Source: an uncultured Acidobacteriota bacterium (GTDB lineage Bacteria > Acidobacteriota > Vicinamibacteria > Vicinamibacterales > CAVVIG01). From it: DNA of 64,000 bases. How positions within the stretch are numbered: position 1 is the stretch's first letter; each line of letters opens with the position of its first letter. This document shows positions 1 to 64,000 of the stretch, piece after piece. Location: positions 165,471 through 229,470 of the forward strand of contig CAVUXJ010000007.1 in NCBI GenBank assembly GCA_963745495.1, read 5' to 3'. The position numbers and the translations under genes were made by a program. The notes beneath the pieces were generated by a model. The model did no database searches. It had not been told where the DNA came from and saw nothing but the letters and a program-made list of their open reading frames with translations.

Positions 1-597
1 GGACAAGAGCCGTCTGAACTCGGCTGAGGCTGAACTTGAGCAGCACGGGCGCATCGTCGTGCTCCAGGCCGACGTTCATGAGCTTCGACAGCGCATTGAG
101 CCACGACACACGGTTGTACACCTGAAAGATCGCGTCGCCGCCGGGTTTCAGCACACGACGACACTCGCGAATCAACTGTGCGGGATCCGCGGTGTATTGA
201 ACGACTCCGTGCGCATAGACCAAATCGAAGGAGCCGTCCGGGAACGGCAAATGCTCGCCGTCGGCGACGAAGAGCCCACCCTGGAGCGCCTGCTGCTCGA
301 AATTCGCCTTCGCGAGGCCGATCGCGGAGGAAGTCAGGTCGACGCCCGTCACGCGCGCTCCTCCCCTGGCAAACCGGGCCAGGTCCACTCCCGCGCCACA
401 GCCGACCTCGAGGACCCGGCGGCCGCGGTAGCCTTCGAAGTCCACGAGCCGGAGCAGGTGGTGGAGCTTCTCGAAATGGTACTGATCGAGGTCGTCGAAG
501 AACCCGCGCGAGCCGACAGGATGCCGCGTGATCTCGAGGTCGTGTATGTGCTGTTCCCAGTACTCGCGGACTGCGTCAGTCGTGGCCACGCCGGACA
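1..597 (-). CDS. class I SAM-dependent methyltransferase (3' end lies outside the window)
   Basis: Manual minus-strand translation from GTG at 597: VSGVATTDAVREYWEQHIHDLE..RRVLEVGCGAGVDLARFARGGARVTGVDLTSSAI (SAM motif I)..LPFPDGSFDLVYAHGV..LKPGGDAIF. Not in the ORF track because no stop lies inside the window. Start codon choice is uncertain. Confidence 0.75.
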
Positions 598-692
598 CTA
601 TATTATGGCTAGGCTGTTCATGCTCTCGAGCCTCAGGCTTCAGGCCTCTGGACCTGACCCCCGGCCCAAAGCCCATAGCCTAATTGCCCGTC

Positions 693-2312
693 ATGGTCCG
701 CGACAGCGATCGACTCACGGCTTCCACATTCGACGTGCTCGTCGTCGGCGGCGGCATTTACGGCCTGACGATCGCGTACGACGCGGCGCAGCGCGGTCTC
801 AGCGTCGCGCTCATCGACCGTGCCGATTTCGGCAGCGGCAGCTCCTTCAACCACCTCCGGACGATCCACGGCGGCCTGCGCTATCTCCAGACACTCGACG
901 TCCGCCGGGCCCGCGAATCCATCCGGGAGCGCCGGACGCTCGCGCGTATTGCGCCGCATGCCGTCCATGCCCTGCCTTTCGTGCTGCCTCTGTTCCGATC
1001 GCTGACGCGGGGACCGCTCGCCATGCGCGCCGGTTTCATGCTCGACCGGGTCCTGGCATGCGACCGAAACCTGGGGGTGCCGCCTCATCTCCGGATCCCG
1101 GCCGGCCATGTCGTCTCCCGTACTGCGGCCCTCGACCGTTTTCCGCGACTGCAACGCGACGGCCTGACGGCGCGGCCATCTGGCACGACTACGTGACGCC
1201 CGAATCCGATCGGCTCACGTTCACATGGGCTGTCGCCGCCGCAGCGCACGGAGCGGTGCTGGCCAACTATGTCGAGGCGCATCGAGCTGCTCCGCGACAG
1301 CCGGCGCGTCGTCGGCGTTCGCGCGGCGAACCGCCCGGACGGCCGCCAAATCGAGATTGGCGCGCGCGTCACCGTCAACGCGACGGGAGGAGAGGTCGGA
1401 TCGCCTTTTGAGCGACTCGAAGGCGTCCACCGGAATCCCCCTGCTGAAGGCCATGAACCTCGTCACACGACGCGACGGTGGAGCGGCAGCGCTCGGAGGC
1501 CGCTCGGCATCCGGGCGTCATCTCTTTCTCGTGCCCTGGCGCGGCAGGGCGATTTTCGGCACCTGGGAGTCGGCGCGTACGTGCAGCGGCGAAGAGGCGG
1601 TCCCTACGCCGACCGAGATTGCCAGCTTCATCGCCGAGATCAACGAGGCGTTTCCTGCGCTCGCCCTCGAGAAGGAGCGATGTGACGCTGGTGCACTACG
1701 GCGCGGTTCCTGCAATCGTGGCCAACGGCCGCATCGCGCTGCAGGGTCACGAACAGGTTCGAGACCACGCCGGTCAAGGCCTCGACGGGATCGTGAGCGT
1801 GGCCGGGGTGAAATACACGACCGCCAGGGCTGTGGCGGAGCAGGTGACCGACACGGTCGTCGCGAAACTCCAGCGATCCACGCCGCCCTGCCGTACCGCG
1901 TACGACACCGCTGCCCGGCGGTGATCTCGTCGACATCGCAGCCGGAGACGGAGGCGGCTCGCCGCGAGCACGGGGATCTAGCCAGCAGCACGATATCCCA
2001 CCTCGTCGCGGCGCACGGTTCGCGATATCGGCAAGTGCTCGAACTCGCGACGGGCAGGGCCGGAGCTGGCGGGCGAAGGTGGTGGAAGACTCGCCGGTGA
2101 TCGGCGCCGAGCTCGTGTGGGCTGTCCGGCACGAGATGGCGCTTACCCTCAACGACGCGGTCGTTCGCCGCACGCCTCTCGGGGCGCTCGGTTATCCAGG
2201 CGACGCCGCCGCCCATCGTGCCGCCGAGATCGTGGGCACCGAGCTCGGCTGGTCGGATGAACAGCGCCGCAAGGAACTGGACGCGCTCCGAGCCTTCTAT
2301 CGAATCCCGTGA
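693..2312 (+). CDS. glpD: FAD-dependent glycerol-3-phosphate dehydrogenase/oxidase family protein, interrupted by at least 5 frameshifts
   Basis: N-terminus FDVLVVGGGIYG..DRADFGSGSSFNHLRTIHGGLRYLQ (ORF 684..1196). It continues in other frames: AIWHDYVTPESDRLTF (59..1411), RIELLRDSRRVVGVRAANRPDG..VTVNATGG (1269..1685), LFLVPWRGRAIFGTWE (1225..2100), VSVAGVKYTTARAVAE (1478..1924), VIGAELVWAVRHEMALTLNDAVVRRTPLG (2079..2312). Confidence 0.7.
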
Positions 2313-2333
2313 CAACACGCACGCGACACTCGT

Positions 2334-2416
2334 AGCTTTCAGCTTTCAGCTTTCAGCTGTCAGCTCTCCGAACGCTTCCACATCATCAAAGAGCTGAAAG
2401 CTGACAGCTGATAGCT
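2334..2416. repeat. AT-rich composite palindrome of CAGCT(T/G)T heptamers; probable bidirectional terminator between convergent genes
   Basis: agctttcagctttcagctttcagctgtcagctc ... gagctgaaagctgacagctgatagct. There is a perfect 19-bp stem 2348-2366/2391-2409 with a 24-nt loop. It lies between the glpD-like stop (2312) and the OMP stop (2431). Confidence 0.75.
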
Positions 2417-2430
2417 TGAGTATCGAGGAT

Positions 2431-3277
2431 CTACGGGACCTGGAACGCATTGAACACGTACGTCAACCCCGCCGTGAAGCCCATCGTCGGATCGACTGCC
2501 GTGAGGCCAAAGAACAGCCCGCCGTCCAGGCGAATCGACGCGCGCGTGTAGCGCCCGCCAAGGTTCAGAATCCCGCGGGTTTCGGTTCCCGGAAACGCCT
2601 TGCCTTCTCGCATCGAGACGCGACCGTTCAGCTCCCCGACCACTTCGGACTCGATCGGTCAGCGCACGCGCGAACGACATGCCGTAGGTCAGCACGTCGT
2701 TCTGGCGATCGCCAACCGTCGGATCAGCAAGGATGCCGAAGCCGACGTTGCCCACGACCCGGATCGACTGCACGGTTTTCGCGGCGAGCAGCGACGCGTA
2801 GAAATCCGTCGTATCGAGGCCCAGCCCCTTTTCGTTCGTCGTGTTCGGAAGCTTGGTCGCGAACCGGAACGCGAGCGAGGGGTGCTTCGGCCCCTCTGCC
2901 AGCAGCCGAATCTTCGTGCCGATGACGATGTCCTGGAAGTCGGACGTGCCTGTCCCGGTCACCGTGAGCAGGTGCGATAAGGGCGCCGGATTACGATGCT
3001 GAATCGACAGGTGATTGAAAAGCCCGCCGTCGATCTGAAGCTCTGCGATGGAGCTGATGCCCACGCTGACGCCAATCGCGGGAACGCGCCAGAGATCTCC
3101 TTCGAGACCAGACACCGGGTACTGCTGGTCGGAGGCGAAGTCCACGCCGGTTTCGAGCAGCACTCTGCCCGCGCCGATGGGTTCTGGATCTTCGGTCACG
3201 AGCGGGCGCTGTTGAGCCATCGCCGGGCGCGCGAGCATGACAGCGAATACAACAATCGGAACGACACGTCGTTTCAT
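2431..3277 (-). CDS. outer-membrane beta-barrel protein (MetA-pathway/transporter-like), one frameshift near 2640
   Basis: Signal peptide MKRRVVPIVVFAVMLARPAMAQQ with GAGGAG SD upstream of ATG 3277 (ORF 2360..3298). The C-terminal strands continue in ORF 2431..2643 (..GLFFGLTAVDPTMGFTAGLTYVFNAFQVP). Alternating beta-strand pattern. Confidence 0.65.
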
Positions 3278-3305
3278 CGACTCCTCGCGGCAGGACACAG
3301 CCTGC

Positions 3306-3764
3306 TCAGAACTGCCTCCTGCTATCCACCAACAAGGTGAAGGGGCCGTCGTTGACGAGCGACACGCGCATCATGGCCTGAAACTCGCCAGTCGCCACCT
3401 CGAGGCCGGCCGCCCTCAGATCCCGAACGACATCCTCGTACAACGGCCGGGCGACCTCTGGTGCAGCAGCCGCGTCGAACGACGGCCTCCGGCCCTTGCG
3501 GCAATCCCCCACCAACGTGAACTGCGACACCACGAGCACGGCCCCGCCGACTTCCTGAACCGACACGTTTACCCGGGGCTCCGCCGCGGCCGGATCCTCG
3601 AAGATCCGCAGTTCCCGAATCTTTCCCGCTACATATTGAACGTCCGCCGGCCCGTCTCCGCGCTCCACGCCGACGAACACCAGAAGGCCACGATCGATCT
3701 TCGCAATCGCGTGGTCGTCGACGCTCACGGCGGCCGAGGAGACGCGCTGGATGACCGCTCTCAT
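3306..3764 (-). CDS. dtd: D-aminoacyl-tRNA deacylase
   Basis: Intact 152-aa ORF MRAVIQRVSSAAVSVDD..GLLVFVGVERGD..VLVVSQFTL.GD.RKGRRPSF, the typical Dtd signature and length. Confidence 0.9.
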   Translation of the reverse strand: MRAVIQRVSSAAVSVDDHAIAKIDRGLLVFVGVERGDGPADVQYVAGKIRELRIFEDPAAAEPRVNVSVQEVGGAVLVVSQFTLVGDCRKGRRPSFDAAAAPEVARPLYEDVVRDLRAAGLEVATGEFQAMMRVSLVNDGPFTLLVDSRRQF

Positions 3765-3896
3765 TCCGGCGACGAGACCGCACCGCCGACGATCATCGCG
3801 GAAGCCGCGACGATCGCGGACCGACCATCCTGATCCGGAGTCTCACCCGCCACACTGGAGCTCGCGGAGCTCTGACGATCGCCTTGGACCGCCGAC

Positions 3897-4739
3897 TCAG
3901 CGGCCATGACCCTGATCGTGCGGGGTCGTGCGACAGCGACCGGGCGCGGGGCGAGGCTCTCCGGCGCGACGGACGAGATCCGCGGGCGGATTCAGCCTCG
4001 TGTCCAGCAGATGACGCGGGGCCACGTTGGCGAGCGCTTTGATCATCGACTGCTTCACGCCGGGATGCTCCCGCTCCAGCTCCATGAGCAGCCGTTTTGC
4101 GCGCTGGCGCTGAAGGCCCAAGTCGCCGCAGGCCGGACAGCAGCACCCGATGACCGGCAGTTCCTGTTCCTTCGTATAGGCGCGCGCTTCCTCTTCCCCG
4201 ACGAACACCAGCGGCCGGATCACCACGTGAGCGCCATCGTCGGACACCAGCTTGGCCGGCATGGCCTTCAGCGCGCCGGCGAAAAACAGATTCAACAGCA
4301 GCGTCTCGATGAAGTCGTCGGCATGATGGCCGAGAGCGATCTTGGTGGCTCCGATCTCACGCGCCACCCGGTACAGCACGCCGCGGCGCAGCCGTGCGCA
4401 CAACGAGCACGGCGTCTGATCGGCGTCAAGAATATCGTCGATGAGCTCGCCGATGTCGGTGTGCTCGATGCGGTACTCCCATCCGCGCGCCTCGCAGGTC
4501 TTCGCGATCAGATCGTGCTTGTATTCCTTGTATCCGGAATCCACGTTGACGGCCACGAGCGAGAATCGGATCGGGGCGCGCTGACGCAGGACGTCCAGTA
4601 TCTGCAGGAGCGCCCAGCTGTCCTTGCCGCCCGAGAGCCCGACCATGATCCGATCGCCGTCCTCGATCATCTGGTATTCGACGATCGCCCTGGTCGTCCG
4701 CTTCGCCAGACGGGCCTCGAGTTCGCTTCTATAGGGCAT
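3897..4739 (-). CDS. ttcA: tRNA 2-thiocytidine biosynthesis protein TtcA (PP-loop ATPase)
   Basis: Intact ORF with PP-loop GLSGGKDS, CSLCARLRRG and CCCPACG cysteine motifs, and ALGHHADD. Confidence 0.9.
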   Translation of the reverse strand: MPYRSELEARLAKRTTRAIVEYQMIEDGDRIMVGLSGGKDSWALLQILDVLRQRAPIRFSLVAVNVDSGYKEYKHDLIAKTCEARGWEYRIEHTDIGELIDDILDADQTPCSLCARLRRGVLYRVAREIGATKIALGHHADDFIETLLLNLFFAGALKAMPAKLVSDDGAHVVIRPLVFVGEEEARAYTKEQELPVIGCCCPACGDLGLQRQRAKRLLMELEREHPGVKQSMIKALANVAPRHLLDTRLNPPADLVRRAGEPRPAPGRCRTTPHDQGHGR

Positions 4740-4752
4740 GAGCGGGAATTAC

Positions 4753-4836
4753 GTAACAGTCGACAGTTGACAGTGACGTCAGTCGATCGCGCTGGACGAC
4801 GGCCTTCGACCGGTCTGTCGACTGTAACTGTCACTG
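4753..4836. repeat. composite repeat of (G/A)ACAGT words and their complement ACTGT
   Basis: aacagtcgacagttgacagtgac (4755-4777) versus ctgtcgactgtaactgtcactg (4815-4836). Possible helices 4757-4766/4815-4824 and 4771-4777/4830-4836 cross each other. It lies between the acyltransferase stop (4849) and the ttcA start (4739). Confidence 0.55.
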
Positions 4837-4848
4837 GAGCATCCACGC

Positions 4849-5596
4849 TCACTCCGTGCGACTCGACACGATGCGCGCGGGAACACCAACCGCGACCGCG
4901 TGGGCCGGCACATCGGCCCGCACGACCGCCCCTGCGCCTATGACGGCGTGATGACCGACCGTGACCCCATCCAGAATCTTCGCGCCCGCGCCAATCCACG
5001 CGCCGGGTCCTATCGTGACGCCGGCCGAGGTCCGCGTCTGGTCGAGCACGGGTTTCGAGGGATCTGAAAAATCATGATCGCCCCCGATGACATAGCGTAT
5101 AGGCGGCCAAGAGAGCGCCGCTGCCGATCGCTACGCGACTGGCGGAAAAGAGCTCGCAGTTGAAGCCGATGTTGGCACGGTCGCCCAGCTCGATATCGCC
5201 GTTCTTGCACGAGAGGATCGTGTTGCGGCCGATGAACACGCCGTCACCGATCCGGATGCCGCGGTTCGACTCGCCCTTGGCGTCCAGCAGGCAGTTGTCG
5301 TCGACGACGACGTCGCTGCCGATATGAATCTTGTGCGGGTGGCGGAGCACGACGTTCTGGCCGAACGATGACGTTTCGGCCACACGAACCGAGGAGCAGC
5401 GGGTAGAACGTCTTGCGCAGGACGAGACCGAGCGCCCCAGGCCACGACTGCGTCAGGGTCACGACGAGCTCGTATTGCAGGAGCGCCGCGAGACCCGGCC
5501 GGCCCACGACGAGCGCCACATATTTCTGACGGCTCGATCGGCTCGAGTCGAAGATCTGCTCTGCGCTTTGTCGATCCGCGGGTCAGACAATGGCAT
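4849..5596 (-). CDS. hexapeptide-repeat (left-handed beta-helix) acyltransferase, WcaF-like, at least 3 frameshifts
   Basis: Joined fragments: MPLSDPRIDK / AEQIFDSSRSSRQKYVALVVGRPGLAALLQYELVV (5244..5519) / NVVLRHPHKIHIGSDVVVDDNCLLDAKG..IRIGDGVFIGRNTIL (5072..5383) / VTIGPGAWIGAGAKILDGVTVGHHAVIGAGAVV (4849..5049). Confidence 0.65.
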
Positions 5597-5736
5597 CGCT
5601 CCCTTACGACTCCGGTGCTTCGCGACGGCCCACGACGGAGCGAACACTGAAACGGACGGAGGTGACGGCATCCAATCCGTTGGCACTGGTTCTAGTGTCG
5701 TGTCTCCGAAGTTCGTCCACAGTGATAGAAGCTCGA

Positions 5737-6719
5737 TCACATCCATCCATGGTCACGATACCAGTTCAGCGTGCGCTCGATGCCTTGCCGCAGGGCGACG
5801 CGCGGCTCGTAACCCAGCTCGCGGCGCGCACGCGAAATGTCGAAGGCGCGGCTCTTCGTATAGAAGTCCACGCGACGACGATAAATCGGCGGCTCGACGC
5901 CGATCGGCACCGAGAGCGCCTCGCACACCGCCCCCGCAATCCAGAACGGCCAGACGGGCAGGTAAAGCCTCGGCGGCGGCACGCCCGCAACTTCCGCGAT
6001 CAAGGCGACCAGTTGGTTCAGGGTCGTATACTCACCGCCCGCGAGAATGTAGGTGCGGCCGGCTGCGGCCGGGTGCTCGCCGCACAGGCGGAAACCCTCG
6101 ACGAGGTCGTCGATATGGGTCAGATGGTAGTAGATCTCACCGCGACCGAGAATCGGAAATCGTCTCCGAGCAACGCCTCGAAACAACTTCAGCAGCCGCC
6201 GATCGCCGGGACCGTAAATGCCGCTGGGCCGCGCAATCGTGACCTCGATGCCGAGCCGATCGCCTGTTTCGCGCGCCAGCCGTTCACCTTCAAGCTTGGA
6301 GACTTGATACGGATCACCCGGCCTGAGCGGGGCGTCTTCGCTGGCCGGCGGATGCTCGATATCCCCGTGAACGCCCGACGGTGCTGCAGTGAACCACGCG
6401 TCGCACGCCGGCGCGGGAGCTGCACGTCGACAATGTCCCGAACGGCCGACGCGTTGACCGCCTGGTAGACCTCGCGCTTGACGCCGGCCTGGCGGTAGAT
6501 CGCCGCGAGGTGATACACGACCTCGACCCCGGCGGTCGCCGCCTCGAGCGCGACGCGGTCGCGGATGTCGCCGACCGCCAATTGGATGCCCTCCGCCTCG
6601 AGGCTGCGGGCACGGCCGGCGTCGCGAACGAACGCGCGCACTGTCTGGCCCCGGGCCGCCAGGGTACGGGCCAGATGGCTTCCGGTGAATCCCGTTGCGC
6701 CGGTTACGAGCGCGTGCAC
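5737..6719 (-). CDS. NAD-dependent epimerase/dehydratase (extended SDR), 2-3 frameshifts
   Basis: GTG 6719: VHALVTGATGFTGSHLARTLAARGQ..VVYHLAAIYRQ (inside ORF 6189..8675), then RRVVHCSTVG (6314..6613), then the C-terminus ILGRGEIYYHLTHIDDLVEGF..YEPRVALRQGIERTLNWYRDHGWM (5737..6186). Confidence 0.75.
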
Positions 6720-7463
6720 CGTTCGGCGACGAGCGTGACCGGGGACCCGAAAAGGCTCAGCAGGCCAATCCGGTTCAAGAGCGACTCGGAGGCGACCGTG
6801 AATCGGCGGGACCCGACGGCCTTGTGAAAGGCGATTGGCAGGACGAACTGGCGGTGCCGCGAACGGACCTGGAATCCGTGCTGCGCAAGCGCGTCGGCGA
6901 TCTCGCGATCGGAGAACACGCGATACGCTTCCGTGCGCAGACCGAGCAGGCTGAGCGGCGCGGCGGCCGGCCGCCTGCAGCAGGGCGACGCTCGACCGCG
7001 AGGGGTAGTCGATGACCACGAGGCGGTCGGCGACCCGACACAGCTCGCCGAGACAGACCCGCCACTGCGGCGTGTGCATCAGCACGCGGAAGCTCACGGC
7101 CACGTCGAACGCGCGGTCCGGGAACTCGAGCGCGTGGGCGTCGCCAACCGCAAACGCGATGGTCGCTTGCTCGTCGGCTGCGCGCTGGCGGGCCACGGCA
7201 AGCATCGGCTCGGACGCGTCAACGCCCGTGACCCTGGCTCCCGCGCGCGCCAGCAACAGCGCCGCGCGGCCCGTGCCGGAGCCGACGTCGAGGACGCGAC
7301 GGTCGCGAATCTCGCCGACGAAACCGGTGAGGACACGCGCCTGCTCAGCGGCAATCAGCTCCCCGATCGGTCCGCCGAAACGTCGATCGTCGAACGTCCG
7401 GGCAGTCGCTGGATCGGCATAGACGGCGTAGCTGTAATGGTCGCGCGTGGCTTCGTCCTTCAC
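6704..7463 (-). CDS. class I SAM-dependent methyltransferase, frameshift near 6940
   Basis: GTG 7463 overlaps the upstream stop as GTGA. RRVLDVGSGTGRAALLLARAGARVTGVDASEPML..DRAFDVAVSFRVLMH (inside ORF 6189..8675). The C-terminus is in ORF 6704..6919. Confidence 0.75.
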
Positions 7464-8675
7464 GCGACGTCCTTCACGTCCTTGCCCGGCGCCACCGGCG
7501 CCTCGGACCGGGCCAGGGCGCCGCAGGCCCTTCGCGTGCGCTCGAGATAGACTTCGTAGCTGTATTTCGTCTCGGCAAGCTCCCGGGCGCGACGTCCGAC
7601 GGCGGCGGCGCGCGCCGGGATTCTCGAGCGCCGCGAGCATGCCATCGGCGAACTCCGAGCGGACACGCCGGTCAGAAACGCGGTGTCGTCGTCGAGCACC
7701 TGCGTGTGCGTCAGCAGCCGTGTGGCCACGATGGCTTTGGCAGACCGCAGATACTGATAGATCTTGAGCGGGGTGTTCGTCCCGCGAGACCGGGGCGAGA
7801 CCAGCACGTCGGCGGCAAGCAGGTAGGCCGGAATCTCCGAGGCCGGACGTTCTCCGGCAAACAGCGTCACGTCGCCGATACCTGCGGCCTGCGCCTGCTC
7901 CTGAGCGCGCCGTACCTGATCCGGCTTGCCGCCGGCCAGCAGCAGCCGGGCGTCGGGGCGGCGGCCGCGGACAAGGGCCATCGCCGCAAACAGAAGATCC
8001 AGGCCCTGATAGGCTTCGAACGTCCCCGTGTACACCACGACCGGCGTCGACGCGCCGAGACCGAACGTCTCCCGGACCGCCGCCGCCTGCGCCGCCGTCG
8101 CCCGCACCTTCTCCTGAACCAGGAGCGTTCTCGATCAGGATCACCTGCGCGGCCGGATCGATGGCGCGGACGGTGTCCTCGAGCGAAGGACAAATGACAA
8201 TCACCACCCGCGATCGCCGAATCATCAGACGCTCGATGCCGAGGAACACGCGTCGCACGAGCGGTGAGCCGCTGAAGGCGAAATTGGTGAGCTGCTGCGG
8301 CAGGCTGGAGTGCATGTCGTACAGATGCGGCACCCGCATCGCCGCGGCGAGCACCACGCCGATGAGCCCGCCTTCCTCGTGCGAATGGACAGCGTCGTAC
8401 CGGTCCGCCATCACGCGGCCGAGAGCGGTCATCATCAACTGCAGATCGAGCGGGATCTTCGCGAGCGACGGACCGATCTTGACCCGGCGGACGAACGGCG
8501 GCCTCGCGCAGCGGAAGATGCGCAAGCCGGGCATCTCCACGTCGTCACCGAACGGGTAGGTGACGAGATCGACCTGATGGCCGAGGGCCGTCATCGCGCG
8601 GATGCGATGAAACTCGCTGAAGGGCGTTCCACGCGGCTCGAAAAACGGCTGCGGCGCGATCATCAGAATGCGCAA
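7460..8675 (-). CDS. GT-B glycosyltransferase (family 1/4), about 3 frameshifts
   Basis: N-terminal half MRILMIAPQPFFEPRGTPFSEFHRIRAM..VHSHEEGG (ORF 6189..8675). C-terminal half VVVYTGTFEAYQGLDLLF..LLLAGGKPD..VLVSPRSRGTNTPLKIYQYLRS (ORF 7460..8107), with a compensating pair of shifts around SEFADGMLAALENPGAR. Confidence 0.75.
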
Positions 8676-8819
8676 GGTGCAGTGATTTTCTCATGAAACC
8701 GTAGTAGAGTGCCCCGGCGCATTGTCCAAGACACCCGATAGCCGCGCGCACCCGCCTTCAATCCAGACGTTGCCGCCCGCCACTGCGTCGGCGAACGCCG
8801 TGAGCGAGGCGTCGACACG

Positions 8820-9852
8820 CTGAGCCTCCGGGGAACGAAGTCGGGCCGCACGCGGTCGCCGTGGCGCAGCCGGGCGCTCGTCGCCGCCCGGCTCGGCGTC
8901 AGCGTCGCCCTGCTCGCGTTTCTCTTTTCACGCGTCGATGCCACCACGCTCTGGGACAGCGCCAGCCGGGCGTCGCGTGCCGTGGATGCTCGTCGCCCTC
9001 TCGCTGTACTTCGTGATGACGCTGGCGAGCACGTGGCGCTGGGGTCTCCTTCTCGGCGCCCAGGACATTCACGTCTCCCACAGGACGCTCCTGTCCTCAT
9101 ATCTCGTGGCGATCTTTTTCAATAATTTCCTGCCGAGCAACATCGGCGGCGACGTCGTGCGCATCCGCGACACCGCACGTCTCGCGCGATCCAAAACGCT
9201 GGCGACGACGGTGATTCTGATCGATCGGGTGCTGGGGATGCTCGGATTGGTGCTCGTCGCGGCTATTGGCGCCACCGTGGCCGGACGTGTCGCCGGCACG
9301 GGGCCCTCCCCGATCTGGCCGTCATGGCTCTGGGCCGGCTTCCTCGTCAGCGCCGCGGCGACCGCTCCGGCCGTGCTCCTGCCCGCAGGTGTCGGCCGAT
9401 TGCTGCGGCCGCTCACTGTCGTGCATCCGACGTGGGTGGGGGATCGGATCGAGAAACTCACCACGGCGCTCGGCCGGTTTCGCCAGCGTCCGGGCACCCT
9501 GGCCGCCTGTTTCGGCGGCGCGGTGGCTGTGCAGGCGCTGCTCGTGGCCTATCATTTCGCCATCGCCTACGCCCTGCACGTGCCGGTGACGATCTGGGAC
9601 CTCTCGATCATCGTCCCGATCTCGTTCATCGTCCAGATGATCCCGGTGTCCGTCAACGGATTCGGCGTGCGAGAGGCGACGTTTGCGTTCTACTTCGCAC
9701 GTCTGGGCCTGCCCGTGCAGTCGGCGGTACTCGTGTCGTTGACGGCGACCGGCCTGATGATGATTTTCTCGCTGAGCGGCGCGGCGATCTACGTGACGCG
9801 GCGGCACGGCAGGCCCGACACACGAGATAATGGAGGTGGATGGCCTGGATGA
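8820..9852 (+). CDS. UPF0104 / lysylphosphatidylglycerol-synthase TM-region (flippase-like) membrane protein, copy 1
   Basis: ORF 8938..9852 has FFNNFLPSNIGGDVVRIRD plus multiple TM helices. The first TM (LVAARLGVSVALLAFLFSRVDATTLW) is upstream in another frame (shift near 8975). No clean start codon was found, so the 5' end is approximate. Confidence 0.6.
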
Positions 9853-9910
9853 GGCGTCGCGGGTCGCCTTGTCGATACCCAAGCAGAGCAGGAACTGAGG
9901 AAACATTACG

Positions 9911-10486
9911 ATGCCAAAGCCGTATGACACACTCGTCGCCCTGCGGAAGACGTACCCCACGCCAATGTCGAACGACGAACTCGGCGCACTCTTGAACGCC
10001 GTCGCATGGGCACACCGAGACGAAGGGCTCGGCCTGTTTGCCAAACCCAACGGCGCCAACACCTGTCAGCCGCGCACGGGGATCTTGATCTCGCGCGACT
10101 ATCTCGTCTACGAGGACGGTCGCGGGTACGACGTGCTCTTGGACGCGGAAGGACGAGCCACGCCGACGTGGGGCCGCGAGCACGACATGGACACGACGAG
10201 GTGGGTCGCGCCCGTGGACGAGTCGATTGTGCTGCCGCCCAAACCACCAGTCACTCTACCGCCATCGGGCGCGGTCCCGTATGTGGGCGACGCGGTCGGG
10301 AAAGCGATCGGGGCAGCGTTGTTCGAGGACTACGCGGCGGCTGGGCGGGCGCCAGATGCGGACATGGGCGTCTGGTTCTTGCGAGCTGCCTGGGATGCGG
10401 CGAATCCTCCGCACCTGTCGATGGAGGCGTCGATCGCGAAACATCGCCAACAGTGGAAAGCCGTTCTGGGACTTCCCAACGCGTGA
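9911..10486 (+). CDS. hypothetical protein; N-terminal domain is shared with the C-terminus of lipoprotein 20177..21317
   Basis: Intact 191-aa ORF with GAGGA SD. No family recognised. ..LISRDYLVYEDGRGYDVLLDAEGRATPTWG resembles ..FYSCDLICSSRNLWDVLIDSDGAQKPTWG. Confidence 0.6.
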   Translation: MPKPYDTLVALRKTYPTPMSNDELGALLNAVAWAHRDEGLGLFAKPNGANTCQPRTGILISRDYLVYEDGRGYDVLLDAEGRATPTWGREHDMDTTRWVAPVDESIVLPPKPPVTLPPSGAVPYVGDAVGKAIGAALFEDYAAAGRAPDADMGVWFLRAAWDAANPPHLSMEASIAKHRQQWKAVLGLPNA

Positions 10487-10519
10487 AAACCATCGGACTT
10501 GGAGGCGTCTCGTCTTTCC

Positions 10520-12448
10520 TCACGGTGACGTGCTGACGGCCTGAAGATGCATTTGCGCGCCGAGATTGCGATCGTCATGCGAATTCGGGTCCCGCAAGCG
10601 GGGCGTAAACGCCTCCGATGATCGCGCGGAGATCAAGTACGCATAGCCGTTCAGTCCTTGAACACCCTCCCCAGCCGGCACATCGAATTCCGCTCGAGTG
10701 CCGGGTACGATCTGAACTGTCGAGGCCCCGGCGCCGGCAGAGACCGTGAACGTCGTTGTGATGGGCGACGCCGCCGTGACCTTGAAGTGATGAACCGGGA
10801 ACACCGAGCGGACGAGGATCTCGGCGCGTCCGGTTCCGGCAATCCACATGCCTTCAGGCTCCGGCGGGTACGCGTGCTGATCGAGAAAGTACAACAGCAG
10901 CCGTGGATCCCCGTACGGGATTCGCGCCCTCAGGCTTGTATCGAGCCGGATCGGAAGGTCGTTGGGCACAGTGAGCTCGACCGGCAGCCGCCGCGCCCAT
11001 CCCCGTTGGGTGGTTTCCCAGGTGAACTTCGCCGCATAAAACGGGTTGACAAGCATCTTCGCCGTGAACAGCGCGCCGCCGAGCCACGCGAGCAGACCGG
11101 GCAGAGTTGAAGCGAGCGGCGGCGTCAGAAAGAACATCGCCGGATAGACGCTCAGGAAATAGCGGTTCCCTGGCGGCCCCCCGCCGCCGAACCAGGTATA
11201 GGGCAGGAAAATCAACAGCACGAGCGCGGAGACCACGACCCCGACAAAGGTCATCACGCGCCAGACGACGGAGCGCTCGCTGGAGAACAGCCACAGCAGG
11301 ACCGCCAGGACGCCTGGAAACAGGTACGGCACCAGCCCGAAGTGGCGGCCGAACAAGAAGTAGGTGACGTTATGACGGAACAGCCTGGTGATTTCGGAAA
11401 GCTGCAAAACGTTGTCGGCGCCCACCTCGTCTGTGCCAACGCCTGAACCTCGCCGGTCCCAGCTGGCATCGGCCGCTTCGAAGGGAAATCCGGCCGTGGG
11501 GGGCGGCGCCGACCCTTGCGCCGAGTAGAAGATCTTGCGATCGCCCCCTTGATAGTTGAATTCGCCTGAGACCAGCGCGGTCGCGGCAAAGAGCGCGGCA
11601 CAGGCGGCGACGGAGACGGCCCCGACGACAAAACCGCGCAGCCATCGACGCCGCCACCAGAACAACAGCACCAGCGGCAAGACCAGCGGAGCGTTGGAGT
11701 ACGGCTTCGAGTAGGTCGCCACCCCCAGCAGGATGGCGGCCAGCACGTCGGACTCGATGCCTCGAAGCCACCGACTCCGCGGCTCGGCCACCTCCTTGTA
11801 CAGCCAGAGGAAATACGCAACGAATACGATCGAGAAGTTGAAGATCTCAGGCGTCAGGAACACGGCGTAGACGGGCACTTCAGACGCCAGGATGAACGCG
11901 AGCGTGAACGTCAGCGCGGCGGCCGGCCGCGAGCGCGCGGCGAGAAACAGGTATCCGCAGGCGCCCGCCGCGAAGAGCAACAGGATGTGGAACACGAGGA
12001 AGCCGTTCATGCCCAACAGCCACACGAACGGCGCGGACGCAACGGAATAGATGATTCCCTTCCCGAAATAGAGGCGATCCTCGCGGGGGTCGGGCGTGCT
12101 GTTGAAGATGTACAGAAACGGCGGCGTGGCGCGCACGCGGACACGGAACTGTTTGCCGTGCTTGAGGAAAATCCCTTCGGGACCCTGCTGGTAGATCCCC
12201 CAGAACCGATCCAGATCCCGGCGCTCGTACGCGAGGTCCCGATCGTAAGCCATGCTGAGGGCCATTGCGACGTACGTGGCTTCGTCGCCCTTGAGCTTGT
12301 AGCCCGCGCGCGGCACGTCAATCGAGATCGCAGCCGCCAGGGTGACGATGAGCAGAATGGCCCCGGTAAGCGCAGCCGCGCGATGGGACGGCACACTGCC
12401 CGGCGCAATGGCCGATTCGCGGGTCATCGAAGACACGCCCGACATCAT
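10520..12448 (-). CDS. GT-C-fold (PMT/ArnT-like) polytopic membrane glycosyltransferase
   Basis: Intact 642-aa ORF. It has a first-loop acidic motif KGDEATYVAMALSMAYDRDL, more than 10 predicted TM helices, then a soluble C-terminal domain. Confidence 0.7.
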   Translation of the reverse strand: MMSGVSSMTRESAIAPGSVPSHRAAALTGAILLIVTLAAAISIDVPRAGYKLKGDEATYVAMALSMAYDRDLAYERRDLDRFWGIYQQGPEGIFLKHGKQFRVRVRATPPFLYIFNSTPDPREDRLYFGKGIIYSVASAPFVWLLGMNGFLVFHILLLFAAGACGYLFLAARSRPAAALTFTLAFILASEVPVYAVFLTPEIFNFSIVFVAYFLWLYKEVAEPRSRWLRGIESDVLAAILLGVATYSKPYSNAPLVLPLVLLFWWRRRWLRGFVVGAVSVAACAALFAATALVSGEFNYQGGDRKIFYSAQGSAPPPTAGFPFEAADASWDRRGSGVGTDEVGADNVLQLSEITRLFRHNVTYFLFGRHFGLVPYLFPGVLAVLLWLFSSERSVVWRVMTFVGVVVSALVLLIFLPYTWFGGGGPPGNRYFLSVYPAMFFLTPPLASTLPGLLAWLGGALFTAKMLVNPFYAAKFTWETTQRGWARRLPVELTVPNDLPIRLDTSLRARIPYGDPRLLLYFLDQHAYPPEPEGMWIAGTGRAEILVRSVFPVHHFKVTAASPITTTFTVSAGAGASTVQIVPGTRAEFDVPAGEGVQGLNGYAYLISARSSEAFTPRLRDPNSHDDRNLGAQMHLQAVSTSP

Positions 12449-12454
12449 AGTGAG

Positions 12455-12541
12455 AATCTGGTTATCTAGTCATCTCGTTATCTGGTAATTGCATTGATTC
12501 AATTCAATAACCAGATAACCAGATAACCAGATAACTAGATT
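12455..12541. repeat. AT-rich composite palindrome of TTATCTGG/ACCAGATAA words filling a divergent intergenic region
   Basis: aatctggttatctagtcatctcgttatctggtaatt (12455-12490) pairs collinearly with aataaccagataaccagataaccagataactagatt (12506-12541), about 31/36 matches. The spacer between starts 12448(-) and 12543(+) is only 94 bp. Confidence 0.8.
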
Positions 12542-12542
12542 C

Positions 12543-13766
12543 ATGTCTTGCCGTGTAGAATCTGACGCGCTGATGTCCGCACGCACCCCGAGCGACGCTC
12601 GGATGATCGAGGAAGTGTTCTGGATCGTCCTGGGACGGCCGCCGAGCCCCATGGAGCTGCGCGACGAGACGCGCGGCGGCGAGAGAAGCGCGCTTCTGAT
12701 GCGGCTGCTCTCCTCCCCAGAGTTTCAGATGCTTCGATCGACCTGGAAGGCCGGCAGTCGTCTCGAGGGCGACGGCCACGCTCGCGAGCGCGGGCTCCAG
12801 ACGCTCGGCGCCGACGAGGCGTTCGTGCGGCGCGCGTACGACTATCTGCTCGGCCGGCCCGCGGACGATAGCGGGTTGCGCCATTACACGGCGGCGCTTG
12901 CGGCGGGAGAGACACGAACGAACCTGGTTCGCTCGCTTGCGGTGTCCGAGGAGTTCGACCGCCGCGTGCGCGATCTCGCCCCGGAAAGCGCGGTGATCCC
13001 GCGAGACACGCAGCTCTGCGAGCTCGCCAACCCCGCCAAATGGGACAACCCCGAGTGGCTCGACCTCCTGCGCAGCCTCGGACTCTCTGACGACAAGCTG
13101 TCGATGCACCGGAAGCCGTACGAATTCACACAGCTGATCTTCGGCTGCCGGCGCCTGGGGATGCTTCGTGAGGATGCCCAGATTCTCAGCGTCGGCGCCG
13201 GGCACGAGCACGTCGTGTATTGGCTGGCGAATCACGCCCGGCGGGTGATCGCGACGGATATGTACGAAGGCGTGTGGCAGGATGCGGCCGCCCGTGAAGG
13301 CGACCCGGCTGTGATCCAAAGACCTGAGGATTACGCTCCATTCCCGTACCGGCGGGACCATCTGATCTTCATGAAGATGGACGGCCGGCGGCTCGCCTTC
13401 CGTGACGGCGCGTTCGATGTGGTCTACTCGCTTTCTTCCATCGAGCACTTCGGCGGCATGCCTGGAGCCATCGACACGATCCGGGAAATGACCCGGGTGC
13501 TCAAGCCGGGCGGCGTGCTCGCGCTCGCCACCGAATACGTCCTGCACGGTCCGCCTCACGAGGACACGTTTCAGCCACACGAATTTGCGCGGCTGATCGA
13601 TCAACCATTCCTTCAGCTCGTCGAGCCGGTGGACGAGGCGGTGTACCGCCGGTACGAGTACGCGGCGATCGATCTCCACAAGAACCCCTACCAGGCGCCG
13701 CACATGGTGGTGCGCTTCGACGACACGGTCTTCACGACAGTGATGGTGTTCCTGCGGCGCCTCTAG
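12543..13766 (+). CDS. DUF4214-repeat + SAM-dependent methyltransferase fusion protein
   Basis: Intact 407-aa ORF. It has two FVRRAY.YLLGRPADDSGLRHY-type DUF4214 repeats, then VGAGHEHVVYWLA..FDVVYSLSSIEHF..LKPGGVLALATE (Methyltransf_11-like). Confidence 0.75.
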   Translation: MSCRVESDALMSARTPSDARMIEEVFWIVLGRPPSPMELRDETRGGERSALLMRLLSSPEFQMLRSTWKAGSRLEGDGHARERGLQTLGADEAFVRRAYDYLLGRPADDSGLRHYTAALAAGETRTNLVRSLAVSEEFDRRVRDLAPESAVIPRDTQLCELANPAKWDNPEWLDLLRSLGLSDDKLSMHRKPYEFTQLIFGCRRLGMLREDAQILSVGAGHEHVVYWLANHARRVIATDMYEGVWQDAAAREGDPAVIQRPEDYAPFPYRRDHLIFMKMDGRRLAFRDGAFDVVYSLSSIEHFGGMPGAIDTIREMTRVLKPGGVLALATEYVLHGPPHEDTFQPHEFARLIDQPFLQLVEPVDEAVYRRYEYAAIDLHKNPYQAPHMVVRFDDTVFTTVMVFLRRL

Positions 13767-13834
13767 CAGTACGAACGCAGGAAATGGCCGACACAGGGCG
13801 CGTGGTCCCGGAAGCCACTCGAGTTGGGCGCAAC

Positions 13835-13893
13835 CGTCAGCTCTCAGCCGTCAGCCGAGCTCTGCTGCCGAGAGCCGCGAGCTGAAAGCTACG
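13835..13893. repeat. imperfect palindrome of CAGC(T/C)(C/G)T words; probable terminator between convergent genes
   Basis: cgtcagctctcagccgtcagc ... gagctgaaagctacg. It lies between stop 13766(+) and stop 13917(-). Pairing is weaker than at the other loci. Confidence 0.45.
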
Positions 13894-13916
13894 TCGACAC
13901 GACTGAAGCCCTGGAT

Positions 13917-15101
13917 TCACCTCAGAAACGAAAGGTCCGCGCGAAGGATCCCCTGCCGGCGAGTCGCGCGAGAGGTCTGCTGCAATAAGACGTAGAGCTG
14001 CTCCATCTTCCGGACGAACGCGTCGATATCGTACTTGCCGCCGGTCCGACGGGCCGCCGCCGCGAGCCGCGCGCGCTCGTCGGGACGATCGATCGCCCAG
14101 ACGATTGCCTCGGCCAGGGCCCCGGCATTGCGCTTCGGGACAATCATCGCGTCGTGGCGATCCGTCAGGATGTCGAGCAGGCCGTCGGCATCGCTGGCGA
14201 CGATCGGCTTGCCCATCGCGAGCGCTTCGAACGCCGTGATCGGGGTGCCTTCCCACAGCGACGGAAACACGCTCAAATCGAACGCCGACAGCGTCGCCGG
14301 CCACATCGCGGCGAAACCCGGTGAACACGAACCGATCGCCAAGGCCGAGCGCGGCGGCCTGAGCCTGCAGATCGCACAGCAAGGGCCCTTCGCCAACGAG
14401 GTAGAAGCGGGTACCGGGCCGATCCCGGACCACGCGGGCGGCCGCCTCGACGAGATACGAGTTGCCCTTGGACTCGTGAAGCCGGGTGACGGTGCCGACG
14501 GCGAACTCCCCGGTGCCGATTCCCAGATCCCGCCGCGCGGCGGCTATCTCCGCGGCGCTCCGCTCGCGGCTGAACTCCGTCATCGGGACACCGAGGTACA
14601 CGACCTTCACCTTCGACGCAGGGATCTTGCGCACACCGATGACGAAGTCGGCCGTGGACCGGGAGACGGCCAGCGCGATGTCGGTCGACGGGCGCAAGCA
14701 GCCGATCGGCCACCTTCTGAAACCACGGGGTATCGGTCAGGTTGGCGTGCTCGTGGAGAATCGTCGGGATGCCCCGCCGCGCCGCCGCGATGCGACCGAA
14801 GGTCGTCGCGCCGTAACCGTGCAGGTGCAGGATGTCGATCCGCCGCGCGTCGATGAGACGGAGCAGGGCCGGGAGCGTCAGCGGGTCGAACTTGTCGCGC
14901 TCGAGATAGGTGATGTTGACGCCGAGGTCTTCGAGCGTCTCTTCCGACAGGTCTTTCTTTCGCAAGGCTGACGAGCGAGACGTTGAACCGATCCCGGTCG
15001 AAGCGCGGGATCATCCAGCTGAACAGCCGTTTGACGCCGTGCATCCGCGATCCCTCCCATCCGAGGTGGTCGCAGATCTGCAGGACGTTCAGCGGCCGCA
15101 C
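13917..15101 (-). CDS. GT-B glycosyltransferase family 4, about 3 frameshifts
   Basis: Joined fragments: MRPLNVLQICDHLGWEGSRMHG (14607..15101), IDILHLHGYGATTFGRIAAARRGIPTILHEH (14273..14965), VGTVTRLHESKGNSYLVEAAA..FYLVGEGPL (13837..14697), VFPSLWEGTPITAFEALAMGKPIVASD (13917..14396). Confidence 0.75.
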
Positions 15102-15169
15102 GTGGCCTCAGCGACGAGCTGCACCGCCGGTGAGAAGCGGTCTGTCATCTCAAACATATCGCCAATGGG

Positions 15170-16741
15170 TCACGCCCGACGGCCGGCGCTCGCCGGCTCC
15201 AAATGGTCGCCGAGACGCAAGGCCAGCGCGGCCAGCGTCAGCGTCGGATTCGCGCTGGAGCTCGAAGGAAACGTCGATGTCGACAGCACGTACAAGTTCT
15301 GGAGGTCGTGGTATCGCAGCGTGCGGTCGACGCACCCGTGCTCGGGTGAGTCGGCCATTCGTGTCGCGCCAAGCCAGTGGTGGCTTCCCGGGTAGGTGCT
15401 GTGATGCACAATCGTCGCGCCGGGGAGGTGACGCTGAAGGTAGGCGGTGACCCGCCCGACGCACTCGCCCAGATAGGCCGGATACTGGAGCCTGACCTCC
15501 GGGACCGCCTGCCCGGTCGGTTCGATACGACGAATGGAAACCGTGTTGGTTGCGAGCGGCTGCGTCTCGACCTGAAACCACAGGTCGAGCGTCGCGCCCC
15601 AGGCCGCCCGGAACTTCTCCTGGAGCGATCGGCGCGACCCATCTCGCAGCGACTGTCGAACAATCTCGCGGAGAATCAGGTCCCGATTCCCCTCACCGGC
15701 GTCGTTCGCCATCGTCGAACATCGGACTTCCCCAAGCAACGAGACGGGCACATCGGCCGCCAGTTGGGCGAAGAACGGCGTGAACATGGCGGTCTGCGCG
15801 CTATCGGCGTATCCAGGCTTCGCGTCGAACCCCGTCGCGTGGATCGCCAGGTCGAAGACCGGATGGTCCATGTAATACCGGCCAAGGCTCGCATGCTGCG
15901 GGACCGTCGGCGAGCGCTGGAGCAGCAGGCACGAATCGACGCCGTTGCAGGCGACCACGAACTGACGCGCGGAGATGCGATGCCGCGCGCCCTTCTCGTC
16001 CGTGGCGGTGACCGCTGTGACAAGGCCGCCGCCGGTTTCCACCCCTGTCGCCAGCAGTCCCGAGCGCAGGTCGATCGCCGCCTGAATCGACGGGTAGACC
16101 ATGTTGAGGGCCGTCCCCTTCGAATCAACCGGGCAGAGCGAGCACGTATTCGTCGCGCAGCACTTGGGCCGCCCGTCGACGGCGCGGGAAGGGCGCACCG
16201 TTGGCACTGGCACGATGTGCTGGGAACCGAAGATCGCCGCACAGGCCCGGTCCGACGGGCTCAGACGGTGAGCTGGGAGCGGATACGCGAACTGCCCCTG
16301 GAACGGTGTGTGATCGGCGCTACCGCTGATCTGCAGACGCTGTTCGGCCTGAAGATAGTACGGCTCGATCTCGGCGTACGAGATGGGCCAGGCCCGACTG
16401 GCACCCCCGAATGCCGCCTGCCCGAAGTGCGTCGGGTGCATGCGCGGCATGTTGCCGTAGAAGTGATTCGTCGAGCCGCCGAGGTTGTAGACAGGCTGAA
16501 ACACGTACTCGCGCCCGCGCGTGCGTGGCCCCACCGGTTGTGGCTCGTGTTGCGAGAAGTGCGGGCTCTTGTTGAACGGCAGCGGATCGTCGTGCGAATT
16601 CCGCCGCTTCCGCTCCTCGAAGGTGAGGCGCGTGCCTCGCTCGATCATCAGCACCTGGCGGCCGTGCCCCAGCGCACGCTCGGCCAGCAGCATCCCGGCA
16701 ATGCCGCCGCCGAGGATACAGAGATCACCTTCGATGTTCAT
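15170..16741 (-). CDS. GMC-family FAD oxidoreductase, tandem copy 1
   Basis: Intact 523-aa ORF. N-terminal DLCILGGGIAGMLLAERAL..MIERG (FAD fold), C-terminal HHWLGATRMADSPEHGCVD..NLYVLSTSTFPSSSSANPTLTLAALALRL. Confidence 0.85.
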   Translation of the reverse strand: MNIEGDLCILGGGIAGMLLAERALGHGRQVLMIERGTRLTFEERKRRNSHDDPLPFNKSPHFSQHEPQPVGPRTRGREYVFQPVYNLGGSTNHFYGNMPRMHPTHFGQAAFGGASRAWPISYAEIEPYYLQAEQRLQISGSADHTPFQGQFAYPLPAHRLSPSDRACAAIFGSQHIVPVPTVRPSRAVDGRPKCCATNTCSLCPVDSKGTALNMVYPSIQAAIDLRSGLLATGVETGGGLVTAVTATDEKGARHRISARQFVVACNGVDSCLLLQRSPTVPQHASLGRYYMDHPVFDLAIHATGFDAKPGYADSAQTAMFTPFFAQLAADVPVSLLGEVRCSTMANDAGEGNRDLILREIVRQSLRDGSRRSLQEKFRAAWGATLDLWFQVETQPLATNTVSIRRIEPTGQAVPEVRLQYPAYLGECVGRVTAYLQRHLPGATIVHHSTYPGSHHWLGATRMADSPEHGCVDRTLRYHDLQNLYVLSTSTFPSSSSANPTLTLAALALRLGDHLEPASAGRRA

Positions 16742-16779
16742 TCTCGGAAGCGACCGTCATCTCAGGAACATTCGCCCGA

Positions 16780-18351
16780 TCAGCCTCGAGGGTCCGCATT
16801 CGCGGGCTTCAAGTGGTCGCCGAGGCGCAAAGCCAGTGCCGCCAGCGTCAGCGTCGGGTTCGCGCTGGAACCCGAGGGAAACGTCGAGGCCGACAGCACG
16901 TACAGATTCTGGAGGTCGTGGTATCGCAGCGTGCGATCGACACAGCCCTGCTCGGGCGAGTCGGCCATTCGGGTAGCGCCCAGCCAGTGGTGGCTCCCCG
17001 GGGAGGTGCTGTGATGGACAATCGTGGAACTCGGCAGGTGACGCCGAACGTAGGCCGTGACGCGCTCCACGCATTCGCCCAGATAGGCGGGGTACTGGAG
17101 CTTGATATCCGGGATCGCCTGCCCGTTCGGTTCGATGCGGCGAATGGAAACGGTATTCGTCGCGAGCGGCTGCGTCTCGACCAGAAACCACAGGTCGAGC
17201 GTCGCGCCCCAGGCCGCGCGGAACTTTTCCTGCAGCGAGGCGCGCGACCCGTCTCGAAGCGATTGCCGAACGACCTCGCGGAGAATCACGTCCCGATTCC
17301 CTTCACCCGCCCGGTTTGCCATCGTCGAGCACCGGATTTCGCCCAGCAACGAGACGGGCACATCCGCCGCCAGCTGGTCGAAAAACGGCGTGAACATGGC
17401 GGTTTGGGCACTATCGCCGTATCCAGGCTTCGCGTCGAACCCCGCCCCATGGATCGCCAGGTCGAGGACCGGATGGTCCATGTAATACCGGCCAAGACTC
17501 GCATGCCGCGGGACCGCCGGCGATCGCTGCAACAACAGGCACGAATCAACCCCGTTGCAGGCGACCACGAACTGCCGCGCGGCGATGCGATGCCGGGCTC
17601 CCTTCTCGTCCACGGCGGTAACCGATGTGGCGATGCCGGCCCGGACCTGCACCTCGGTTGCCAGCAGTCCCGAACGCAAGTCGATCCGATTCTGAATCGA
17701 GGGGTAGACCATGTTGAGGGCCGTCCCTTTCGAATCGACCGGGCAGAGCGAGCACAGGTTGGTCGCGCAGCATTGGGGCCGCCCGTCGACGGCGCGGGAG
17801 GGGCGTACCGTCGGCACCGGCACGACGTGCTGGGCGCCGAAAATCGCCGCACAGGCCCGGTCCGACGGGCTCAGGCGGTGAGCAGGGAGCGGATAGGCGA
17901 ACTTCCCCTGGAATGGTGTGTGATCGGCGCTACCGCTGATCTGAAGCCGCTGCTCGGCCTGTAGGTAATACGGCTCGATCTCCGCGTACGAGATGGGCCA
18001 CGCCCGATTGGCACCGCCGAACGCCGCCTGCTCGAAGTGCGTCGGGTGCATGCGCGGCATGTTGCCGTAGAAATGATTGGTCGAGCCGCCCAGGTTATAG
18101 ATGGGGTGAAACACGTACCGCTGACCACGCGTCCGCGGCCCGATCGGTTGCGGCTCGTGCGGCGAGGAGTGCGGACTCCTGTTGAACGGCAGCGGATCGT
18201 TGTGCGAATTCCGCTGCTTTCGTTCCTCGAAAGTGAGACGCGTGCCGCGCTCGATCATCAGCACCTGGCGGCCGTGCGCCAGCGCACGCTCGGCCAGCAG
18301 CATGCCGGCAATACCGCTGCCGAGGATACAGAGATCGCCCTCGAGGTTCAT
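16780..18351 (-). CDS. GMC-family FAD oxidoreductase, tandem copy 2
   Basis: Internal ATG 18351 (MNLEGDLCILGSGIAGMLL) of ORF 16780..18612. It is the same 1572-nt length as copy 1 and roughly 85-90% identical by eye. The start overlaps the upstream stop as ATGA. Confidence 0.85.
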   Translation of the reverse strand: MNLEGDLCILGSGIAGMLLAERALAHGRQVLMIERGTRLTFEERKQRNSHNDPLPFNRSPHSSPHEPQPIGPRTRGQRYVFHPIYNLGGSTNHFYGNMPRMHPTHFEQAAFGGANRAWPISYAEIEPYYLQAEQRLQISGSADHTPFQGKFAYPLPAHRLSPSDRACAAIFGAQHVVPVPTVRPSRAVDGRPQCCATNLCSLCPVDSKGTALNMVYPSIQNRIDLRSGLLATEVQVRAGIATSVTAVDEKGARHRIAARQFVVACNGVDSCLLLQRSPAVPRHASLGRYYMDHPVLDLAIHGAGFDAKPGYGDSAQTAMFTPFFDQLAADVPVSLLGEIRCSTMANRAGEGNRDVILREVVRQSLRDGSRASLQEKFRAAWGATLDLWFLVETQPLATNTVSIRRIEPNGQAIPDIKLQYPAYLGECVERVTAYVRRHLPSSTIVHHSTSPGSHHWLGATRMADSPEQGCVDRTLRYHDLQNLYVLSASTFPSGSSANPTLTLAALALRLGDHLKPANADPRG

Positions 18352-18680
18352 TCTCGGAGCAGGCCGTCGCAGACCGTGCGCCGGTTGGAAACCTGCCCAT
18401 AGCCGACGAATGCCATGAGACGCGACCTCGGGGCCAGCACTTTCGTCAGGAGTGCGACGGCGCGAGGGGTCGCTGGGTCCGCACTCGTCAAGGCGGCGTA
18501 GAGGTCGGTTTGTTCGACGTCGTCGAGGACAGCCAACCAGTCCGCCTGGTCCGCGACGAGTCCGAGCAGACGCGTCAGGCCGTCGCGTGGCGTTTCGATG
18601 GAGCCCGCGCATCCGGCCAGCCCGGCCGCCGCGACGCCGCCGAGCAGCGACAACAGTGTTCTTCGATCGAGCTCGGTCAT
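18348..18680 (-). CDS. Tat-signal small subunit (gluconate 2-dehydrogenase subunit 3-like) partnering the GMC oxidoreductases
   Basis: ATG 18680: MTELDRRTLLSLLGGVAAAGLAGCAGS.. (twin-arginine-like RR plus hydrophobic region), 110 aa, tail of ORF 18348..19067. Confidence 0.65.
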   Translation of the reverse strand: MTELDRRTLLSLLGGVAAAGLAGCAGSIETPRDGLTRLLGLVADQADWLAVLDDVEQTDLYAALTSADPATPRAVALLTKVLAPRSRLMAFVGYGQVSNRRTVCDGLLRE

Positions 18681-18753
18681 TCGACTTGACGCGGCCACCC
18701 GACGCGCACCGGTCAGGCCCCGAAGGGCTCGCCGGTGCGATCGAGGCCTATCG

Positions 18754-19870
18754 CTAGTGGTTGGCAAATCCCGGGCGAGGCCGACCGGAAACCCACACCT
18801 GCCGGATGGTGACATGATCGACCGACGCGCCCGCCGGTCCGCTCCGTCCCACTGGCGCACCGATGTAGATGACGTGCGGGTTGGGATCGTATGGGTCGCC
18901 CCGAAACGGCTTGCCGAAGTTGTAGATCGTCCGACCGACAACCCCGCCTTCGTTGATACGCAGGTCGAAGCGGTTGTTCCGCCAGGTGGCCTGCCAGAAA
19001 TAGTGCTGGTTCTGATCGAAATCGACCTGGACGCGCTCGGCGTCTCCCGTCGTTTCGATTTGATCATTGTGGGTAATCATCCGCCAGGCGATGACGCCCG
19101 CCGGATCACCGCGCTTCTCCACCGTCATGCGTCGATCGTTTGTGACGATGTCCCCGTAGCCCTCGGCCATCGCGAACAGCTTCGTCTTGTCCCCTTCGGT
19201 ATTCGTGGGCATGTCGGTGATGAGGATCGAGAACTCGCCCTCCAGGAGTGTCTGTGGCAACTGGTAGCTGATGTAGCTCAACTGAGACTCGAGCCTGACC
19301 CCTTTTCCGGGAATGAACGTCAGCGGCCCGTGAGGTACACCGACGGTCTTGCCGTTGACGAGCGGATCGTAGAGCTCATTCCCCCGGATATAGCCCGTCG
19401 TGTTGGGCGCGATGAACGAGGCGGAGGCCGACCATGGACCGGGTTGACCTTCGAACTCCGCTCGCGCCCGCCAATCGTACCGCTGGTCGCCTTCGAGCGT
19501 GAGCGTGTCCGGAACAAGGTGGGATGTCGTGCCCGCCGATCCTCCGGCGATCAGCGACGAGCTATATTCGCGAGCCCCGGAGACATTGTAAATCTCGAAC
19601 CGATAGCTCAGCGCCGCCGGCGTCCCGAACGTCCATCGACGCGTTGGTGACGACCAAGACGAGGTCGTTATCAGCCGGCTTCTGATTGTTGATCGGCGAC
19701 TGTGGGGTCGGAGCGGTCGCCTTGAGCGTCGAGCCGTCAGCCGCAGCGCCGGCTGCCCCTGGACGCACGCCACTCGGCGAGGCGGGGTTCGGCGACGACT
19801 TGCTGCAGCCAGCGACGAGTCCCAGCGCGGATGAACTGATGATTGCGAGCCACAACTTCGTACCTACCAT
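18754..19870 (-). CDS. lipoprotein with Fn3-like N-domain and concanavalin/LamG-like C-domain, one frameshift near 19640
   Basis: Lipobox MVGTKLWLAIISSSALGLVAGC (ORF 19562..19870) joined to ORF 18754..19773 (..YRFEIYNVSG..DQRYDWRARAEFEGQPGPWSASASF..GNELYDPLVNGKTVG..). Confidence 0.65.
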
Positions 19871-19991
19871 TCAGAGTTCTCCCAGAAAAACGGCTAATGA
19901 TCGGGTCGTATGAGCAGGGGGGCTGGATCGTAATGATACACAACAATGACCGGCAGCGAAAGAAAGAACGCCGTCTCACACCGCGATCTTG

Positions 19992-20021
19992 TTGACAGAC
20001 AGCAGGATCGGCGACTAGACT
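19992..20021 (+). promoter_or_regulatory. candidate sigma70-type promoter for lipoprotein gene 20177
   Basis: TTGACA (19992-19997), 18-nt spacer, TAGACT (20016-20021), in the 306-bp divergent spacer. Sequence match only. Confidence 0.25.
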
Positions 20022-20176
20022 TCGATCAGCCCTCCCCGACAGCCCGCGGCCGGGCCTCCCAGCCCTTGCCGCAACTTTGACAACGATTCGTAAAGACGTG
20101 CGCGGGATTGATCCGATAGTCCGGGTAGTCCCCGGACACGTCTGCTGATTCTGCAGCCGCGGCGTGAGTTGAAGAC

Positions 20177-21317
20177 ATGAAGAACCTCGGTACCCTGTCC
20201 GTGGTGTCGGCGCTCCTCTTCGCGAGTTGCGTCGCCGCGGAAAAAAGCTCGAACCCGCTCAGTCCGTCGGTCGCCGGACCGATTCCCGGCGTCAACATCA
20301 CGCCACCGAGCCCGGTCGAGCCGCGAGACGGGGTGAAGATTGCCGCGGATCAGCAACCCGTCACGTTGCTGCTCACAAATGCCGCCAGCAACGGCGAGCG
20401 CCCGCTGAGCTATGTCTTCGAGGTCGCTACGGACGCGGGCTTCACGAACAAAGTGTTCAAGCGCGAAGGGGTCACCCCCGGCGAAGGCCGAACGGCCCTC
20501 CGGTTGCCCGACCCGCTCGCCAGCGGCCGCACCTACTACTGGCGCGCCCAGGCGGTGGACGGGGCCAATTCAAGTCCCGTTTCCGCGCTGGCGTTCTTCA
20601 CCGTCTTCACGCCGATCGTGATCAATCAGCCTCGGCTGGATTCTCCGATCAACAACGCCCGCATTGACGACCTCAAGCCCGAGTTCAGGATTACCAACGC
20701 GCCCCGATCTGGACCGGTCGGCGCCATCAATTACGTGCTCGAGCTGTCCGACACGGACTCGTTCGCCAACAAGATCGCCATCTGGACGTTCCGGGAGCAG
20801 CCCGAACGAACCAGCTTCGATGCGCCCCACTCTCTGGTGGGTGACAAACAGTTCTTCTGGCACGTGCAAGCATTCGACACGAGCACGAATGCGAGCGGTC
20901 CCTGGTCCGACACGCAGGTGTTCCGTACCGCAGCCCCGGTCGTGATCGCCCCGCCCGGCGGCGGCGGTGGCGGCGGCGCCGGCAGGCCATGCGGTCCCCC
21001 CTATCCGAACCAGCCGTTTGGGATCGTCCAGTGCCGTCGCAGCCAATACGGCCACATGTCGAGCGGCGAGATCGTCAGTCTTCCTGCGTGGGGTTGCGAA
21101 GGACCTCAATGCGGCAGGCATTGACGAAGGACCGTTTGGAATCCTCAGGAAGGGCGGCGGGCACCGCTGCACCAGCGACGGTTCCAACTTCTACTCCTGC
21201 GACCTCATTTGTTCGAGCCGGAATCTCTGGGACGTCCTGATCGACTCGGACGGCGCTCAAAAACCCACCTGGGGCGACAAGAACGACCCGCCCGGCCAGG
21301 TCTGTGAGATTCAATGA
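20177..21317 (+). CDS. lipoprotein with two Fn3-like repeats and a C-terminal domain related to ORF 9911..10486, one frameshift near 21075
   Basis: Lipobox MKNLGTLSVVSALLFASC. Repeats end in ..GRTYYWRAQAVDGANSSPVS and ..QFFWHVQAFDTSTNASGPWS, followed by a G-rich linker. The tail continues in ORF 20967..21317 (..WDVLIDSDGAQKPTWGDKNDPPGQVCEIQ). Confidence 0.65.
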
Positions 21318-21338
21318 ACGCGCGCGCACGATCGCACG

Positions 21339-22898
21339 TCAGTCCCGCCTCTTCGACAAATCGAAGAGCGCCGTCTTCACCGGGGCCCCCTCGAGATCGA
21401 CGCGCTTGTGCAGTTCCAGGTACCATTTCAGCTCCGGCCTCTGGACCTGCAGCCTGGGCCAATCAGTAGCGGCGAAGTACCGGGCGCCGAAGTGTTGCAA
21501 GTTCTGAACGGTCTCGGCGTTGATACTCCGCAGGTCAAAACTCCAACCACGCCGATGCGCGTAGTAGAGCAGCATCGGTGAATTGACTCCGTAATCGACG
21601 ACGACCATGAGGGCATCCGCCGGAACGACGCGTTCCATGGCGACACCGGCCCTGCGGATCGACGTGTCCAGGTTGTTCGGTCTGAAGTGGGACCGCACGA
21701 CTCCGCTGAAGAAAAAGCTCAAGAGTCCAAAGCCGAAAAGCAGCGCCGCCAACGCAAGCGTTGTTCCTCGCCCGTTCCCCACGTGCTTCCCGATGACGGC
21801 GCCATCGAACACCGGCGCGGCTGCCGCGCCGAAATACAGGGCGGCAACCGGCACGAGCGGGAGCTGATAGTAGTCGTGGTTCGAGTTTCCCTTCCCCGCA
21901 ACCAGAATGAAGGCCGCAACGGCGAGGAGCCACAGATCGGGAACGGTCCGCCGCTCATTACGTCGCCAGAAGAACCAGCCGGCGGCGGCGAGACCCAGCC
22001 CGAGCGGCGTCAGATGCAGGAAATAGATCTGACTGGCCATCTTCCGGTAGAACGCGGAGTCGGTGAGCAGCTCCAGCGTGCTCCACTTGGAAAATGAGCG
22101 CCAGGGTCCGGTGGCATAGACCGCAGGATAGGTCATTGTCGGGTACGCGATGCCGAACGTCAGTCCGGTCTCGTGGTAGATCATCACCGCGTGCACGTAC
22201 CACGCGGCGGCAATCACGAAGGCCGACACGAACGCGATGACGAACGCGCGATCCTGCAGAAGGCGGCGGCCCCGGCTGTTCAAGGCGGCCCCGAGAATCG
22301 GCGCGACAATCACGAGAGCCACCGGCTTGGCGAGCCACGCCAACGCTGCGGCGGCAGAACCTGCGGTCAAGGCTCGACGGCTGCCGGTTCGAAAGTACCG
22401 CACGAACCCCAGCAGCCCTGCAATCGAGAAGAACAACATCGGGGCTTCGGGCATGACCGTTCGCCCGTAGTACACGGCGCTCGGCGAAATAGCCAGGAGG
22501 AAGGCCGCGGCCCGGCCGCCTGCCTGGCCCAGCAACTCGGCCCCCAGCGCGTACATCGCCAGTATCGCAGCGACAGAGAAACCGATCGTGACGAATCGAC
22601 CGAGCCGTTCGTCAGGCCCCGTGGCCGTGTAGACAAGCGCCGTCAACGCCGGCACAATCGGAAATTCGCTCTCGACGTATCCGTGACGGCCGCCCCAGTC
22701 GATCTGAGGGTAGAAGATATTGAAGGAGTCTTCGTAGAGGTTTCTGGCAATTGCCGCGGTGTCGACCTGCCTCCAGCGATGAGCGTCAAGCAGCGGCGCA
22801 TCCGCATACAGACATCTGAGGCCGGTGCCGAGCAGCAGAATCGCAAGGAGGGCCACCGTCCCCGGCTGCGGACGCCATGAGGACCGTGAAACAGTCAT
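21339..22898 (-). CDS. GT-C-fold (ArnT/PMT_2-like) membrane glycosyltransferase
   Basis: Intact 519-aa polytopic ORF: LLGTGLRCLYADAPLLDAHRWRQVDTAAIARNLYED.., then many TM helices and a C-terminal soluble domain. Confidence 0.7.
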   Translation of the reverse strand: MTVSRSSWRPQPGTVALLAILLLGTGLRCLYADAPLLDAHRWRQVDTAAIARNLYEDSFNIFYPQIDWGGRHGYVESEFPIVPALTALVYTATGPDERLGRFVTIGFSVAAILAMYALGAELLGQAGGRAAAFLLAISPSAVYYGRTVMPEAPMLFFSIAGLLGFVRYFRTGSRRALTAGSAAAALAWLAKPVALVIVAPILGAALNSRGRRLLQDRAFVIAFVSAFVIAAAWYVHAVMIYHETGLTFGIAYPTMTYPAVYATGPWRSFSKWSTLELLTDSAFYRKMASQIYFLHLTPLGLGLAAAGWFFWRRNERRTVPDLWLLAVAAFILVAGKGNSNHDYYQLPLVPVAALYFGAAAAPVFDGAVIGKHVGNGRGTTLALAALLFGFGLLSFFFSGVVRSHFRPNNLDTSIRRAGVAMERVVPADALMVVVDYGVNSPMLLYYAHRRGWSFDLRSINAETVQNLQHFGARYFAATDWPRLQVQRPELKWYLELHKRVDLEGAPVKTALFDLSKRRD

Positions 22899-23013
22899 CC
22901 GATTCCGGATCGGGAATCGCGCACGGCGACAGTATCGCCGAATCCATCGTGGTTGTCACCACGGACCCGCGCGGCCTCGCAGCGAAGCTGGCCGCCCCGG
23001 AGCATCGACATGC

Positions 23014-23106
23014 GAGGTTCTAGAGGTTCTAGAGGGTGCGCGATCGTCAAACGTGTCGAACGGTTGAAACGCTCAGAGCCCCTGGAACCGATCGAACTCT
23101 AGAACC
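23014..23106. repeat. composite palindrome of GGTTCTAGA words; probable terminator of the OMP gene
   Basis: gaggttctagaggttctagaggg (23014-23036) versus cccctggaaccgatcgaactctagaacc (23080-23106). The right arm overlaps the OMP stop codon (23099-23101). Confidence 0.65.
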
Positions 23107-23819
23107 GGAAGCGAGCGCCGCCGCCGATCTGAAAGCCTCCCACCTTCAGATTCTCCACGCTCGGGAAGATCCACCGAGCCGCCCACGTACCGAATGAAGC
23201 CTCCGACACCGTAGCGGGGATTCAGCAGGTAGCTGACGTCCGCGCCGATGTTGAAAGCCATTCGCCGTATCCGACTGGGTCTCGGGCGCCGGGGTCGCGT
23301 TCTGCGTGCCCGCCTCCACCGTGATGTTGTTCACCACGTCCTGGCTCACGTTGATGAAAGAGGGACCGAACGAGAACGACGCATCCATCTTGTCGGTGAC
23401 TGGCATGGTCCAGATGGCCTGCAGGTGAAACGACTTTTCCGAGTGCTTCGCGTCCACCGTCGTCTGTCGTCTCCACGCGCTGATCGTGAAACAGCGGGTG
23501 AGGCACCGCCGGCCGTCATCTCGGCATCCGCCGAGCCGTCGGCATAGCTGAAGCCGAGCCCGATCGACAGGTCGCGCCATACGCGATAACCGCCACTGAC
23601 GTCGAACAGCCCGCCTGAGCCCACCTTGTGGCTCGTGCTGAGGATCGCCGTCTCGTTGTACACGATCGGCGATGCTTCGACGACGAAGGTCCGTGATGCC
23701 ACCTGAACGCCGGCGTTGACGTCCACGAAGATATTCTTGGTCGTTTGCGCGGCCGCTGGCACGGCGCTCATGGTCAGGGCTGTCGCTACCCACAGAATGC
23801 TTGTCGTCTTGGTCATCAA
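23099..23819 (-). CDS. outer-membrane beta-barrel (porin-family) protein, about 3 frameshifts
   Basis: Signal MMTKTTSILWVATALTMSAVPAAAQ (23346..23819). Middle strands HLQAIWTMPVTDKMDASFSFGPSF (frame of 23146..24159). C-terminus FNIGADVSYLLNPRYGVGGFIRYVGG (23073..261), and my translation of the end gives ..LKVGGFQIGGGARFRF*. Confidence 0.65.
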
Positions 23820-23927
23820 TCTCCTCGCGCGCCGTGATGGATGATAGGTAAGAGTCCGGCGCGATGCATCGCGGGCCGCGTTGAGACACCGCAGGCCGCG
23901 TCAGGACGTGATGGTAGCATACCCGTG

Positions 23928-24891
23928 ATGGTCCGACGCGTCGGGAGTGTGCTGCGACCGATCGTCGCGATCCTGCTGACCGCGTTCGTCCTCTGGAGGG
24001 CCGACCCCTCTGCGGTCGTCGAGGCTGCCGCACGGGCCGATCTTCGGTGGATCGGCATGGCGATTCTCCTCGTCGTCGCTGATCGCGCACTGATGGCCTA
24101 CCGCTGGATCGTGCTCCTCGCGCCGATTCCGCGGATCGATCGTCCTCCGCTCGGCGCACTCATGCGAATCTTTTTCACCAGCACGTTCGCCGGCACGTTT
24201 CTGCCCGCCAGCGTCGGCGGTGACGCGGTCCGCGCCTACGCTCTCGCGCGTCTGCGCGTGGCGCCGGGCAGTGGCGGTGACATCGGTGGTCATGGATCGT
24301 CTGCTCGGCGTCTTGTCCATCGTGCTGGTGGGGATCGTGGGGCTGCTGATCGCCGGCAGCCGGGATCTGTGGTCCACCAACGCCATCGGCCTCTCCCTGC
24401 TGGCGGCCGCATGCAGCCTGCGCCGCAGGCGCCATGGTCGTGTTCAGCGCCAGCGTTTCGCGCCTGGCGCAAACCCTCGCCGAGCGGCTGCCGTTCGCGA
24501 CGTCTGCGCGCGATCGCCGGCGACCTGGTGGCGCGCGACGCGAGCTTACAGCAGCTTCCGCGGCGAGCTGGCGAACGTGCTCGCCGGTTCCATCGCTGTT
24601 CAGGTTCTCCGGGTGATCCAGGCGTACTGTCTCGGCCGCGCGCTGGGCATCGACGCGTCCGCTGCCGTGTATTTCACCTTCATCCCCCTGATTCTTCTCG
24701 TCATGCTGCTTCCGGTGACCATCAACGGGTTGGGGACGAGCCAGGTGGCGTTCGTCTGGTTTTTCGGCCGCATCGGCGTTCCTCAGGCCGAAGCCTTCGC
24801 GCTCTCCGTCCTGTTCGTCGCGCTCGGCATCGTCGGGAATCTCCCCGGTGGCTTCTTGTACGCGTTCAGCCCGCGGTCCTCGCCCGTATGA
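23928..24891 (+). CDS. UPF0104 / flippase-like membrane protein, copy 2, 3-4 frameshifts
   Basis: MVRRVGSVLRPIVAILLTAFVLWRAD..FFTSTFAGTFLPASVGGDAVRAYAL (ORF 23841..24923), then VVMDRLLGVLSIVLVG.. and ..FIPLILLVMLLPVTINGLGTSQVAFVWFF (24220..24891). The stop overlaps the next start as ATGA. Confidence 0.65.
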
Positions 24892-26922
24892 CGGGACTCA
24901 CGCGTGCCCTCGGCGTCGCCTGATCCTGAGTTCCGCCTGGGTCGTCCTCGCCGTGGGCGGTCCGAGCGGAATCGTCTACGCTCTCCTTTTTGCCCTCGCA
25001 ACGATTCCCGGGCTGCCCCTCGGATTCGCGCTCTTTGGCCGCCGACATGCGGCGGGCTGGATTGCCGGCACCTTGTTTGGCTATGCCCTTACCGCGCTGG
25101 GCGTGCTGGGCGATTGTGTACCTGGGTGTGGCGTCGCCTCCCGCGTTCATCCTGGGATGGGGCGTTCTTTGCGCCTCGACCTGGACCGGCATCGCTGCAA
25201 TCCGTGGCCGGGACGCCCAACCCCTCGTCGATCTTCCGGCGTGGGGCCCGGCAGGCACGGCCGCTCTTCTTCTCGTGCTACTCCTGGTTCCGGCTCTGGT
25301 CGGCCGGCCCTTTTCGAAAATCGGCGCCGTGGACGCGGATGGCAATCGCCTCTACCGCGCCTACTTCACCGCCGATTTCGTCTGGCACACGGCGCTGGTC
25401 GCCGAGATGACGAAGCACACGCATCCGCCGCGGAATCCATATCTTGCTTCCGAGCCGGTGCACTACTACTGGACCTACTTCCTGGTGCCGGCGACGCTCG
25501 CGAGCCTCGCCAATCGGAATGTAGAGCAAGCGCTGGAACTGAACGCCTTCTGCGCCGCCCTGCTCTTCATCTCGGCGATCTATCTCGCGGCGTGGGCTGC
25601 CGTGCCCGCGCATCCGTTCGCGGTCGCACTCGCCGTGATGCTGACGACCGTCGCCGCGAGCGCGGAAGGGCTGGCGGCCATCGTCGATCTGGTCCGCCGC
25701 GGACAGTCGCTCGCCGTGCTGCGCGAGCTCAACATCGACGCGATTTCGTCGTGGGCGTTCAAGGGCCTGCGAATCGACAACCTGCCACGCGCCATGTGGT
25801 ATACGCCACAGCACGCGACTGGCCTGCGCGCTCGGCCTGCTTTCGGTTCCGGTCGCAATCTGGGGGGGCGTCCGGGCGCGTGCGGGCGCGATCGCACTGG
25901 CGGGAGCCGCGCTTGCGGCGTCGGTGGCGTTCAACCCGTTGCTCGGCGCCACGTTCTCGACGGTCTACGGTGTCACGATCCTCATCGACGCTGCGCGCCA
26001 GGGCGCCGGCCGCCGCGGGATCGGCCGCCACGCCATCGCCGCCGGGATGGTACTCGCCGCGGTCGGCTGGTGCATCCTGAACCAGATGACCGATGGTGCT
26101 GGCAGCGCACTGCACGTCGGGTTCGCCGACTCCGGCGCGAAACGCGCCCCTGGTGACCTATCTTGCTTTCGTTTGGTCCAATCCTTGTCCCTGCGGTGAT
26201 CGGCTTGTGGCCCAACGACGCCTCCTTCCTCTCACGGGCCCGGCCAGCCATCGTCGGCGTCGCGCTCAGCATCCTCGTGATGTTCTTCGTCACGCTGACG
26301 GTGGACATTTTCTGGGTCGGGTTTCGGGCAGGCAACCTCTTCTCCGTGTTCGTGCCGGCTCTCGTGGCACGTGGCTTGATCGCGCCGGTTCACCACGGTG
26401 GAAACCGTCAGCCATTGGCCTCGCTCTTCTCACGCTCGTGCTCGGGCTGCCGACGACGATCATCGACGCGTACAACACCCAGGATGTCGGCAACAGGCTC
26501 ATGAGCGTAGGGCGGATTTCACTGGACCATCGCCCTGACACCGGCCCAGCAGGAGGGCCTCGCCTGGATCCGCACACAAACTGCAGTGGATGCGATCGTG
26601 CAGGCGGAGCCGGTGATCCGGGAGCGCGAAACGTGGACGCTCATTCCCAGCTTCGCCGAACGCAGAATGGCGGCCGGGCTCCCGATCTCGTTGATGCACG
26701 TCCCGGCGTACGACCAGAAATCGGAGCAGGTGCGGCTGATCTATGCCTCGACGGACGCCGATGCCGCGTGGCGGGCCGCGAAACAGCTTCGCATCGACTA
26801 TCTGTACGTCGACGGCACCGAACGTGCGGCCTATCCAGCCGTCTCGAAGTTCGACGCGCACCCTGAGTACTTCACCCCCGTCTTCGGCAACATGCGAAGT
26901 CAGCGTTTATCGGGTGAAGTGA
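24888..26922 (+). CDS. large polytopic membrane protein with periplasmic C-terminal domain (GT-C-like, unassigned), at least 5 frameshifts
   Basis: Fragments: MTGLTRALGV/LILSSAWVVLAVGG (24848..), YRAYFTADFVWHTALVAEMTKHTHPPRNPYLASEPVHYYWTYF (24990..26156), FNPLLGATFSTVYG (25924..), FGPILVPAVIGLW (26163..), LGLPTTIIDAYNTQDV (26093..), IDYLYVDGTERAAYPAVSKF (26586..). The 3' end is inferred (..EVSVYRVK*). Confidence 0.5.
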
Positions 26923-26941
26923 AGAGGCGCGGCGCGCCCGG

Positions 26942-27256
26942 ATGGCGCAGGGATCGGCGTCGTCTGAGTGGGGGCCGACCCGGACCTTCAAGTCGAAGTT
27001 GGTCGGCTTTATCCGCGCGGGCGAACTGTACGACCCCCTGATCCATGGGGAAACGGTCGGCACGCCTGTCGGTTCGACGAGCTTTGTGCCCGGCAAGGGC
27101 ATCCGCATCGGCGACCAGAACTCCTACGTGCGGTATCAACTCCCGCAGACGATTTCCAGCGGCGAGTTCTCCATGGAAGTCGAAGGCCTTTACGTCTGGG
27201 TCTCGAATCGACCAAGACCGACATCGTTGGGAAGCGCGCTTCGTCCGGCGCGGTAA
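26942..27256 (+). pseudogene. truncated remnant of a LamG-type lipoprotein paralog (related to 18754..19870)
   Basis: ..EWGPTRTFKSKLVGFIRAGELYDPLIHGETVGTPVGSTSFVPGKGIRIGDQNSYVRYQLPQTISSGEFSMEV matches GPWSASASFIAPNTTGYIRGNELYDPLVNGKTVGVPHGPLTFIPGKGVRLESQLSYISYQLPQTLLEGEFSIL. It has no signal peptide, and the rest of the domain is missing. Confidence 0.6.
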
Positions 27257-27320
27257 ATAGCACCCTGAACCCTGCGACTGACGATGAAGGCCAGGTCCTT
27301 CAGGCGTGCCGAGCCGACGT

Positions 27321-28692
27321 CTACGGCAAGGGTTTGACGGTCGGGGGCGCGGGCAGGGGAATGACTTTCCAGTCGCCGAATGCCAGCTCGCGCGCGGCGA
27401 ACTGGTAGACGACCACTCGCTTCCCGTCGAGCCGATCGGGATCCCGCTGCAGCATGGCGCGCGTGGCGAACGCGCCCTCGTCGTTCTGCACGAGGCGATC
27501 GACCGGCCGCCGCAACGTGTAGCTCAATTGCTCGGCGAGGCCCGCGGAGGTGCCCCAGCCCATCGACTCGAGCGCGTAGATGTTGCTGAAGCTGTCGCCG
27601 AGCACCAGCACGTCCGCGTCGCGCGACGACCGCCACGGCGATCCGTCCGGCTGCAGGACGCGCCGCAGCCAGACCGCCTCGGGCGGAAACAGCGGCCCGT
27701 CGTCGGGCAGATCCAGCATCCGCGCGACGTCTCCGGTGTTGCGCACTTCCGGCCGCTCGATCCGGTAGCCGGGATCGGCCGTGACGGGCAGACGCACGTG
27801 CGCCGCGATGAAGCCGCCGAGCAGCTCCGCCACCTCCTCCATCGTTTCGGGCCGCCAGTGCGTGTCCGTCGCGAGGTACTGCGGGCCGCTGCGGCGCGCG
27901 GCGGCCAGCGCCTCCGACGGGTCGAACACCAGCACGCCGTCGCGCCTGAGGTCGTCCACGAACGCGCGGTACGACGGATTCTGCAGTGCGTCCGTCGCGT
28001 CGGCATAGCGACGGGCGAGCATCTCCGGGTGGACGCCCGGCTTGAGCGGCGTCGGCATGACGACGAGCGTGATCCCGCGCGCCTCGAGGTCGCGCCTGAA
28101 CTGCACGATCGCCTCGCGCGGATCGGGCTGCGGCGGCGCCGTCCACTCAGGTGCGGCGGCGACGCGCCGCCTGAGCTGCGCCGGGTCGAGGAATCCGCGT
28201 CCTGTGATGTACTCGACGTCCGGGCGATAGAACAGCCACCCGTCGCGCCCGCGATAGACGCGCTCGTTGCCGACGCCGAGCCAGCCGGTCATCACGACCT
28301 GCGCGGGCGGCCGGAGCGACCGTCCGAGCAGCGATTCAGCCTCCAACGAGCGCTCGAACCCGCTCAGTCCCGCGATCGCGATCCGGTTCATCGGAGACGA
28401 CGAGGCGCCACCCGCTCGGGTGCCTCCGCCGCCAGCGGTCGCACCGGCAAGGTGGGCACGGATCTCACCGGGAAGCGCTGACAGGCGTGACCAGGCGCGC
28501 GGCTGCTCCCTCCGCACCGCGCGCGCGCACGCCGGCCCACTCGACGATCGGCACCACGGCAATCGCCGTCAGGAAAAATGCCAGCAGGAAACGCACGGTG
28601 GCCGACGCGACGGTCGTGCTGTCCATCTCGATCTGGGCGATCTCCTCCCGGCTTCGTCCGCCCGCCGGCAGTGGCTGCTCAGGTGTCGACAT
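27321..28692 (-). CDS. DHHW/AlgJ-AlgX-like SGNH-fold O-acyltransferase partner protein, one frameshift near 28480
   Basis: ATG 28692: MSTPEQPL..TVRFLLAFFLTAIAVVPIV (TM anchor; ORF 28465..29025), then ORF 27321..28562 with ..YLATDTHW (DHHW-type motif) and ..VLVLGDSFS. Confidence 0.7.
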
Positions 28693-30153
28693 CAGAAAAT
28701 GAAATAGATGAACGGGTTGTAGGCTTGTGTGGCCAGCACCGCCACCGACAACACGAAACACGGCCAGGACAGCCGCCGCTTTCGGCAGCGTCAGCGTCCG
28801 CGTCCAGTCCCACGTCTGCGGTGCACTCCACACGATCGCGCCGGCCAGGAGAAACGTCCCCAGGTAGTACGGCTGATAGACCACGCCGGCCAGGAGGCCG
28901 GCGCCTTCCTGCGGATCACCCAGAGCCAGCATGTCGCCCAGATAGCGGACGGCCTGCGGCAGATCGGCCGCGCGGAAGAATACCCAGGTGATCAGCACGA
29001 TCGTGAAGGTGACGCCGACACGCACGGGCGCAGGAAGGCCGCCGTAGAGCGCCGCCTTTCCGCGAAGCCGCTCGAACGCCGAGCAGCGCGCCGTGCAGCG
29101 CCCCCCAGATCACGAAGTTCCACGCGGCGCCGTGCCAGAGGCCGCCAAGCAGCATGACGACGAACAGGTTCACGTACGTGCGGACGCGGCCCTTGCGGTT
29201 CCCGCCGAGCGGTATGTACAGGTAGTCGCGCAGCCACGCGGAGAGCGAAATGTGCCAGCGGTGCCAGAACTCGGTGATGGACTGCGAGCGGTAGGGGGAG
29301 TCGAAGTTCTTCGGGAACACGAACCCGAGCATCAGACCGAGGCCGATGGCCATGTCGGAGTAGCCGCTGAAATCGAAGTAGATCTGGAACGCGTAGGCCG
29401 TGACGCCATACCACGCTTCGATCGGACCGAGCGAGCCCGCCTCGAACGCCAGATCCGCGATCTTCCCGCACGGATTCGCCAGCAGCACCTTCTTCGCCAG
29501 GCCGAGGGAGAAGAACGCGATGCCCCGCGCGAACTTCGTCGTCGTGTACGTCCGCGACCGGAGCTGGTCCTCGATCTCCGAGTAGCGGATGATTGGACCC
29601 GCGACGAGCTGCGGGTACATCGTTTCGAAGCACAGAAAATCGACGAAGTTCTTGATGGCCGCCGAATGGCCACGAAAGACGTCGATGACATAGCTCAGCG
29701 ATTGCAGGATGTACAGGCTGATGCCGAGCGGCAGCGCCACGCGCAGCGTCACATCGAGTCCGATGTCCGGTGAGCCCCAGCCAGTCGACAAGCCCGTTGT
29801 AGCTGTCCACCCCGAAGTTGAAGTACTTGAAGAAGGCGAGCAGGGTGAGGTTCGCGCAGATCGAGATGATCAGGGCGGCTCGTTGCCGTCTCGTCCTGGG
29901 ACCGTCAGGGTCGAGCCTGTGAATCGGACGCGACCAGGACGCGCGGTCCACCGAGAGCGATCACGAGGCCCGCGACGTAGTCGATGAGCGTGGAGAACAA
30001 GAGCAGGAACGAGAACAGCGGGTTCGCCCAGCCGTAGAAGATGAAGCTGAGGATCGTCAGGATCAGGTGCTGCGCGCGCCGCGGAACGGCGTAATACAGC
30101 AGCAGAGCGACCGGGAGGAAATAGAAGAGGAAGAGATACGAGCTGAAGACCAT
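28692..30153 (-). CDS. MBOAT-family membrane O-acyltransferase (AlgI/DltB-like), at least 4 frameshifts
   Basis: MVFSSYLFLFYFLPVALLLYY (29905..30153), FFKYFNF (28992..29951), GISLYILQSLSYVIDVFRG..SITEFWHRWHISLSAWLRDYLYIPLGGNR..LLGGLWHGAAW (28916..29791). My translation of the end gives ..ATQAYNPFIYFIF* with TGATG overlap to the next gene. Confidence 0.8.
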
Positions 30154-30255
30154 CCTACGGCCGAGCCGACCTGGCTCCTGCGCGCCTTCGGCGCTTCAGC
30201 GCGCCTCGCCGAAGCTCGCGTGAGGGTCGCGCGAGCGTAGGCGTGAGCGCCCGGG

Positions 30256-31698
30256 TTATGGCGGGCTGACGTCATAGTACAGCGGCAGGCTCGACGCCTC
30301 GCTGCCGGAGATGAGCCGCTCGCCTTCGAGTTCGGGGTGCGCGTCGTAGCGTTCCACGGTCAGCGTGAACGCCGCGCCGGCCATCTTGCGCGCCTGCGGC
30401 GAGCACGCGGCCGTCGCGAATCGCCCACTGGGCGATCGGAATCGTGCGCTCCGCATACGTCCCTGTGATGACGTCCACGATTCGTACTCGTTGACGACCA
30501 GCGCGTGCCGGTAGGGCAGGATCGCCTGCGGCGTCGGGATCGGCCCCGGCCGGGTCAGGCGCACGTTGACCACGAGGCGCCCGGCTCGCCGCTGCTCCGC
30601 AGGCGCTGCCCGTCGCCGACTTGGCCGCGCGTTCGGGGGCCCGATCCGGCCGCGTCGGCCGCCGCGGATGCGGGCTGCGGCTGCGCGTCGATCCAGACGT
30701 CCGGGTACGAATCGCCACCGGAGTTGTTGGTCACCCGGGCCCACGCCTCGACTTTCGAGAAGTCGGCGCTGAAGCGTCCGACATACACCTCGGCCTGATT
30801 GCCGCCGGTGCGGGCCTGGTTGGCTCCGCCCTGGTTGTAGGGCCCGGAGATCGCCAGGAAGCGCGGATGGTTCGTCCAGCGCGGATGGAACACCTCCGCG
30901 CCGTCGAATCCCGGCGCGTGGTTGATGTTCACCATCCATCGCGCGTCGGTGTCGACATCGACCATCGTCACGTTGCGGTGCGCGCCGTCGAAGTACCAGA
31001 AGAGCGGCCCGCGCGCGTTGGTCAGGGCCGTCCAGCATCCCTCGCCCAGCTTCTTCCATCGGGCCGTTCGGCAGCGTCGGCGACGCCGGCCCTCGGCCAG
31101 GGAAACATGGCCGCCCGCGTGCCGGCCGTCGGCGCGACACCTGAAACGCTTCCATGCTGACCAGCGTCTTGTTCCAGACCAGCTCACGCTTGTGCGGGCG
31201 CGTCAATCGGAAACCGCGTGACCGTCGCGAAGTCGAGTTTCTTGTTGTCGGTCCCGACGTACACCCACTCGCTGCCGTCAGCGGGATTCTCCCAGAGAGC
31301 CAGCGCGTAGCCGTCGGCGAGCTTCCGCAAGACCGGTGCCGTCCCAGTTGACGATGAAGACTTCGGGAGGACCCGGGCAGCGATGCGGCTGCGAAAAGAC
31401 GATACGGTTGCCCTTCGGGGTCAGCCATGGGCCTCACGTAGCTCCGCCGTTCGCCGAGGATCACTCGCTCGCCCTTGCCATCCTCGGTATCGAAGCCCAT
31501 CAGGACGAGCTGGTCTCCTGACGCCCGCGGATCCGTGCCATCTCCCTGCACCCAGACGACGCGCGTGTGCGCGCCCGTCAAGGTGCGCACCTCAGCGCCT
31601 GGGCCTTCGACGGCATCGATGCCGACGGAGCAACCGGCCGCCAACAAGGCAAACAACGCGACGGCGCCGTGAGAAAAGCTCGGCAGTTTCACGGTCAT
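30256..31698 (-). CDS. periplasmic lipoprotein, probable beta-propeller (TolB-like), at least 4 frameshifts
   Basis: Lipobox MTVKLPSFSHGAVALFALLAAGC. Fragments include VVWVQGDGTD..LVLMGFDTEDGKGERVI, EVFIVNWDGTG, FWYFDGAHRNVTMVDVDTDARWMVNINHAPGFDGAEVFHPRWTNHPRFLAISGPY (30555..31187) and FTLTVERYDAHPELEGERL (30256..). The fold call is weak. Confidence 0.45.
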   Translation of the reverse strand: MTVKLPSFSHGAVALFALLAAGCSVGIDAVEGPGAEVRTLTGAHTRVVWVQGDGTDPRASGDQLVLMGFDTEDGKGERVILGERRSYVRPMADPEGQPYRLFAAASLPGSSRSLHRQLGRHRSCGSSPTATRWLSGRIPLTAASGCTSGPTTRNSTSRRSRGFRLTRPHKRELVWNKTLVSMEAFQVSRRRPARGRPCFPGRGPASPTLPNGPMEEAGRGMLDGPDQRARAALLVLRRRAPQRDDGRCRHRRAMDGEHQPRAGIRRRGGVPSALDEPSALPGDLRALQPGRSQPGPHRRQSGRGVCRTLQRRLLESRGVGPGDQQLRWRFVPGRLDRRAAAARIRGGRRGRIGPPNARPSRRRAAPAEQRRAGRLVVNVRLTRPGPIPTPQAILPYRHALVVNEYESWTSSQGRMRSARFRSPSGRFATAACSPQARKMAGAAFTLTVERYDAHPELEGERLISGSEASSLPLYYDVSPP

Positions 31699-31760
31699 CA
31701 GTTCAAACACTCGCGTGGAACACGAGTCGCTCCCATGGTACTACTACGGAGCCAATCCTC

Positions 31761-31879
31761 GCAGCTCTCAGTCTCAGCTCTCGGCTATGAGCGATGAGCT
31801 GTCAGCTATCGCTGTCGGCGAAAACACGGAAGTCGCAATGTCCGAAAACCGACGGCTGAGAGCTGACAGCTGAAAGCTG
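31761..31879. repeat. composite palindrome of CAGCT(C/G/T)T words; probable terminator after the GT2 gene
   Basis: gcagctctcagtctcagctctcgg..gctgtcagctatcgctgtcgg ... ccgacggctgagagctgacagctgaaagctg. A 10-bp perfect core gctgtcagct/agctgacagc has flanking partial pairing. Confidence 0.7.
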
Positions 31880-31880
31880 T

Positions 31881-32576
31881 TCACCCTCGTCGATATCGCC
31901 AGAACGTACGGAACCCGACGAACCAGTCGCGCAGGCCGATTTTCTTCCCCTCCTCCCTGCTGCGCGGCGAGTAGCCGATCGGCACCTCGGAGATCCGTGC
32001 GCCGCGAGCCAGGAGGCGCGCCGTGATTTCATGATCGGTCTCGAATCCGGTCGTTTCGAGCGGCAGAGAGGCGACGTCGGTGCGTCTGAACAGCTTGAGC
32101 GCGGTCACCGTGTCGGTGAGATAACGGCCCGTAAACGCCAGCGCGACCAGACTCAAACTGCGGCCGCCGAGATACGCCGCCCACGACTGATTCGGATGCT
32201 TTCCCTTCCCCATGTAGCGGCTGCCGTACACGGCATCCGCGCGCCCCTCGATGAGAGCTCGGAGCATCGGAATGTAATCGGTCGGGTCGTATTCGAGATC
32301 GGCGTCCTGGATGATCAGGTAATCGCCTGTTGCCTGGCCGATTCCAGCACGCACGGCGCGGCCCTTCCCGCCGTTGTGCGCCATCCGGTGCAGCGTTACC
32401 CCGGGCTCCGCCGCAACGGCCGCGCGCGTGCCATCCGTCGAGCAGTCGTCCACGACGATGATCTCTTTCTCGATGCCAAGCTGCGCCAGATCCACGGCTT
32501 TGATCTGCCGGAGCAGCGTGCCGATGAAGCGCTCTTCGTTGTAGGCGGGAATGACAATCGAAAGTGTCGGCGACAT
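31881..32576 (-). CDS. GT2 glycosyltransferase, polyprenyl-phosphate sugar synthase (Dpm1/GtrB-like) type
   Basis: Intact 231-aa ORF: LSIVIPAYNEERFIG..IIVVDDCSTDGT..YLIIQDADLEYDP.. Confidence 0.8.
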   Translation of the reverse strand: MSPTLSIVIPAYNEERFIGTLLRQIKAVDLAQLGIEKEIIVVDDCSTDGTRAAVAAEPGVTLHRMAHNGGKGRAVRAGIGQATGDYLIIQDADLEYDPTDYIPMLRALIEGRADAVYGSRYMGKGKHPNQSWAAYLGGRSLSLVALAFTGRYLTDTVTALKLFRRTDVASLPLETTGFETDHEITARLLARGARISEVPIGYSPRSREEGKKIGLRDWFVGFRTFWRYRRG

Positions 32577-32604
32577 GCAGCCTCAGTCAACCGGCGACAA
32601 GAGC

Positions 32605-32677
32605 TTCATCACGAAGTCACGAAGAACACGAAGTCTTCTCAGCAAAACCAATTTCGTGCGCTTCGTGTCTTCGTGGT
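32605..32677. repeat. composite palindrome of CACGAAG words
   Basis: tcacgaagtcacgaagaacacgaagtc (32609-32636) versus tttcgtgcgcttcgtgtcttcgtgg (32653-32676). It lies between stop 32693 and start 32576 of co-directional genes. Confidence 0.7.
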
Positions 32678-32692
32678 TCCAAGGGAGATCCG

Positions 32693-33523
32693 TTAATTGC
32701 CCACGCGACGAGCCCTCAGGTAGCTTTCCACGCGCTCGAGATCTTCCGGGGTGTTCACGCCGAGCGCTTCGATGGCATCCACGCAAGGAAACGTCACAGT
32801 CTCCCCCCGGGCTGAAATCCACGGGATGAAGGGAAGGAAGTTCCGTTCGCCGGTAGCTTCTCCCGTGCCGGCCGACGCCGCGAACGACGTCAGATCGTCC
32901 AGAAATGCGTCGCGTGACAGGCTGAAGACGCCCATGTCACTTTCGCCCACCAGCGGCAGAAGATCGCCCTCGCGGCGATGCAACACGCGCACGATGCGGT
33001 CTGAGCTGTCGCGCTCGAGATGAATATAGGGGTCGGTCTGCCTCGCGGTCGGCATCACGAGTGCCGCCGCCGGGTGCGTGTCGCTCAACCTCGTCACCCG
33101 CTCCACCGTGTGCGGGTGGACCGCGACCTGATCACACCACGTAATCAGAATCCGCGACGCGTCCGAAGACGCGACAGTCGGAGTGGCGCGGAGGATCGCA
33201 TCGAGCATTCCTGTGGGGCTTTCCTGTACCTGGTACTCGAGCCGCGCACCGGTCGTCTCGCCGTACGCGCGGATTTGGTCGGCGGAGGAAGGGTGAACGA
33301 CGATGACCGCGCGATCGACGACGTCACGGTACAGGTCCAGCAGCCAGTCCAGCATCGGCCTGCCGTTCACGCTCGCGAGAACTTTCGGAAGCGTGGTCCG
33401 AAGACGGGTTCCGAGGCCGGCGGCGGGGACGACCAGCAGCCGGCCGGATGGTGGTCGATCACCGCGAGGGAACAGCAGTGGTCCTCCGCTCGTCCGCGCC
33501 CGGCAGCGCCTCGGTTTCAGCAC
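32693..33523 (-). CDS. MobA/GlmU-N-like nucleotidyltransferase (NTP_transferase fold)
   Basis: Intact ORF: LLVVPAAGLGTRLRTTLPKVLASVNGRPMLDW.. The ATG 33523 start overlaps the upstream gene by 65 nt. The substrate is not inferable. Confidence 0.7.
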   Translation of the reverse strand: MLKPRRCRARTSGGPLLFPRGDRPPSGRLLVVPAAGLGTRLRTTLPKVLASVNGRPMLDWLLDLYRDVVDRAVIVVHPSSADQIRAYGETTGARLEYQVQESPTGMLDAILRATPTVASSDASRILITWCDQVAVHPHTVERVTRLSDTHPAAALVMPTARQTDPYIHLERDSSDRIVRVLHRREGDLLPLVGESDMGVFSLSRDAFLDDLTSFAASAGTGEATGERNFLPFIPWISARGETVTFPCVDAIEALGVNTPEDLERVESYLRARRVGN

Positions 33524-35423
33524 GAACCGGCCGATGCGTCTGAAGACGCCCCCCCACCAGCGCGCTCAACGCGTGCAGTCCGTCGACGATGCTGGTTCGC
33601 TTGACCCGTTCCGGGGAGATCGGTAAGAACTGAACGGGGATCTCGAGCACTTCGGCCTTGCGCCGGAGCAGGCGTCCAAGCAGGTGTTGATTGGCGCGCT
33701 TGTGGGTCAACGGAACGGCGATGCCCAGGGCGTCGGCGGCACGCACCGCCCGGACCGCCGACAACGTATCGGAGATGTATCGCCCGTACAGGGCCAGGCA
33801 CGAGAGGCTGAGCACGTGGCTGCCCGCGTAACTGGCGGCGCCGAGCAGGACCTTGTGATGGTATCGCAGACGGTACGACTCCTGAATGTCGCGAATCGAC
33901 AAGCGCCGGCTGCCCCACACCGCATCGAGACGTCCGAACGTCAGATGCGAGGCAAGCCCGGCGATGTCCTCGCCGCGGTACATGCCGGACGACTCGAAGA
34001 GGATGACGTAATCGAAGGCCCTCTCTTGAACGGCGAGCCGGAATTGCTGTTCGACCGTCAGCGTGTCGCGCGGATGCAAGGCTTCCACGCGCATCGGCAG
34101 CGAGGCCACAAACCCCGGCTCGAGGGGATCTCCCTCGTAGAACGCCGTGACATCGACAGGGAGTTCGGCAATCCCGCCGCGGACCATCTCGAGGAGGCTC
34201 TGCGCCACTTTGTTGAGGGAGCCGGCATCGTGCAGCAGCACCGCCACTTTCTGGCGGTCCCGCCGTTGGAGGAGGGACCGGATGAACGGTCCGAGAATCT
34301 TTGCCGCGTCGTGCCGGCCGGTGACGCCATCCTCGTAGTTGGCGATCCGGACGAGCCGCGGGTCCTCGAGCGCGTCGATGTGACCAAGCGGCACGTAGGG
34401 TGACCCGGCCTCGGCCCCGCCCGGGTCGTTGACGATGTAGTGCGTGATCAGGCACGGCGTTGGAGCGCGCACGGCGCCCTTCTCCTCGAGATAGTGCAGC
34501 GCGCGCTCGATGATGTCCACGGCGGTGCTGCCGGCGATCTCCGCGTCGGCCTGAAGATTCGTGACGAGCAGCTTGATCGCCCCCAGGTTCCGGGCGATCG
34601 CCGTGCTGAGGCCGGGCGTCAGATACGACGGAAACAAGCTCGAGTGCTGGGTGCCCGGGGCATAGATGATCAGATCAGCGACCCTCAGCCGTTCGGCCAG
34701 CCGGGGATTCAACCGGACCGTCGCGCGGCGGCCCTCGAACATCGCCGCGGCGCGCGCGCCGTTGCGAGTCACGCTGTCCCGCTCGACCTCCGATAGCGGC
34801 CGATCGATCAGGTAGATGTCCTTGATCCGATTCTGGCCGGCCGCACCGACAATCTCCCCTTCGCTGCCGAGGACTGTGTCGTCCGCGCCGATCGCTACCA
34901 GGTAGGCGTTGGTCCCGTCGGTGACGTTCTCGATCAGGCCGACGGGCAAACCCAGAAGGCCGCAGTAATCGTCAATCGCCGCGTTGAAGTGGCGGCCGGC
35001 AAGCAGGAACGAACCGGCAAAGACCAGGTTCCCGACGCTGCAGTCGGAGAAATCGAACGGACGGCCGATCCGGCCGAATTCGTCGATGAATGCGTCGAGC
35101 CGTCTCGCGACCGGTGGCGTCGCCTCTGCCATGCGACGCAACGTGGCGACGGCCTCTCCGGGCGAGAGCCGGTCCGGGAGCCGGGTATCCAGCAATTCGA
35201 CGAGCGATGGCGCACACGTGCCCAGCTCGAGCCCGAGGCGCGAAGCATTCTTGCGAAAGTCCGACGGCCCGAGGCTGTCGCCCAGGAACCGGCGCACTTC
35301 ACCCGTCGAGGCGCCATCGTCGTACCCGTTGATCGCCAGGGTGAGACGGATCCGCGGATCTCTGACGAGCTCTTTCGACAGGACGCCGGAGCCGCGGCCG
35401 CCGGAGAAGAGGACCACGCGCAT
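33459..35423 (-). CDS. CofD/YvcK-like (UPF0052) domain fused to a GT2-like C-terminal domain
   Basis: Internal ATG 35423 of ORF 33459..35612: MRVVLFSGGRGSGVLSKELV..INGYDDGASTGE..IIYAPGTQHSSLFPS (CofD-like). C-terminal half: ..YVILFESSGMYRGEDI..AVWGSRRLS..ISDTLSAVRAVRA (GT2-like, degenerate DxD). Intact. Confidence 0.7.
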   Translation of the reverse strand: MRVVLFSGGRGSGVLSKELVRDPRIRLTLAINGYDDGASTGEVRRFLGDSLGPSDFRKNASRLGLELGTCAPSLVELLDTRLPDRLSPGEAVATLRRMAEATPPVARRLDAFIDEFGRIGRPFDFSDCSVGNLVFAGSFLLAGRHFNAAIDDYCGLLGLPVGLIENVTDGTNAYLVAIGADDTVLGSEGEIVGAAGQNRIKDIYLIDRPLSEVERDSVTRNGARAAAMFEGRRATVRLNPRLAERLRVADLIIYAPGTQHSSLFPSYLTPGLSTAIARNLGAIKLLVTNLQADAEIAGSTAVDIIERALHYLEEKGAVRAPTPCLITHYIVNDPGGAEAGSPYVPLGHIDALEDPRLVRIANYEDGVTGRHDAAKILGPFIRSLLQRRDRQKVAVLLHDAGSLNKVAQSLLEMVRGGIAELPVDVTAFYEGDPLEPGFVASLPMRVEALHPRDTLTVEQQFRLAVQERAFDYVILFESSGMYRGEDIAGLASHLTFGRLDAVWGSRRLSIRDIQESYRLRYHHKVLLGAASYAGSHVLSLSCLALYGRYISDTLSAVRAVRAADALGIAVPLTHKRANQHLLGRLLRRKAEVLEIPVQFLPISPERVKRTSIVDGLHALSALVGGRLQTHRPVRAETEALPGADERRTTAVPSR

Positions 35424-35427
35424 CCGT

Positions 35428-36562
35428 CTACCACTCCACCCATCGCGTAATGCCCAGAGTGCGGAACGTTGCGAGTCCGCTGAAGTTGCTGTGGCAAAGG
35501 TACCATCGACTGTTTTCAGTACACCGCGGTGACATGGTCCGTGCCGTCGGCTCACGCCCGGCGATCCGGAGTTCCTTGTCGATGAACTCCCAGTGCACCC
35601 TGTAGTCGACACAGGCGTCTGCCCGGTTCGCGACCTTGGCGACGCACAGACCGCCGAAATTGAACTTCACCGGCGGCAAACCGGTGATCGAGGACCCCGT
35701 AGTAGACAAACTCCGCTCGATTCCGGTCGACATACGTTCTTCTCGGCTGCTGCGCCCCGAGCCTCGTCGCACGTGGTCGAGAAGTTGTGCAGAACCTGAT
35801 CGGTCGGCACGTCCGACTGGGAGAAGAGTGTCAGGAAGTCCTCCCCCATGTCGAGGATTTCCTTCTGCGAGTCGTGCACATCGACGGCGAAGGTTCGCGA
35901 CGTGGTATTGGAGTGACCGACCCCGCCCTCGGTGAATGACTCGGTGACCGTCAGCACCACTGCCACCGTGGAGGGAGTCGGCGACAGGGTGGCGGGCACG
36001 TGCCACGAGACTGTGGCGCCCGAACCGCTGAACGACGCCCGGACCGCTCCAGGCGTAGGCAAGAGCGCCGGCTGGCGTCTCGACGTCGGTCACGGTCGCC
36101 ACCAGGGTGATCGTCTCGTCGAGGTCCGCGAAGCCGCTTGGTTGGTTCGTCCGTGAGCCGATGCTCCGGATACTCGCGATGACGGGGCGCCTGATTCGCG
36201 CCGGACGGAGCCACAAACGTGAACCCGCGGGTCAGGATTGCCGTTCGGCCACCCGACGTCACAACCACGTCGACGGCCCCTGCCGCGCTCGACGCAGGAG
36301 TCGCCGCGGTGATGGCCTGGGCGCCTTGAACAGCAACGAGCGATGCCGCCGCTCCGCCAATCGTGACCGTCGCGTCGCTCGAGAACCCCCTGCCGCTGAT
36401 GGACACCGGCGTGCCACCTCTCGTGCTGCCGGTCGCCGGCGAGATCGCGGAAATCGACAGCCCGGTCGGCGTGGGCCCGGTCGTCGAGTCTCCGCAGCCT
36501 CCCGCCGCCATCAGGAGAGCTACGACGCCGACCCGGAGGTGACGAAGACTCGAGATCTGCAA
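35428..36562 (-). CDS. lipoprotein with IPT/TIG domain and Cys-containing C-terminal domain, about 3 frameshifts
   Basis: TTG 36562: (M)QISSLRHLRVGVVALLMAAGGC, then ISAISPATGSTRGGTPVSISGRGFSSDATVTIGG..VDVVVTSGG (IPT/TIG; ORF 35951..36658). It continues in 35428..36216 and 35667..36062. Confidence 0.6.
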
Positions 36563-36581
36563 GCCCGTTGACCGCTGCTCG

Positions 36582-37742
36582 TCAATCGGGAGTGGAGCCT
36601 GCGGCCGCGGGCACTCTGACGGGCGCGCCGCGCCGCTTCTCTCGTGTGGCCCGAACAAGGAATTTCACGTACGGCACGATCTGCTTCACGGCCGCGACGT
36701 TCATCTGGCAGGGGCTGAGGCACGTCGGACACTGCTCGTCGCGAATCGAGTCCCGGTGCTGCTGGCTCGACACCCGGAAGTACAACTCTTCAGGATCTTC
36801 TTCGAGGACGTTCCCGACAACCTTGCTGTTCTCGCAGAAGAACAGACCCCCATCCGGGTTCAACATGATCCCCTGGGTCTGAAACGGACACGGCGCCTCG
36901 CGGTGATACCCGTTGCCGATCATGTCGGCGTAGTGCAGGTGGATGTAGTTCTGGCCGTCGAGCAGCGGATCCATCCGCACGCGCTCCAGGAAGAACTGCC
37001 GCATGCGCTCTTCCTCGCGGCCGATCGGCTTGCATGTGGTCGCCAGATCGGCGTTGCCGAGCATGGGATCGGAGAAGCGCACCATGTTGAAGACGATGTC
37101 GAGCTTCTCGCGCTTCGCCCAGGACAGGATGTTCTCGGTGTCGTCGATGTTCTTGTTGAAGATGGTGGCCGAGACCCCGAAGTTGAACGGGATGCGCTTC
37201 TGCAGCGCCTGCATCGCGCGGATGGTCTCGTTCGCCTTCTCGAAGCCCCGCTTCACCTGGCGGACCTCGTTGTGCATCTCGCCGACGCCGTCGATCGAGA
37301 CGCGCGTGCTGAAAATGACGCCGCGCTCGTGGCAGAGCTCGGCGACCCTGGTGAGCATCGGAATGGCCCGGTGCGGCGTGAGCCCCGTGGTGTTGATCCC
37401 GTACTTCCGCAGCCTCGGCAGCCGATCGAGGATGACCTGCGAGATCTCGACCATGTCGTTACGCGTTGTCGGCTCTCCGCCCGAGAGCATGGCCATCTCG
37501 ACCTTCCGCCACAGCGGCGACGCGAACACGCGGTCGATCTGCTCGAGCGTCATGTCGGACTTGCGGTCCCCGCGCTGCCAGTTGCTGCACATCTCACAGC
37601 GCGCGTCGCAGACGAACGTGCAGTGGAAGATGATCACCGTGGGGTGAATCGCCTTGAAACGGGCGACGTACGCGTTGACGAGGTCGCGCGGCGCGCTCGC
37701 CGCCGCCTTGGCGAGGTACTTCAACGCATAGGTTTGGGCCAT
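36582..37742 (-). CDS. radical SAM protein with SPASM-like C-terminal Cys cluster
   Basis: Intact 386-aa ORF: FHCTFVCDARCEMC (CxxxCxxC), SGGEPT, C-terminal CPFQTQGIMLNPDGGLFFCEN..CPTCLSPC. Confidence 0.8.
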   Translation of the reverse strand: MAQTYALKYLAKAAASAPRDLVNAYVARFKAIHPTVIIFHCTFVCDARCEMCSNWQRGDRKSDMTLEQIDRVFASPLWRKVEMAMLSGGEPTTRNDMVEISQVILDRLPRLRKYGINTTGLTPHRAIPMLTRVAELCHERGVIFSTRVSIDGVGEMHNEVRQVKRGFEKANETIRAMQALQKRIPFNFGVSATIFNKNIDDTENILSWAKREKLDIVFNMVRFSDPMLGNADLATTCKPIGREEERMRQFFLERVRMDPLLDGQNYIHLHYADMIGNGYHREAPCPFQTQGIMLNPDGGLFFCENSKVVGNVLEEDPEELYFRVSSQQHRDSIRDEQCPTCLSPCQMNVAAVKQIVPYVKFLVRATREKRRGAPVRVPAAAGSTPD

Positions 37743-37784
37743 GAACTACTTGATTTTACGCGTCTTAGGCCTCATCGTAAAGCC

Positions 37785-39785
37785 GTGATTTCGAGCCTGG
37801 CCCCTGCCGGAACCGACCGCCTCGACGATGCCGCGCTCGCCCGGCTGGGCCGCGCCGCCCTGTTTGTGCTCTTCAGCTACGTCTTTCTCGCGAATGCCTG
37901 GCTCGGCGACGACGCGTACATCACGTTCCGGGTGGTCTGGAACTTCCTTCACGGGTACGGGATCACGTTCAACCCGGACGAGCGTGTGCAAGCGTACACC
38001 CACCCCCTGTGGATGCTGGTCCTCGCCGCGGCGCACGGTGTCACTCGCGAGTTCTTCTTCACCGCGACCGTCCTCTCCTGGGCGTTCAGCATCGCCGCCG
38101 TCGCGGTGCTCGTGCGCTGGGCACGGACGCTGCCGCGCGCCGCGCTGCTCGTCGCATGGCTGGTGAGTTCGAAGGCGTTTATCGACTACACCTCCTCGGG
38201 GCTCGAATACCCTCTGAGCTATCTGCTCCTGGCGCTGTTCTATACGCGCTACCTGGACCGGCCATTCGGCGCGCCGCTCGCGACGCGGGAGCTGCGATGG
38301 TTCGTCGTGGTCGCCTCGCTCGCGTTTCTGACCCGACCGGATGCCGTGCTGCTGTACGCCGTGCCGGTCGGCGCGATGGTGGCGCAGAGCCTCCGGCTGC
38401 GCGGACGCCGGGCGCTCGGACCCGTGGCGGCCGGGCTCGCGCCGGCGATTCTGTGGCTCGGCTTCGCGACGCTCTACTACGGGTTTCCGCTGCCGAACAC
38501 GTATTACGCGAAGGTCGCGACCGGCATCCCACGCTTCCTGATGATGCGCCAGGGCGCCGCGTACGTGCTGAACAGCATCAGCCACGATCCGATCACGCTC
38601 GGCACGATCGCCTTGTCGCTGATGTTCGCGTGGCGAACGCACGGCGCCGCTCGGAGGGCGGCTGTCTCCGCGGCTTTGTACGTGGCGTACACCGTCTCGG
38701 TCGGCGGCGATTTCATGAGCGGCCGTTTCTTCGCGATGCCCTTTCTCGTCGCCCTGATGACCGTCATCCCCGAAGTCGGCGCGTCCGGCGCGCCGTGGGC
38801 AGCGGGCGCGTTGCTCGTCTACAACCTGCTCATGCCGATCGTGCCGGTGAAGACGACCGCCTCGTATGACGCGGCGTGGGTGTGGCGCACGCAGAACGGC
38901 ATCAAGGACGAGCGGGGACACTACCACCGGGGAACCAACGTCCTGTTTTTCAGCCCCTTCAGGGAGCTGCCCGACTTTGTCTGGGTCCGGGAGGGTCTCA
39001 GCTTCCGCAATGGCGCGGAGAAGGTGACGATCCAGGGGAGCATCGGATTCTTCGGTCTCTACGCCGGGCCGACCAAGTTCCTCATCGATCGAAACGCCTT
39101 GTCCGATCCGCTGCTGGCGCGACTGCCCGTGTCTCCCCGCCTGTACTTCGAGTTCTACGCGAGCCACTACTTCCGGGATCTTCCCGCGGGCTACGTCGAG
39201 TCGTGCAACCGCGGCGAGAACCTCCTGCAGGACCCGCTGCTGCACGACTATTACGATCGGTTGCGCAACGTCACCCGGGGACCGCTCTTCCGAACGGCAC
39301 GATTCCGAGACATCTGGAACCTGAATCTCGGCCGGTTCCGGAATCTGCACGAGATGTACGAGAAGCGCCGGGAGGTCGAGCTCTCGGTTCGAGCGGACAA
39401 CGAGCGGTTTCTGACCGACGTCGGCAATCGCGATCAAGTCGCGGGCGCTTTGCGCGCGACGGGCCGCGCCGGCTATCTGCAGTACGGTCCCCGCATCCCG
39501 ATCAAGAAGGGGTATTACCGCGCACGATGGGTCGGCACCGTTGATGCGGCGCCAGGCGGCCAGATCGGGTACGTCGAGGTCTGGGGCGGACCGGAGCAGC
39601 GCCTCGATCGGCAGCCGGTCACGACCGCCGGACTCGACGCGCACCGCCGGCTGGCCCACATCGACTTCAACCTGCCCGACGACCTCGAAGCGCTGGAGTA
39701 CCGGTTTTACGTCAACCAGGGCGTCCGGATGACCCTCGAACGCGTCGAGCTGTTTTCCGCGACGGCTGTGCCGGCCGACAATTGA
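37785..39785 (+). CDS. GT-C-fold membrane glycosyltransferase (arabinofuranosyltransferase-like N-terminal DD motif)
   Basis: GTG 37785 in the frame of ORF 36756..39785. The upstream 1 kb of that ORF is an antisense shadow of the radical SAM gene. AWLGDDAYITFRVVWNFLHGYG, about 12 TM helices and a large C-terminal soluble domain. Intact. Confidence 0.7.
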   Translation: MISSLAPAGTDRLDDAALARLGRAALFVLFSYVFLANAWLGDDAYITFRVVWNFLHGYGITFNPDERVQAYTHPLWMLVLAAAHGVTREFFFTATVLSWAFSIAAVAVLVRWARTLPRAALLVAWLVSSKAFIDYTSSGLEYPLSYLLLALFYTRYLDRPFGAPLATRELRWFVVVASLAFLTRPDAVLLYAVPVGAMVAQSLRLRGRRALGPVAAGLAPAILWLGFATLYYGFPLPNTYYAKVATGIPRFLMMRQGAAYVLNSISHDPITLGTIALSLMFAWRTHGAARRAAVSAALYVAYTVSVGGDFMSGRFFAMPFLVALMTVIPEVGASGAPWAAGALLVYNLLMPIVPVKTTASYDAAWVWRTQNGIKDERGHYHRGTNVLFFSPFRELPDFVWVREGLSFRNGAEKVTIQGSIGFFGLYAGPTKFLIDRNALSDPLLARLPVSPRLYFEFYASHYFRDLPAGYVESCNRGENLLQDPLLHDYYDRLRNVTRGPLFRTARFRDIWNLNLGRFRNLHEMYEKRREVELSVRADNERFLTDVGNRDQVAGALRATGRAGYLQYGPRIPIKKGYYRARWVGTVDAAPGGQIGYVEVWGGPEQRLDRQPVTTAGLDAHRRLAHIDFNLPDDLEALEYRFYVNQGVRMTLERVELFSATAVPADN

Positions 39786-39866
39786 CCGCGCTGCGTCGGC
39801 CAGGTCGTCCATGCTGAAGCATCCCGCGCATGTGTCACGTTTTCGGCAGTAATAGAATGAATGTAA

Positions 39867-39936
39867 CCGCGAAGTCACGAAGAGCACGAAGAGCGTCTGG
39901 TATTAAGATCATTCGTGGTCGTCGGCTCGTGCGTGG
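39867..39936. repeat. imperfect palindrome of CACGAAG-type words in an AT-rich spacer
   Basis: ccgcgaagtcacgaagagcacgaagagcg versus cattcgtggtcgtcggctcgtgcgtgg. Pairing is only partial. It lies between co-directional genes 37785..39785 and 39973..41268. Confidence 0.4.
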
Positions 39937-39972
39937 TTAACGGGCGTTGACTGGTCCAAGGAGGAGAGAGCA

Positions 39973-41268
39973 ATGAAACGAATCGTCTCGGGCGGGGTCG
40001 CCGCTCTGATGGCAGGTACGGCGGTGGTGTTGTTCGCGCAAACACGGGCGGGGGCGTTGCCCGCCTGCGATCCCGACAATGCCGGATTGAAGCTGCCCAC
40101 CGGCTTCTGCGCGGTGGTGGTCGCGGACAACCTCGGCATCGGCCGGCAGATGGCTGTGGCACCGAACGGCGACCTCTTCGTCTCGCTGCGAAACGTCAAT
40201 GCGCAGACACCCGGCAGCATCGTCGGGCTGCGCGATACGAACGGCGACGGCAAGTTCGACGTCCAGGAGAAGTTCGGCGACCAGGGGGGCACGGGCCTCG
40301 CGCTGCGGAGCGGCTACCTCTACCACGCGCGGGAAACAGCCGTCGTGCGCTTCCCGATCAAGGCTGGAGAGCTGAAGCCGTCAGGGCCGGCCGAAGTCAT
40401 CGCGACGCTGCCCCAGCAGCAGGGACACACGGCCAAAGGCATCGCGTTCGATGGCAAGGGCGGGATGTACGTCAACATCGGCGCGCCCTCGAACGCCTGT
40501 CAGGAGAAGGACCGGACCGCCGGTTCACCGGGCCAGAACCCGTGCCCGCTGCTCGAGAAACATGGCGGAATCTGGCGGTTCGACGAGAACAAAGGCGGTC
40601 AATCGCCGGAGAGTGGCGGCCGCCGCTACGCCACGGGCCTGCGACAGTTCTACGCTCTGGCGTGGAACGGGGGAGCGCTCTACGCCGTCCAGCACGGGCG
40701 CGATCAGCTGGACATGTTGTTCCCGCAGTTCTATGACTCGAAGAAGAATGCCGAGCTCCCGTCAGAGGAACTGCTGCGGATCGAGGACGGCTCGACCTTC
40801 AGCTGGCCGTACTGCTACCACGATTGGCAGCAGGGCAAGCGCGTTCAGAGTCCCGAATACGGCGGCGACGGCACGAAGGTCGGCGATTGCGCCAAATATC
40901 CGCCGCCGGTCGCCGCGTTCCCTGGTCACTGGGCGCCGGGCGGGCTGCTCTTCTACTCGGGGTCGCAATTCCCGGCGCGGTATCGGGGCGGCGCGTTCAT
41001 CGCGTTTCAGGGATCCTGGAACCGCGCACCCGAAGAGGCGGGCGGTTACAAGGTGGTGTTCCAGCCCTTCCAGGGCGGCAAGGCAGCGGGAAATTACGAG
41101 GTCTTCGCGGACGGATTTGCCGGCGTGACGCCGTTGATGAAGCGCGAGGACGCCAAGGCGCGGCCGTCCGGGCTCGCGCAGGGACCCGACGGGACGATCT
41201 ACATTTCAGATTTGGTCAAGGGCAGGATCTGGCGGATCGTCTACCGTGGCGGTGCGCAGTCGCAGTAG
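39973..41268 (+). CDS. PQQ-dependent sugar (sorbosone/aldose) dehydrogenase-like beta-propeller
   Basis: Intact 431-aa ORF with AGGAGGAG SD and a signal peptide. ..HTAKGIAFDGKGGMYVNIGAPSNAC..GIWRF..LLFYSG..GPDGTIYISD. Confidence 0.75.
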   Translation: MKRIVSGGVAALMAGTAVVLFAQTRAGALPACDPDNAGLKLPTGFCAVVVADNLGIGRQMAVAPNGDLFVSLRNVNAQTPGSIVGLRDTNGDGKFDVQEKFGDQGGTGLALRSGYLYHARETAVVRFPIKAGELKPSGPAEVIATLPQQQGHTAKGIAFDGKGGMYVNIGAPSNACQEKDRTAGSPGQNPCPLLEKHGGIWRFDENKGGQSPESGGRRYATGLRQFYALAWNGGALYAVQHGRDQLDMLFPQFYDSKKNAELPSEELLRIEDGSTFSWPYCYHDWQQGKRVQSPEYGGDGTKVGDCAKYPPPVAAFPGHWAPGGLLFYSGSQFPARYRGGAFIAFQGSWNRAPEEAGGYKVVFQPFQGGKAAGNYEVFADGFAGVTPLMKREDAKARPSGLAQGPDGTIYISDLVKGRIWRIVYRGGAQSQ

Positions 41269-41333
41269 CGTCGAACCATCGATCCGGACGAGCGCGACGC
41301 GCCCAACAAGAGCGCACACGGAAGGGAGGCATC

Positions 41334-42050
41334 ATGAGGGCTGCGTACGGCGTGCTGCTGATGGTGATGATTGGCGCGGCCCTACCCGAGCTGCAGGCCC
41401 AGTCGCCACCGGCCGGCACGATTCCCGACCTTGCGGGGATCTGGGACGGGACCACGCGAGTCCGTCCGATCAACAGCGCCAGTGCTCCCTGGGGCAAAGC
41501 CAACTTTCCCGAGCTCAACGGGCGCGCCCTGGCGTACATGCAGGTGTTCGACGAAGCGATCTCGGCCAAGTATGACTGCCTGCCGTCGACGCCTCCGGCC
41601 ATCGAGTACGACCCGTACATGATGGAGATCGTGCAGTGGCCGGATCGCGTGCTCTTACGGTACGAGAAGGATGATCAGCTGCGGACGGTGTGGCTCGACG
41701 GCCGCCGTCCGACCGTCAACGACTTCAGCCTTCAGGGATTCTCTGTCGGCCGGTACGAAGCGAACGCCCTCATCGTCGAAACGGATCACTTCGTCTTCGA
41801 CATCACGGGATTCGACGACTACAACGGGATTCCTTCATCGCAGCAGAAGCGCGTCACCGAACGATACTGGCGGGAAGGCAACGAACTGCGCGCCACGGTC
41901 ACCGTCGCGGATCCGATGTTCCTGAGGAAGCCGGCGTCGTATACAACGAGGTGGTTGCCCGGCCCCGCGGGATACAAATTGGCCGCCTTCGACTGCGATC
42001 CGGAATCGGCGAGGGCGTCGCTGCAGTTCCTTCCCCCCAGGTACAAGTAA
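41334..42050 (+). CDS. secreted hypothetical protein
   Basis: ATG 41334 (GGAAGGGAGG SD) inside ORF 40824..42050: MRAAYGVLLMVMIGAALPELQAQ signal. No family recognised. Confidence 0.6.
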   Translation: MRAAYGVLLMVMIGAALPELQAQSPPAGTIPDLAGIWDGTTRVRPINSASAPWGKANFPELNGRALAYMQVFDEAISAKYDCLPSTPPAIEYDPYMMEIVQWPDRVLLRYEKDDQLRTVWLDGRRPTVNDFSLQGFSVGRYEANALIVETDHFVFDITGFDDYNGIPSSQQKRVTERYWREGNELRATVTVADPMFLRKPASYTTRWLPGPAGYKLAAFDCDPESARASLQFLPPRYK

Positions 42051-42062
42051 ACGTCAGCACAG

Positions 42063-42497
42063 ATGGAGGATGGGTCGATGACAGCTCAGCGATGGATAGC
42101 GGCAGCCGTAGCGGTTGCAGGAGTGGGGATCCTGAAGAGCGCGGCGCCGCTCGTGGCTCATCATGCGACGAGCTCGTTTTATGACGTCAATCGCAAGGTC
42201 GAGACCGAGGGGACCGTCACGAAGTTCCTGTTTCGAAACCCTCACGCGTTTCTGTACTTCACCTCCACCGATGACAAGGGTCAGACAATCGAGTGGCAGA
42301 TCGAACTGGGCGCTCCCTTGAATTTGTCCAGAGTGGGATGGACTCCGGACACGCTCAAGCCGGGCATGATGATCAAGGTCGCGGGCCAGCCATCAAAAGC
42401 CGAAGGCTCACACGGCATCTGCTGCGCCACGATCACACGGCCCGACGGCAGCCCCATCGTCGCCGGTGGGCGCGTACGGGAAGAGACGCCCAAGTAG
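42063..42497 (+). CDS. DUF6152-like secreted protein
   Basis: Intact 144-aa ORF: signal, then AHHATSSFYD..ETEGTVTKFLFRNPHAFLYF..WQIELGAP..GWTPDTLKPGMMIKVAG. Confidence 0.6.
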   Translation: MEDGSMTAQRWIAAAVAVAGVGILKSAAPLVAHHATSSFYDVNRKVETEGTVTKFLFRNPHAFLYFTSTDDKGQTIEWQIELGAPLNLSRVGWTPDTLKPGMMIKVAGQPSKAEGSHGICCATITRPDGSPIVAGGRVREETPK

Positions 42498-42526
42498 CGG
42501 ATCAGGTTGGTAGCCGCGCCGCCGAC

Positions 42527-42589
42527 GATCTGGTCATTGGGCCATCTGGTCATTGCCATCGATCGCTCAATGACTCAAATGACCAGATT
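42527..42589. repeat. composite palindrome of ATCTGGTCATTG / ATGACCAGAT words between convergent genes
   Basis: gatctggtcattgggccatctggtcattgcc versus caatgactcaaatgaccagatt. The right arm overlaps the last codons of the SGNH gene. Confidence 0.65.
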
Positions 42590-43650
42590 TTGACCGCCGC
42601 TCGCCTGCTTGGGGTTGATTTCAAGCTGTTGACGGATCGCGTCGAAAAAGATCTCGGCCATCTTCCCATAGCCTGTGTCATTCGGGTGCAGGCCATCGAA
42701 GCTCAATAACGCCATCGTCTGGCCGGCGAAGCCCGAGTACAGATCGACCAGCGACGCACCTTCACTCGCGGCCATGACCCGAATCTGGGCGTTGGCCGCG
42801 ACGATGTCGTCGCGTCCGTCCACGAAGTCGAACGCGCGGCAGCCGCACCGGTCCTCCGGCAGCAGCGTACCGACGAGGACGCGAATCCCGCGGCTTCGCG
42901 CCTCGCGGATCATGGTCCTCAGGTCCTGCACGAGAGGGCCGATGTGCGCCGCCTGATCCCCACGAGCATGTATGTCGTTGATCCCCTCCATCAGCAACAG
43001 CACGTCCGGCGCCCTGCGATGCCAACACGCCCGGCAGGCGGCTCGACCCATCGGAAGCCGTCTCCCCGGGTTCTCCTTCGTTGACGACGGACGGGCGACT
43101 GAGCGCTGTAGCGGCTCGCCAGCAGCGCGCTCAGCTTCAGCGGATACGACGAAGACGACGCATTCAAATCGGCTCTCAGTTGACGGATGTCGAACAGCCG
43201 TTCTGTCAGCGTCAAGACTGGGGCGGTTCCACAGCGGGACACTGGCGGCGCGCCGAGTGAACAGGTGGTCGGCAGCACCCCGGCCGTGATGCTGTCGCCA
43301 AAGGCGAGGAACTTCGTCGCGCTGAGTTTGGGCGGCGTCACGACGGCGATCCGAAAACTACAGGAAGCCGCCCGCTGGACGGCATCCCTGGCGAGGCACG
43401 CCACGTCGGTCGTTCCGACCTCGAAACGCGCGCCGCTCTGACGCGTGCACGTCGTCGTCACCGGCGACGTGCCTCCGGTCACAACCGGCGCTGCAAAGGC
43501 AACCGTGACCGCGAGCCCGTCGAGCGATTGCACCGTTTGCGCAGCCGGACAAGAGATCGTCAGGGCGGCTGGCGTCGGCCGTGTCGGGCTGTCGCCGCAC
43601 GCAGTGGCCGCCAGTGCGAGCACCACCGCGACCGCCAGACCGCACCACAT
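42575..43650 (-). CDS. lipoprotein: HYR domain + SGNH/GDSL hydrolase, 2 frameshifts near 43030-43090
   Basis: ATG 43650: MWCGLAVAVVLALAATAC. ISCPAAQTVQSLDGLAVTVAFAAPVVTGGTSPVTTTCTRQSGARFEVGTTDVACLA (HYR-like), FLAFGDSITAG (block I), then ORF 42575..43051 LLLMEGINDI..FDGLHPNDTGY. Confidence 0.7.
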
Positions 43651-43730
43651 TCGGGCGTTGCGCGGTGCCAGCGAGTGGTCCGGGCAACGCCAGCCCCAGC
43701 AATCGGGGGATTCCCGGCATGCGGTATGTG

Positions 43731-43785
43731 CCGGCCCCTCCCGCCCCTCTTGCCGCTCCTGCCCTTCCTGCCCTTCCGGCCTGTT
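43731..43785 (-). repeat. G-rich GGCAGGAAGGGC element, copy A (G-rich on minus strand)
   Basis: Minus strand: aacaggccggaagggcaggaagggcaggagcggcaagaggggcgggaggggccgg. It begins 6 nt after the stop of 43791..46509. Confidence 0.75.
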
Positions 43786-43790
43786 ACTGG

Positions 43791-46509
43791 TCATATGAGG
43801 GTGATGCGCACCTGGCAACCAAGCAGCCTGGTGTCGGTCGCGGACGGATCGACGTCGGAGGGACGAAACCCCCCTGGCGATTGAATCGTGACCGGCACGA
43901 AGCGGAGATCTGGCGCGACTTCGGCCTCGACGACTGTGGTGTCATTGGCGTTGACGTGGACGCGCGTTTCCTTCCCTGCGATCGAGACGAGCACATCCCC
44001 GCTCATCGGGCCCAGGTGCAGGGTCACGATCATTCGAGCGGCGTCCGCGGGAGCGACAAGCACAGTGGCGCGTTCCGTGCCGCGCGTCCAGAAGACGCCG
44101 CCTTCCGGAAAGGTGAACGGATCAACGTGCACGATGTATCCGCCGGGCCGACCGGCAATCGCCTCGATCGTCCGGACTCTGCGCTGGTCGTCGCGGGCGC
44201 TGAGCGGCACGACGGCGATCGGCGCCACCTCGACCCGATCCACGGCCAGGGTGGTTGTGTCGGGCACGCGTACAGTCAGCCGTCCAGTGGCCACTGGCAG
44301 CTCGAACCGCACAACCGCGGGATTGGCGAGAGCGCCCACCACACGCCCGAACACCAGGCGATCGTACGCCGAAACGAGAACTTCTCCTTGTCCGTGAGAC
44401 GCCGCAGACCACACGCGAGCCTCGTAGGTCCCGGCAGGCAAGGCGAACTGTTCCGTGGCGTAGCGGGGATCCGCGACCGCGTCAGGCGATCGGCGAAAGA
44501 CGACGGTGCTCAATCGCTTCAGAGTATCGGCGTCGATCCAGTGCAGGTCGTCATAATTGAAGCCGCTGAGTCGCTCGCCATCGAAGCGCCAGATCAGTTC
44601 GAGGGCGCCCCTTCTTGACACCTCCTCGCGGGCATCGGGGGCGATTTGGCGAGCCACGACGCCCGCCGTGAACAGAAACGTCAGGCTTCCGAGGGTGCCG
44701 AGCCACAAGGCCGTCGCGGTTCGCGACCTGCCGATCCAGGTCATCACCGCAAGCCCAGCCGCGCCTGCGACGAGCCACGGGACCGAGTTGTCCGATCGAG
44801 CGCCGCCAGTCTTCCTCCGTGAATGTTGGCAGCGACCATGCCAGCGGCGAGCTCGCCTGAATGGTTTCGATGAGTCGCGCCCGGCCGTGCGGGTCGCTGA
44901 ACAGGAAGAATCGCTCGGGCCACCACACGCCCACCATCGCCACCGCCACGCTGGTCGTGAGCCACACCCCCATCAGCGCCCTGCCCGTCCGGCTCCGCGC
45001 CTGCAACGCCGTCATCGCGATCATCGGCGCAAGGCATGGCAGAACCGGAACGAGAAATCGTGCGGGCGCGCTCGACCCGCCCCACCACATATAGAGGCGC
45101 GCGCTGCTGCCGACATACGCCGCGGTGACGAGCACGAGGACCGCGCCGAGATAGCGCGACTCGGCGCGGCGCACCATGAACCAGACGCCCGGCAGCGCCA
45201 GCAGATAGATCGGGGCTGTAGAACAACAGGCCGAACTTCTGATCGAAGCAACAGCCCGAGCAGCCCGCGCGGAATGTTCCTGAGGAGCACGAACGTGCGC
45301 GTGTAGTCGCCGTAGGGCGCTTCGGGATCGATGACGCCGTAGATCGCATAGAAAAAGTACAGCCACGCCGCCACACACAAGGCGATCGGCACACCGAAGG
45401 CCGCGATCGCTTTCGGCCGGCGCCAGAGGCGCACGAGGAGCGCGGCCGCGAACAGCGCCAGAAAGATCGCGAACTTGGTGTGCAGCCACACCAGGAGTCC
45501 CAGCGCAAACCCCCGCCACGCCCAGGTGCTCAGGCGCTGCTCGACCGGCTGCCATAGCCAGAGTGCGGCCCAGGCAACCACGAGCGCACCCGGCGTCTCC
45601 GGAAACACGAGCCAGCCGTGCGGCACGAAGGGAACGGTCAGGCAGACGGCCGCCCAGGCGAAGAACGCCGCGCGTCGCCCGGCGAGCGCTTCAGCCAGAT
45701 CAAAGACCGCCATGGCCGCCAGCGCGGCGATCAGGCACATGAACACGACGACGCCGCGATAGCCCGCCGCGGCGTAGGCGGGAAGCATCACGACCGGCAA
45801 GCCCGGTGCGTGAACAGAGTAAATCGCGCCGTTCTGGCCGCGACGCAGGAAGTCGGGCCTCAGGTTGCCGCCGAAAAACTGCCGGTACTCGCCGCGCTGG
45901 TGGTTGTTCTCGATCCGCAGGTCGCCGTCGGCGAGCAGGCTCTGGGAAATGATCAGATAGTGCGGCTCGTCGCCGCCCGGCCCAATCACACGCGACGAGT
46001 TCACGCCGAAAAACAGGTAGAGAGCAAGGCTCGAGACGAACACCGTCTTTCGACCGGGCATCCGCGGCTCGGCGGGGATCAACGCGATCAGGCGCGGACC
46101 AATCGGCAAGGCGCCCGCCAGAGCCACGCCGGCAACGACCCAGCGGATCGGGCCCGCGAGCACCAGCAGCAGCGGCATGCGGTCTGGCAGCCAGGGCAGG
46201 TAAGGCACGACCCACAGCCACAGGAGGGCAAGCGGTGCCGCCATCGCGGCGAGCCGCGCCAACAGACCGGCCTTGCGGCTCACGACCGCGAGCGCCAGAG
46301 CCAGGATCACACCGATCGCGACAAGCCACACGGAGCCGCGTCAACGGCGCAAACAGCGCGACGCGCTCGGGCCCTGATTCCGACCAGCTCACGATGTGGA
46401 CGGAAGCGGGAACGAGCCAGGCAGCGATCGCGACGCCTTCGACCGCAGCGACAAGCGTCACGACATGACGCCACGACTGCCGAGTGGCCGCACCCGCGGT
46501 CGCGCTCAT
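43791..46509 (-). CDS. very large polytopic membrane protein (GT-C/PMT-like acidic loop motif) with C-terminal soluble domain, 3-4 frameshifts
   Basis: ATG 46509 (ATGA overlap with the upstream stop): MSATAGAATRQSWRHVVTLVAAVEG.. (45700..46509), GGDEPHYLIISQSLLADGDLRIENN (45021..46331), FDQKFGLLFYSPIYLLALPG (44551..45555), C-terminal domain 43791..44747. Confidence 0.6.
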
Positions 46510-47214
46510 ACGGGTTTGCGCAGCACCGCCATGTAATGCGCCGAATAGGCCCCGAGCGGCGAGGCCTCGAGCAGCCGCTCGATCGGCGTCAGGAGGCTGA
46601 CGAGGCGTCGCGGAAGAAAGTCCGGGAGAAAGGTGAAGTAGCGAATGTCGACCACGGGAACGTCAGTGTATACCGTCATCCGGTGCGGCAGGAGCCAGCG
46701 TTCCACCCCTTCGTCGATGCAGTTGAGCGAGGGAAAGACATAGCCCATGTAGAACCGGAACAGAATATTGCGCGTGTTGATCTCGTGAACGAACAGCACG
46801 CCGCCTGGCCTCAGCACGCGAACGAGCTCGGCGAACGCGAGGCGCTGCTCCTCGACGGACGAGAGATGATGCAAGACGTTGATCACATACGCGAAGTCGT
46901 GAGAGTCGTCCGCCGCCGGAATGCGCAACACCGATCCGGTCGTCACGACCCCGGCGATCCCTATCTTGCTCGTCGCGAGATGAACCTGCCCCGCCGACAT
47001 ATCGAGCCCCCTCACGTCGAAGCCGAGCGCACGCATCCGCGCCACGTATCCCCCCTGCCCGCAGCCGACGTCGAGGCCTCGTCCCCCGCGGCGCCACGCG
47101 CTCGAGCACCTCCCGCATCAGCTCGGTCTTGCGCGTGAGGAGCGCCTCGCGGCGGGCCTCGGGAATCTGGACGTCGTACGCATCGGCAATGGCGTCGAAA
47201 TGCGATTGATCGGA
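46506..47214 (-). CDS. class I SAM-dependent methyltransferase, 1-2 frameshifts, start unresolved
   Basis: SDQSHFDAIADAYDVQIPEARREALLTRKTELMREVLERVAPRG (frame of 46663..47118), then GLDVGCGQGGYVARMRALGFDVRGLDMS..LRPGGVLFVHE (46506..47045). No start codon lies in the N-terminal frame. Confidence 0.65.
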
Positions 47215-48135
47215 CGCGTGTGGCGACCGCCCGGTGGATCAACAGGAACACGGCGCCAAGCACGGTGGAAACGCCAACCGTCGCCAGACGGACACCGAAG
47301 ACGGAGAGCACGGCGGGTGTCATGTCAAAACCCGCGGCATCGAGCGCGTCCAGCAGACGGGTACCCGCCACCAGCACGCCGCCCGGCGACAGAACCAGAC
47401 CACCCAGGCTGGCTGACGTCGCGTATGCATGCTCGGCCGTCAGGAGGCCGTAGGCGTACCCCCACGCACCCGCCAGGGCCCAGAACCCGATCCCCGGCAG
47501 CGTCCAGGCAACGATGCTCGTGCGCGAGGGCCACCAGCCATGTTGACGTCCGCGCCAGACGATCGCAGCTCGGTGCCCGAGCGCGATCGAACACACTGGC
47601 CCGCCTGCGTCCCAATCCGGACGATCAGCCGCAGACACAACGCGCGAACCGGGTGGCTGAGCAGCGCCGCGGCCAGGACGAGCAAGGCGGTGGTCCGGCT
47701 TCCGCCTCCGCCGAGCGCCACGCCGAGCATCCCGGCGATCACGGCGAGCGCCGCGAGATCGAGGAGCCGTTCCCATAGATTGACGATGACGGTGGTGGCG
47801 ACAGGTACGTGGCCCCGCGCCCGCAGCACAAGAGCGCGCACGGCGATCTCACCGAGCAGAAACGGCGCAAGCAGCAGGCTGAGGCCGGCGAAGTACCCGA
47901 TGTACGCGTCGCGGATCGGAATGCGCGTTTCGGCGCGTCGAAGCAGGAACACCCACCGCAAACTGCGCAACGCGAGACTGGCGACGGTGAGACCGCAGGC
48001 CGCCACCAACCGGATCCAGAAGCCCGGCCCGATCTGCGCCGGCCATCGCGTCAGACCGCCGAGGATGAGCGCCGTACCGACGAGTCCCGTCAGGAGAACC
48101 GCGGCGGCCGACGCGAGCAGCAGAACCCACGCCAT
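47200..48135 (-). CDS. UPF0104 / flippase-like membrane protein, copy 3, about 2 frameshifts, 3' end approximate
   Basis: MAWVLLLASAAAVLLTGLVG..LRWVFLLRRAETRIPIRDAYIGYFAGLSLL (frame of 47440..48738), then ..TLPGIGFWALAGAWGYAYG..VGVSTVLGAVFLLIHRAVA (47012..47776). An alternative GTG start at 48180 overlaps the GT2 stop as GTGA. Confidence 0.6.
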
Positions 48136-48176
48136 CGCCCGCGGCGGCCGGGCGCACGGCGGACGCGGCCTCGAGC

Positions 48177-49169
48177 TCACTTGTCTGCAAGGCTCGCGGC
48201 CCGATCGAGGGCCGGCACCGATGCGTGATCCAGGATCTCGCGGATGACGTACGTCGGCTTGCCCTGCGATTCGTGGTACGTGCGCGCCTGGACTTCGGCG
48301 AGCAGTCCCAGCGTGACGAGCTGCACGCCGGTGATCAGCAGCAGCCCTCCGAAAAACAGCAGCGGCCGGTTGGCGATCGCCTGCTGGCCGGTGAGGCGCA
48401 CATAGGCGAGATACGCGGTAATCGCCGCGCCGAGGGCCCCCATCGCGAAGCCGATGAGGCCGAAGATCTGCAGCGGCCGCGTCGAATAACTGAGCATGAA
48501 CTTGACCGTCAACAGGTCCAGGATCACGCGGACGGTGCGCGAGATGCCGTACTTCGAGCTGCCGTGGCGGCGCGGTCTGTGATTCACCGGCACCTCGGCG
48601 ATCTCCACTCCCTGCTCGCTCGCGATGGCGGGAATGAACCGGTGCATCTCGCCGTACAGTTTCAGCGGCTTCACCACTTCCGCGCGAAAGACCTTGAGCG
48701 AGCACCCGTAGTCGTGCAGACGCACGCCGGTCGCCCACGAGATCAGGCGATTGGCGATGACCGACGGCACGAGCCGCGAGAAAAAGGCGTCCTTTCTGGA
48801 CTTCCTCCAGCCGCAGACGATGTCGTAGCCGCCCGCGTCGAGCGTCGCGACCATCTCGGGAATGTCACGCGGATCGTTCTGCAGATCGCCATCCGAGGTG
48901 ACGACGAGGCGGCCCGCGGCGCTGGCGAAGCCCGCGGCGAACGCCGCCGTCTGACCGAAGTTGCGCCGGAAACGGATCACGCGGAGGCGCGGATCGACCA
49001 GGTGCAGCCGCGCAAGAATCTCGAAGCTGTCATCGGTACTGCCATCGTCGATCACGATGATCTCGTACGAGCGTCCCCAGGCGTCGAGCGTGTCCGTCAA
49101 CTCGCGGTGCAGTTCGGCGAGCGAGGCCGCTTCGTTGCGGATCGGGATGACAACGCTCAGTTCGATCAT
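48177..49169 (-). CDS. GT2 polyprenyl-phosphate glycosyltransferase with C-terminal TM helices (ArnC/GtrB-like)
   Basis: Intact 330-aa ORF: LSVVIPIRNEAASL..IIVIDDGSTDDS..VVTSDGDLQNDPRDIP..two C-terminal TM helices. Confidence 0.85.
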   Translation of the reverse strand: MIELSVVIPIRNEAASLAELHRELTDTLDAWGRSYEIIVIDDGSTDDSFEILARLHLVDPRLRVIRFRRNFGQTAAFAAGFASAAGRLVVTSDGDLQNDPRDIPEMVATLDAGGYDIVCGWRKSRKDAFFSRLVPSVIANRLISWATGVRLHDYGCSLKVFRAEVVKPLKLYGEMHRFIPAIASEQGVEIAEVPVNHRPRRHGSSKYGISRTVRVILDLLTVKFMLSYSTRPLQIFGLIGFAMGALGAAITAYLAYVRLTGQQAIANRPLLFFGGLLLITGVQLVTLGLLAEVQARTYHESQGKPTYVIREILDHASVPALDRAASLADK

Positions 49170-49183
49170 CTCAGCATATGACG

Positions 49184-49279
49184 AGTCTGAGTTATCTCGC
49201 TCTCAGCTTAGTTGAGCTGGCCAATTCGAGAAATCCAATGACCAGATCAGCTGATGAGCTACATAACTCAGCTTTCAGC
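49184..49279. repeat. composite palindrome mixing CTGAGTTAT, CAGCT and ACCAGAT words
   Basis: gagtctgagttatctcgctctcagcttagttgagctgg versus ccagatcagctgatgagctacataactcagctttc. It lies between the DedA-like stop (49275) and the GT2 start (49169). Confidence 0.6.
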
Positions 49280-49884
49280 ACGTATATCGACCTTTCCTGC
49301 CCTTCGCTTTGCTCCACAGCACGTATCCGACCACGCCGGCCAGCAAGCACGCCCGCGAGGACAAGGGTGACGGTTCCTGCGTTCGCCTCCATGTAGGCCA
49401 CGGCGCGGTCGCCGTAGCGGACGGCCAGCAGCCCTTCGCCAAAGTAGCGGAGCCCGCGGCCGATCGCGATCGCAATGACGAACCGCGGCACGCTGATGCC
49501 CGCAACGCCAGCGAGCAGGACGAAAATCTTGAAGGGCGCCGGCGGCGGCAGGAGAGACGGGATCAGCACCGACATGACGCCGTAGCGCCGCACGACGGCG
49601 AGCGCCTGGTCGACGCGATCGGACGCAAACCGCTTTCTGACGAGCGCATCGCCGCCCCTGCGGCCGATGTAATACAAGATCAGACAGCCGGCGATCGACC
49701 CGAGAGTGGCGCTCGTCGCATAGAGCACCATCCGCGACTTCTGTCGCGTGACCATCAAGACCAGCAGCAGATCGTTGATTTCCGGGAGAGAGAGAAAAGA
49801 CGAATCCAGGAAGGCGACCACGAACAACCCGGGGGCTCCCATGCCAAGCGCGAACGCCTGGATCCCGTCGACGAATCTCCTCAT
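49275..49884 (-). CDS. VTT-domain (DedA/YqaA-family) membrane protein, one frameshift near 49345
   Basis: ORF 49192..49884: MRRFVDGIQAFALGMGAPGLFVVAFLDSSFLSLPEIND..IPSLLPPPAPFKIFVLLAG. The last TM helix and stop are in ORF 49275..49505 (..LLAGVVGYVLWSKAKGRK..). Confidence 0.7.
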
Positions 49885-49895
49885 AGAATGAGCAT

Positions 49896-51369
49896 GTGAT
49901 TATACCGTCGCGGCCGCGCGGGCTGTGTCTCGCGGTGGCCGCCGTGGCCGCGATCGGCGGCGCTCTCGTCGCGGTGCACTATCATCGCCTCGGCCTCACG
50001 CTCAGCCATTATGACGCGCGCGGGCATCTGATCGTCGCGCGGCGAATCCTCGACAGCATCACTCCGGGATGGCAGCAGATTGGCGCCGTGTGGCTGCCGC
50101 TGCCGCATCTGGTGAATGCGCTTCCGGTGCAAGTCGACGCATGGTATCGCACCGGAGCATCCGCGGTCGCCTTCTCGATCGCCGCTTTCGCCCTCACCGC
50201 CGGATCGATCGCCTGGATCGTCGTGATGCTCACGGGGTCGCGTGCCGCGGCTGTCACCGGCGCGACAGTCTTCGCGTTGAACCCGAACGTTCTCTACCTG
50301 CAGGCGACGCCGATGACCGAGCCGCTGCTTTTTGGCTTGACGACGCTCGCCGTGGCGCTGCTGCTCGAATGGCTCATCTCGAGCCGGGTCGGGACGGCCA
50401 GCGTCGGCATCGCGTTCGCCCTCGCGTGCCTCACGCGCTACGAAGCCTGGCCCGTCACGGCCATGGCGCTCACGGCAGCCGCCTGGGCAAGGTGGCGCGA
50501 GGGTGATTCCTGGCGCACGGCGATCCACCGCGTCCTGCCGATCGCGCTGTACCCGGTGGCCGCAGTGCTGGCGTTCGTCGTCTTCAGCCGGGTCGTCATC
50601 GGCGTGTGGCTCGTGCCCAGCGGATTCTTCGTGCCCGAGAATCCCGCGCTTGGCAGTCCCTGGATCGCCACGTCTCAGGTCATCTGGGGCGTGCGGATGC
50701 TCAGCGGCTACGGCGTTGATGGCGGTTGGGATCGCCGGGCTGGTCGGCCTCCTCCTCGCCGCCCTCCTCGATCGAGGGCGCGCTCATCTGCTGGTGCCGC
50801 TTGCCCTGGCGGGCACCGCCGCTGTTCCCTGGATCGCATTTGTCGACGGCCATCCCTACCGCATCAGATACCTCGTGCCGCTCGTGGTCGCTCAGGCGGT
50901 GGGCGTCGGCGCGGCCGGCGGACTCGTGAAGCGGCCCCGCCCGGCGATCCTCGGCGCGCTCCTCGTGTTGGTCGCGTACGAGCTGCGTCCCCTCGACGCG
51001 ACCGCACCGATGGTCGTCGAGGCACAGTGGGACCGGCCCAATATGGCCGTTCGGCAGCAGGTGACCGACTGTCTTCGGACGACATACAGCGGGGACACAA
51101 TCATGGCGAGCATGGGATCGCTCGGCCATTACATGCAGGAGCTGTCGCACGCCGGGTTCCGCGTGCGTGATTTTCTGCACGAAGGGAACGGGGACATCTG
51201 GCTCGCGGCGCTCACCGGGCCGCGCCCGTATGCCGGCTGGATTCTGATCGAGGAACAGGCCGAGGGCGGCGATATGCTCGCGCACATCGCGCGCGAGAAC
51301 CCGAGGTTTCTCGACGGGTTCTCGCGGGTGTGCGAAGGAGCGGGTGTTGCGCTTTACCGGCGGAACTAG
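49896..51369 (+). CDS. polytopic membrane protein, GT-C-like, one frameshift near 50715
   Basis: GTG 49896 ORF (..LSHYDARGHLIVARRILDSITPGWQQIGAVWLPLPH.., many TM helices) joined to ORF 50503..51369 (soluble C-terminal domain). The start lies only 11 bp from the divergent DedA-like start, so a later GTG is possible. Confidence 0.55.
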
Positions 51370-51372
51370 CGG

Positions 51373-51475
51373 CCACGAAAACACGAGAACAAGAAGTTAC
51401 AAGCGACTCCTACGTGTCCTTCGATCTTCGTGGTCCTTTCGTGTTTTCAGTTCTAAGTTCTCACTTTCTTAGAAC
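51373..51475. repeat. two adjacent hairpins (CACGAA(A/G) words; GTTCTAAG palindrome) between convergent genes
   Basis: A 10-bp perfect stem 51377-51386/51439-51448 (gaaaacacga/tcgtgttttc), and an 8-bp stem 51450-51457/51468-51475 (gttctaag/cttagaac) that overlaps the OMP stop codon. Confidence 0.65.
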
Positions 51476-52172
51476 CGCACCTTGAACGAACGCCAGGTAG
51501 TGAACCCGCCGAGATCGATTTTCGTTCCCCAAAAGCCTTGATCGGCAGGCAAATCGCCCTGCGCCCACTGGTACCGCCCTTCAAACCCGATGGACCACGA
51601 GCCGAAAGGAACACCCACACCGCCCAAGACGACAGGCCCAGCCGTTGCGCCGCTGCCCGAGAAGCTGTCGCGGAAGATGATGTCGTCGATGTCCACGAAC
51701 TCGCCGGTCTCGCTGTAGCGCCACGCGAAGACCCCGACGCCGGCGCCGATGTACGGCTCAACGCTCGCCCGCCGACCGAGCGGCAGAAACCGGACCGTGG
51801 CGGTGAACGGGACCACGCGCAGCTTGAGATCCTGTTCGATCTCGTCCCCGTTCGAGTGGGTCAGGTCACTGTAAACGCTGTCAACACTCTTCGAATAGAA
51901 GCCCAGGCCGGCGCCGGCATCGAACCACTCGCCCAAGCCAAACAACCATTCGCCGCCGAACGTGACGCCATGGAAGTCGCCGATCATCGAAGAGCCAGGC
52001 CCCCCTGCTCGAGATTACCGACGAGGACGTCGTTGTCGGTCCTGGAATCCACGCCTTTGGGCACGAACCCACCGACATAAAAATTGACTGCCTGCTGCGC
52101 TTGGCTGGTCGCGGGTGCAACGAGTCCGGACACGAACAGGACGACGGCGAGCGACAACACCGGTCGGCGCAT
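51469..52172 (-). CDS. outer-membrane beta-barrel protein, one frameshift near 51990
   Basis: Signal MRRPVLSLAVVLFVSGLVAPATSQAQQ (51984..52172) joined to ORF 51469..51987, which ends ..GGFTTWRSFKVRF (C-terminal aromatic). Confidence 0.7.
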
Positions 52173-52217
52173 GATGGCTCCTTGGCTGCTGTAGAGGCCG
52201 ACCGATCGCCGGCCCGT

Positions 52218-52237
52218 GGGAGACCTCTAGGTCTCCC
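52218..52237. terminator. perfect 8-bp GC-rich hairpin (gggagacc tcta ggtctccc), no U-tract
   Basis: It lies between the suhB-like 3' region and the OMP start (52172). Its role (terminator or 5' UTR structure) is not resolvable from sequence. Confidence 0.3.
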
Positions 52238-52365
52238 CCACCAACGGCGGAAAGCAGGAGCGATGCCAGCACAGCTCGGCAAATTGCGCCACGAAACCCG
52301 CGGCCGTCGGCGTGACTGTCTCTCGACGGTAACAGCCCGTCCACCCGGCAGTGCAGGCGCGCACG

Positions 52366-52436
52366 GAAGAGCGGGAGGGGCAGGAAGGGCGAGAGGGGGT
52401 AAGGGGCCGCGGAGGGCGGGACAGGGCGACGTCAGC
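52366..52436 (+). repeat. G-rich GGCAGGAAGGGC element, copy C (G-rich on plus strand)
   Basis: gaagagcgggaggggcaggaagggcgagagggggtaaggggccgcggagggcgggacagggcg, with many G3-G5 runs. It lies just 3' of the point where inositol monophosphatase homology ends. Confidence 0.7.
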
Positions 52437-52461
52437 CGCCGACTGTGACCCTTCTTCCTGA

Positions 52462-53248
52462 AGTCCGCGATCACTTCCAGCATCATGTCGTGTAACAGCC
52501 CATTGCTCGCCAGGACATGTCCCGCGCGCGAGGCGAACGGCGCACCCGTCATATCGGTGACGCTTCCGCCGGCCTCGGCCACTATCAGCGCCCCGCCGGC
52601 GATATCCCACGGCTTGAGGTCGCTTTCCCAGAACCCGTCCATCCGTCCGGCCGCGACGTAGCACAGATCGATGGCCGCCGATCCAAGCCGCCGGACGGCG
52701 CGCGCCCGCCCGACGAACGCGCCGAACAGGCCGACGATCTCGTCCACCCGATCGTGCACGTCGTAGGGAAAGCCGGTGACGAGCATCGCATTCACCAGAT
52801 CGCTCGCGGCCGACACGCGGATTGGCCGGCCGTTGAGAAACGCACCGGCTTCCCGCTCCGCCGTGAACAGCTCGTGGCGCGTGGGGTCGTACACGGCCGC
52901 GACCTCGGCGACACCATCGATCTCGAGCGCGAGCGACGCGCAGAAGATCGGCAGCCCGTGCGCAAAGTTGGTCGTGCCGTCGATCGGGTCGAACACCCAG
53001 CACGGACCGCCGGGGACCGTCTGGTTCCCGCCCAGTTCCTCGGCCAGCACGCAGTGATCCGGAAAACGCTCGGAGATGAGCTCGCGGAACATCCGCTCGA
53101 TGGCGAGGTCGACCTCGGTCACCAGGTCGATGATGCCCTTCTTGTCGACCCGCAGGTCGCCGCCGAACCGCGCCATCATGGCATCGCCGGCGCGCACGAC
53201 CGCCTCGATGGCGGTGATCATCAGCAGGGGATCGCGCGAGGGGGTCAC
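52462..53248 (-). CDS. suhB: inositol monophosphatase family protein (SuhB-like); stop codon not identifiable
   Basis: GTG 53248 (GTGA overlap with the upstream stop): ..VTEVDLAIERMF..WVFDPIDGTTNFAHG..GSAAIDLCYVAAGRMDGFWE. Homology ends about ..EVIADFRKKG (about 52462), but the frame stays open to 51881 (ORF 51881..53593). Confidence 0.75.
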
Positions 53249-53742
53249 GAGCCCTCGAGCGGATCGTGAGACCGGGCCCCACGCTGGATCCGCTTCGTCA
53301 TGCGGATTTCCATCCCTCCCTCTGGAGCGCGCTGCAGTTGGACCTCGTCCATGAAGTTTCGGACGAGAAATATCCCGCGCCCGCTTCCCTTCAGAAGGTT
53401 TTCCTGGGCCAGCGGGTCGGCGATCGACTCGGGATCGAAGCCCTTGCCCTCGTCGCGGACCCGAATCATCAGCTCGTGCGCCTCGCCGCGCGCCACTGTG
53501 GCGAAGTCGACGAACACGTGCTTGGCCGCATCGTTCTGATTCCCGTGTTTGATCGCATTGACGACGCACTCGCGGATGGCGACACTCATCCAATACACGC
53601 TGTCATCGTCGAGCCCGGCGCCGCGCCCGACATGATCGGCGACGACCAGCACGAAGTCGACCATCTCGAACGCGCTGGTGAATTCGAGTCGTACGACGAC
53701 GTGACCGTTCGATGCCATGGACGCGACTGAATACCATCCCAT
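53245..53742 (-). CDS. anti-sigma regulatory factor-type Ser/Thr kinase (RsbW/SpoIIAB-like HATPase)
   Basis: ORF 53245..53796: ..IRECVVNAIKHGN..IRVRDEGKGFDP..GSGRGIFLVRNFMDEV. I prefer ATG 53742 (or 53718), because the 53796 start lies inside the palindromic repeat. Confidence 0.7.
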   Translation of the reverse strand: MGWYSVASMASNGHVVVRLEFTSAFEMVDFVLVVADHVGRGAGLDDDSVYWMSVAIRECVVNAIKHGNQNDAAKHVFVDFATVARGEAHELMIRVRDEGKGFDPESIADPLAQENLLKGSGRGIFLVRNFMDEVQLQRAPEGGMEIRMTKRIQRGARSHDPLEGS

Positions 53743-53774
53743 CTCTTGATCGATTGTCAAGCGGGCTGGTGTCG

Positions 53775-53879
53775 CTTCAGCTTTCAGTGCTGACACGCTT
53801 GAAACCTGAAACCTGAAATCTGAAGTCTGAAGGTCGCCGTCGGACTGTCAGGTTTCAGGTTTCTGACTTCAGGTTTAAG
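53775..53879. repeat. AT-rich composite palindrome of GAAACCT/GAAGTCT words filling a divergent intergenic region
   Basis: cttgaaacctgaaacctgaaatctgaagtctgaagg (53798-53833) versus ctgtcaggtttcaggtttctgacttcaggtttaag (53845-53879), preceded by cagctttcagtgctgac. It ends 10 nt before the aroA start. Confidence 0.8.
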
Positions 53880-53888
53880 ATTGGAGCC

Positions 53889-55178
53889 GTGCCTCCGGTT
53901 CCCGCCGCGACCATTAGCCCCGCTCGCCGGGTGCACGGGACGCTTTGCGTCCCTGGCGACAAGTCGATCTCCCATCGGTACGCGCTCATCGCCGCGGTCG
54001 CCGAGGGTACGTCGCGTCTGACCAACTACGCGCCCGGCGCCGATTGCCAGTCGACGCTCGCCTGCCTCGGCCGGCTGGGCGTCGACATCCAGCGCGGCGA
54101 GCACGGGTCCGTCACCGTTGTCGGCCGTGGGCTGCGTGGCTGGCGTTCACCCTCCGAACCTCTCGACGCAGGCAATTCCGGTTCCACGATGAGGATGCTG
54201 GCGGGCCTGCTGGCGGCCCAGCGGTTCAGCGCTCAGATGATCGGCGATGCCTCATTGTCCCGCCGCCCGATGAGGCGTGTGATCGAGCCCTTGTCGCGGA
54301 TGGGCGCGCGGATCGAAGCGACCGGCGGCCACGCCCCGTTGACGATTCACGGATCCTCACTCCACGCCATCACGCATCGGCCGGACGTGCCGAGCGCGCA
54401 GGTGAAGAGCGCTGTTCTGCTGGCCGGCCTCTACGCGGAGGGGAACACGTCGGTCACCGAGCCCGCGCAGACACGCGACCACACCGAGCGGGCACTCGCG
54501 GCGTTCGGTGTCGACGTCAGCGCCACGGGGAACGCCATCACAGTCGCCGGCGGCCAGGGCGCCGTCGGGCAGTCCCTGGCGGTCCCTGGCGATTTCTCCT
54601 CCGCGGCGTTCTGGATGGTCGCGGCGGCCGCTCTCCCGGGATCACGCGTCGAGATCGAGGACGTCGGGCTCAATCCCACGCGAACCGGCCTCATCGACGT
54701 GCTGCGCCGCTTCGGCGCTCGTGTCGAGGTGCACGAGACGGGATCCGGGGCGGGCGAGGTGCGCGGCACGATCGTGGTGACAGGCGATCGCACCGGTGCC
54801 ATCGAGATCGCGCCGGACGAGGTCCCTGGGCTGATCGACGAGCTGCCGGCGATTGCGGCGCTCGCGGCCCATGGCGGCGAGGTGAGCGTTCGCGGCGCCG
54901 CCGAGCTGCGCGTGAAGGAAAGCGACCGGATCGCCGTCCTCGTCGCAGGCTTCCGCGCGCTCGGCATCAGTGCGGAAGAGCGGCCGGATGGCTTCGCCGT
55001 GCGAGGGCAGGGCGCGCCATCCGGCGGTATCGCCGACGCGCGGGGCGACCACCGCATGGCGATGGCATTCGCCATCGCCGCCCTGGCCGCGTGTTCGCCG
55101 TCAACCATCGAAGGGTCGGACGCTGTAGTGATTTCCTATCCTGGCTTTTTCGACATCCTCGGCCGGCTCGTTGCGTGA
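53889..55178 (+). CDS. aroA: 3-phosphoshikimate 1-carboxyvinyltransferase (EPSP synthase)
   Basis: Intact 429-aa ORF (GTG start): VPGDKSISHRYALIAAVAEG..GNSGSTMRMLAGLLA..LRVKESDRIA..DHRMAMAFAIAAL. Confidence 0.9.
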   Translation: MPPVPAATISPARRVHGTLCVPGDKSISHRYALIAAVAEGTSRLTNYAPGADCQSTLACLGRLGVDIQRGEHGSVTVVGRGLRGWRSPSEPLDAGNSGSTMRMLAGLLAAQRFSAQMIGDASLSRRPMRRVIEPLSRMGARIEATGGHAPLTIHGSSLHAITHRPDVPSAQVKSAVLLAGLYAEGNTSVTEPAQTRDHTERALAAFGVDVSATGNAITVAGGQGAVGQSLAVPGDFSSAAFWMVAAAALPGSRVEIEDVGLNPTRTGLIDVLRRFGARVEVHETGSGAGEVRGTIVVTGDRTGAIEIAPDEVPGLIDELPAIAALAAHGGEVSVRGAAELRVKESDRIAVLVAGFRALGISAEERPDGFAVRGQGAPSGGIADARGDHRMAMAFAIAALAACSPSTIEGSDAVVISYPGFFDILGRLVA

Positions 55179-55675
55179 AGGCGGAGAAGCTCTACCTCGT
55201 CGGCTTCATGGGCGCGGGCAAGACAACGGTCGCCCGGGCGCTGGCGCGGCGCCTCGACTGGCGCGTCGCGGACATCGACGAGCTGATCGAGCGCCGCGAG
55301 CGGCTCACCGTCTCCGACCTGTTCGCCCGCCAGGGTGAATCCTACTTTCGAGCGATCGAACGCGCTGTGCTGCTCGAGCAGATCGGGGTGCGGCACACCG
55401 TAGTGGCGACCGGCGGCGGGACCTTTGTCGATCCCCAGAACCGGGCGCTGATCAACGCGGACGGCGCGTCTGTCTGGCTCGACGTGCCGCTGGAGGGCCT
55501 CGTCACGCGTGTGCCGGCGGGTGGCCGGCGGCCGCTTGCCGCCGACCGCACCGAGTTCGAGCGGCTCTATCTCGTCCGGCGCGCCGCCTACGAACAGGCA
55601 CACCTCCGCATCGACGCTGGCCGCGTCAGTGTTCCCGCCATCATCGAACAACTGGTCGACTGGCTGGAAGCGTGA
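55175..55675 (+). CDS. aroK: shikimate kinase
   Basis: GTG 55175 (GTGA overlap with the aroA stop): VKAEKLYLVGFMGAGKTTVARALARRLDW..VATGGGTF. It is the tail of ORF 53945..55675. Confidence 0.85.
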   Translation: MKAEKLYLVGFMGAGKTTVARALARRLDWRVADIDELIERRERLTVSDLFARQGESYFRAIERAVLLEQIGVRHTVVATGGGTFVDPQNRALINADGASVWLDVPLEGLVTRVPAGGRRPLAADRTEFERLYLVRRAAYEQAHLRIDAGRVSVPAIIEQLVDWLEA

Positions 55676-55686
55676 CCTCCATGCTA

Positions 55687-55846
55687 GTGTCCCGAGTCAG
55701 AAATTCGGTGACATGTTTTCCGGAGCGCGGCGCCCGGATGGCAAGTCGCGACGACCGAGCATGCCGGGAGCATGCGAGGGAGGAGCAATGCCGCCAGCCG
55801 GGATGCCCCGCCCGGAAAATGTCAGCGAATTTCTGACTCGGGACAC
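55687..55846. repeat. long inverted repeat (37/35-nt arms) enclosing an 88-nt segment
   Basis: gtgtcccgagtcagaaattcggtgacatgttttccgg (55687-55723) versus ccggaaaatgtcagcgaatttctgactcgggacac (55812-55846): 34 pairs, 1 mismatch, 1 bulge. The loop carries gagggaggagcaATG (ATG 55788). Confidence 0.85.
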
Positions 55847-55848
55847 CA

Positions 55849-56005
55849 GTGTCGCGCCTCCGATGTTCGTCGTCGCACCGGGGGCGCGAAGGCGCGCGCC
55901 TCGCGAGGCGAGCGGAGAGAGAATATCAGGGGGACTTGACCGACGAGCAACGGCCCGCGGGATGCCTCGGCGGCCGACTGCACACGAACTTCGGAGACGC
56001 GACAC
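55849..56005 (+). repeat. conserved ~110-nt intergenic element, copy X, closed by a 14-bp stem
   Basis: The core 55875-55981 aligns to 59441-59550 at roughly 75-80% identity (hand alignment). The closing stem is gtgtcgcgcctccg (55849-62) / cggagacgcgacac (55992-56005), 13/14 pairs. Confidence 0.75.
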
Positions 56006-56027
56006 CAGCGTTCATGGCTTCGATCTG

Positions 56028-56771
56028 ATGCGCTACCTCATCCTGAGTGATATCCACGCAAACCTCGAGGCGCTCGAAACGGTGTTGAGCGATGCGCAGA
56101 ATCGCGGCTGCGACCGGACCCTCGTGCTCGGGGATCTGGTCGGGTACGGCGCCGACCCCAACGCCGTGATCGATCGCGTGCGCGCGCTCCCCCCCACGGT
56201 CATTGTGCGCGGCAATCACGACAAGGTGGCGTTCGGACTCGACCAGGCCGACGGGTTCAACACCGTGGCGAAGGAAGCCGCGCAGTGGATGCTCGAGGTC
56301 CTGACGCCGGAAAACCGCGCGTGGATCGCGGCGCTGCCCGCGGGGCCGTTGGCAGTCGACGACCTTATCGAAGTCTGTCATGGGGCGCCGTACGACGAGG
56401 ATGCGTACATCTTCGATGAGACGGATGCCCGCCTGGCGTTCAAGACAGCGACCAGGCCGCTGTGCCTCTTCGGGCACACCCACTACCCCGTCATCTTCGA
56501 GCTCACGAACGACAGTTGCACGAGACGCGGGCCGGCGGCCGAAGCCGAAGCTCGTCTCGAACTCATCGCGGGGGTGAAGTACCTGCTCAATCCGGGTTCG
56601 GTCGGCCAGCCGCGCGACGGTGACCCGCGGGCGGCCTATGCGATTGTCGACACCGCCGCCAGGCACGTCGAGCTGTTTCGATTGACGTATCCGCTCGAAG
56701 TCGCCCAGGCCAAAGTCATCAACGCCGGCTTGCCCGAGATTCTCGCGCGGCGTCTGGCAGCCGGACGCTGA
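56028..56771 (+). CDS. metallophosphoesterase (calcineurin-like, YfcE/MJ0936-type)
   Basis: ATG 56028 inside ORF 55509..56771: MRYLILSDIHANLEAL..LVLGDLVGYG..VRGNHD..CHGAP..FGHTHYP. Intact. Confidence 0.8.
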   Translation: MRYLILSDIHANLEALETVLSDAQNRGCDRTLVLGDLVGYGADPNAVIDRVRALPPTVIVRGNHDKVAFGLDQADGFNTVAKEAAQWMLEVLTPENRAWIAALPAGPLAVDDLIEVCHGAPYDEDAYIFDETDARLAFKTATRPLCLFGHTHYPVIFELTNDSCTRRGPAAEAEARLELIAGVKYLLNPGSVGQPRDGDPRAAYAIVDTAARHVELFRLTYPLEVAQAKVINAGLPEILARRLAAGR

Positions 56772-56780
56772 CGCGCTCGA

Positions 56781-56833
56781 AAATCTGCAACCTCAAGTCT
56801 GAAGTCTGATCAGATTGTTAGATTTCAGATTTT
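56781..56833. repeat. palindrome of (A/G)TCTGA(A) words centred on tgatca; probable bidirectional terminator
   Basis: aaatctgcaacctcaagtctgaagtctgatcagattgttagatttcagattt, between convergent stops 56771(+) and 56825(-). Confidence 0.6.
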
Positions 56834-56983
56834 CGACGTTCTGACCTTTCGTGCGGCTCTCTCTTCCCGTCTTCTGAGCTCGGCCGCGTAAGCATCCCGT
56901 GCCGCGCGCCCGCCGAGAATCCAGCCGATGACAAGGCCGACAAGCAGGACCGCCGGGATGAAAATGAAGTGGCCAGCCGTCAC
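56825..56983 (-). CDS. small single-TM protein translationally coupled to ccmD
   Basis: GTG 56983 overlaps the ccmD stop as GTGA: VTAGHFIFIPAVLLVGLVIGWILGGRAARDAYAAELRRREERAARKVRTSKI (52 aa). It is the tail of ORF 56825..57064. Confidence 0.45.
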   Translation of the reverse strand: MTAGHFIFIPAVLLVGLVIGWILGGRAARDAYAAELRRREERAARKVRTSKI

Positions 56984-57255
56984 TGCCGTCTGATCTCTGG
57001 CGAGCTTCGCTGGAGCGCCCGCATCTCGTCTTCGACCTTGCGGAGCCGCTTCCACACGAACCACACGTACACCATGGTCGCGATCCAGATGAACGAATAG
57101 GCCACCACGACGAAGACACCGCCGGGGAGCTGCTCGGAGGGCGGCACTTCCGAAAGCGGTTTGAATTCGGTCTGCCCCGCCGGCGGTTGGGCGGCCAGGA
57201 CGCTCGCGGCCGTCAAGGCGAGCGACACAGCAGCGAAATAGATTGACCGAATCAT
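56980..57255 (-). CDS. ccmD: CcmD-family (alternative type) heme exporter protein
   Basis: ATG 57255 (ATGA overlap with the ccmC stop): MIRSIYFAAVSLALTAASVLAAQ..GGVFVVVAYSFIWIATMVYVWFVWKRLRKVEDEMRALQ. Confidence 0.65.
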   Translation of the reverse strand: MIRSIYFAAVSLALTAASVLAAQPPAGQTEFKPLSEVPPSEQLPGGVFVVVAYSFIWIATMVYVWFVWKRLRKVEDEMRALQRSSPEIRRQ

Positions 57256-57923
57256 CGACGGTCCTCGATCGCGAGATAAAGGGCGTCCAGCTCGCCGCGC
57301 CGGTTCTCGAGCGCCACGCGCGCCGTCAGCAGGACCCCGAACAGGAGCATGAAGGCAACGCTGCAGAACAACAGCGGCCCATACATCGCCGGCGCGAGCG
57401 TGCTCACGACAGTGGTCACCGGGTGGACGGTGCGCCACCACTCGACCGACTTGTAGACGATGACGGCATCCGCCATCCCGAAGAGGGCGACGCCGGCCGC
57501 CAGCTTTTCCGAGCCCGGGCCACCGTATTTCCGGAGAAACAGATAGGCGCAGAGGATCAACTCGAGCAGCAGCGCCGTGGTCAACCGCGCGTCCCATTGC
57601 CACCACACGCCCCAGGCTTTTCGCCCCCACAACGAACCGCTCACCAACCCGAACAACCCGAACAGCACGGCGAGCTCGGCCGCGGCCACGGCGACGCGAT
57701 CCGCCTGCCGGCTGCCCTTGAAGAGATAGACGGCGCTCGCGACCCCGCAGACCGCCAGCGCGGAATACATCGCGATCCACGAAGGCACGTGGAAATAAAA
57801 GATCTTTTGCACCATCAGCATCGTCGACTCGTATGGCGCGCGGGCGATGAGGATCGGGGCGGCCGCAAACATCGCGGCCGTGACGACGAGCAGCGGGAGC
57901 AGGAGCTTGCGCATGGGCTTCAT
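57252..57923 (-). CDS. ccmC: heme exporter protein CcmC
   Basis: ATG 57923 (ATGA overlap with the ccmB stop): MKPMRKLLLPLLVV..IFYFHVPSWIAMY..SGSLWGRKAWGVWWQWDARLTT (WGxxWxWD heme-handling motif). Confidence 0.85.
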   Translation of the reverse strand: MKPMRKLLLPLLVVTAAMFAAAPILIARAPYESTMLMVQKIFYFHVPSWIAMYSALAVCGVASAVYLFKGSRQADRVAVAAAELAVLFGLFGLVSGSLWGRKAWGVWWQWDARLTTALLLELILCAYLFLRKYGGPGSEKLAAGVALFGMADAVIVYKSVEWWRTVHPVTTVVSTLAPAMYGPLLFCSVAFMLLFGVLLTARVALENRRGELDALYLAIEDRR

Positions 57924-58598
57924 TCCGTCATCAAGGGCTCGAACGTCCAGAGTGCGAGCGTCAGAAACACGGTGTCGACCGATCCGAGGACGCCAATCCA
58001 CATGACCGCGACCGGTTCGTCCACCGGGGACTGGAGCAGCGCCCCGGTGCCCAGTACGCCAGCAATCATGACGGGAATGGTGATCGGATACAACAGGATC
58101 GGCAGCATGACGTCCCGCGTGCGCGCCCGAACCAGCATCGCGGCGAACAGCGTGCCAACGGAGGCGAATCCGATTGTCCCCAGCACGAGCAGCGCGATCA
58201 GCAGCAAGGGGCGCGAGAACAGCGGGGCCCGGAACAGGAAGGCGATCGTTGGAACCAGCAGCAACTCGGCCGTCGTCATCAGCACGACCATTCCAAGCAG
58301 TTTACCGACGTAGATGGCCGCGCGCGGGGCGGGCGCCAGCAGGAGCGCCCGAAGCGTCTCCGCATACCGCTCGCGCTCGAACGTGCGCCCGAGCGCCAGC
58401 GTCCCGGCAAACGCAATCGCGACCCACAGAATCCCAGGGGCGGCGCCGGGGACCGGCTCGCCCTCTTTCACGAACGCAATCGAGAAAATCATCACGCACG
58501 AGATGGCGAAGAGGAGCGTCGTGTACCAGAATCTCCCGGCTCCTCACCTCGATGGCGAAGTCCTTCTTCAGCACGAGGAGCGCGGTTTTCAGGAACAT
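57920..58598 (-). CDS. ccmB: heme exporter protein CcmB, one frameshift (extra G/C at about 58525)
   Basis: ATG 58598: MFLKTALLVLKKDFAIEVRSREIL (ORF 58302..58700). Deleting one base in ctGGtac restores ..ILYTTLLFAISCVMIFSIAFVKE.., which joins ORF 57920..58495. Confidence 0.8.
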
Positions 58599-58716
58599 CT
58601 GTTTGCGGTCCGGCCTGTGTTCCTCGTTCCGGGGAACGCCGAACGCAGAATGTCGAACGTGGAACGGCACACGAGGCACCGGCGAACCAGCACCGGACAC
58701 GGCGTCCCGATGATTC

Positions 58717-59424
58717 TCACGCGCTGCCGACCAGCGCGCGATAGCGGGCGCGGAGACCGGTGCCGGCCTTCTCGTCGGAGACGAGGCGGCCGCTGTGAAT
58801 CACCGCCACGCGGGTGACCAGGCCGTCGGCGAGGTCGAGGTCGTGGGTGGCGAGCACGACAATCGTGCCTTCGTCGGCGAGACGCCGGAGCCGGTCCGAG
58901 ATGTTCGCCACCGCCTGGTCGTCGAGCCCGGTGAAGGGCTCATCGAACAGGACGAGCCTGGGCCGATGCATCAGCGAACGCTCGAGCGCGAGCCGCTGCC
59001 GCATGCCGCGCGAATAGGCCGACACCTCGTCGTCCGCCCGATCGCTGAGGGCGGCCGCTTCGAGCGCCGCCGGCACTACAGCGCGGGAATCGAGACCGTA
59101 GAGACGCGCAAAGAAATCCAGATTCTGGCGCGCCGACAGCTCGGGATAGAGGTGCAGTTCGTGGGCCAGCAGTCCGATGCAGCGGCGAATGTCCGAACCG
59201 GCACGTAACGACGGCCGCTCTCCATACAGGATGCGACCGCTCGTCGGGGTGACAAGCGTGGCCAGCATGCCGATGAGCGTCGATTTGCCCGCGCCGTTGG
59301 GGCCCAGCAAACCCAGGATGTCGCCGCGGCGTACGGTAAGCGTCACGCGCGTGACGGCGCGACGCCGCCCGAAATGACGCGACACGTCGGCAACTTCGAC
59401 CCGGTCGAAGTCAAAGTGGTCCAT
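58717..59424 (-). CDS. ccmA: ABC transporter ATP-binding protein CcmA
   Basis: ATG 59424 inside ORF 58717..59517: ..GLLGPNGAGKSTLIGML (Walker A)..YSRGMRQRLAL (signature)..LVLFDEP (Walker B). Confidence 0.8.
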   Translation of the reverse strand: MDHFDFDRVEVADVSRHFGRRRAVTRVTLTVRRGDILGLLGPNGAGKSTLIGMLATLVTPTSGRILYGERPSLRAGSDIRRCIGLLAHELHLYPELSARQNLDFFARLYGLDSRAVVPAALEAAALSDRADDEVSAYSRGMRQRLALERSLMHRPRLVLFDEPFTGLDDQAVANISDRLRRLADEGTIVVLATHDLDLADGLVTRVAVIHSGRLVSDEKAGTGLRARYRALVGSA

Positions 59425-59569
59425 TTCATGAGTCCGGTGAGGCACCGAGGGCGTCGAGGCGCCCGCCTCGCAAGGCGCGAGGAGGGAGAATACCGGGAGT
59501 ATTTGACCGGCAAGCAACGCAGCGAGGCGGAATGCATCGGCGGCCGAATGCCACCGGCCTCATGAAACG
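59422..59569 (+). repeat. conserved ~110-nt intergenic element, copy Y, closed by an 18-bp stem that includes the ccmA start codon
   Basis: The core 59441-59550 aligns to 55875-55981. The closing stem is catttcatgagtccggtg (59422-39) / caccggcctcatgaaacg (59552-69), 16/18 pairs. The arm sequences are unrelated to those of copy X. Confidence 0.75.
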
Positions 59570-59580
59570 GGCCACCAAAC

Positions 59581-60831
59581 TCACGCGGTGACGCCGGCGC
59601 CGCCAGCGGGCTCGAGAGTCGTCTCGTCGGCGTCGAGCGCACCGTAGACGTGTTCGAGGGCGCTCACGAGCTCCTCCCGCCGCACGGCATACCGCGATGG
59701 GTCACCCCGACCGCGCCGCCGGTCGAGTTCGAGCCGCACCAGATCCTGAAATAACTTCTCGCGGCGCGCGATCAGCGCTTTGCGCGCAGCGCCCCGCTGC
59801 TCGGGGTTGTGCCGGCTGGCCGCCCAGACGCCGACGGCCACGATGACCAGCGCGATCGAGAGCGCGACGGTGCGTGGCACACGGCTGTGATGCGGCAGGT
59901 CCGTGATGCTAAGGACTACTGGTTCCCCCGCCGCGACACTCCCGGTTCCAGCCGCGGCGATGTACAGCTGACCGTTGGCCGGCATCTCCTGTTGTTTGGC
60001 GATCTGCGGCGAGGAAAGCCGTGTGTTACCCACTTTCTTCACGATGACGGCCAGGTGCGCCAACGGGGCGGGAAACGGCTGCGAAATCTCGATGGAGCCG
60101 CTGGAAGACACCGGCAGCGCGAACGCCGCCTGTACCAATGTGTTGCCGGGCGCAAAGGGCCCCTGCACCTGCACGCGCAGGCCATTCACGCTCGCTTGCG
60201 GCGAGGAGCCCTCCATGATGCTGGCGCCAAGCGCACTGGTCGGGACGTCGAACCTGAATGGCGTGGGGGGGTTGACCGGCACCTGAGCCGTGTTGGAGAT
60301 GTCGAGCAGATAGTAGACGCGGGCTCGTTCCTCTCCATCGGGCTCGATCACAATGCGCGATTCGCCGCCGATGATCACGGGGCCCGTCACCGCGGGCGCC
60401 TTGGCCGCTTCCGCCGCCCGCGCTTCCTTCTCCTTGTCGGTCGCGACGAGCAGCATGCGAATGCCGCCGCCGGCAGGCGCCGGGAAGTCCTGCGACTCGA
60501 GCCGCTCCCCGTCGACAACCGCCACGGCCTTGAGCGGCGCGCCAGGCTTCAGACCGCTGAACTGCGCACGGCCGCCCTCGTCGGTCGCGACCACGGTCAC
60601 CTTGCCGTCCACGTGGAGCTCGACCGGATGGTTCACGATGTTGTTCGAGAGATCGCCGCGAACGAGGCGGACGGAAACAGTGCCCGCCGGCAGGTCGTCA
60701 ACCGGTCGGGGAATGCCCGACATCTGTCTGGCGTCCGGCATGGCGACCTGCGCCGTCACGTAGGTCCAACCGACAAGGATCCCGACGGCACACACAATAA
60801 CGCTCGTGATCGTCCGCTTCCCGCCGCTCAT
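59581..60831 (-). CDS. ccm-operon membrane protein: N-terminal TM, beta-rich periplasmic domains, C-terminal TM + coiled coil
   Basis: ATG 60831 inside ORF 59581..60954: MSGGKRTITSVIVCAVGILVGW..VSVRLVRGDLSNNIVNHPVELHVDGK..VALSIALVIVAVGVWA..REKLFQDLVRLELDRRRG. No family recognised. Intact. Confidence 0.55.
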   Translation of the reverse strand: MSGGKRTITSVIVCAVGILVGWTYVTAQVAMPDARQMSGIPRPVDDLPAGTVSVRLVRGDLSNNIVNHPVELHVDGKVTVVATDEGGRAQFSGLKPGAPLKAVAVVDGERLESQDFPAPAGGGIRMLLVATDKEKEARAAEAAKAPAVTGPVIIGGESRIVIEPDGEERARVYYLLDISNTAQVPVNPPTPFRFDVPTSALGASIMEGSSPQASVNGLRVQVQGPFAPGNTLVQAAFALPVSSSGSIEISQPFPAPLAHLAVIVKKVGNTRLSSPQIAKQQEMPANGQLYIAAAGTGSVAAGEPVVLSITDLPHHSRVPRTVALSIALVIVAVGVWAASRHNPEQRGAARKALIARREKLFQDLVRLELDRRRGRGDPSRYAVRREELVSALEHVYGALDADETTLEPAGGAGVTA

Positions 60832-60885
60832 GCCCTTCCTGCCTCTCCTGCCCTCTGCCTCCGCCCTTCCTGCCGGTCCTGTCAT
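60831..60885 (-). repeat. G-rich GGCAGGAAGGGC element, copy B (G-rich on minus strand)
   Basis: Minus strand: atgacaggaccggcaggaagggcggaggcagagggcaggagaggcaggaagggca. It fills the whole spacer from stop 60885-87 to ATG 60831. Confidence 0.75.
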
Positions 60886-61475
60886 TAGAGCTTCGTCCCG
60901 CATGATTTGCAGAATTGCGCGTCGGCGTCGTTGGCCGTCGAGCAGCTCCCGCACGAGCGGGCAACGGGTTCCGCCGCAGCCTTCTCGCCCAGCCGCTTCA
61001 CCAGGTCGCGCTCGACTCGCTCACGGTACCCGGCGCTGGTCTCGAGTTGACGCATCAGCCTGCCGGCGCGAGCCCGCAAGCGGCCCGACATGACGCGGAA
61101 GTCCTCGTCGGAGACTTTCGCCATCGCCCGGTCGAATTCCAGCTCCTTGATGGCCCGAAGCGCGAGCAGCTTCTCGCGCTCCAGGGCGACGCGCGTGCGC
61201 GCGCCGATCATCGGCGTGCGGTCCTGATGCGACGTCACGAGCGGCCGGACTGCGCGAAGCGCTGCGATGCCAACGAGCGCTGTGGCGCCCATCACGATGG
61301 CCATCAGCACGACCGCGGTGACGCCCTGGCCACGAAGCAGAAACGTCACGCCGGTTGCGCAGGCCAGCGCGGCCAAGACGAAGAACTGCCAGGGGCGAAG
61401 GCCGTCGGCCGGTCCTTCGAACGGGGGCGGCCAGAGAGAATCGTGGGAACCGGCGTCGGCCGGACCGTCCGGCAC
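60885..61475 (-). CDS. ccm-operon membrane protein with coiled coil and C-terminal zinc ribbon
   Basis: GTG 61475 (1 nt after the ccmF-H stop): ..WQFFVLAALACATGVTFLL..AVVLMAIVMGATALVGIAAL..REKLLALRAIKELEFDRAMAKVSDEDF..CGSCSTANDADAQFCKSCGTKL. It is the tail of ORF 60885..62057. Confidence 0.6.
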   Translation of the reverse strand: MPDGPADAGSHDSLWPPPFEGPADGLRPWQFFVLAALACATGVTFLLRGQGVTAVVLMAIVMGATALVGIAALRAVRPLVTSHQDRTPMIGARTRVALEREKLLALRAIKELEFDRAMAKVSDEDFRVMSGRLRARAGRLMRQLETSAGYRERVERDLVKRLGEKAAAEPVARSCGSCSTANDADAQFCKSCGTKL

Positions 61476-61476
61476 C

Positions 61477-63951
<2,475 letters not shown>

Positions 63952-64000
63952 TCAGCTGACCTTCTTCTCTTCGTATTTCGACGGGCACTTCGCCATCACC
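63952..64000 (-). CDS. ccmE: cytochrome c maturation heme chaperone CcmE, C-terminal fragment only
   Basis: My minus-strand translation gives ..VMAKCPSKYEEKKVS*, with TGA directly abutting the ccmF ATG. Only 16 codons are visible. Confidence 0.5.
   Translation of the reverse strand, partial: VMAKCPSKYEEKKVS

Follow-up and report, generated by a model that had tools for sequence, protein, structure and literature searches.

Thirteen word hairpins in spacers and at gene edges

The window, the whole stretch of 64,000 nt analysed here, comes from a Vicinamibacterales (Acidobacteriota) genome of 65% G+C. The initial annotation had described low-G+C composite palindromes with tandem-word arms at 13 places between its genes, and we checked all 13 coordinates. 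The results showed that the content was as described at each, with essentially the listed word sets, and that each locus folds into one long hairpin whose arms consist of tandem 7–9-nt words (Table 1); the stems allow more than one pairing register. All 13 sit in spacers or on the edges of genes. A purely intergenic location did not hold for two of them, as ORF 2360–3298(-) runs into element 1, with its stop within the left arm, and the tail of the DedA ORF 49192–49884(-) runs into element 10.

Folding z-scores were computed against dinucleotide shuffles. Nine of the 13 elements were clear and four were degenerate, the latter being individually weak. Tandem Repeats Finder detected period-7, -8 or -9 arrays at the positions given in Table 1, and 12454–12542, 53794–53891 and 2334–2416 were among the longest matches of an inverted-repeat finder, which also matched element 6. 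We also applied a strict detector, which required a tandem array and a tandem reverse-complement array within 130 nt. It found 5 loci in the window and 0–2 (mean about 0.6) in 30 dinucleotide shuffles. A full scan of the window segments with at most 50% G+C gave no additional element of this type, indicating that the 13 elements are approximately the complete set.

Table 1. Word hairpins of the window, with their arms, Tandem Repeats Finder (TRF) arrays, surroundings and folding z-scores (coordinate of the score in brackets). F1, TCAGCTN family; F3, CACGAAG family.
Element	Position	Words	Arms and interior	TRF arrays	Surroundings	Folding z
1	2334–2416	F1	5' 2334–2368 (AGCTTTC x3, AGCTGTC, AGCTCTC); loop ~21 nt; 3' 2390–2416 (GAGCTGAAAGCTGACAGCTGATAGCT)	2334/2392		-4.4 (2330)
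2	4753–4837	ACAGTNG	5' ~4756–4783; 3' ~4813–4837	4756	Co-directional; PP-loop ATPase gene 3897–4739(-) starts 14 nt downstream of it	-2.0, weak (4745)
3	12454–12542	8-nt, ATCTGGTT / AACCAGAT	12454–12497, 12499–12542; 44 nt, 86% complementary	12456/12507	Entire spacer of divergent genes 10520–12448(-) and 12543–13766(+)	-10.8 (12450)
4	13834–13893	Degenerate F1	5' 13834–13862; 3' 13870–13893	13834	Convergent; methyltransferase gene (stop 13766) and GT1 gene (-)	-1.25, weak alone (13830)
5	23014–23106	9-nt, GAGGTTCTA	5' 23014–23036; structured interior ~45 nt; 3' ~23080–23106	23014	Co-directional (-)	-3.0 (23010)
6	31758–31879	F1	5' 31758–31786; interior ~64 nt with own hairpins; 3' 31851–31879	31758/31855	2 nt from stop of GT2 gene 31881–32576(-)	-5.1 (31755)
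7	32606–32678	F3, three words per arm	5' 32606–32633 (TCATCACGAAG-T-CACGAAG-AA-CACGAAG); 3' 32652–32678 (end CTTCGTGGTT)	32609/32653	Between MobA-like gene (stop 32693) and GT2 start (32576)	-5.5 (32600)
8	39865–39938	Degenerate F3	5' 39865–39891 (CGCGAAG, CACGAAG, CACGAAG); 3' 39911–39938, decayed	39876	Co-directional (+)	-1.8, weak (39862)
9	42527–42588	ATCTGGTCATTG / CAATGACCAGAT		42528	Convergent; between DUF6152 gene (stop 42497) and GDSL gene (-), overlapping the GDSL ORF 3' end	-2.7 (42522)
10	49180–49283	Mixed: GAGTTAT/ATAACTC, CAGCT/AGCTG, one ACCAGAT			DedA/VTT ORF tail reads through; start of GT2 gene 48177–49169(-) 11–15 nt off	-3.0 (49180)
11	51374–51475	Degenerate F3 hairpin, then small GTTCTAAG / CTTAGAAC hairpin (51450–51475)	F3 part: 5' 51374–51396; 3' 51418–51443	51374	Convergent; begins 5 nt past stop at 51367–51369	-1.5, weak (51368)
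12	53774–53891	Small F1-type hairpin (53774–53797), then main palindrome CTGAAAC / GTTTCAG	Main: 53794–53831, 53854–53891	53800/53848	Divergent	-4.8 (53770)
13	56778–56836	TCTGAAG / TCAGATT	Nearly loopless	56795/56810	Convergent with small conserved membrane ORF; begins 7 nt past metallophosphoesterase gene stop (56769–56771)	-3.2 (56775)

The elements occupy all three junction types, as had been annotated (6 co-directional, 5 convergent and 2 divergent), and 11 of the 13 follow one or more stop codons, several of them at a distance of 2–22 nt. No T-tract follows any of the 13, which bears out the earlier view that they are not classic intrinsic terminators; T-tract terminators in the window showed no excess over chance. 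Element 12 lies immediately ahead of the -10 box (TAAGAT) in front of a leaderless EPSP-synthase-like gene, 53889–55178(+). The stem of element 1 carries a 1x1 mismatch where the word position varies, and element 7 matches the cross-phylum CACGAAG family in its termini and word number.

Word families, polarity and turnover

To place the elements in a wider context, we surveyed word arrays in a genome collection and in viral contigs. The word families are lineage-specific, yet present across many phyla and viral contigs: three families each occurred at at least 120 loci in genomes of different phyla, and two of these also at at least 120 loci in viral contigs. Every heptamer tried formed tandem arrays at at least 120 loci, and the sampled loci held more than 100 different words. 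The same design with other words was found at non-orthologous and sometimes orthologous spacers of relatives (L003, L005, L012, L013, L015 and L033), and also in a Kofleriaceae (L021) and a Caldilineales (L056) genome. The arms measured about 30 nt (26–40), with 3–5 head-to-tail copies of a 7–9-nt word that has a conserved core and 1–2 free positions. The interiors between them (8–410 nt) were mutually unrelated, and loops differed wholly even between copies within one genome.

The arms showed a strict, family-specific polarity. Among the matches listed, (CAGCTNT)n..(ANAGCTG)n outnumbered the opposite order by 45 to 4, and (ACGTGAN)n..(NTCACGT)n by 41 to 1, with 0 matches in the reversed-sequence controls. 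For (CACGAAG)3..(CTTCGTG)3, at a spacing of up to about 400 nt, the counts were 24 to 1 in genomes and 18 to 0 in viral contigs. The window's three clear TCAGCTN elements (2334, 13834 and 31758) and its three CACGAAG loci obey this rule. CACGAAG arrays had exactly three words and a TTCAC outer flank in 144 of 161 cases, giving the termini TTCAC/GTGAA. In 81 of 84 cases their mirrored spacers were of equal length (52 expected), and in 31 of 84 they were fully complementary (8.8 expected; reached in 0 of 2000 shuffles), indicating arms that pair with, or are copied from, one another. The unrelated hosts L408, L436 and L474 shared identical spacer 'alleles' (G, AA | TT, C).

Six of 7 word positions were conserved, and the free position held A, G, C and T in 255, 182, 171 and 154 cases, respectively. 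In mirrored TCAGCTN words the variable position was complementary in 14 of 75 cases, compared with 15.7 in shuffles. About half of the arrays had no detectable partner within 160 nt, so that no stem can form there. At co-directional junctions, sense-strand pairing was no better than antisense pairing (19:15 and 18:17), indicating no signature of selection on a single RNA strand; the sense view held 11 G.U and 8 A.C pairs, which we did not rate as a G.U excess.

We then compared orthologous spacers in relatives. Some carried a word hairpin of other words, some a plain GC hairpin and many nothing. Element 12 was missing from about 35 of about 37 such spacers, and its flanks were contiguous in L001, L009 and L039. 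Orthologous convergent spacers held plain GC hairpins in L009 and L039 and word hairpins in the window and L005. The initial annotation had named a lack of symmetry in orthologous spacers as evidence against the family; on that point the outcome is ambiguous, and it agrees better with insertion and turnover than with a site that is conserved. Spread of entire elements by classical copy-and-paste was excluded, because the loops are entirely different and no target-site duplication was seen at the elements.

Genes enclosed by the arms

The same kind of arms was found around small genes. All three GxxExxY genes (PD-(D/E)XK nuclease-like; TIGR04256) in 6.8 Mb sampled were precisely framed by CACGAAG arms, the 5' arm running right up to the start codon. 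On plasmids, three of four GxxExxY genes adjoined arms with three CACAGAG- or CGCGAAG-type words, on both sides in Bacteroides, where the TTCAC...GTGAA termini were present, and in Bernardetia, and in Sphingomonas (between fabD and fabG) on the upstream side alone. The GxxExxY gene of Gemmatirosa was followed by a complete (CGCAGAGGA)3 hairpin without an ORF. A four-helix-bundle gene (TIGR02436) lay between (ATTACGA)n arms in L507, and seven of eight plasmid four-helix-bundle (S23p) genes, from cyanobacteria, Bacteroidota and Spirochaetota, were bracketed by inverted heptamer arrays; the specificity control for this count is weak because neighbouring genes of the same plasmids lay outside the survey. 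TCAGCTN, the most frequent word family of the window, yielded no ORF-bearing cassette, and in phage contigs TCAGCTN arrays lay between genes, not around them.

S23p genes also lie inside 23S rRNA intervening sequences (IVSs). In the Coxiella IVS, an S23p ORF is flanked by terminal inverted repeats that form a 28-bp stem, which RNase III was shown to cut in the middle (PMC4990558); the stem length agrees with word-hairpin arms of about 30 nt. The citations given in that paper extend RNase III-cut IVSs to Salmonella, Leptospira and alpha-proteobacteria.

Origin and role of the window elements

Our best explanation, which we hold at about even confidence, is that the loci of the window belong to a very widespread class of IVS-like hairpin shells, of which they would be members without an ORF, likely RNA-processing or 3'-end sites, descended from ORF-bearing cassettes. 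Such descent would best explain the family-specific 5'/3' polarity of the arms. Shells that elsewhere enclose selfish-looking genes would here be empty; they sit in spacers next to the ends of genes, come and go between relatives at orthologous junctions, and may be or have been mobile. Once transcribed, the arms would form an imperfect stem some 30 bp long, the stem type cut by RNase III in IVSs, and the window elements may be cleaved likewise. They would most probably act as transcript-processing or 3'-end-forming sites, not as hairpin-plus-U-tract terminators, which could have made insertion tolerable. Counterpoints to this explanation are the two window elements at divergent junctions, whose arms are perhaps not co-transcribed, the partnerless arrays, the unrelated loops with no target-site duplication seen, the lack of a selection signature on either RNA strand, the weak specificity control for the bracketed plasmid genes, and the TCAGCTN family with its missing cassette and non-complementary variable position.

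It is possible, although unlikely, that the elements are bidirectional terminators or protective hairpins of mRNA 3' ends without a U-tract, selected in situ, with arms grown by replication slippage. The strong folding scores, the position behind stop codons, the chance-level number of T-tract terminators and the plain GC hairpins of L009 and L039 are consistent with this, as are the Xanthomonas arrays, which are mostly transcribed and under-represented at divergent junctions (PMC4692102), and the heptamer's rank as the most frequent long SSR unit of bacteria (Mrazek 2007, as cited in later work). However, it does not explain the cross-phylum word cores, strict polarity, three-word arms, TTCAC/GTGAA termini, interiors of up to about 400 nt or enclosed genes. 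The sense strand has no pairing advantage, some elements fill spacers in apparent operons, in which a terminator would do harm, and others lie at divergent junctions, with no clear depletion there in three samples with noisy gene calls (6 of 53, 7 of 45 and 4 of 24 paired elements). We consider it distinctly unlikely that the arms are double-stranded DNA site arrays for a word-specific protein, one word per subunit, serving as operators, insulators or nucleoid sites. Ribbon-helix-helix proteins, which bind repeated sites such as the omega heptads of pSM19035 and the MetJ metboxes, or IHF/HU would be candidates, and the 7–8-bp word register matches omega/MetJ-type sites. The conserved core with a free position that takes all four bases and is non-complementary between TCAGCTN arms, the mirror polarity and the several families per genome would suit such binding, as would arms constant at about 30 bp regardless of word length, also seen in Geobacter (4x8, 3x9 and 5x7), for which binding of a global regulator was proposed, with IHF/HU as a guess (Aklujkar et al. 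2009, PMC2700814). But with over 100 different words the number of cognate proteins required would be very large, none being known or identifiable here, independent sites need not co-vary as the CACGAAG spacers do, and an operator model does not predict specific small genes within the same arms.

Insertion polymorphism with intact flanks, multiple copies per genome, and polarity and 30-nt termini conserved across phyla and viral contigs would also fit REP/REPIN-like or MITE/foldback-like non-autonomous DNA, which a transposase-type enzyme would move in trans by way of a single-strand hairpin intermediate, with no RNA role. The shared spacer alleles of L408, L436 and L474, the pairing constraints symmetric on both strands and the IS elements that insert at a fixed distance from the Geobacter sites (PMC2700814) point the same way, and REPs, too, are found either alone or as strictly alternating pairs (PMC2817692). 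We nevertheless judge this improbable: target-site duplications and a conserved interior are missing, the arms themselves are non-palindromic and by eye bear no consistent GTAG/CGTC tag, and the screened part of the window yielded neither a transposase nor a RAYT gene. It overlaps heavily with the best explanation, the main difference being its denial of an RNA-level role. Strongly disfavoured is an origin as neutral, functionless by-products of slippage and template switching in AT-rich spacers, with no specific propagation. Adjacent words do share the free-position base more often than expected (274 of 625; 163 expected), copy number and presence differ between species, and any heptamer tried recurs in tandem; six conserved word positions beside a freely variable one, an arm fixed at three CACGAAG words, polarities of 24:1 to 45:4 and the tie to two small-gene families argue against it.

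The initial annotation knew of no described repeat class with this architecture, a claim that earlier reports overturn. In Xanthomonas, GGGAATC heptamer arrays form 70–75 pairs in inverted orientation per genome (Rehm et al. 2015, PMC4692102), and Geobacter metallireducens has paired opposite-strand sites of 3–5 tandem 7–9-nt repeats (PMC2700814), the function being left unassigned in both. The inverted tandem-word architecture is thus already described and is not a new repeat class. What is new here are the cross-phylum, lineage-specific word families, the arm polarity, the arms of about 30 nt with unrelated interiors, and the gene cargo; the link of word-hairpin shells to IVS-type small genes appears to be new.

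Word palindromes at the gene junctions of the window

The word palindromes are real and had been correctly observed. We inspected the 13 positions at which the initial annotation had placed AT-rich palindromes with arms of tandem 7-9-nt words, and the described structure was present at 13/13 (elements 1-13, numbered by start). Tandem Repeats Finder detected arrays of period 7, 8 or 9 at the loci, and three elements gave some of the longest matches of an inverted-repeat finder. Folding yielded a single long hairpin for all 13; against dinucleotide shuffles, nine had z-scores of -2.7 to -10.8, and the other four were decayed and weak alone. A strict detector, which accepts a tandem array only if a tandem array of the reverse complement accompanies it, found 5 loci in the window and 0-2 (mean ~0.6) in each of 30 shuffles. 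A census of all window segments with at most 50% G+C revealed no further element of this type.

The arms are 24-44 nt long and form AT-rich stems with loops of 1 to ~64 nt, in a window that has 61-71% G+C throughout. The words were AGCTNTC, CACGAAG(N)N, ATCTGGTN, CTGAANN, GAGGTTCTA and ACAGTNG, each in at least 2-3 head-to-tail copies with a conserved core and variable positions. With 13 elements per 64 kb, every one in a spacer or at an ORF edge, they occupy a large share of the window's spacers. Flanking genes assigned by Pfam and synteny gave six co-directional, five convergent and two divergent junctions, matching the earlier statement that all three types occur; 11/13 elements lie downstream of a stop codon and two between divergent starts. 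Elements 1 and 10 supply or displace the stop codon of the ORFs that overlap them. Over-extended gene calls are to be expected from automatic annotation at such elements, and promoters can be split by them, as at element 12; annotators should therefore mask them.

Positions of the word palindromes and of other features in the window
Feature	Position (nt)	Words or unit	Observation
Element 1	2334	TCAGCTN family	Inverted-repeat match 2334-2416; ORF 2360-3298 (-) passes one arm and the loop (2360-2416), with its stop in the far arm
Element 2	4753		Weak fold alone (4745)
Element 3	12454		Inverted-repeat match 12454-12542; between divergent starts
Element 4	13834	TCAGCTN family	Weak fold alone (13830)
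Element 5	23014
Element 6	31758	TCAGCTN family
Element 7	32606	CACGAAG family
Element 8	39865	CACGAAG family	Weak fold alone (39862)
Element 9	42527
Element 10	49180		Tail of DedA/VTT ORF 49192-49884 (-) passes arm and loop (49192-49290) and ends there
Element 11	51374	CACGAAG family	Weak fold alone (51368); convergent junction
Element 12	53774		Inverted-repeat match 53794-53891; between divergent starts
Element 13	56778		Convergent junction
EPSP-synthase-like gene	53889-55178		Apparently leaderless
CcmF-CcmH fusion gene	61477-63951 (-)
Second repeat class	55684-56005	No tandem words	Long hairpins
First hairpin	55684-55717 / 55816-55849		34-nt arms, 91% complementary
Second hairpin	55849-55870 / 55984-56005
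Second repeat class	59416-59575	No tandem words	Long hairpin
Tandem repeat, period 9	43734-43781	GCCCCTCCT x5.3	In apparent coding sequence
Tandem repeat, period 18	60817-60874	CTTCCTGCCCTCCTGCC x3.5	In apparent coding sequence

The CcmF-CcmH fusion gene has 62-75% identity to its counterparts in MAGs of Vicinamibacterales (Acidobacteriota subdivision 6), and synteny with these MAGs extends from ~51.4 kb to the window end. The nearest relatives that scans of genomes and metagenomes yielded have 74-77% protein identity to the window, so that all comparisons are above strain level. A second repeat class in the window consists of long hairpins without tandem words. The 355-nt spacer that holds two of these hairpins has an MFE of -199 kcal/mol, and part of the repeat is 77% identical to window 59442-59551 and 83% identical to another Acidobacteriota locus (L462; L-numbers denote loci fetched for comparison from genome, viral-contig and plasmid collections). 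The genes flanking it are contiguous in L004, L005 and L009, so it has the appearance of a MITE-like insertion. The period-9 and period-18 repeats are probably Pro/Gly-rich peptide repeats unrelated to the palindromes.

Known repeat classes and turnover at orthologous spacers

The initial annotation knew of no described repeat class with this architecture, which was wrong: it has been published for Xanthomonas (Rehm et al. 2015, PMC4692102) and Geobacter metallireducens (Aklujkar et al. 2009, PMC2700814). Because it was already described in two other phyla, the elements are not a new class, and the architecture itself is known. Two Xanthomonas genomes carry 186 and 183 GGGAATC (GGGANTN) heptamer arrays, with a mode of ~4 units, 89-93% of them intergenic and a mean distance of 28 nt from an ORF, and in 70-75 cases per genome two opposite-strand arrays form an inverted repeat; the arrays are mostly transcribed and differ in length and sequence among closely related species, and the study found no function (PMC4692102). 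The window elements resemble them in having tandem heptamers with a conserved core and variable positions, inverted pairs and a snug position at gene boundaries, and one Vicinamibacterales locus (L003) even has GGGATTC words, close to GGGAATC. They differ in that the Xanthomonas study dealt with a single G-rich word picked for quadruplex potential and made no tie to enclosed genes or to intervening sequences (IVSs) of 23S rRNA (PMC4692102), whereas the window holds at least six word sets, mostly not G4-capable, with periods of 7, 8 and 9.

In Geobacter, three classes of paired opposite-strand "global regulator binding sites" were reported, GTTGCTYN x4, TCTCCGTS[Y] x3 and MTYCTGA x5 (4x8, 3x9 and 5x7), with arms of 27-35 nt (PMC2700814). 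Like the window elements, these sites are opposite-strand pairs of 3-5 tandem 7-9-nt repeats with several classes per genome; they have dozens of copies and a variable partner distance, were shown only in supplementary figures, and IHF/HU binding was guessed without a test (PMC2700814). IS elements lie at a fixed distance from the Geobacter sites (PMC2700814), an arrangement that we did not observe in the window. Direct heptamer arrays are also known, namely cyanobacterial STRR and the Beggiatoaceae TAACTGA repeats (MacGregor 2015, PMC4679880), as are long SSRs (Mrazek 2007, as cited in PMC4679880). The STRR and Beggiatoaceae arrays are spacer-borne, often a few nucleotides before a start codon, and patchy over phyla; the TAACTGA arrays are direct repeats with one inverted case in 170 BOGUAY sets, and pairing and polarity are outside that description (PMC4679880). 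In L081, AACTGAN arrays resembling the TAACTGA repeats adjoin an AGCTGAN array.

We compared the elements with further classes of bacterial repeats. In the part of the literature drawn on here, REP/BIME/REPIN are high-copy intergenic palindromic units by gene ends, single or in strictly alternating pairs that form long hairpins, with lineage-specific sequences and proposed roles in mRNA stability and termination. A REP unit is a short hairpin with a GTAG/CGTC tag, whereas a window arm is an iterated non-palindromic word; REP/REPIN identity was rejected, as the arms are not hairpins and GTAG occurs inconsistently, at few ends only (e.g. 2331-2334, "CGTAGCT"). No transposase or RAYT gene was found among ~30 window ORFs screened against Pfam. 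MITE identity was also rejected: the arms are TIR-like, but element 12 showed no target-site duplication and the interiors are unrelated. The units, being 7-9 nt, contiguous and mirrored, are not the 28-37-nt direct repeats with spacers of similar length that make up a CRISPR array. Rfam 15 gave no match in the window at the gathering threshold, and permissive E-values returned only generic miRNA-precursor hairpin models far below gathering scores.

The statement that the elements are not classic intrinsic terminators held. No T-tract follows any of the 13 elements, and their 24-44-nt AT-rich stems differ from a short GC-rich stem with a 3-8-nt loop. A hairpin-plus-T-tract consensus scan of the window gave 15 versus 9.5 expected and 10 versus 11.4 expected matches, no excess over chance, and none at an element. 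In a Geothrix alkalitolerans isolate (L088 4200-4330), a TCAGCTN-family palindrome between a stop codon and the gltX start has in its loop a canonical GC hairpin with a T-tract (GGGCGCCGATGGCGCCCGCTGTTTTGT), so word arms and a classical terminator coexist there.

The same design with other words (TCGGGAC, AACTCCC, AGAAGTG, AATCCCA, GGGCAAA) was present in other Vicinamibacterales loci and in one Kofleriaceae and one Caldilineales locus. Period-7 arrays numbered 21 in 412 kb of Vicinamibacterales loci (12 paired) versus 11 in 1087 kb of other-phylum loci fetched with the same gene. At the convergent junctions orthologous to elements 11 and 13, we found a word hairpin with other words in L005 and L015, an unpaired array in L010 and L011, a plain GC hairpin in L009 and L039, and empty spacers in further relatives. 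At the divergent junction that holds element 12, an element is present in the window and in L003 alone among ~37 orthologous spacers. The flanks of element 12 (…CTGKCG / TAAGAT…) are contiguous in L001, L009 and L039, so that the empty site is known; no direct target-site duplication was seen there. In the window the element therefore appears to have been inserted immediately 5' of the -10 box of the leaderless EPSP-synthase-like gene.

This gene appears leaderless across the whole order (53860-53895 and the spacers of L001-L039 and L201-L233): in nearly all orthologues a -10-like TAAGAT or TATAGT box lies 6-7 nt 5' of the start codon, back-to-back with the TTGACA box of the divergent HATPase_c_2 gene, and in the window element 12 lies between the two boxes. 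Other repeats were noticed in the compared loci. A widespread repeat (CTGTCATYCTGAGCGYAGCGAAGRATC…) lies beside or nested within word palindromes in Acidobacteriota and Chloroflexota (L106 ~6270-6300; interiors of L283 and L284). Unpaired arrays include ten copies of TTGGCCTC after an AGCTATC x4 array (L010 8730-8900) and a long CCCTAAG/CCCCAAG array at a contig start (L013 1-110); assemblies may tend to break at such long unpaired arrays.

Word families and arm polarity across genomes and viral contigs

We scanned species-representative genomes for the tandem patterns CAGCTNT x3, CACGAAG(N1-2) x3 and, as a composition-matched control, CACGTNT x3, and obtained at least 120 loci for each. Among the matches listed, CAGCTNT x3 came mainly from Acidobacteriota, CACGTNT x3 mainly from Chloroflexota and Bacteroidota, and CACGAAG(N1-2) x3 from Proteobacteria, Acidobacteriota, Planctomycetota, Verrucomicrobiota and others. 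IMG/VR viral contigs likewise gave at least 120 loci each for CAGCTNT x3 and CACGAAG(N1-2) x3, some contigs with 5-6 copies. Together with the more than 100 distinct words in the sampled loci, these counts indicate that tandem heptamer arrays are ubiquitous and their vocabularies lineage-specific. The arrays fit tightly to gene boundaries, starts and stops alike; gene calls in the foreign loci came from a crude position-1/2 composition score, which makes the junction-type counts for these loci approximate.

Arm polarity was strict and family-specific. CAGCTNT arrays had their partner array downstream in 45 cases and upstream in 4, and CACGTNT arrays had it upstream in 41 and downstream in 1, with 0 pairs in reversed-sequence controls for the two patterns. 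(CACGAAG)3 lay 5' of (CTTCGTG)3 in 24 cases versus 1 in genomes and 18 versus 0 in viral contigs, an excess that held up to ~400 nt spacing and was gone beyond. All window loci of the CAGCTNT and CACGAAG families respected these polarities. No compositional or stop-codon rule predicted which arm leads: purine/pyrimidine, G-versus-C and A-versus-T rules were not valid over 15 families, and a near-identical GGGATT word has opposite polarity in L003 and L033. Three-frame stop codons (TGA/TAA per word, period 7 or 8) were rejected as the cause, the stop-rich arm being 3' in five window elements, 5' in three and neither in four, and the AGCT and ACGT families being opposite in this respect. Arrays of -35-like hexamers (CTGACA, TTGAAA) were rejected because their orientation is inconsistent between families and the arrays often abut start codons. 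CTGA is enriched (~25% of unbiased words versus ~5% expected) but far from universal as a core, and Rho rut-like and RNase E-like motifs gained no support.

Arm length was ~30 nt independent of word length. The TCAGCTN family has 4-5 word copies per arm; the CACGAAG family has exactly three words in 144/161 arrays, plus a TTCAC outer flank. The N of AGCTNTC takes all four bases around a conserved core, and mirrored N positions in the TCAGCTN family were complementary in 14/75 cases versus 15.7 by chance, which gives the regular 1x1 mismatch seen in the fold of element 1. Mirrored spacers of the CACGAAG family were equal in length in 81/84 cases (52 expected) and fully complementary in 31/84 (8.8 expected). 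At co-directional junctions there was no strand-specific RNA signature (sense versus antisense pairing 19:15 and 18:17), and G.U showed no excess over A.C in the sense view of the spacers (11 versus 8), so a sense-strand G.U advantage as a test of RNA selection gave no signal. Interiors ranged from 8 to 410 nt without mutual similarity.

Several high-GC, phage-like viral contigs (L576, L546, L710, L655, L659, L673/L744) have spacers made almost wholly of concatenated tandem words (CACGAAG, AACGGCA, GGCAGAA, CCGCTNT, AGCTGAN). The scanned word occurs there in as many as 5-6 arrays per 12-14 kb, and each tail and head gene is set off by a word palindrome. TCAGCTN arrays in phage contigs lie between genes, not around genes.

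Enclosed genes and a proposed origin of the ORF-less elements

A long CACGAAG element (L403) encloses a gene for a GxxExxY protein, which is PD-(D/E)XK nuclease-like (TIGR04256, E 2e-42). A profile search of the 6.8 Mb of sampled sequence found three GxxExxY genes only, and 3/3 lay exactly between two arms, (CACGAAG)3 abutting the start codon and (CTTCGTG)3 past the stop; ORF-less elements have this same polarity, which places the gene within the element. Window elements 7, 8 and 11 have words, word number and polarity in common with the arms around the GxxExxY genes of L403, L461, L484 and L764, an identity that concerns the CACGAAG family only. No window element encloses an ORF (0/13) and no GxxExxY homologue was found in the 64-kb window; for this reason we class the elements as relatives that lack an ORF and not as true cassettes. 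For the TCAGCTN family we detected no cassette with an ORF, and no GxxExxY relative was confirmed in viral contigs.

Plasmid records found by tblastn provided an independent GxxExxY sample. The gene of a Bacteroides finegoldii plasmid is arranged as ttCAC-CACAGAGGA-CGCAGAGGA-CACGGAGGA … ORF … CTCTGTGAC-CTCTGTGTC-CTCTGTG-GTGaa, that of a Bernardetia plasmid has CACAGAG words on either side, a Gemmatirosa plasmid has a complete ORF-less (CGCAGAGGA)3 hairpin directly after the gene, and in a Sphingomonas plasmid (CGCGAAG)3 abuts the ATG of a GxxExxY gene located between fabD and fabG. A scan for small ORFs with periodic inverted arms also detected a four-helix-bundle gene (TIGR02436, E 2.5e-32) between (ATTACGA)n arms in L507. 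Inverted tandem-heptamer arrays flanked 7/8 fetched plasmid homologues of this family (Euhalothece, Bernardetia, two Nostoc, Treponema, Gloeocapsa and Planktothrix), a count that covers these homologues only; in some, the arms touch start and stop codons. On plasmids L761, L763, L764 and L771, genes of the two families (x) occur as insertions with a co-directional housekeeping or defence gene on either side, as radA/x/FAD protein, ade/x/manC, fabD/x/fabG and DUF1156/x/Swt1-HEPN, and in several of these cassettes the 5' arm words are Shine-Dalgarno-like (GAGGA, GAAGG, GGAGG) and the 3' arm anti-SD-like.

The four-helix-bundle family is the S23p protein of 23S rRNA IVSs (Warrier et al. 2016, PMC4990558). 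The Coxiella IVS is a 428-444-nt selfish element with an S23p ORF and a 28-bp terminal inverted-repeat stem, within which RNase III cuts; IVSs are regarded as selfish and horizontally acquired, are sited in rRNA helices 25 and 45, and the same processing is cited for Salmonella, Leptospira and alpha-proteobacteria (PMC4990558). An IVS thus resembles a window element in having a terminal stem (~28 bp versus arms of 24-44 nt) around a variable interior, in which an IVS may hold an S23p ORF, but IVSs lie within rRNA helices and the window elements, ORF-less, between protein genes, and RNase III cleavage of the stem is described for rRNA IVSs only (PMC4990558). In an Acidobacteriaceae MAG (L102 6735-7100), a TCAGCTN/NAGCTGA pair of the usual polarity surrounds ~330 nt of the 23S-5S rRNA spacer, an IVS-like position within an rRNA operon. 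We found no published link of heptamer arrays with GxxExxY or S23p genes.

The most economical reading is that the window palindromes are ORF-less shells of the GxxExxY/S23p cassette class, a shell being the two ~30-nt word arms around a variable interior. Their polarity would be inherited from ORF-bearing ancestor cassettes, and the reading would cover the ~30-nt arms, conserved words and termini and variable interiors, and would fit the occurrence at all junction types, at gene edges and in phage-like contigs as well as the gain and loss of elements between orthologous spacers. Against it stand the TCAGCTN family, in which no cassette with an ORF turned up and whose arrays in phage contigs lie between genes, the many unpaired arrays, the absence of a target duplication, a shared interior and an RNA-strand signature. 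A terminator or stabiliser hairpin built by slippage would suit elements that follow stop codons and the fact that classical terminators are lacking, yet it accounts neither for the conserved words, the arm polarity and the fixed number of words nor for the long interiors and the enclosed genes. Polarity and conservation also contradict the view that the arrays are neutral SSR by-products.

Arrays of double-stranded DNA sites for a protein would account for the core-plus-free-spacer pattern and the 7-8-bp register. The omega repressor sites of pSM19035 parS and the MetJ metboxes are contiguous 7-8-bp units, direct and inverted, with one protein dimer per unit, and Drosophila Foldback elements have internally tandem-repetitive terminal inverted repeats around a variable interior; with the window elements, known here from their sequence, the likeness is one of design, not of membership. 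Very many proteins would be needed for such sites, whether omega/MetJ-like or bound by IHF/HU, and arm co-variation and cargo are not predicted. REP/MITE-like DNA-only elements overlap with the shell reading that we prefer. A far wider proposal, which we regard as unlikely, is that tandem-word palindromes, the heptamer SSR pairs of Xanthomonas/Geobacter type, arrays around four-helix-bundle/GxxExxY genes and 23S rRNA IVSs form one unrecognised superfamily of mobile hairpin cassettes across bacteria and phages, with arms recognised by the cargo protein (the PD-(D/E)XK GxxExxY nuclease or an Avd-like four-helix bundle) and with ORF-less copies, including the 13 in the window, as non-autonomous derivatives. 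Under that proposal, the pattern of a conserved core with 1-2 free nucleotides in each word could reflect reiterative, partly untemplated arm synthesis, not ordinary slippage.

What is new is the polarity, the 30-nt arms, the family structure over phyla and viruses, and the link to GxxExxY/S23p cassettes and hence to rRNA IVSs. Two earlier descriptions left such elements unexplained, and equivalents occur in many phyla and in viral contigs. By analogy with IVSs, a transcribed stem may be an RNase III substrate, in which case transcripts would be cut or ended at the elements by a route other than classical RNA polymerase termination. The link to GxxExxY/S23p shells and RNase III-processed IVSs makes testable the role of abundant bacterial heptamer repeats, the roles of two large "hypothetical" small-protein families, and the way in which genomes without classical terminators end or cut their transcripts.

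Follow-up and report, generated by a model that had tools for sequence, protein, structure and literature searches.

Conserved core and proposed function

Taken together, our results define a conserved core formed by a fusion protein, a nucleotidyltransferase (NT) and a DPMS/ArnC-like GT2 glycosyltransferase. Judging from homology, and with a probability of roughly 0.5, the locus may be the Vicinamibacterial version of a widespread cytoplasmic module that supplies glycosylation at the inner membrane's outer face with a lipid-linked sugar donor. The pathway of the fusion is undescribed though widespread: as an earlier note on this DNA had supposed, no matching described pathway was found in our literature search.

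Gene organization

In the window, that is, the whole 64,000-nucleotide stretch of DNA that was analysed, the following features are considered:

36582..37742, minus strand: radical SAM enzyme of 386 aa whose C-terminal region is Cys-rich and SPASM/twitch-like (Pfam PF04055)
35428..36562, minus strand: IPT/TIG-domain protein, probably a lipoprotein, whose C-terminal part is PKD-like; frameshifted here (TIG match)
34269..35423, minus strand: fusion, YvcK/GlmR-like (CofD superfamily) domain, residues 1 to ~385 (Pfam, NCBIfam, Foldseek)
33459..34268, minus strand: fusion, degenerate DPMS/ArnC-like GT2 domain, residues ~386-654 (Foldseek, BLASTP, site table)
32693..33523, minus strand: NT, stand-alone GlmU-like sugar-1-phosphate nucleotidyltransferase, pyrophosphorylase domain only (Pfam, NCBIfam, PDB)
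32610..32675, no strand: hairpin in which three copies of CACGAAG oppose three of CTTCGTG, between the NT and GT2 genes
31881..32576, minus strand: intact polyprenyl-phosphate GT2, DPMS/ArnC/AglJ-like, without membrane domain (Pfam, PDB, site table)
37785..39785, plus strand: AftB-like membrane glycosyltransferase of the GT-C type, its gene divergent from that of the radical SAM enzyme (NCBIfam, PDB)
21339..24923, no strand: further envelope-island members, a PMT_2-type GT-C and an LPG_synthase_TM flippase-like gene (Pfam)
21339-22898, minus strand: the PMT_2-type GT-C (Pfam PMT_2, 54.8 bits)
23841-24891, plus strand: the LPG_synthase_TM flippase-like gene, split over two frames (Pfam LPG_synthase_TM)

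The coordinates, strands and spacings given in the earlier note are correct, the radical SAM, lipoprotein, fusion and NT genes all lying on the minus strand. The radical SAM gene runs from an ATG at 37742 to a TGA at 36582, and the lipoprotein frame opens with a TTG at 36562, 19 nt past that stop, and closes with a TAG (35430-35428), leaving a gap of 4 nt before the fusion ATG at 35423. The whole fusion occupies 33459-35423, with its stop at 33459; the NT frame has a single canonical start, a GTG at 33523, which yields a 65-nt overlap, and gene calls in relatives give overlaps of 62-74 nt or a 41-nt gap at this junction. The GT-C frame starts with a GTG at 37785, 42 nt away from the radical SAM ATG. 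The GT2 gene begins 116 nt past the NT stop in the window, and the two genes abut or almost do so in most relatives.

A word-palindrome had been described as the downstream end of the unit. The palindrome is real (23-nt arms, 87% complementary; folding energy -41.8 kcal/mol, z -2.4), but the GT2 gene follows beyond it. It has no T-tail, it is missing at the same place in the relative L006, and its motif is present in more than 120 genome stretches from many phyla; it is an insertion between the NT and GT2 genes, outside the pathway.

The domains named earlier are likewise correct: Radical_SAM, TIG, CofD and NTP_transf_3 were recovered in Pfam, with SPASM at 17.2 bits, under its cut-off of 21.5. 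The radical SAM protein reached 48.3 bits with Radical_SAM and carries the cluster motif C45-x3-C49-x2-C52; no NCBIfam model was reached, as the best gave 56 bits where 306 are required. The lipoprotein matches TIG with 50.9 bits, and its signal peptide ends in ...LLMAAGGC. Its copy in the 95%-identical relative L006 is intact (358 aa); the window gene differs from it by nine single-base indels, none of them shared by the contigs that cover these sites in three independent soil metagenome runs. The GT-C matches AftB in NCBIfam (NF041481, 42 bits, E 3e-11) and in the PDB (9dlf, E 4e-10; N-terminal DD motif aligned, WLGDDAYITFRV with WIADDGLIVLRTV); its putative AftB-like identity rests on these weak, though specific, matches. 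The two LPG_synthase_TM frames overlap on the model (57.3 and 68 bits, positions 6-102 and 98-295); this gene and an MBOAT neighbour are broken in the window, where no HAD/beta-phosphoglucomutase-like gene was found. The PMT_2 and LPG_synthase_TM families recur next to the fusion in relatives.

Conservation of the core and its sister family

Conservation was assessed over 85 loci taken from ~395 matching genome stretches, with neighbouring genes called by a crude ORF/GC3 caller. The order fusion-NT-GT2 recurs across this set and is syntenic in almost all loci: an NT homologue is present in 78 of the 85, mostly directly 3' of the fusion, and a close GT2 homologue (52-95% identity) in 79, four of the six lacking loci being short contigs. 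Over its best 120 database matches the fusion is 61-95% identical. The four-gene unit of the earlier note omitted the intact DPMS-like GT2, the most constant partner, and does not stand as a co-conserved set, the TIG lipoprotein and the GT-C being found in few relatives. In 39/85 loci a radical SAM homologue is found no more than 10 kb from the fusion, usually ~6 kb off on the opposite strand, and directly upstream only within the window's own subclade; PKD-type lipoprotein relatives occur in ~21/82 loci and a close GT-C homologue was detected in only 9/85. Elsewhere the GT-C is replaced by other multi-pass proteins, such as a 673-aa family (38/82 loci) and PMT_2, and VTT/DedA, more multi-pass proteins and Ig-like lipoproteins are present in relatives. 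No WecA/WbaP-type initiating transferase appeared among the Pfam-labelled neighbours, nor any F420 genes nearby.

A sister family, with ~281 matching genome stretches in at least 10 phyla and members in Bdellovibrionota, Bryobacterales, Magnetococcales, Patescibacteria and other groups, has the operon (B12-rSAM)-MT-HAD-NT-[YvcK-like::GT2']-GT2-(GtrA), and its NT is 38% identical to that of the window. Single proteins combine NT::CofD-like (YvcK-like)::GT2 (P0169, P0185, P0196) or HAD::NT::CofD-like (YvcK-like)::GT2 (P0270); in P0270 the CofD-like domain is joined directly to a canonical GT2, without a second GT2-like domain. No separate NT gene was called alongside the sister-family fusions of 932-994 aa. 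In the sister family the fused GT2 domain looks, from its residues, still active. The earlier suggestion that a CofD-family domain, a degenerate GT2 and a nucleotidyltransferase cooperate thus gains support, these being adjacent in nearly all 85 loci and part of one polypeptide in the sister family.

It is very improbable, in contrast, that the four genes are only incidentally adjacent, or decaying, and form no functional unit. Such an explanation could invoke the frameshifted lipoprotein gene, the broken MBOAT and LPG_synthase_TM neighbours and the fact that the radical SAM, lipoprotein and GT-C genes change place among relatives. However, independent metagenome contigs do not carry the lipoprotein frameshifts, and fusion, NT and GT2 are intact, syntenic and fused in other lineages, with the fusion retaining the identity given above; for this core, incidental adjacency or decay is largely refuted.

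Nucleotidyltransferase and intact GT2

The NT matches Pfam NTP_transf_3 (67.3 bits) and NCBIfam GlmU (76.2 bits, residues 31-273), and its best PDB matches are GlmU N-domains (E 4e-11). A CofC-like assignment was rejected, as the GlmU pyrophosphorylase domain, not CofC, is matched across the whole NT. The GT2 scores 104.8 bits with Pfam Glycos_transf_2, its best PDB matches being PfDPMS (5mlz, 1.5e-18) and ArnC, and carries E12, D39, D89-A-D91, R117, D154, R202 and K208, the full PfDPMS catalytic set. The ArnC and GtrB entries of the PDB hold several identical chains each.

The fusion protein

The N-domain of the fusion is, on sequence and fold, nearest to YvcK/GlmR rather than to the CofD of F420 biosynthesis. 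It matches Pfam CofD (PF01933) with 51.8 bits; its best NCBIfam models, TIGR04357 (77.9 bits) and YvcK TIGR01826 (39.1 bits), both stay under their cut-offs (340 and 196 bits). YvcK structures are the top Foldseek matches (2hzb, E 6e-13, TM 0.72) and the sole matches in a PDB sequence search; neither a CofD structure nor a CofD equivalog model was matched across NCBIfam, PDB and Foldseek. Invariant residues include G8 G9 R10 G11, D35 D36 G37, P256 G257 T258 Q259, N289 and R370 H371 D372. D35/D36 align with the DD of the YvcK motif ADDGGSSG, this catalytic pair being invariant in both the window and sister families, and N289 and R370 are the equivalents of YvcK Asn217 and Arg300. Two GlmR ligand/catalytic positions are altered (T13 to R10, LPN-motif Asn to S266), and a helical insertion of ~60 residues lies at ~65-125. 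The Asp-Asp pair is considered necessary for GlmR uridyltransferase activity (PMC13046274, PMC10128056). This function is impaired by D38/D39 mutation in B. subtilis (PMC13046274) and, in L. monocytogenes, in a mutant built on D40, D41 and N198, which are predicted to be active-site residues (PMC10128056).

The C-terminal half gave no Pfam match. Its fold is GT-A/GT2-like in Foldseek (ArnC, E 6e-7; GpgS; GtrB), and BLASTP aligns it with the intact GT2 (29% over 154 aa, E 2e-17). With residue roles taken from PfDPMS (PMC5526996), the site table gives the changes E12 to S, D89 to E, D91 to S, Q93 to M and R202 to I, the equivalents of R117, D154 and K208 being retained. The domain is a paralogue of the adjacent GT2 in which, by these residues, the metal/diphosphate site is gone (DAD to ESS) and the lipid-phosphate arginine is kept. 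As it cannot use a metal-bound NDP-sugar, channelling into the fused GT2 is excluded in the window lineage. The former active site is itself conserved (E477 at least 90%; S478 S479 G480 M481 Y482 invariant), as expected if the remodelled pocket is still used.

Such a pocket also fits a CofD-type phosphotransfer, which we consider unlikely: the NT would turn a phospho-compound or sugar-1-phosphate into an NDP-X and the CofD-like domain would move X-phosphate to a hydroxyl or phosphate, releasing NMP, with polyprenyl phosphate or a polyprenyl-phosphate sugar held by the dead GT2 domain as acceptor. That domain keeps the equivalent of Arg117, which positions the lipid phosphate in PfDPMS (PMC5526996), and in the glycine-rich loop Thr gives way to an invariant Arg (R10), which could hold one more phosphate. 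Although CofD is the sole superfamily member with this chemistry and the domain belongs to Pfam CofD, the similarity to CofD proper stops at superfamily level, and the closest studied relatives are uridyltransferases (PMC13046274, PMC10128056). NT and GT2 already make up a full lipid-linked-sugar route, to which the fusion could add a step, and the absence of a WecA/WbaP-type enzyme among labelled neighbours is on the same side; against this, the NT is GlmU-like rather than CofC-like, F420 genes are absent nearby and P0270 links the domain straight to a canonical GT2. The CofC/CofD analogy put forward in the earlier note is therefore the weaker reading, given also the retained Asp-Asp pair.

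Proposed model

Our preferred reading is the lipid-linked sugar donor module, and the earlier note's placing of the locus in lipid-linked sugar chemistry is supported. By homology, the GlmU-like NT would convert a sugar-1-phosphate and a pyrimidine NTP into an NDP-sugar, from which the intact GT2 would load the sugar onto polyprenyl phosphate. The product would cross the membrane with the help of a flippase-like protein, LPG_synthase_TM in the window and GtrA in the sister family, and GT-C enzymes (AftB-like, PMT_2-like and others) would hand the sugar to envelope acceptors, possibly the co-encoded Ig-like, TIG and PKD lipoproteins. Sugar tailoring may be provided by the radical SAM enzyme here and by B12-radical SAM and SAM-methyltransferase enzymes in the sister family.

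The fusion would most likely act as a nucleotide-sugar-handling partner of the GT2. Its YvcK/GlmR-like domain, with the catalytic Asp-Asp and nucleotide-pocket motifs kept, may bind an NDP-sugar or make one as GlmR does, and the dead GT2 domain may anchor the fusion at the membrane, on the carrier lipid or on the active GT2; the sister-family fusion could be a two-step NDP-sugar-to-lipid enzyme. Points against this reading are the 39-bit score of the domain under a 196-bit YvcK cut-off, its departures from GlmR at R10 and S266, and the lack in the window of a HAD/beta-phosphoglucomutase-like gene as a source of sugar-1-phosphate. Moreover, nucleotidyltransferase activity in the domain would make the separate GlmU-like NT look redundant.

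Equally doubtful as the phosphotransfer is a purely sensory or scaffolding role, in which the YvcK-like domain would read the NDP-sugar as a signal and the dead GT2 would heteromerise with the active one, tuning its activity. Dead paralogue domains often act as regulatory partners, which speaks for this role, and the multi-chain ArnC and GtrB entries fit an oligomeric assembly. The analogy would be B. subtilis GlmR tuning GlmS: PMC5482804, PMC7525490 and PMC13046274 describe binding of UDP-GlcNAc and UDP-Glc by B. subtilis YvcK/GlmR and modulation of its function by this binding, and the Asn217 and Arg300 equivalents are present. Nevertheless, the catalytic Asp pair is invariant in both families, the sister family's fused GT2 appears active, and the domain is a constant core across many phyla, fused in line with three enzymes, which is less usual for a regulator.

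Comparison with known systems

The Clostridial-type island of Mycoplasma fermentans PG18, comparable by description only, likewise combines a GT2 (glucofuranan synthase), a CofD-family gene and an NDP-nucleotidyltransferase, an association noted there as unexplained; its GT2 is a processive membrane synthase, and the polymer is still made with the CofD-family gene split into two pseudogenes (PMC11658790). The GAK-system CofD-like protein (TIGR04357) is the best-scoring NCBIfam model of the N-domain, yet the other GAK components (ATP-grasp, HprK-related kinases) are absent among the fusion neighbours, and that system is itself uncharacterised. CofD/FbiA, the LPPG:Fo 2-phospho-L-lactate transferase of F420 biosynthesis, shares the PF01933 superfamily and a paired nucleotidyltransferase gene, whereas the neighbours of the fusion handle polyprenyl-phosphate sugars.

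Three-component systems (GtrA/GtrB/GtrC; ArnC/ArnE-F/ArnT; PpgS/Rv3779; DPA/AftB) share a DPMS/ArnC/GtrB-like GT2 loading polyprenyl phosphate, a small flippase-type membrane protein and GT-C transferases outside the cytoplasm, but have neither a YvcK-like protein or dead GT2 paralogue nor a dedicated NT, HAD, methyltransferase or radical SAM set in the operon. The nearest relative in sequence and fold is YvcK/GlmR (UPF0052; B. subtilis, L. monocytogenes; 2hzb, 2o2z, 2ppv, 2q7x), which binds UDP-sugars and converts UTP and GlcNAc-1-P into UDP-GlcNAc (PMC5482804, PMC13046274, PMC10128056). Both share GGxG, DDGxSTG with the catalytic Asp-Asp, PG(S/T)xxSSLxP, the Asn of the xNV/xNL strand and the C-terminal RHD. 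At ~21% identity, far under the family model cut-off, the fusion differs in the ~60-residue helical insertion, the Thr13 to Arg and LPN Asn to Ser replacements and the attached GT2-type domain, and it resides in a glycosylation operon instead of yvcJ-yvcK-whiA, in Acidobacteriota and other Gram-negative phyla.

Results

Gene organization of the locus

The ORF list and inspection of the DNA itself define the following layout:

37785-39785, plus strand: GT-C gene (GTG start at 37785), encoding a 666-aa AftB-like membrane glycosyltransferase, 42 nt from the radical SAM start
37742-36582, minus strand: radical SAM gene, ATG start
36562 (TTG opening) to 35430-35428 (stop), minus strand: lipoprotein frame, 19 nt past the radical SAM stop
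35423-33459, minus strand: fusion gene (YvcK-like N-domain, GT2-like C-domain), ATG 4 nt past the lipoprotein stop
33523-32693, minus strand: nucleotidyltransferase (NT) gene, GTG as sole canonical start, overlapping the fusion gene by 65 nt
32576-31881, minus strand: stand-alone GT2 gene, intact (Glycos_transf_2, 104.8 bits), 116 nt past the NT stop
within 20177-24923 and 42991-43818: extended island with an Ig-like (Rha78A_N) lipoprotein, an intact PMT_2-type GT-C, an LPG_synthase_TM flippase-like gene and a HYR-domain protein

By this layout, the gene distances given in the earlier note for its four-gene operon are all correct. Among the domains it named, Pfam confirmed Radical_SAM, TIG, CofD and NTP_transf_3, but SPASM fell just under its cut-off. 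The note had also ended the unit at a hairpin (32610-32675), beyond which the intact GT2 gene begins.

The NT aligns over its full length with the pyrophosphorylase domain of GlmU (NCBIfam 76 bits; PDB 4e-11) and has the LPKVL loop of GlmU together with a Gln aligned with the UTP-coordinating Gln76. Its earlier description as MobA/GlmU-like holds on the GlmU side, but the likeness to CofC does not: there was no CofC match, and the NCBIfam and PDB matches are GlmU-like. The closest solved relatives of the stand-alone GT2 are the dolichyl-phosphate-mannose-synthase-type enzyme of P. furiosus (PfDPMS, 1.5e-18) and ArnC (2.4e-14), and no NCBIfam equivalog cut-off was reached (AglJ, 100.5 vs 325). 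Mycobacterial AftB is the sole solved relative of the plus-strand GT-C, and its alignment includes the N-terminal DD motif. The radical SAM protein (Pfam 48.3 bits) carries a CX3CX2C motif (C45, C49, C52) and a C-terminus with five cysteines that scores 17.2 bits against SPASM (cut-off 21.5). No curated radical SAM subfamily could be assigned, as all NCBIfam matches lie far under cut-off and the only PDB match, PqqE, is weak.

The families of the extended island (Ig-like lipoprotein, PMT_2, LPG_synthase_TM, HYR) recur beside the fusion in relatives, and the island of the window also has an MBOAT and an AlgX-like protein. The latter lie 3' of the GT2 gene (27321-31710, minus strand), where an ORF without Pfam match, probably frameshifted, accompanies an AlgI-like MBOAT broken into several pieces, together with an AlgX-type SGNH protein; the MBOAT and the SGNH protein are a polysaccharide O-acetylation pair. 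This block is conserved with L006, a locus from a long-read soil MAG, and not with other relatives. Likewise conserved only with L006 is a glucose/sorbosone-dehydrogenase-like beta-propeller gene (GSDH, 32 bits) that follows the GT-C (39973-41268, plus strand).

The hairpin between the NT and GT2 genes sets three CACGAAG units opposite three CTTCGTG units. More than 120 genome stretches from many phyla share this exact three-unit pattern (examples L167-L286: L168 898-1355, L169 2-57, L216 2262-2321), with carriers in Methylobacter, Planctomycetota, Acidobacteriota, Gemmatimonadota, Verrucomicrobiota, Lentisphaerota, Cyanobacteria and Chloroflexota. Its flanks are stereotyped, its spacers compensate each other and most of its loops measure 7-126 nt; in L168 a GxxExxY-family gene (TIGR04256, 142.8 bits) lies between the arms. 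Rfam matched no family in the window, nor on the hairpin, and our search found neither an Rfam family nor a paper for the motif. The hairpin of the window is probably the empty form of a small mobile inverted-repeat cassette found across phyla, and the cassette is unrelated to the glycosylation genes. Just 3' of the GT-C (39868-39924) lies a weaker relative of the heptamer motif (CGCGAAGTCACGAAG) with a 13-nt inverted repeat.

Conservation of the neighborhood

In a pattern scan over one genome per species, the fusion was encoded in 395 stretches; the best 80 are all MAGs, nearly all labelled Vicinamibacteria or Acidobacteriota. The proteins of the window were compared by tblastn with 85 loci, namely these 80 and five more from relatives.

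Table. Homologues of window proteins in 85 loci encoding the fusion.
GT2, close homologue (52-95% identity): 79/85; usually right after the NT
NT: 78/85; usually right after the fusion
Radical SAM: 39/85; directly upstream only in the subclade of the window, else about 6 kb downstream on the other strand
AftB-like GT-C: 9/85
Lipoprotein pieces: 4 to 21 of 85

In the six loci without a close GT2, four of them short contigs, the only match (25-28%) lies inside the fusion gene itself. Crude gene calls, clustered without supervision, gave a picture that agrees with the tblastn counts, and the conserved core is therefore the fusion, the NT and the GT2. The four genes of the earlier note are not the conserved unit, given the counts for the radical SAM and lipoprotein genes, and the GT2 belongs in the core. 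Clustering also revealed recurrent extra partners: a 673-aa multi-pass protein, LPG_synthase_TM (present in 31/82 relatives), VTT/DedA, GDSL/HYR esterases, Ig-/FN3-/PKD-type lipoproteins, a SAM methyltransferase and an inositol-monophosphatase-family gene.

In L006, which is 95% identical, the lipoprotein gene is intact (358 aa) and stops 4 nt short of the fusion gene of that locus. Compared with it, the lipoprotein gene of the window (1.08 kb) carries nine single-base indels, of which eight are insertions and few fall at base runs; the fusion gene (1.97 kb) differs by only two 3-nt in-frame changes, with no frameshifting indel. None of the nine indels is seen in the Logan contigs that cover them (three soil-metagenome runs from two studies): the version of the window is absent from three runs at two sites, from two runs at three sites and from one run at four sites. 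In the natural population the lipoprotein gene is thus intact, and the copy in the window is either mis-assembled or strain-specifically decayed. The MBOAT (28465-30153), the ORF at 30256-31710 and the LPG_synthase_TM gene (23841-24891, over two frames) are likewise split over frames in the window; the uneven spread of errors among genes could reflect real decay or an artefact of assembly or polishing.

The N-domain of the fusion belongs with YvcK/GlmR

Full-length database relatives of the 654-aa fusion number more than 2,000; those among the best 120 (61-100% identity, 624-704 aa) that are named carry CofD-family or YvcK names, mostly from Vicinamibacterales. An alignment of 46 fusion sequences has a mean column identity of 61%, and the AlphaFold2 model (pLDDT 78) shows two domains. 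The N-domain matches Pfam PF01933 (CofD) with 51.8 bits against a cut-off of 30, in a family that also takes in YvcK-type proteins. By Foldseek it matches 2hzb (E 6.4e-13, TM(target) 0.72), as well as 2o2z and 2q7x, and the sequence match to 2hzb reaches 5e-9. Only two NCBIfam models were hit at E <= 0.01, each below cut-off: the uncharacterised GAK-system CofD-like model TIGR04357 (77.9 bits, cut-off 340) and the YvcK model TIGR01826 (39.1 bits, cut-off 196). PDB sequence and profile searches to E 10 returned as relatives YvcK-type chains only, never CofD, and the Foldseek top 50 contain no CofD. An assignment as CofD proper was set aside, with no CofD equivalog model, solved CofD or CofD fold matched. 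We thus place the N-domain as a divergent member of the YvcK/GlmR branch and not as a CofD. Three points speak against the earlier analogy with the CofC/CofD pair of F420 biosynthesis: this placement, the GlmU-like partner NT, and the lack of F420-related Pfam families among the neighbors checked in the window and in relatives' loci. CofD-type phosphotransfer onto a carrier lipid or a lipid-linked sugar is a reading that we consider unlikely.

The YvcK motifs GG(R)G, DDGxSTG, PGTQHSSLFPSY, N289 and RHD are retained and invariant. GlmR/YvcK proteins make UDP-GlcNAc from UTP and GlcNAc-1-P (PMC10128056, PMC13046274), and this uridyltransferase function is lost in D38/D39 mutants of B. subtilis and when D40/D41 and N198 are mutated together in L. 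monocytogenes (PMC13046274, PMC10128056). D35 and D36 of the fusion, invariant in the 46 sequences and also in the sister family (a second fusion branch, described below), align with ADDGGSSG of 2hzb and correspond to these aspartates of both GlmR proteins. Of the UDP-sugar ligands Thr13, Asn217, Tyr264 and Arg300, Asn217 aligns with the invariant N289. Two other positions are replaced by invariant residues: Thr13 of YvcK by R10, and the Asn of the LPN motif (N198 of L. monocytogenes, the third predicted catalytic residue) by S266. Arg300 is probably R370 of RHD and the placement of Tyr264 is uncertain, as the C-terminal alignment is unreliable and model confidence low there; an alignment with E. 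coli YbhK was ambiguous for mapping the C-terminal YvcK ligand residues. Neighbors of the yvcJ-yvcK-whiA operon were not found beside the fusion in the relatives' neighborhoods checked. A purely regulatory role of the fusion appears improbable to us.

The C-domain is a remodelled GT2

The C-domain matches ArnC (9asc, E 6e-7), GtrB (9nyd, E 1e-3) and also GpgS by Foldseek. With 29% identity to the neighboring GT2 (E 2e-17), it is a paralogue of that protein. The catalytic sites of both were read by alignment with PfDPMS, with residue roles taken from PMC5526996.

Table. PfDPMS residues in the stand-alone GT2 and in the fused C-domain.
E12 (loop lock with R202): GT2, kept; fused domain, S
D39 (binds guanine base): GT2, kept; fused domain, not conserved
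D89 (contacts sugar hydroxyls): GT2, kept; fused domain, E
D91 (metal ligand): GT2, kept; fused domain, S
Q93 (metal ligand): GT2, E; fused domain, M
R117 (positions lipid phosphate): GT2, kept; fused domain, kept
D154 (conserved position): GT2, kept; fused domain, kept
R202 (loop lock; contacts alpha-phosphate): GT2, kept; fused domain, I or L
K208 (loop lock with E12): GT2, kept; fused domain, kept (K or R)

The stand-alone GT2, with E12, D39, DAD, R117, D154, R202 and K208 all present, has the full catalytic set. The C-domain has lost its loop lock as well as the ligands for metal and diphosphate, and has kept the lipid-phosphate arginine. The losses occur in all seven Vicinamibacterial sequences examined, with the exception that one, P0119, has Asp at the D89 position. 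The Arg117 equivalent, R506 in GSR, is invariant; the equivalent of PfDPMS Ser135 could not be placed, because the interface helix carries an insertion. The residues that took over are in turn conserved (E477 in at least 90% of sequences; S478, S479, G480, M481 and Y482 invariant), so that the pocket is remodelled and not in decay. The term degenerate GT2 in the earlier note was apt, the domain failing the defining catalytic features of a GT2.

A sister family and multi-domain fusions

An exhaustive profile-free search with the N-domain gave 1,432 representative clusters, 306 at E <= 1e-30. Many of these relatives have 640-700 aa; in the one scanned (P0154), the C-domain is a recognisable GT2. 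Other architectures are (i) NT::CofD-like::GT2 (P0169, P0185, P0196), (ii) NT::CofD-like (P0166) and (iii) HAD::NT::CofD-like::GT2 (P0270). That the YvcK-like domain acts as a sugar kinase, completing a sugar-to-lipid salvage route within the four-domain fusion, was set aside because B. subtilis YvcK binds neither ATP nor GTP (PMC5482804).

A second genome scan recovered 281 stretches of the sister family, with labelled taxa in Bdellovibrionota, Bryobacterales/Terriglobia, Magnetococcales, Myxococcota, Elusimicrobiota, Patescibacteria, Margulisiibacteriota and Dependentiae; Bacteriovorax sp. BSW11_IV, Fluviispira multicolorata and Bryobacterales F-183 (plasmid) are cultured carriers. The operon order is (B12-binding radical SAM)-SAM methyltransferase-beta-phosphoglucomutase-family HAD-NT-fusion-GT2, often followed by GtrA (13/80 loci) and a 569-aa membrane protein. 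A canonical GT2 is called in 64/80 loci, usually right after the fusion, and no separate NT gene is called alongside the fusion in loci where the latter has 932-994 aa. The fused GT2 domain of this family keeps the metal ligands, Arg117, Arg202 and Lys208 and has changes at Asp39 and Asp89; it probably works, with different donor recognition.

The HAD, sister-type methyltransferase and B12-radical SAM genes are absent from the window, and the SPASM-type radical SAM occurs almost only in the Vicinamibacterial branch. The sister B12-binding radical SAM often opens the operon ahead of the methyltransferase (L087-L166, e.g. L087 at about 3000-11000, L097, L158), and its best NCBIfam match is the Sden_1168-type P-methyltransferase family (169 bits, below cut-off). 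This suggests a methylated or otherwise radical-tailored sugar, or possibly phosphonate-like chemistry.

Discussion

From the domain identities, the catalytic residues lost or kept, the synteny and the fusions, all of them read directly, we propose a route from NDP-sugar through polyprenyl-phosphate-sugar to use outside the cytoplasm, a reading that as a whole we hold at a probability of about one half. The NT would make the NDP-sugar, the intact GT2 would load the sugar onto polyprenyl phosphate, and the flippase-like protein and the GT-C enzymes would use the lipid-linked sugar outside the cytoplasm. The fusion would handle the nucleotide sugar through its GlmR-like domain and, in the lineage of the window, its dead GT2 domain may dock it to the lipid, the membrane or the active GT2.

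A different use of the same two domains is conceivable, at rather long odds: the YvcK-like and DPMS-derived domains may form a new carrier-lipid-directed phosphotransferase that acts on the NDP-sugar made next door and releases NMP. A sugar-1-phosphate, or another phospho-group, would then pass to polyprenyl phosphate or polyprenyl-phosphate-sugar held by the dead GT2. If true, pyrophosphate- or phosphodiester-linked lipid intermediates would arise by a soluble route that has no relation to the WecA/MraY and WbaP families, and the UPF0052 superfamily would gain a second enzymatic chemistry outside F420.

YvcK/GlmR proteins are important for virulence and envelope integrity in Firmicutes and mycobacteria, and their biochemistry was assigned only recently; to our knowledge, the role of Gram-negative homologues such as E. 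coli YbhK is still not known. Our findings describe a large, previously unremarked branch of the superfamily, with matches in roughly 700 species-representative genomes scanned, from at least 10 phyla, in which one polypeptide joins the domain to polyprenyl-phosphate glycosyltransferase domains and, in part of the lineages, to a nucleotidyltransferase and a HAD enzyme as well. These fusions lead to a testable prediction, namely that the YvcK-like domain should act on nucleotide sugars where the sugar is loaded onto the carrier lipid. The cultured carriers of the sister family make such experiments feasible. Vicinamibacteria are abundant soil bacteria that have barely been cultured, and the locus would mark an uncharacterised envelope-glycan pathway in them.

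As the earlier note had supposed, full-text literature searches (CofD, YvcK, glycosyltransferase, radical SAM, nucleotidyltransferase) found no described pathway matching the fusion or the operon. In print we found a single passing remark, that in a Clostridial-type island of M. fermentans a CofD-family gene lies together with genes for a GT2 synthase and a nucleotidyltransferase (PMC11658790). A furanose link, from the AftB-like GT-C to the glucofuranan island of M. fermentans, is only a weak lead because the CofD-family gene of that island is a pseudogene in a producing strain (PMC11658790).

Among known systems, there is a likeness to the three-component Gtr/Arn periplasmic glycosylation systems: a GT2, a flippase-type protein and a GT-C likewise occur here in one neighborhood. 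The proposed module would work like the lipid-linked glycosylation of the Gtr/Arn/PpgS type, to which the GlmR-like component is the addition.

Follow-up and report, generated by a model that had tools for sequence, protein, structure and literature searches.

A conserved hairpin with tandem G.A mismatches inside three probable MITEs of an uncultured Acidobacteriota bacterium

The window, a 64-kb stretch of the genome of an uncultured, Vicinamibacterales-like Acidobacteriota bacterium, contains two intergenic regions with related non-coding sequences. In one of them, a gene with a shikimate kinase domain (ending at 55675) is followed by a metallophosphoesterase gene (starting at 56028), both on the plus strand. 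Two elements, which we call Z (55687-55846) and X (55849-56005), fill 319 of the 352 nt between these genes, and the ATG of the phosphoesterase lies 22 nt past the end of X. The other region contains a single element, Y (59416-59575), which is flanked by minus-strand genes: a 457-aa open reading frame of unknown kind (stop codon at 59581) and an ABC ATPase. Y is on the plus strand, so it is antisense to both neighbors. The initial annotation of this DNA was correct about the gene contexts of X (upstream of a plus-strand phosphoesterase gene) and Y (upstream of a minus-strand ABC ATPase gene). It listed X and Y as the two copies of a conserved element; both are real, but the count was incomplete, as Z lies 2 nt upstream of X.

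X and Y had been described as about 75-80% identical across their cores. We found a mean column identity of 81%, and the conserved blocks that had been quoted are present. A 24-nt degenerate pattern for the core matches only X and Y in the window, with 0 matches in 100 shuffles. A search with a covariance model had been suggested as a check, and a model built from relatives has exactly three matches in the 64 kb, all on the plus strand. These are Y (a full-length match, 100.4 bits), Z (86.1 bits), and X (49.3 bits). Y and Z are apparently intact MITEs of 160 nt each, with their conserved modules at 59455-59539 and 55726-55810 (both on the plus strand). X appears to be a degenerate MITE of 157 nt; in its module remnant (55887-55969), many pairs are broken, the apical hairpin is lost, and there is a 3-nt deletion. 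As had been argued, the conservation is not due to protein coding: the conserved blocks are in different reading frames, and the covarying G/C flips (described below) are incompatible with a conserved peptide.

Each copy is bounded by terminal inverted repeats. The inverted repeat originally described for X (13/14 nt, 55849-55862 with 55992-56005) is as reported, and it extends to 20/22 nt (55849-55870 with 55984-56005). Similarly, the one described for Y (16/18 nt, 59422-59439 with 59552-59569) continues outward to 59416 and 59575, which gives repeats at 59416-59439 and 59552-59575 with about 21 of 24 nt paired. The repeats of Z are 37 bp long (55687-55723 and 55810-55846) and have two mismatches or gaps. 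There is also a solo X-type terminal repeat (GTGTCGTGTCTCCGAAGTTCGT, with CTA before it) at 5695-5716 on the plus strand, immediately downstream of a minus-strand epimerase-like gene. Neither a module nor a partner repeat accompanies it, so this IS630-type repeat is probably left over from an old insertion.

The target duplications in the window are imperfect. Z has TA on its left (55685-55686, within CTAG) and CA on its right (55847-55848, between Z and X), which we read as a decayed TA duplication (CTAG to CCAG). The TA at 55685-55686 abuts X directly in a strain that lacks Z (see below). In that strain, the left flank of X is CTA; the right flank is CAG (with the CA at 56006-56007, within CCAG), so the flanks of X are TA or CA on the left and CA on the right. 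Y is preceded by CAAA (59412-59415) and followed by the same CAAA (59576-59579), and its duplication can be read as AAA/CAA or as CAAA/CAAA. CA/TG flanks recur in other X-type copies, where they probably reflect the decay of CTAG to CCAG or CTGG. We often see CCAG or CTGG instead of CTAG (in the window at 55845-55848 and 56006-56009, and at loci L010, L283, L296, L298, and L303). These are the changes expected from very-short-patch-like repair or from GC-biased transitions, and they blur the target-site duplications.

The site of Y is empty in orthologues of the ABC ATPase locus. The ATPase gene of these orthologues starts at a GTG that shares bases with the stop codon before it (GTGA). The insertion point of Y is precisely where these two translationally coupled genes meet (59416-59424 and 59576-59586), and the reading frame, as compared to the orthologues, suggests that the insertion added 163 nt (160 + 3). 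In the window, the original GTG is separated from the ATPase gene by Y and is 160 nt away. The open reading frame is instead headed by an in-frame ATG within Y's terminal repeat (59424-59422, minus strand), with MDHF... replacing MSL.... Judging from this comparison, the terminal repeat of Y now supplies the predicted ATG of the ABC ATPase.

We searched species-representative genomes for the pattern GAGAATA-N8-12-TTGACCG-N2-5-AGCAACG. Among the matches listed, there are over 120 loci, in soil and sediment MAGs from several phyla. The carriers among these matches are Vicinamibacterales, other Acidobacteriota, Myxococcales/Polyangia, Gammaproteobacteria, Longimicrobiales, and PVC MAGs. Nearly all of the listed matches are from MAGs, with several per genome, and many copies are at contig ends, as is typical of repeats that disrupt assembly. 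All full copies are built alike: a conserved interior, a terminal inverted repeat of 22-37 bp that is specific to the subfamily, and short direct-repeat flanks. The terminal inverted repeats are present in about 80 copies from outside the window. The flanks are true direct repeats and not extensions of the palindrome (TTA/TTA, TAA/TAA, CTAT/CTAT, CCAG/CCAG, and, most often, CTAG/CTAG). The duplication depends on the type of element: it is TA inside CTAG for elements like X and Z and TWA for the Y-like subfamily, which we call 'B'. We did not find the family in other collections: blastn with the core had no match in the plasmids of PLSDB, the core pattern had no match in the viral contigs of IMG/VR, and a full-text literature search for core strings, and for IS1182 together with MITE, did not turn up a description.

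Metagenomes show that the element is mobile and abundant. In run X2, a metagenome contig joins 55685 to 55848 and skips 162 nt, which is the size of Z's insertion (160 + 2), so this contig represents a strain with X but without Z. In three soil metagenomes (runs X1-X3), the contig depth of the core of Z (55696-55827) is 100-300 times that of its flanks, and in a rhizosphere metatranscriptome (run X14), it is about 60 times that of its flanks. This implies that the module is among the more abundant repeats in those communities. The insertions are intergenic, and the four possible arrangements relative to the neighboring genes are represented without bias (6/6/8/6). Nor is there a bias relative to local GC skew, which is a rough proxy for the direction of replication (42 vs. 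44). The lack of orientation bias does not support a dependence on either co-transcription or the replicating strand.

Several other loci may be useful or instructive. Two deletion derivatives (L293 at about 3976 and L313 at about 444, both on the minus strand) retain the terminal inverted repeats and the outermost helix but have lost the entire center, so they could act as natural controls for the center's contribution. At L031:3025-4163, an MITE of subfamily 'A' (described below) is abutted by a different IS630-family element (with ends GTCCCC...), and the two share a CTAG. It seems that CTAG sites beside existing elements are reused, both in this case and for Z next to X. At five loci (L038:4574-4767, L099:1972-2165, L308, L309, and L312), a palindromic repeat of about 40 nt, of the form CCCGGGG(T/C)CCCCAACGCG...CGCGTTGGGG..., is nested within copies of the MITE; this is apparently a REP-like mobile hairpin distinct from the MITE. 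Finally, L027 and L049 share an orthologous insertion, and these genomes are 96% identical, which is too close for a comparison of evolutionary rates.

To identify where the terminal repeats come from, we relied on insertion sequences that have the same ends. A scan with X's own repeat returned insertion sequences as well as MITEs. At L288:3832-4976, there is a 374-aa transposase of the IS630 family (NF033545, 256.7 bits vs. a cut-off of 100), and its reading frame runs into the right end of the element. This right end is the X-type repeat over 23 nt: the repeat of X matches it at 20-22 of 23 nt, and other X-type copies match at 23/23. X-type copies are mostly flanked by TA inside CTAG, and TA flanks are expected for IS630 elements. 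Another type of partner was found by looking for terminal repeats without a nearby core among the fetched loci. L065:712-2176 is an element of 1.47 kb that encodes a 464-aa transposase with DUF772 and DDE_Tnp_1 domains; its best match in NCBIfam is IS1182, with a score (173 bits) that is below the curated cut-off. Such IS1182-like elements (L065 and L201-L280) are 1.47 kb long and have transposases that are 65-100% identical. Their ends, CTAGCAGCCCGTGGTGAAAGTC (with the flank, CTAG-CAGCCCGTGGTGAAAGTC), are the same as the repeat of MITE subfamily 'A'.

The partners of the other two copies in the window are less direct. The first 17 nt of Z's repeat match the left end of the L288 kind of element at 14 positions, so we infer that Z's partner is probably an IS630 element of this kind. 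The repeat of Y resembles that of the 'B' subfamily (GTGCTGCCTTTCATAAATACGGTGA), and a scan of metagenomes for insertion sequences with B- or Y-type ends yielded only MITE variants and one uninformative contig end. The window itself contains no transposase of the IS630 or IS1182-like families. Within a given MITE, the two ends go back to a single end of the parent insertion sequence. The initial annotation had viewed the closing stems of X and Y as a single helix that was maintained by compensatory changes. Instead, these stems appear to be terminal inverted repeats that were borrowed from different insertion sequences (presumably so in the case of Y), so the stems differ because of where the ends came from and not because an RNA helix drifted.

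Between the ends lies an 85-nt module (the shared region is 85-110 nt) that is nearly invariant across phyla. The same module is found between IS630-type ends, between IS1182-like ends, and between at least one class of ends that duplicates TWA. The central ~50 nt are almost unchanged; by contrast, the helices next to them and the terminal repeats have become unrelated in sequence. RNAalifold and our hand-refined structure agree on how the module folds. In the plus polarity, there are two covarying helices, a conserved internal loop, the G.A helix, and then a 5-bp apical stem with a variable loop. The module's outer helix is (C)GAGGCG / UGCAUCG, and its 10-bp helix is, for example, CCCGCCUCGC / GCGAGGCGGG or CCCGGCUGAC / GUCAGCCGGG. 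The strands of the G.A helix (GCGAGGAGGGAG / UGACCGACGAGC) can be written as 5'-GCGA-S-GA-GG-GA-G / U-GA-CC-GA-S-GA-GC-3', or, with the apical stem, as GC[GA]S[GA]GG[GA]G-AAUAC-loop-GUAUU-U[GA]CC[GA]S[GA]GC. This helix has three tandem G.A/A.G mismatches (GA facing GA) that are separated by Watson-Crick pairs.

The initial annotation had also proposed a conserved internal hairpin, cgaggcg..cgcctcg. This hairpin would have a loop of just 2 nt and is not kept in the relatives; the bases involved pair with distant partners instead.

There is abundant covariation among relatives in support of the proposed fold. In an alignment of 45 sequences (A3), 92.4% of the cells are paired, and double changes occur in 18 of the 28 pairs. 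As controls, we slid the 3' partner by 1-3 columns, which reduced the paired fraction to 28-43%, and no shuffle reached the observed values. A larger alignment (A4, with 89 distinct sequences) gives a paired fraction of 90.8%, with double changes at 20 of the 28 pairs. Two points limit these figures: the sequences in all of the alignments are related to one another, and A4, like A5, was fitted to the structure of the covariance model. In A4, the pair between the first two G.A tandems is GC in 49 sequences, CG in 32, and AU in 3. The G.A columns themselves are conserved in 37-45 of the 45 sequences in A3, and two G.U pairs are conserved in 41 and 44 of them. In Z, the Watson-Crick pairs between the tandems are flipped (from G-C to C-G), as is part of the apical stem, and every GA is kept. 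L284 and L289 have Z-like flips, likewise without the loss of any GA, together with a different apical stem, and L020:3025 and L025:480 have further flips. At L281, the innermost tandem is replaced by U-A/C-G.

The Z-type flips erase TTGACC and GGAGG, so what is conserved is the geometry and not a motif in double-stranded sequence. Several simpler roles for the core were rejected. It is not a conserved peptide (TTG ACC GAC GAG CAA...), as the covarying flips change the codons. It is not a promoter (with TTGACC as the -35 box) or a Shine-Dalgarno sequence (GGAGG), as both are abolished in Z-type copies that retain the fold. A CsrA-type GGA loop is ruled out because the loop is not conserved, and a kink-turn because it would need a 3-nt bulge in the right polarity, which is lacking. 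The module also does not match any known RNA family: we found no matches to the 4,227 families of Rfam 15 at the gathering threshold anywhere in the window, and permissive scans (E ≤ 10) of the X and Y loci gave only chance-level matches (E ≥ 0.86).

The copies fold better than shuffled sequences do (z = -3.3 for X and -6.6 for Y, with either strand better than the shuffles; for Z, -110.6 kcal/mol and z = -12.6). The plus strand folds better than the minus strand, both for Y (-85.8 vs. -77.2 kcal/mol) and for Z (-110.6 vs. -104.2 kcal/mol), owing to the G.A and G.U positions that do not vary. Where stem positions do vary, G.T has no significant excess over A.C (45 vs. 34), so the strand asymmetry rests on the fixed positions. 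We did not find a consensus for a sigma-70-type promoter or a terminator at the X and Y loci. In assembled metatranscriptomes (unstranded contigs from Logan), the module occurs only inside longer contigs that have ordinary depth and run into the flanks. The depth of the module relative to its flanks is no higher in RNA runs than in DNA runs, and there is no sign of a discrete transcript.

Together, these results bear out part of the original proposal of a structured RNA or folded element: the element is non-coding, it folds as a single strand, and the fold covaries in relatives. The results do not support a free-standing RNA. The annotation had named an origin of both copies as selfish insertions of a REP or MITE family as something that would refute it, and this is in substance what they appear to be, given the multiple copies, the target-site duplications (clear across the family but imperfect in the window), the polymorphism of one insertion between strains, the presence of both orientations, and the stems that are ends of insertion sequences. 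They do not belong to any MITE family that we found described, though, and Rfam does not account for them either.

Could the module nevertheless work as a non-coding RNA, for instance a small RNA, an element for processing or stability, or a ribozyme? In that case, it would be transcribed in the plus polarity, the MITE ends would serve only to spread it, and the relevant biology would be at the RNA level and might be useful to the host. We consider this to be possible but unlikely. Covarying stems around a fixed internal loop, tandem G.A mismatches, and two G.U pairs are the usual signature of a structured RNA; the plus strands of Y and Z fold better; the flips preserve the geometry at the expense of linear motifs; and the module is conserved regardless of which transposase family's ends surround it. 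It is also present in metatranscriptome assemblies, but those contigs continue into the flanks and the depth is not elevated relative to DNA. Furthermore, the loci lack a promoter consensus, and because the orientation relative to genes is random, read-through would reach roughly half of the copies in the wrong sense. There is no significant bias towards wobble pairs at the variable positions, and there is no match in Rfam, which includes the self-cleaving ribozymes. Alternatively, a long imperfect hairpin with fixed strand-specific mismatches, in a multicopy intergenic element, is reminiscent of a REP/REPIN-like single-stranded DNA that is recognized by an HUH enzyme (RAYT or IS200-IS605-type) or by another structure-specific enzyme. 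The enzymes that act on IS608 and attC choose a strand by means of such imperfect hairpins, and the mismatches in our module could mark the active strand as the extrahelical bases do in the attC sites of integrons. This is a resemblance only, and we think that this explanation is very improbable, as the element's ends are exact copies of the ends of DDE insertion sequences and it has target-site duplications. (We know of no HUH elements that make target-site duplications.) An HUH enzyme would also not be expected from the lack of orientation bias relative to GC skew, to the extent that this rough proxy reflects the direction of replication.

It seems improbable, though less so than an HUH hairpin, that the module has no function of its own and by chance became the passenger of successful MITEs, with recent horizontal spread and with pairing that is maintained by template switching within a quasi-palindrome and not by selection. 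The element folds back on itself over its full length, an MITE takes its two ends from one end of its parent, there is no wobble bias, and the change of a G.A tandem to a perfect complement in L281 looks like a correction by template switching. However, template switching should erase the G.A mismatches, and these are kept in 37-45 of 45 sequences and even survive the G-C flips between the tandems. The center is nearly invariant next to helices and terminal repeats that have diverged, and the association with ends from two unrelated families of insertion sequences argues that the module itself persists. Some of the covariation, in the outer helices, could be due to template-switch correction of a DNA quasi-palindrome, but this would not explain the persistent mismatches or the invariant center. 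We believe, with good confidence, that the window contains three MITE copies, each with the conserved module, whose hairpin covaries and has tandem G.A mismatches. The mobility of the element, the identity of the X-type and A-type ends with those of insertion sequences, and the structure and conservation of the module are what the data show.

We propose that each copy is framed, over its outer 22-37 bp on either side, by terminal inverted repeats that duplicate one end of an autonomous insertion sequence. In double-stranded form, they would be the sites where a DDE transposase binds and cleaves. The transposase would be supplied in trans from elsewhere in the genome, and it would move the MITE and leave a short duplication (TA in CTAG for X and Z, or TWA for the 'B' subfamily). 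The module would be kept by selection for a role in cis that depends on its structure, regardless of which transposase moves the element. For example, it might fold the element back so that both ends meet, or it might form a hairpin, as RNA or as single-stranded DNA, that lowers the cost of insertion or raises its success. We infer that the selected function is structure-dependent and independent of the transposase. A bolder possibility, which we consider tentatively and do not favor, is that the hairpin is a single-stranded device (RNA or ssDNA) in its own right that has repeatedly taken over ends from unrelated DDE transposons, and has thereby spread across phyla. Those ends would include IS630, IS1182-like, and at least one family that duplicates TWA, and the device might enhance mobility, be a platform that binds a conserved host protein, or be a catalytic or processing RNA. 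If so, it would be a passenger that chooses its vehicles and not a deletion derivative of one insertion sequence.

The element's mode of spread is familiar. RUP from pneumococcus, Stowaway, and other MITEs of the IS630/Tc1-mariner type are non-coding, about 100-160 bp long, multicopy, intergenic, inserted at TA, and moved in trans. As with these elements, the terminal inverted repeats of our X-type copies match an element of the IS630 family. To our knowledge, though, each MITE of this type is linked to one family of insertion sequences and to one lineage, and its interior is not conserved beyond that lineage, whereas the interior that we describe is found with both IS630-family and IS1182-like ends and in several phyla. 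The Correia elements of Neisseria spread similarly: they measure about 100-155 bp, have inverted repeats of 26 bp, duplicate TA, form long hairpins when transcribed, and affect neighboring genes. But the interiors of Correia elements have an IHF site and promoter-like motifs and are restricted to the genus, while our scans of the present module did not identify promoter or terminator motifs, and it is defined by the helix with tandem G.A mismatches. In appearance, the family is like REP/REPIN and ERIC sequences, which are likewise intergenic, present in many copies, and imperfectly palindromic, and whose stems show compensatory changes. In REPINs, the ends are conserved and the center varies, the target is not duplicated, and the partner is an HUH enzyme; the present family has a conserved center, variable ends, duplications, and DDE transposases as partners. 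The module also resembles the structured RNAs in Rfam, in that covarying helices surround conserved positions that are unpaired or non-canonical, but none of the 4,227 families matches it at gathering or permissive thresholds.

MITEs are usually seen as decayed copies of one insertion sequence, with ends that are conserved because the transposase needs them and an interior that drifts. In this family, the situation is reversed: the ends are interchangeable, with at least two unrelated families of transposase, and the interior is constant across phyla, both in its sequence and in an unusual fold. Because this combination of interchangeable ends and a constant structured interior sets them apart from the elements compared above, we describe these elements as an apparently undescribed MITE family whose conserved folded interior recurs between the ends of unrelated transposon families. 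The family has practical consequences. It breaks metagenome assemblies, as seen from the many copies at contig ends; it rewires the starts of genes, as with the start codon donated by Y; and screens for covariation can mistake it for a riboswitch-like RNA. If the interior is functional, then it would be either a general enhancer of non-autonomous transposition that is independent of the transposase or a widespread structured RNA. In the latter case, it would have been overlooked because nearly all of its hosts are soil bacteria that have not been cultured.
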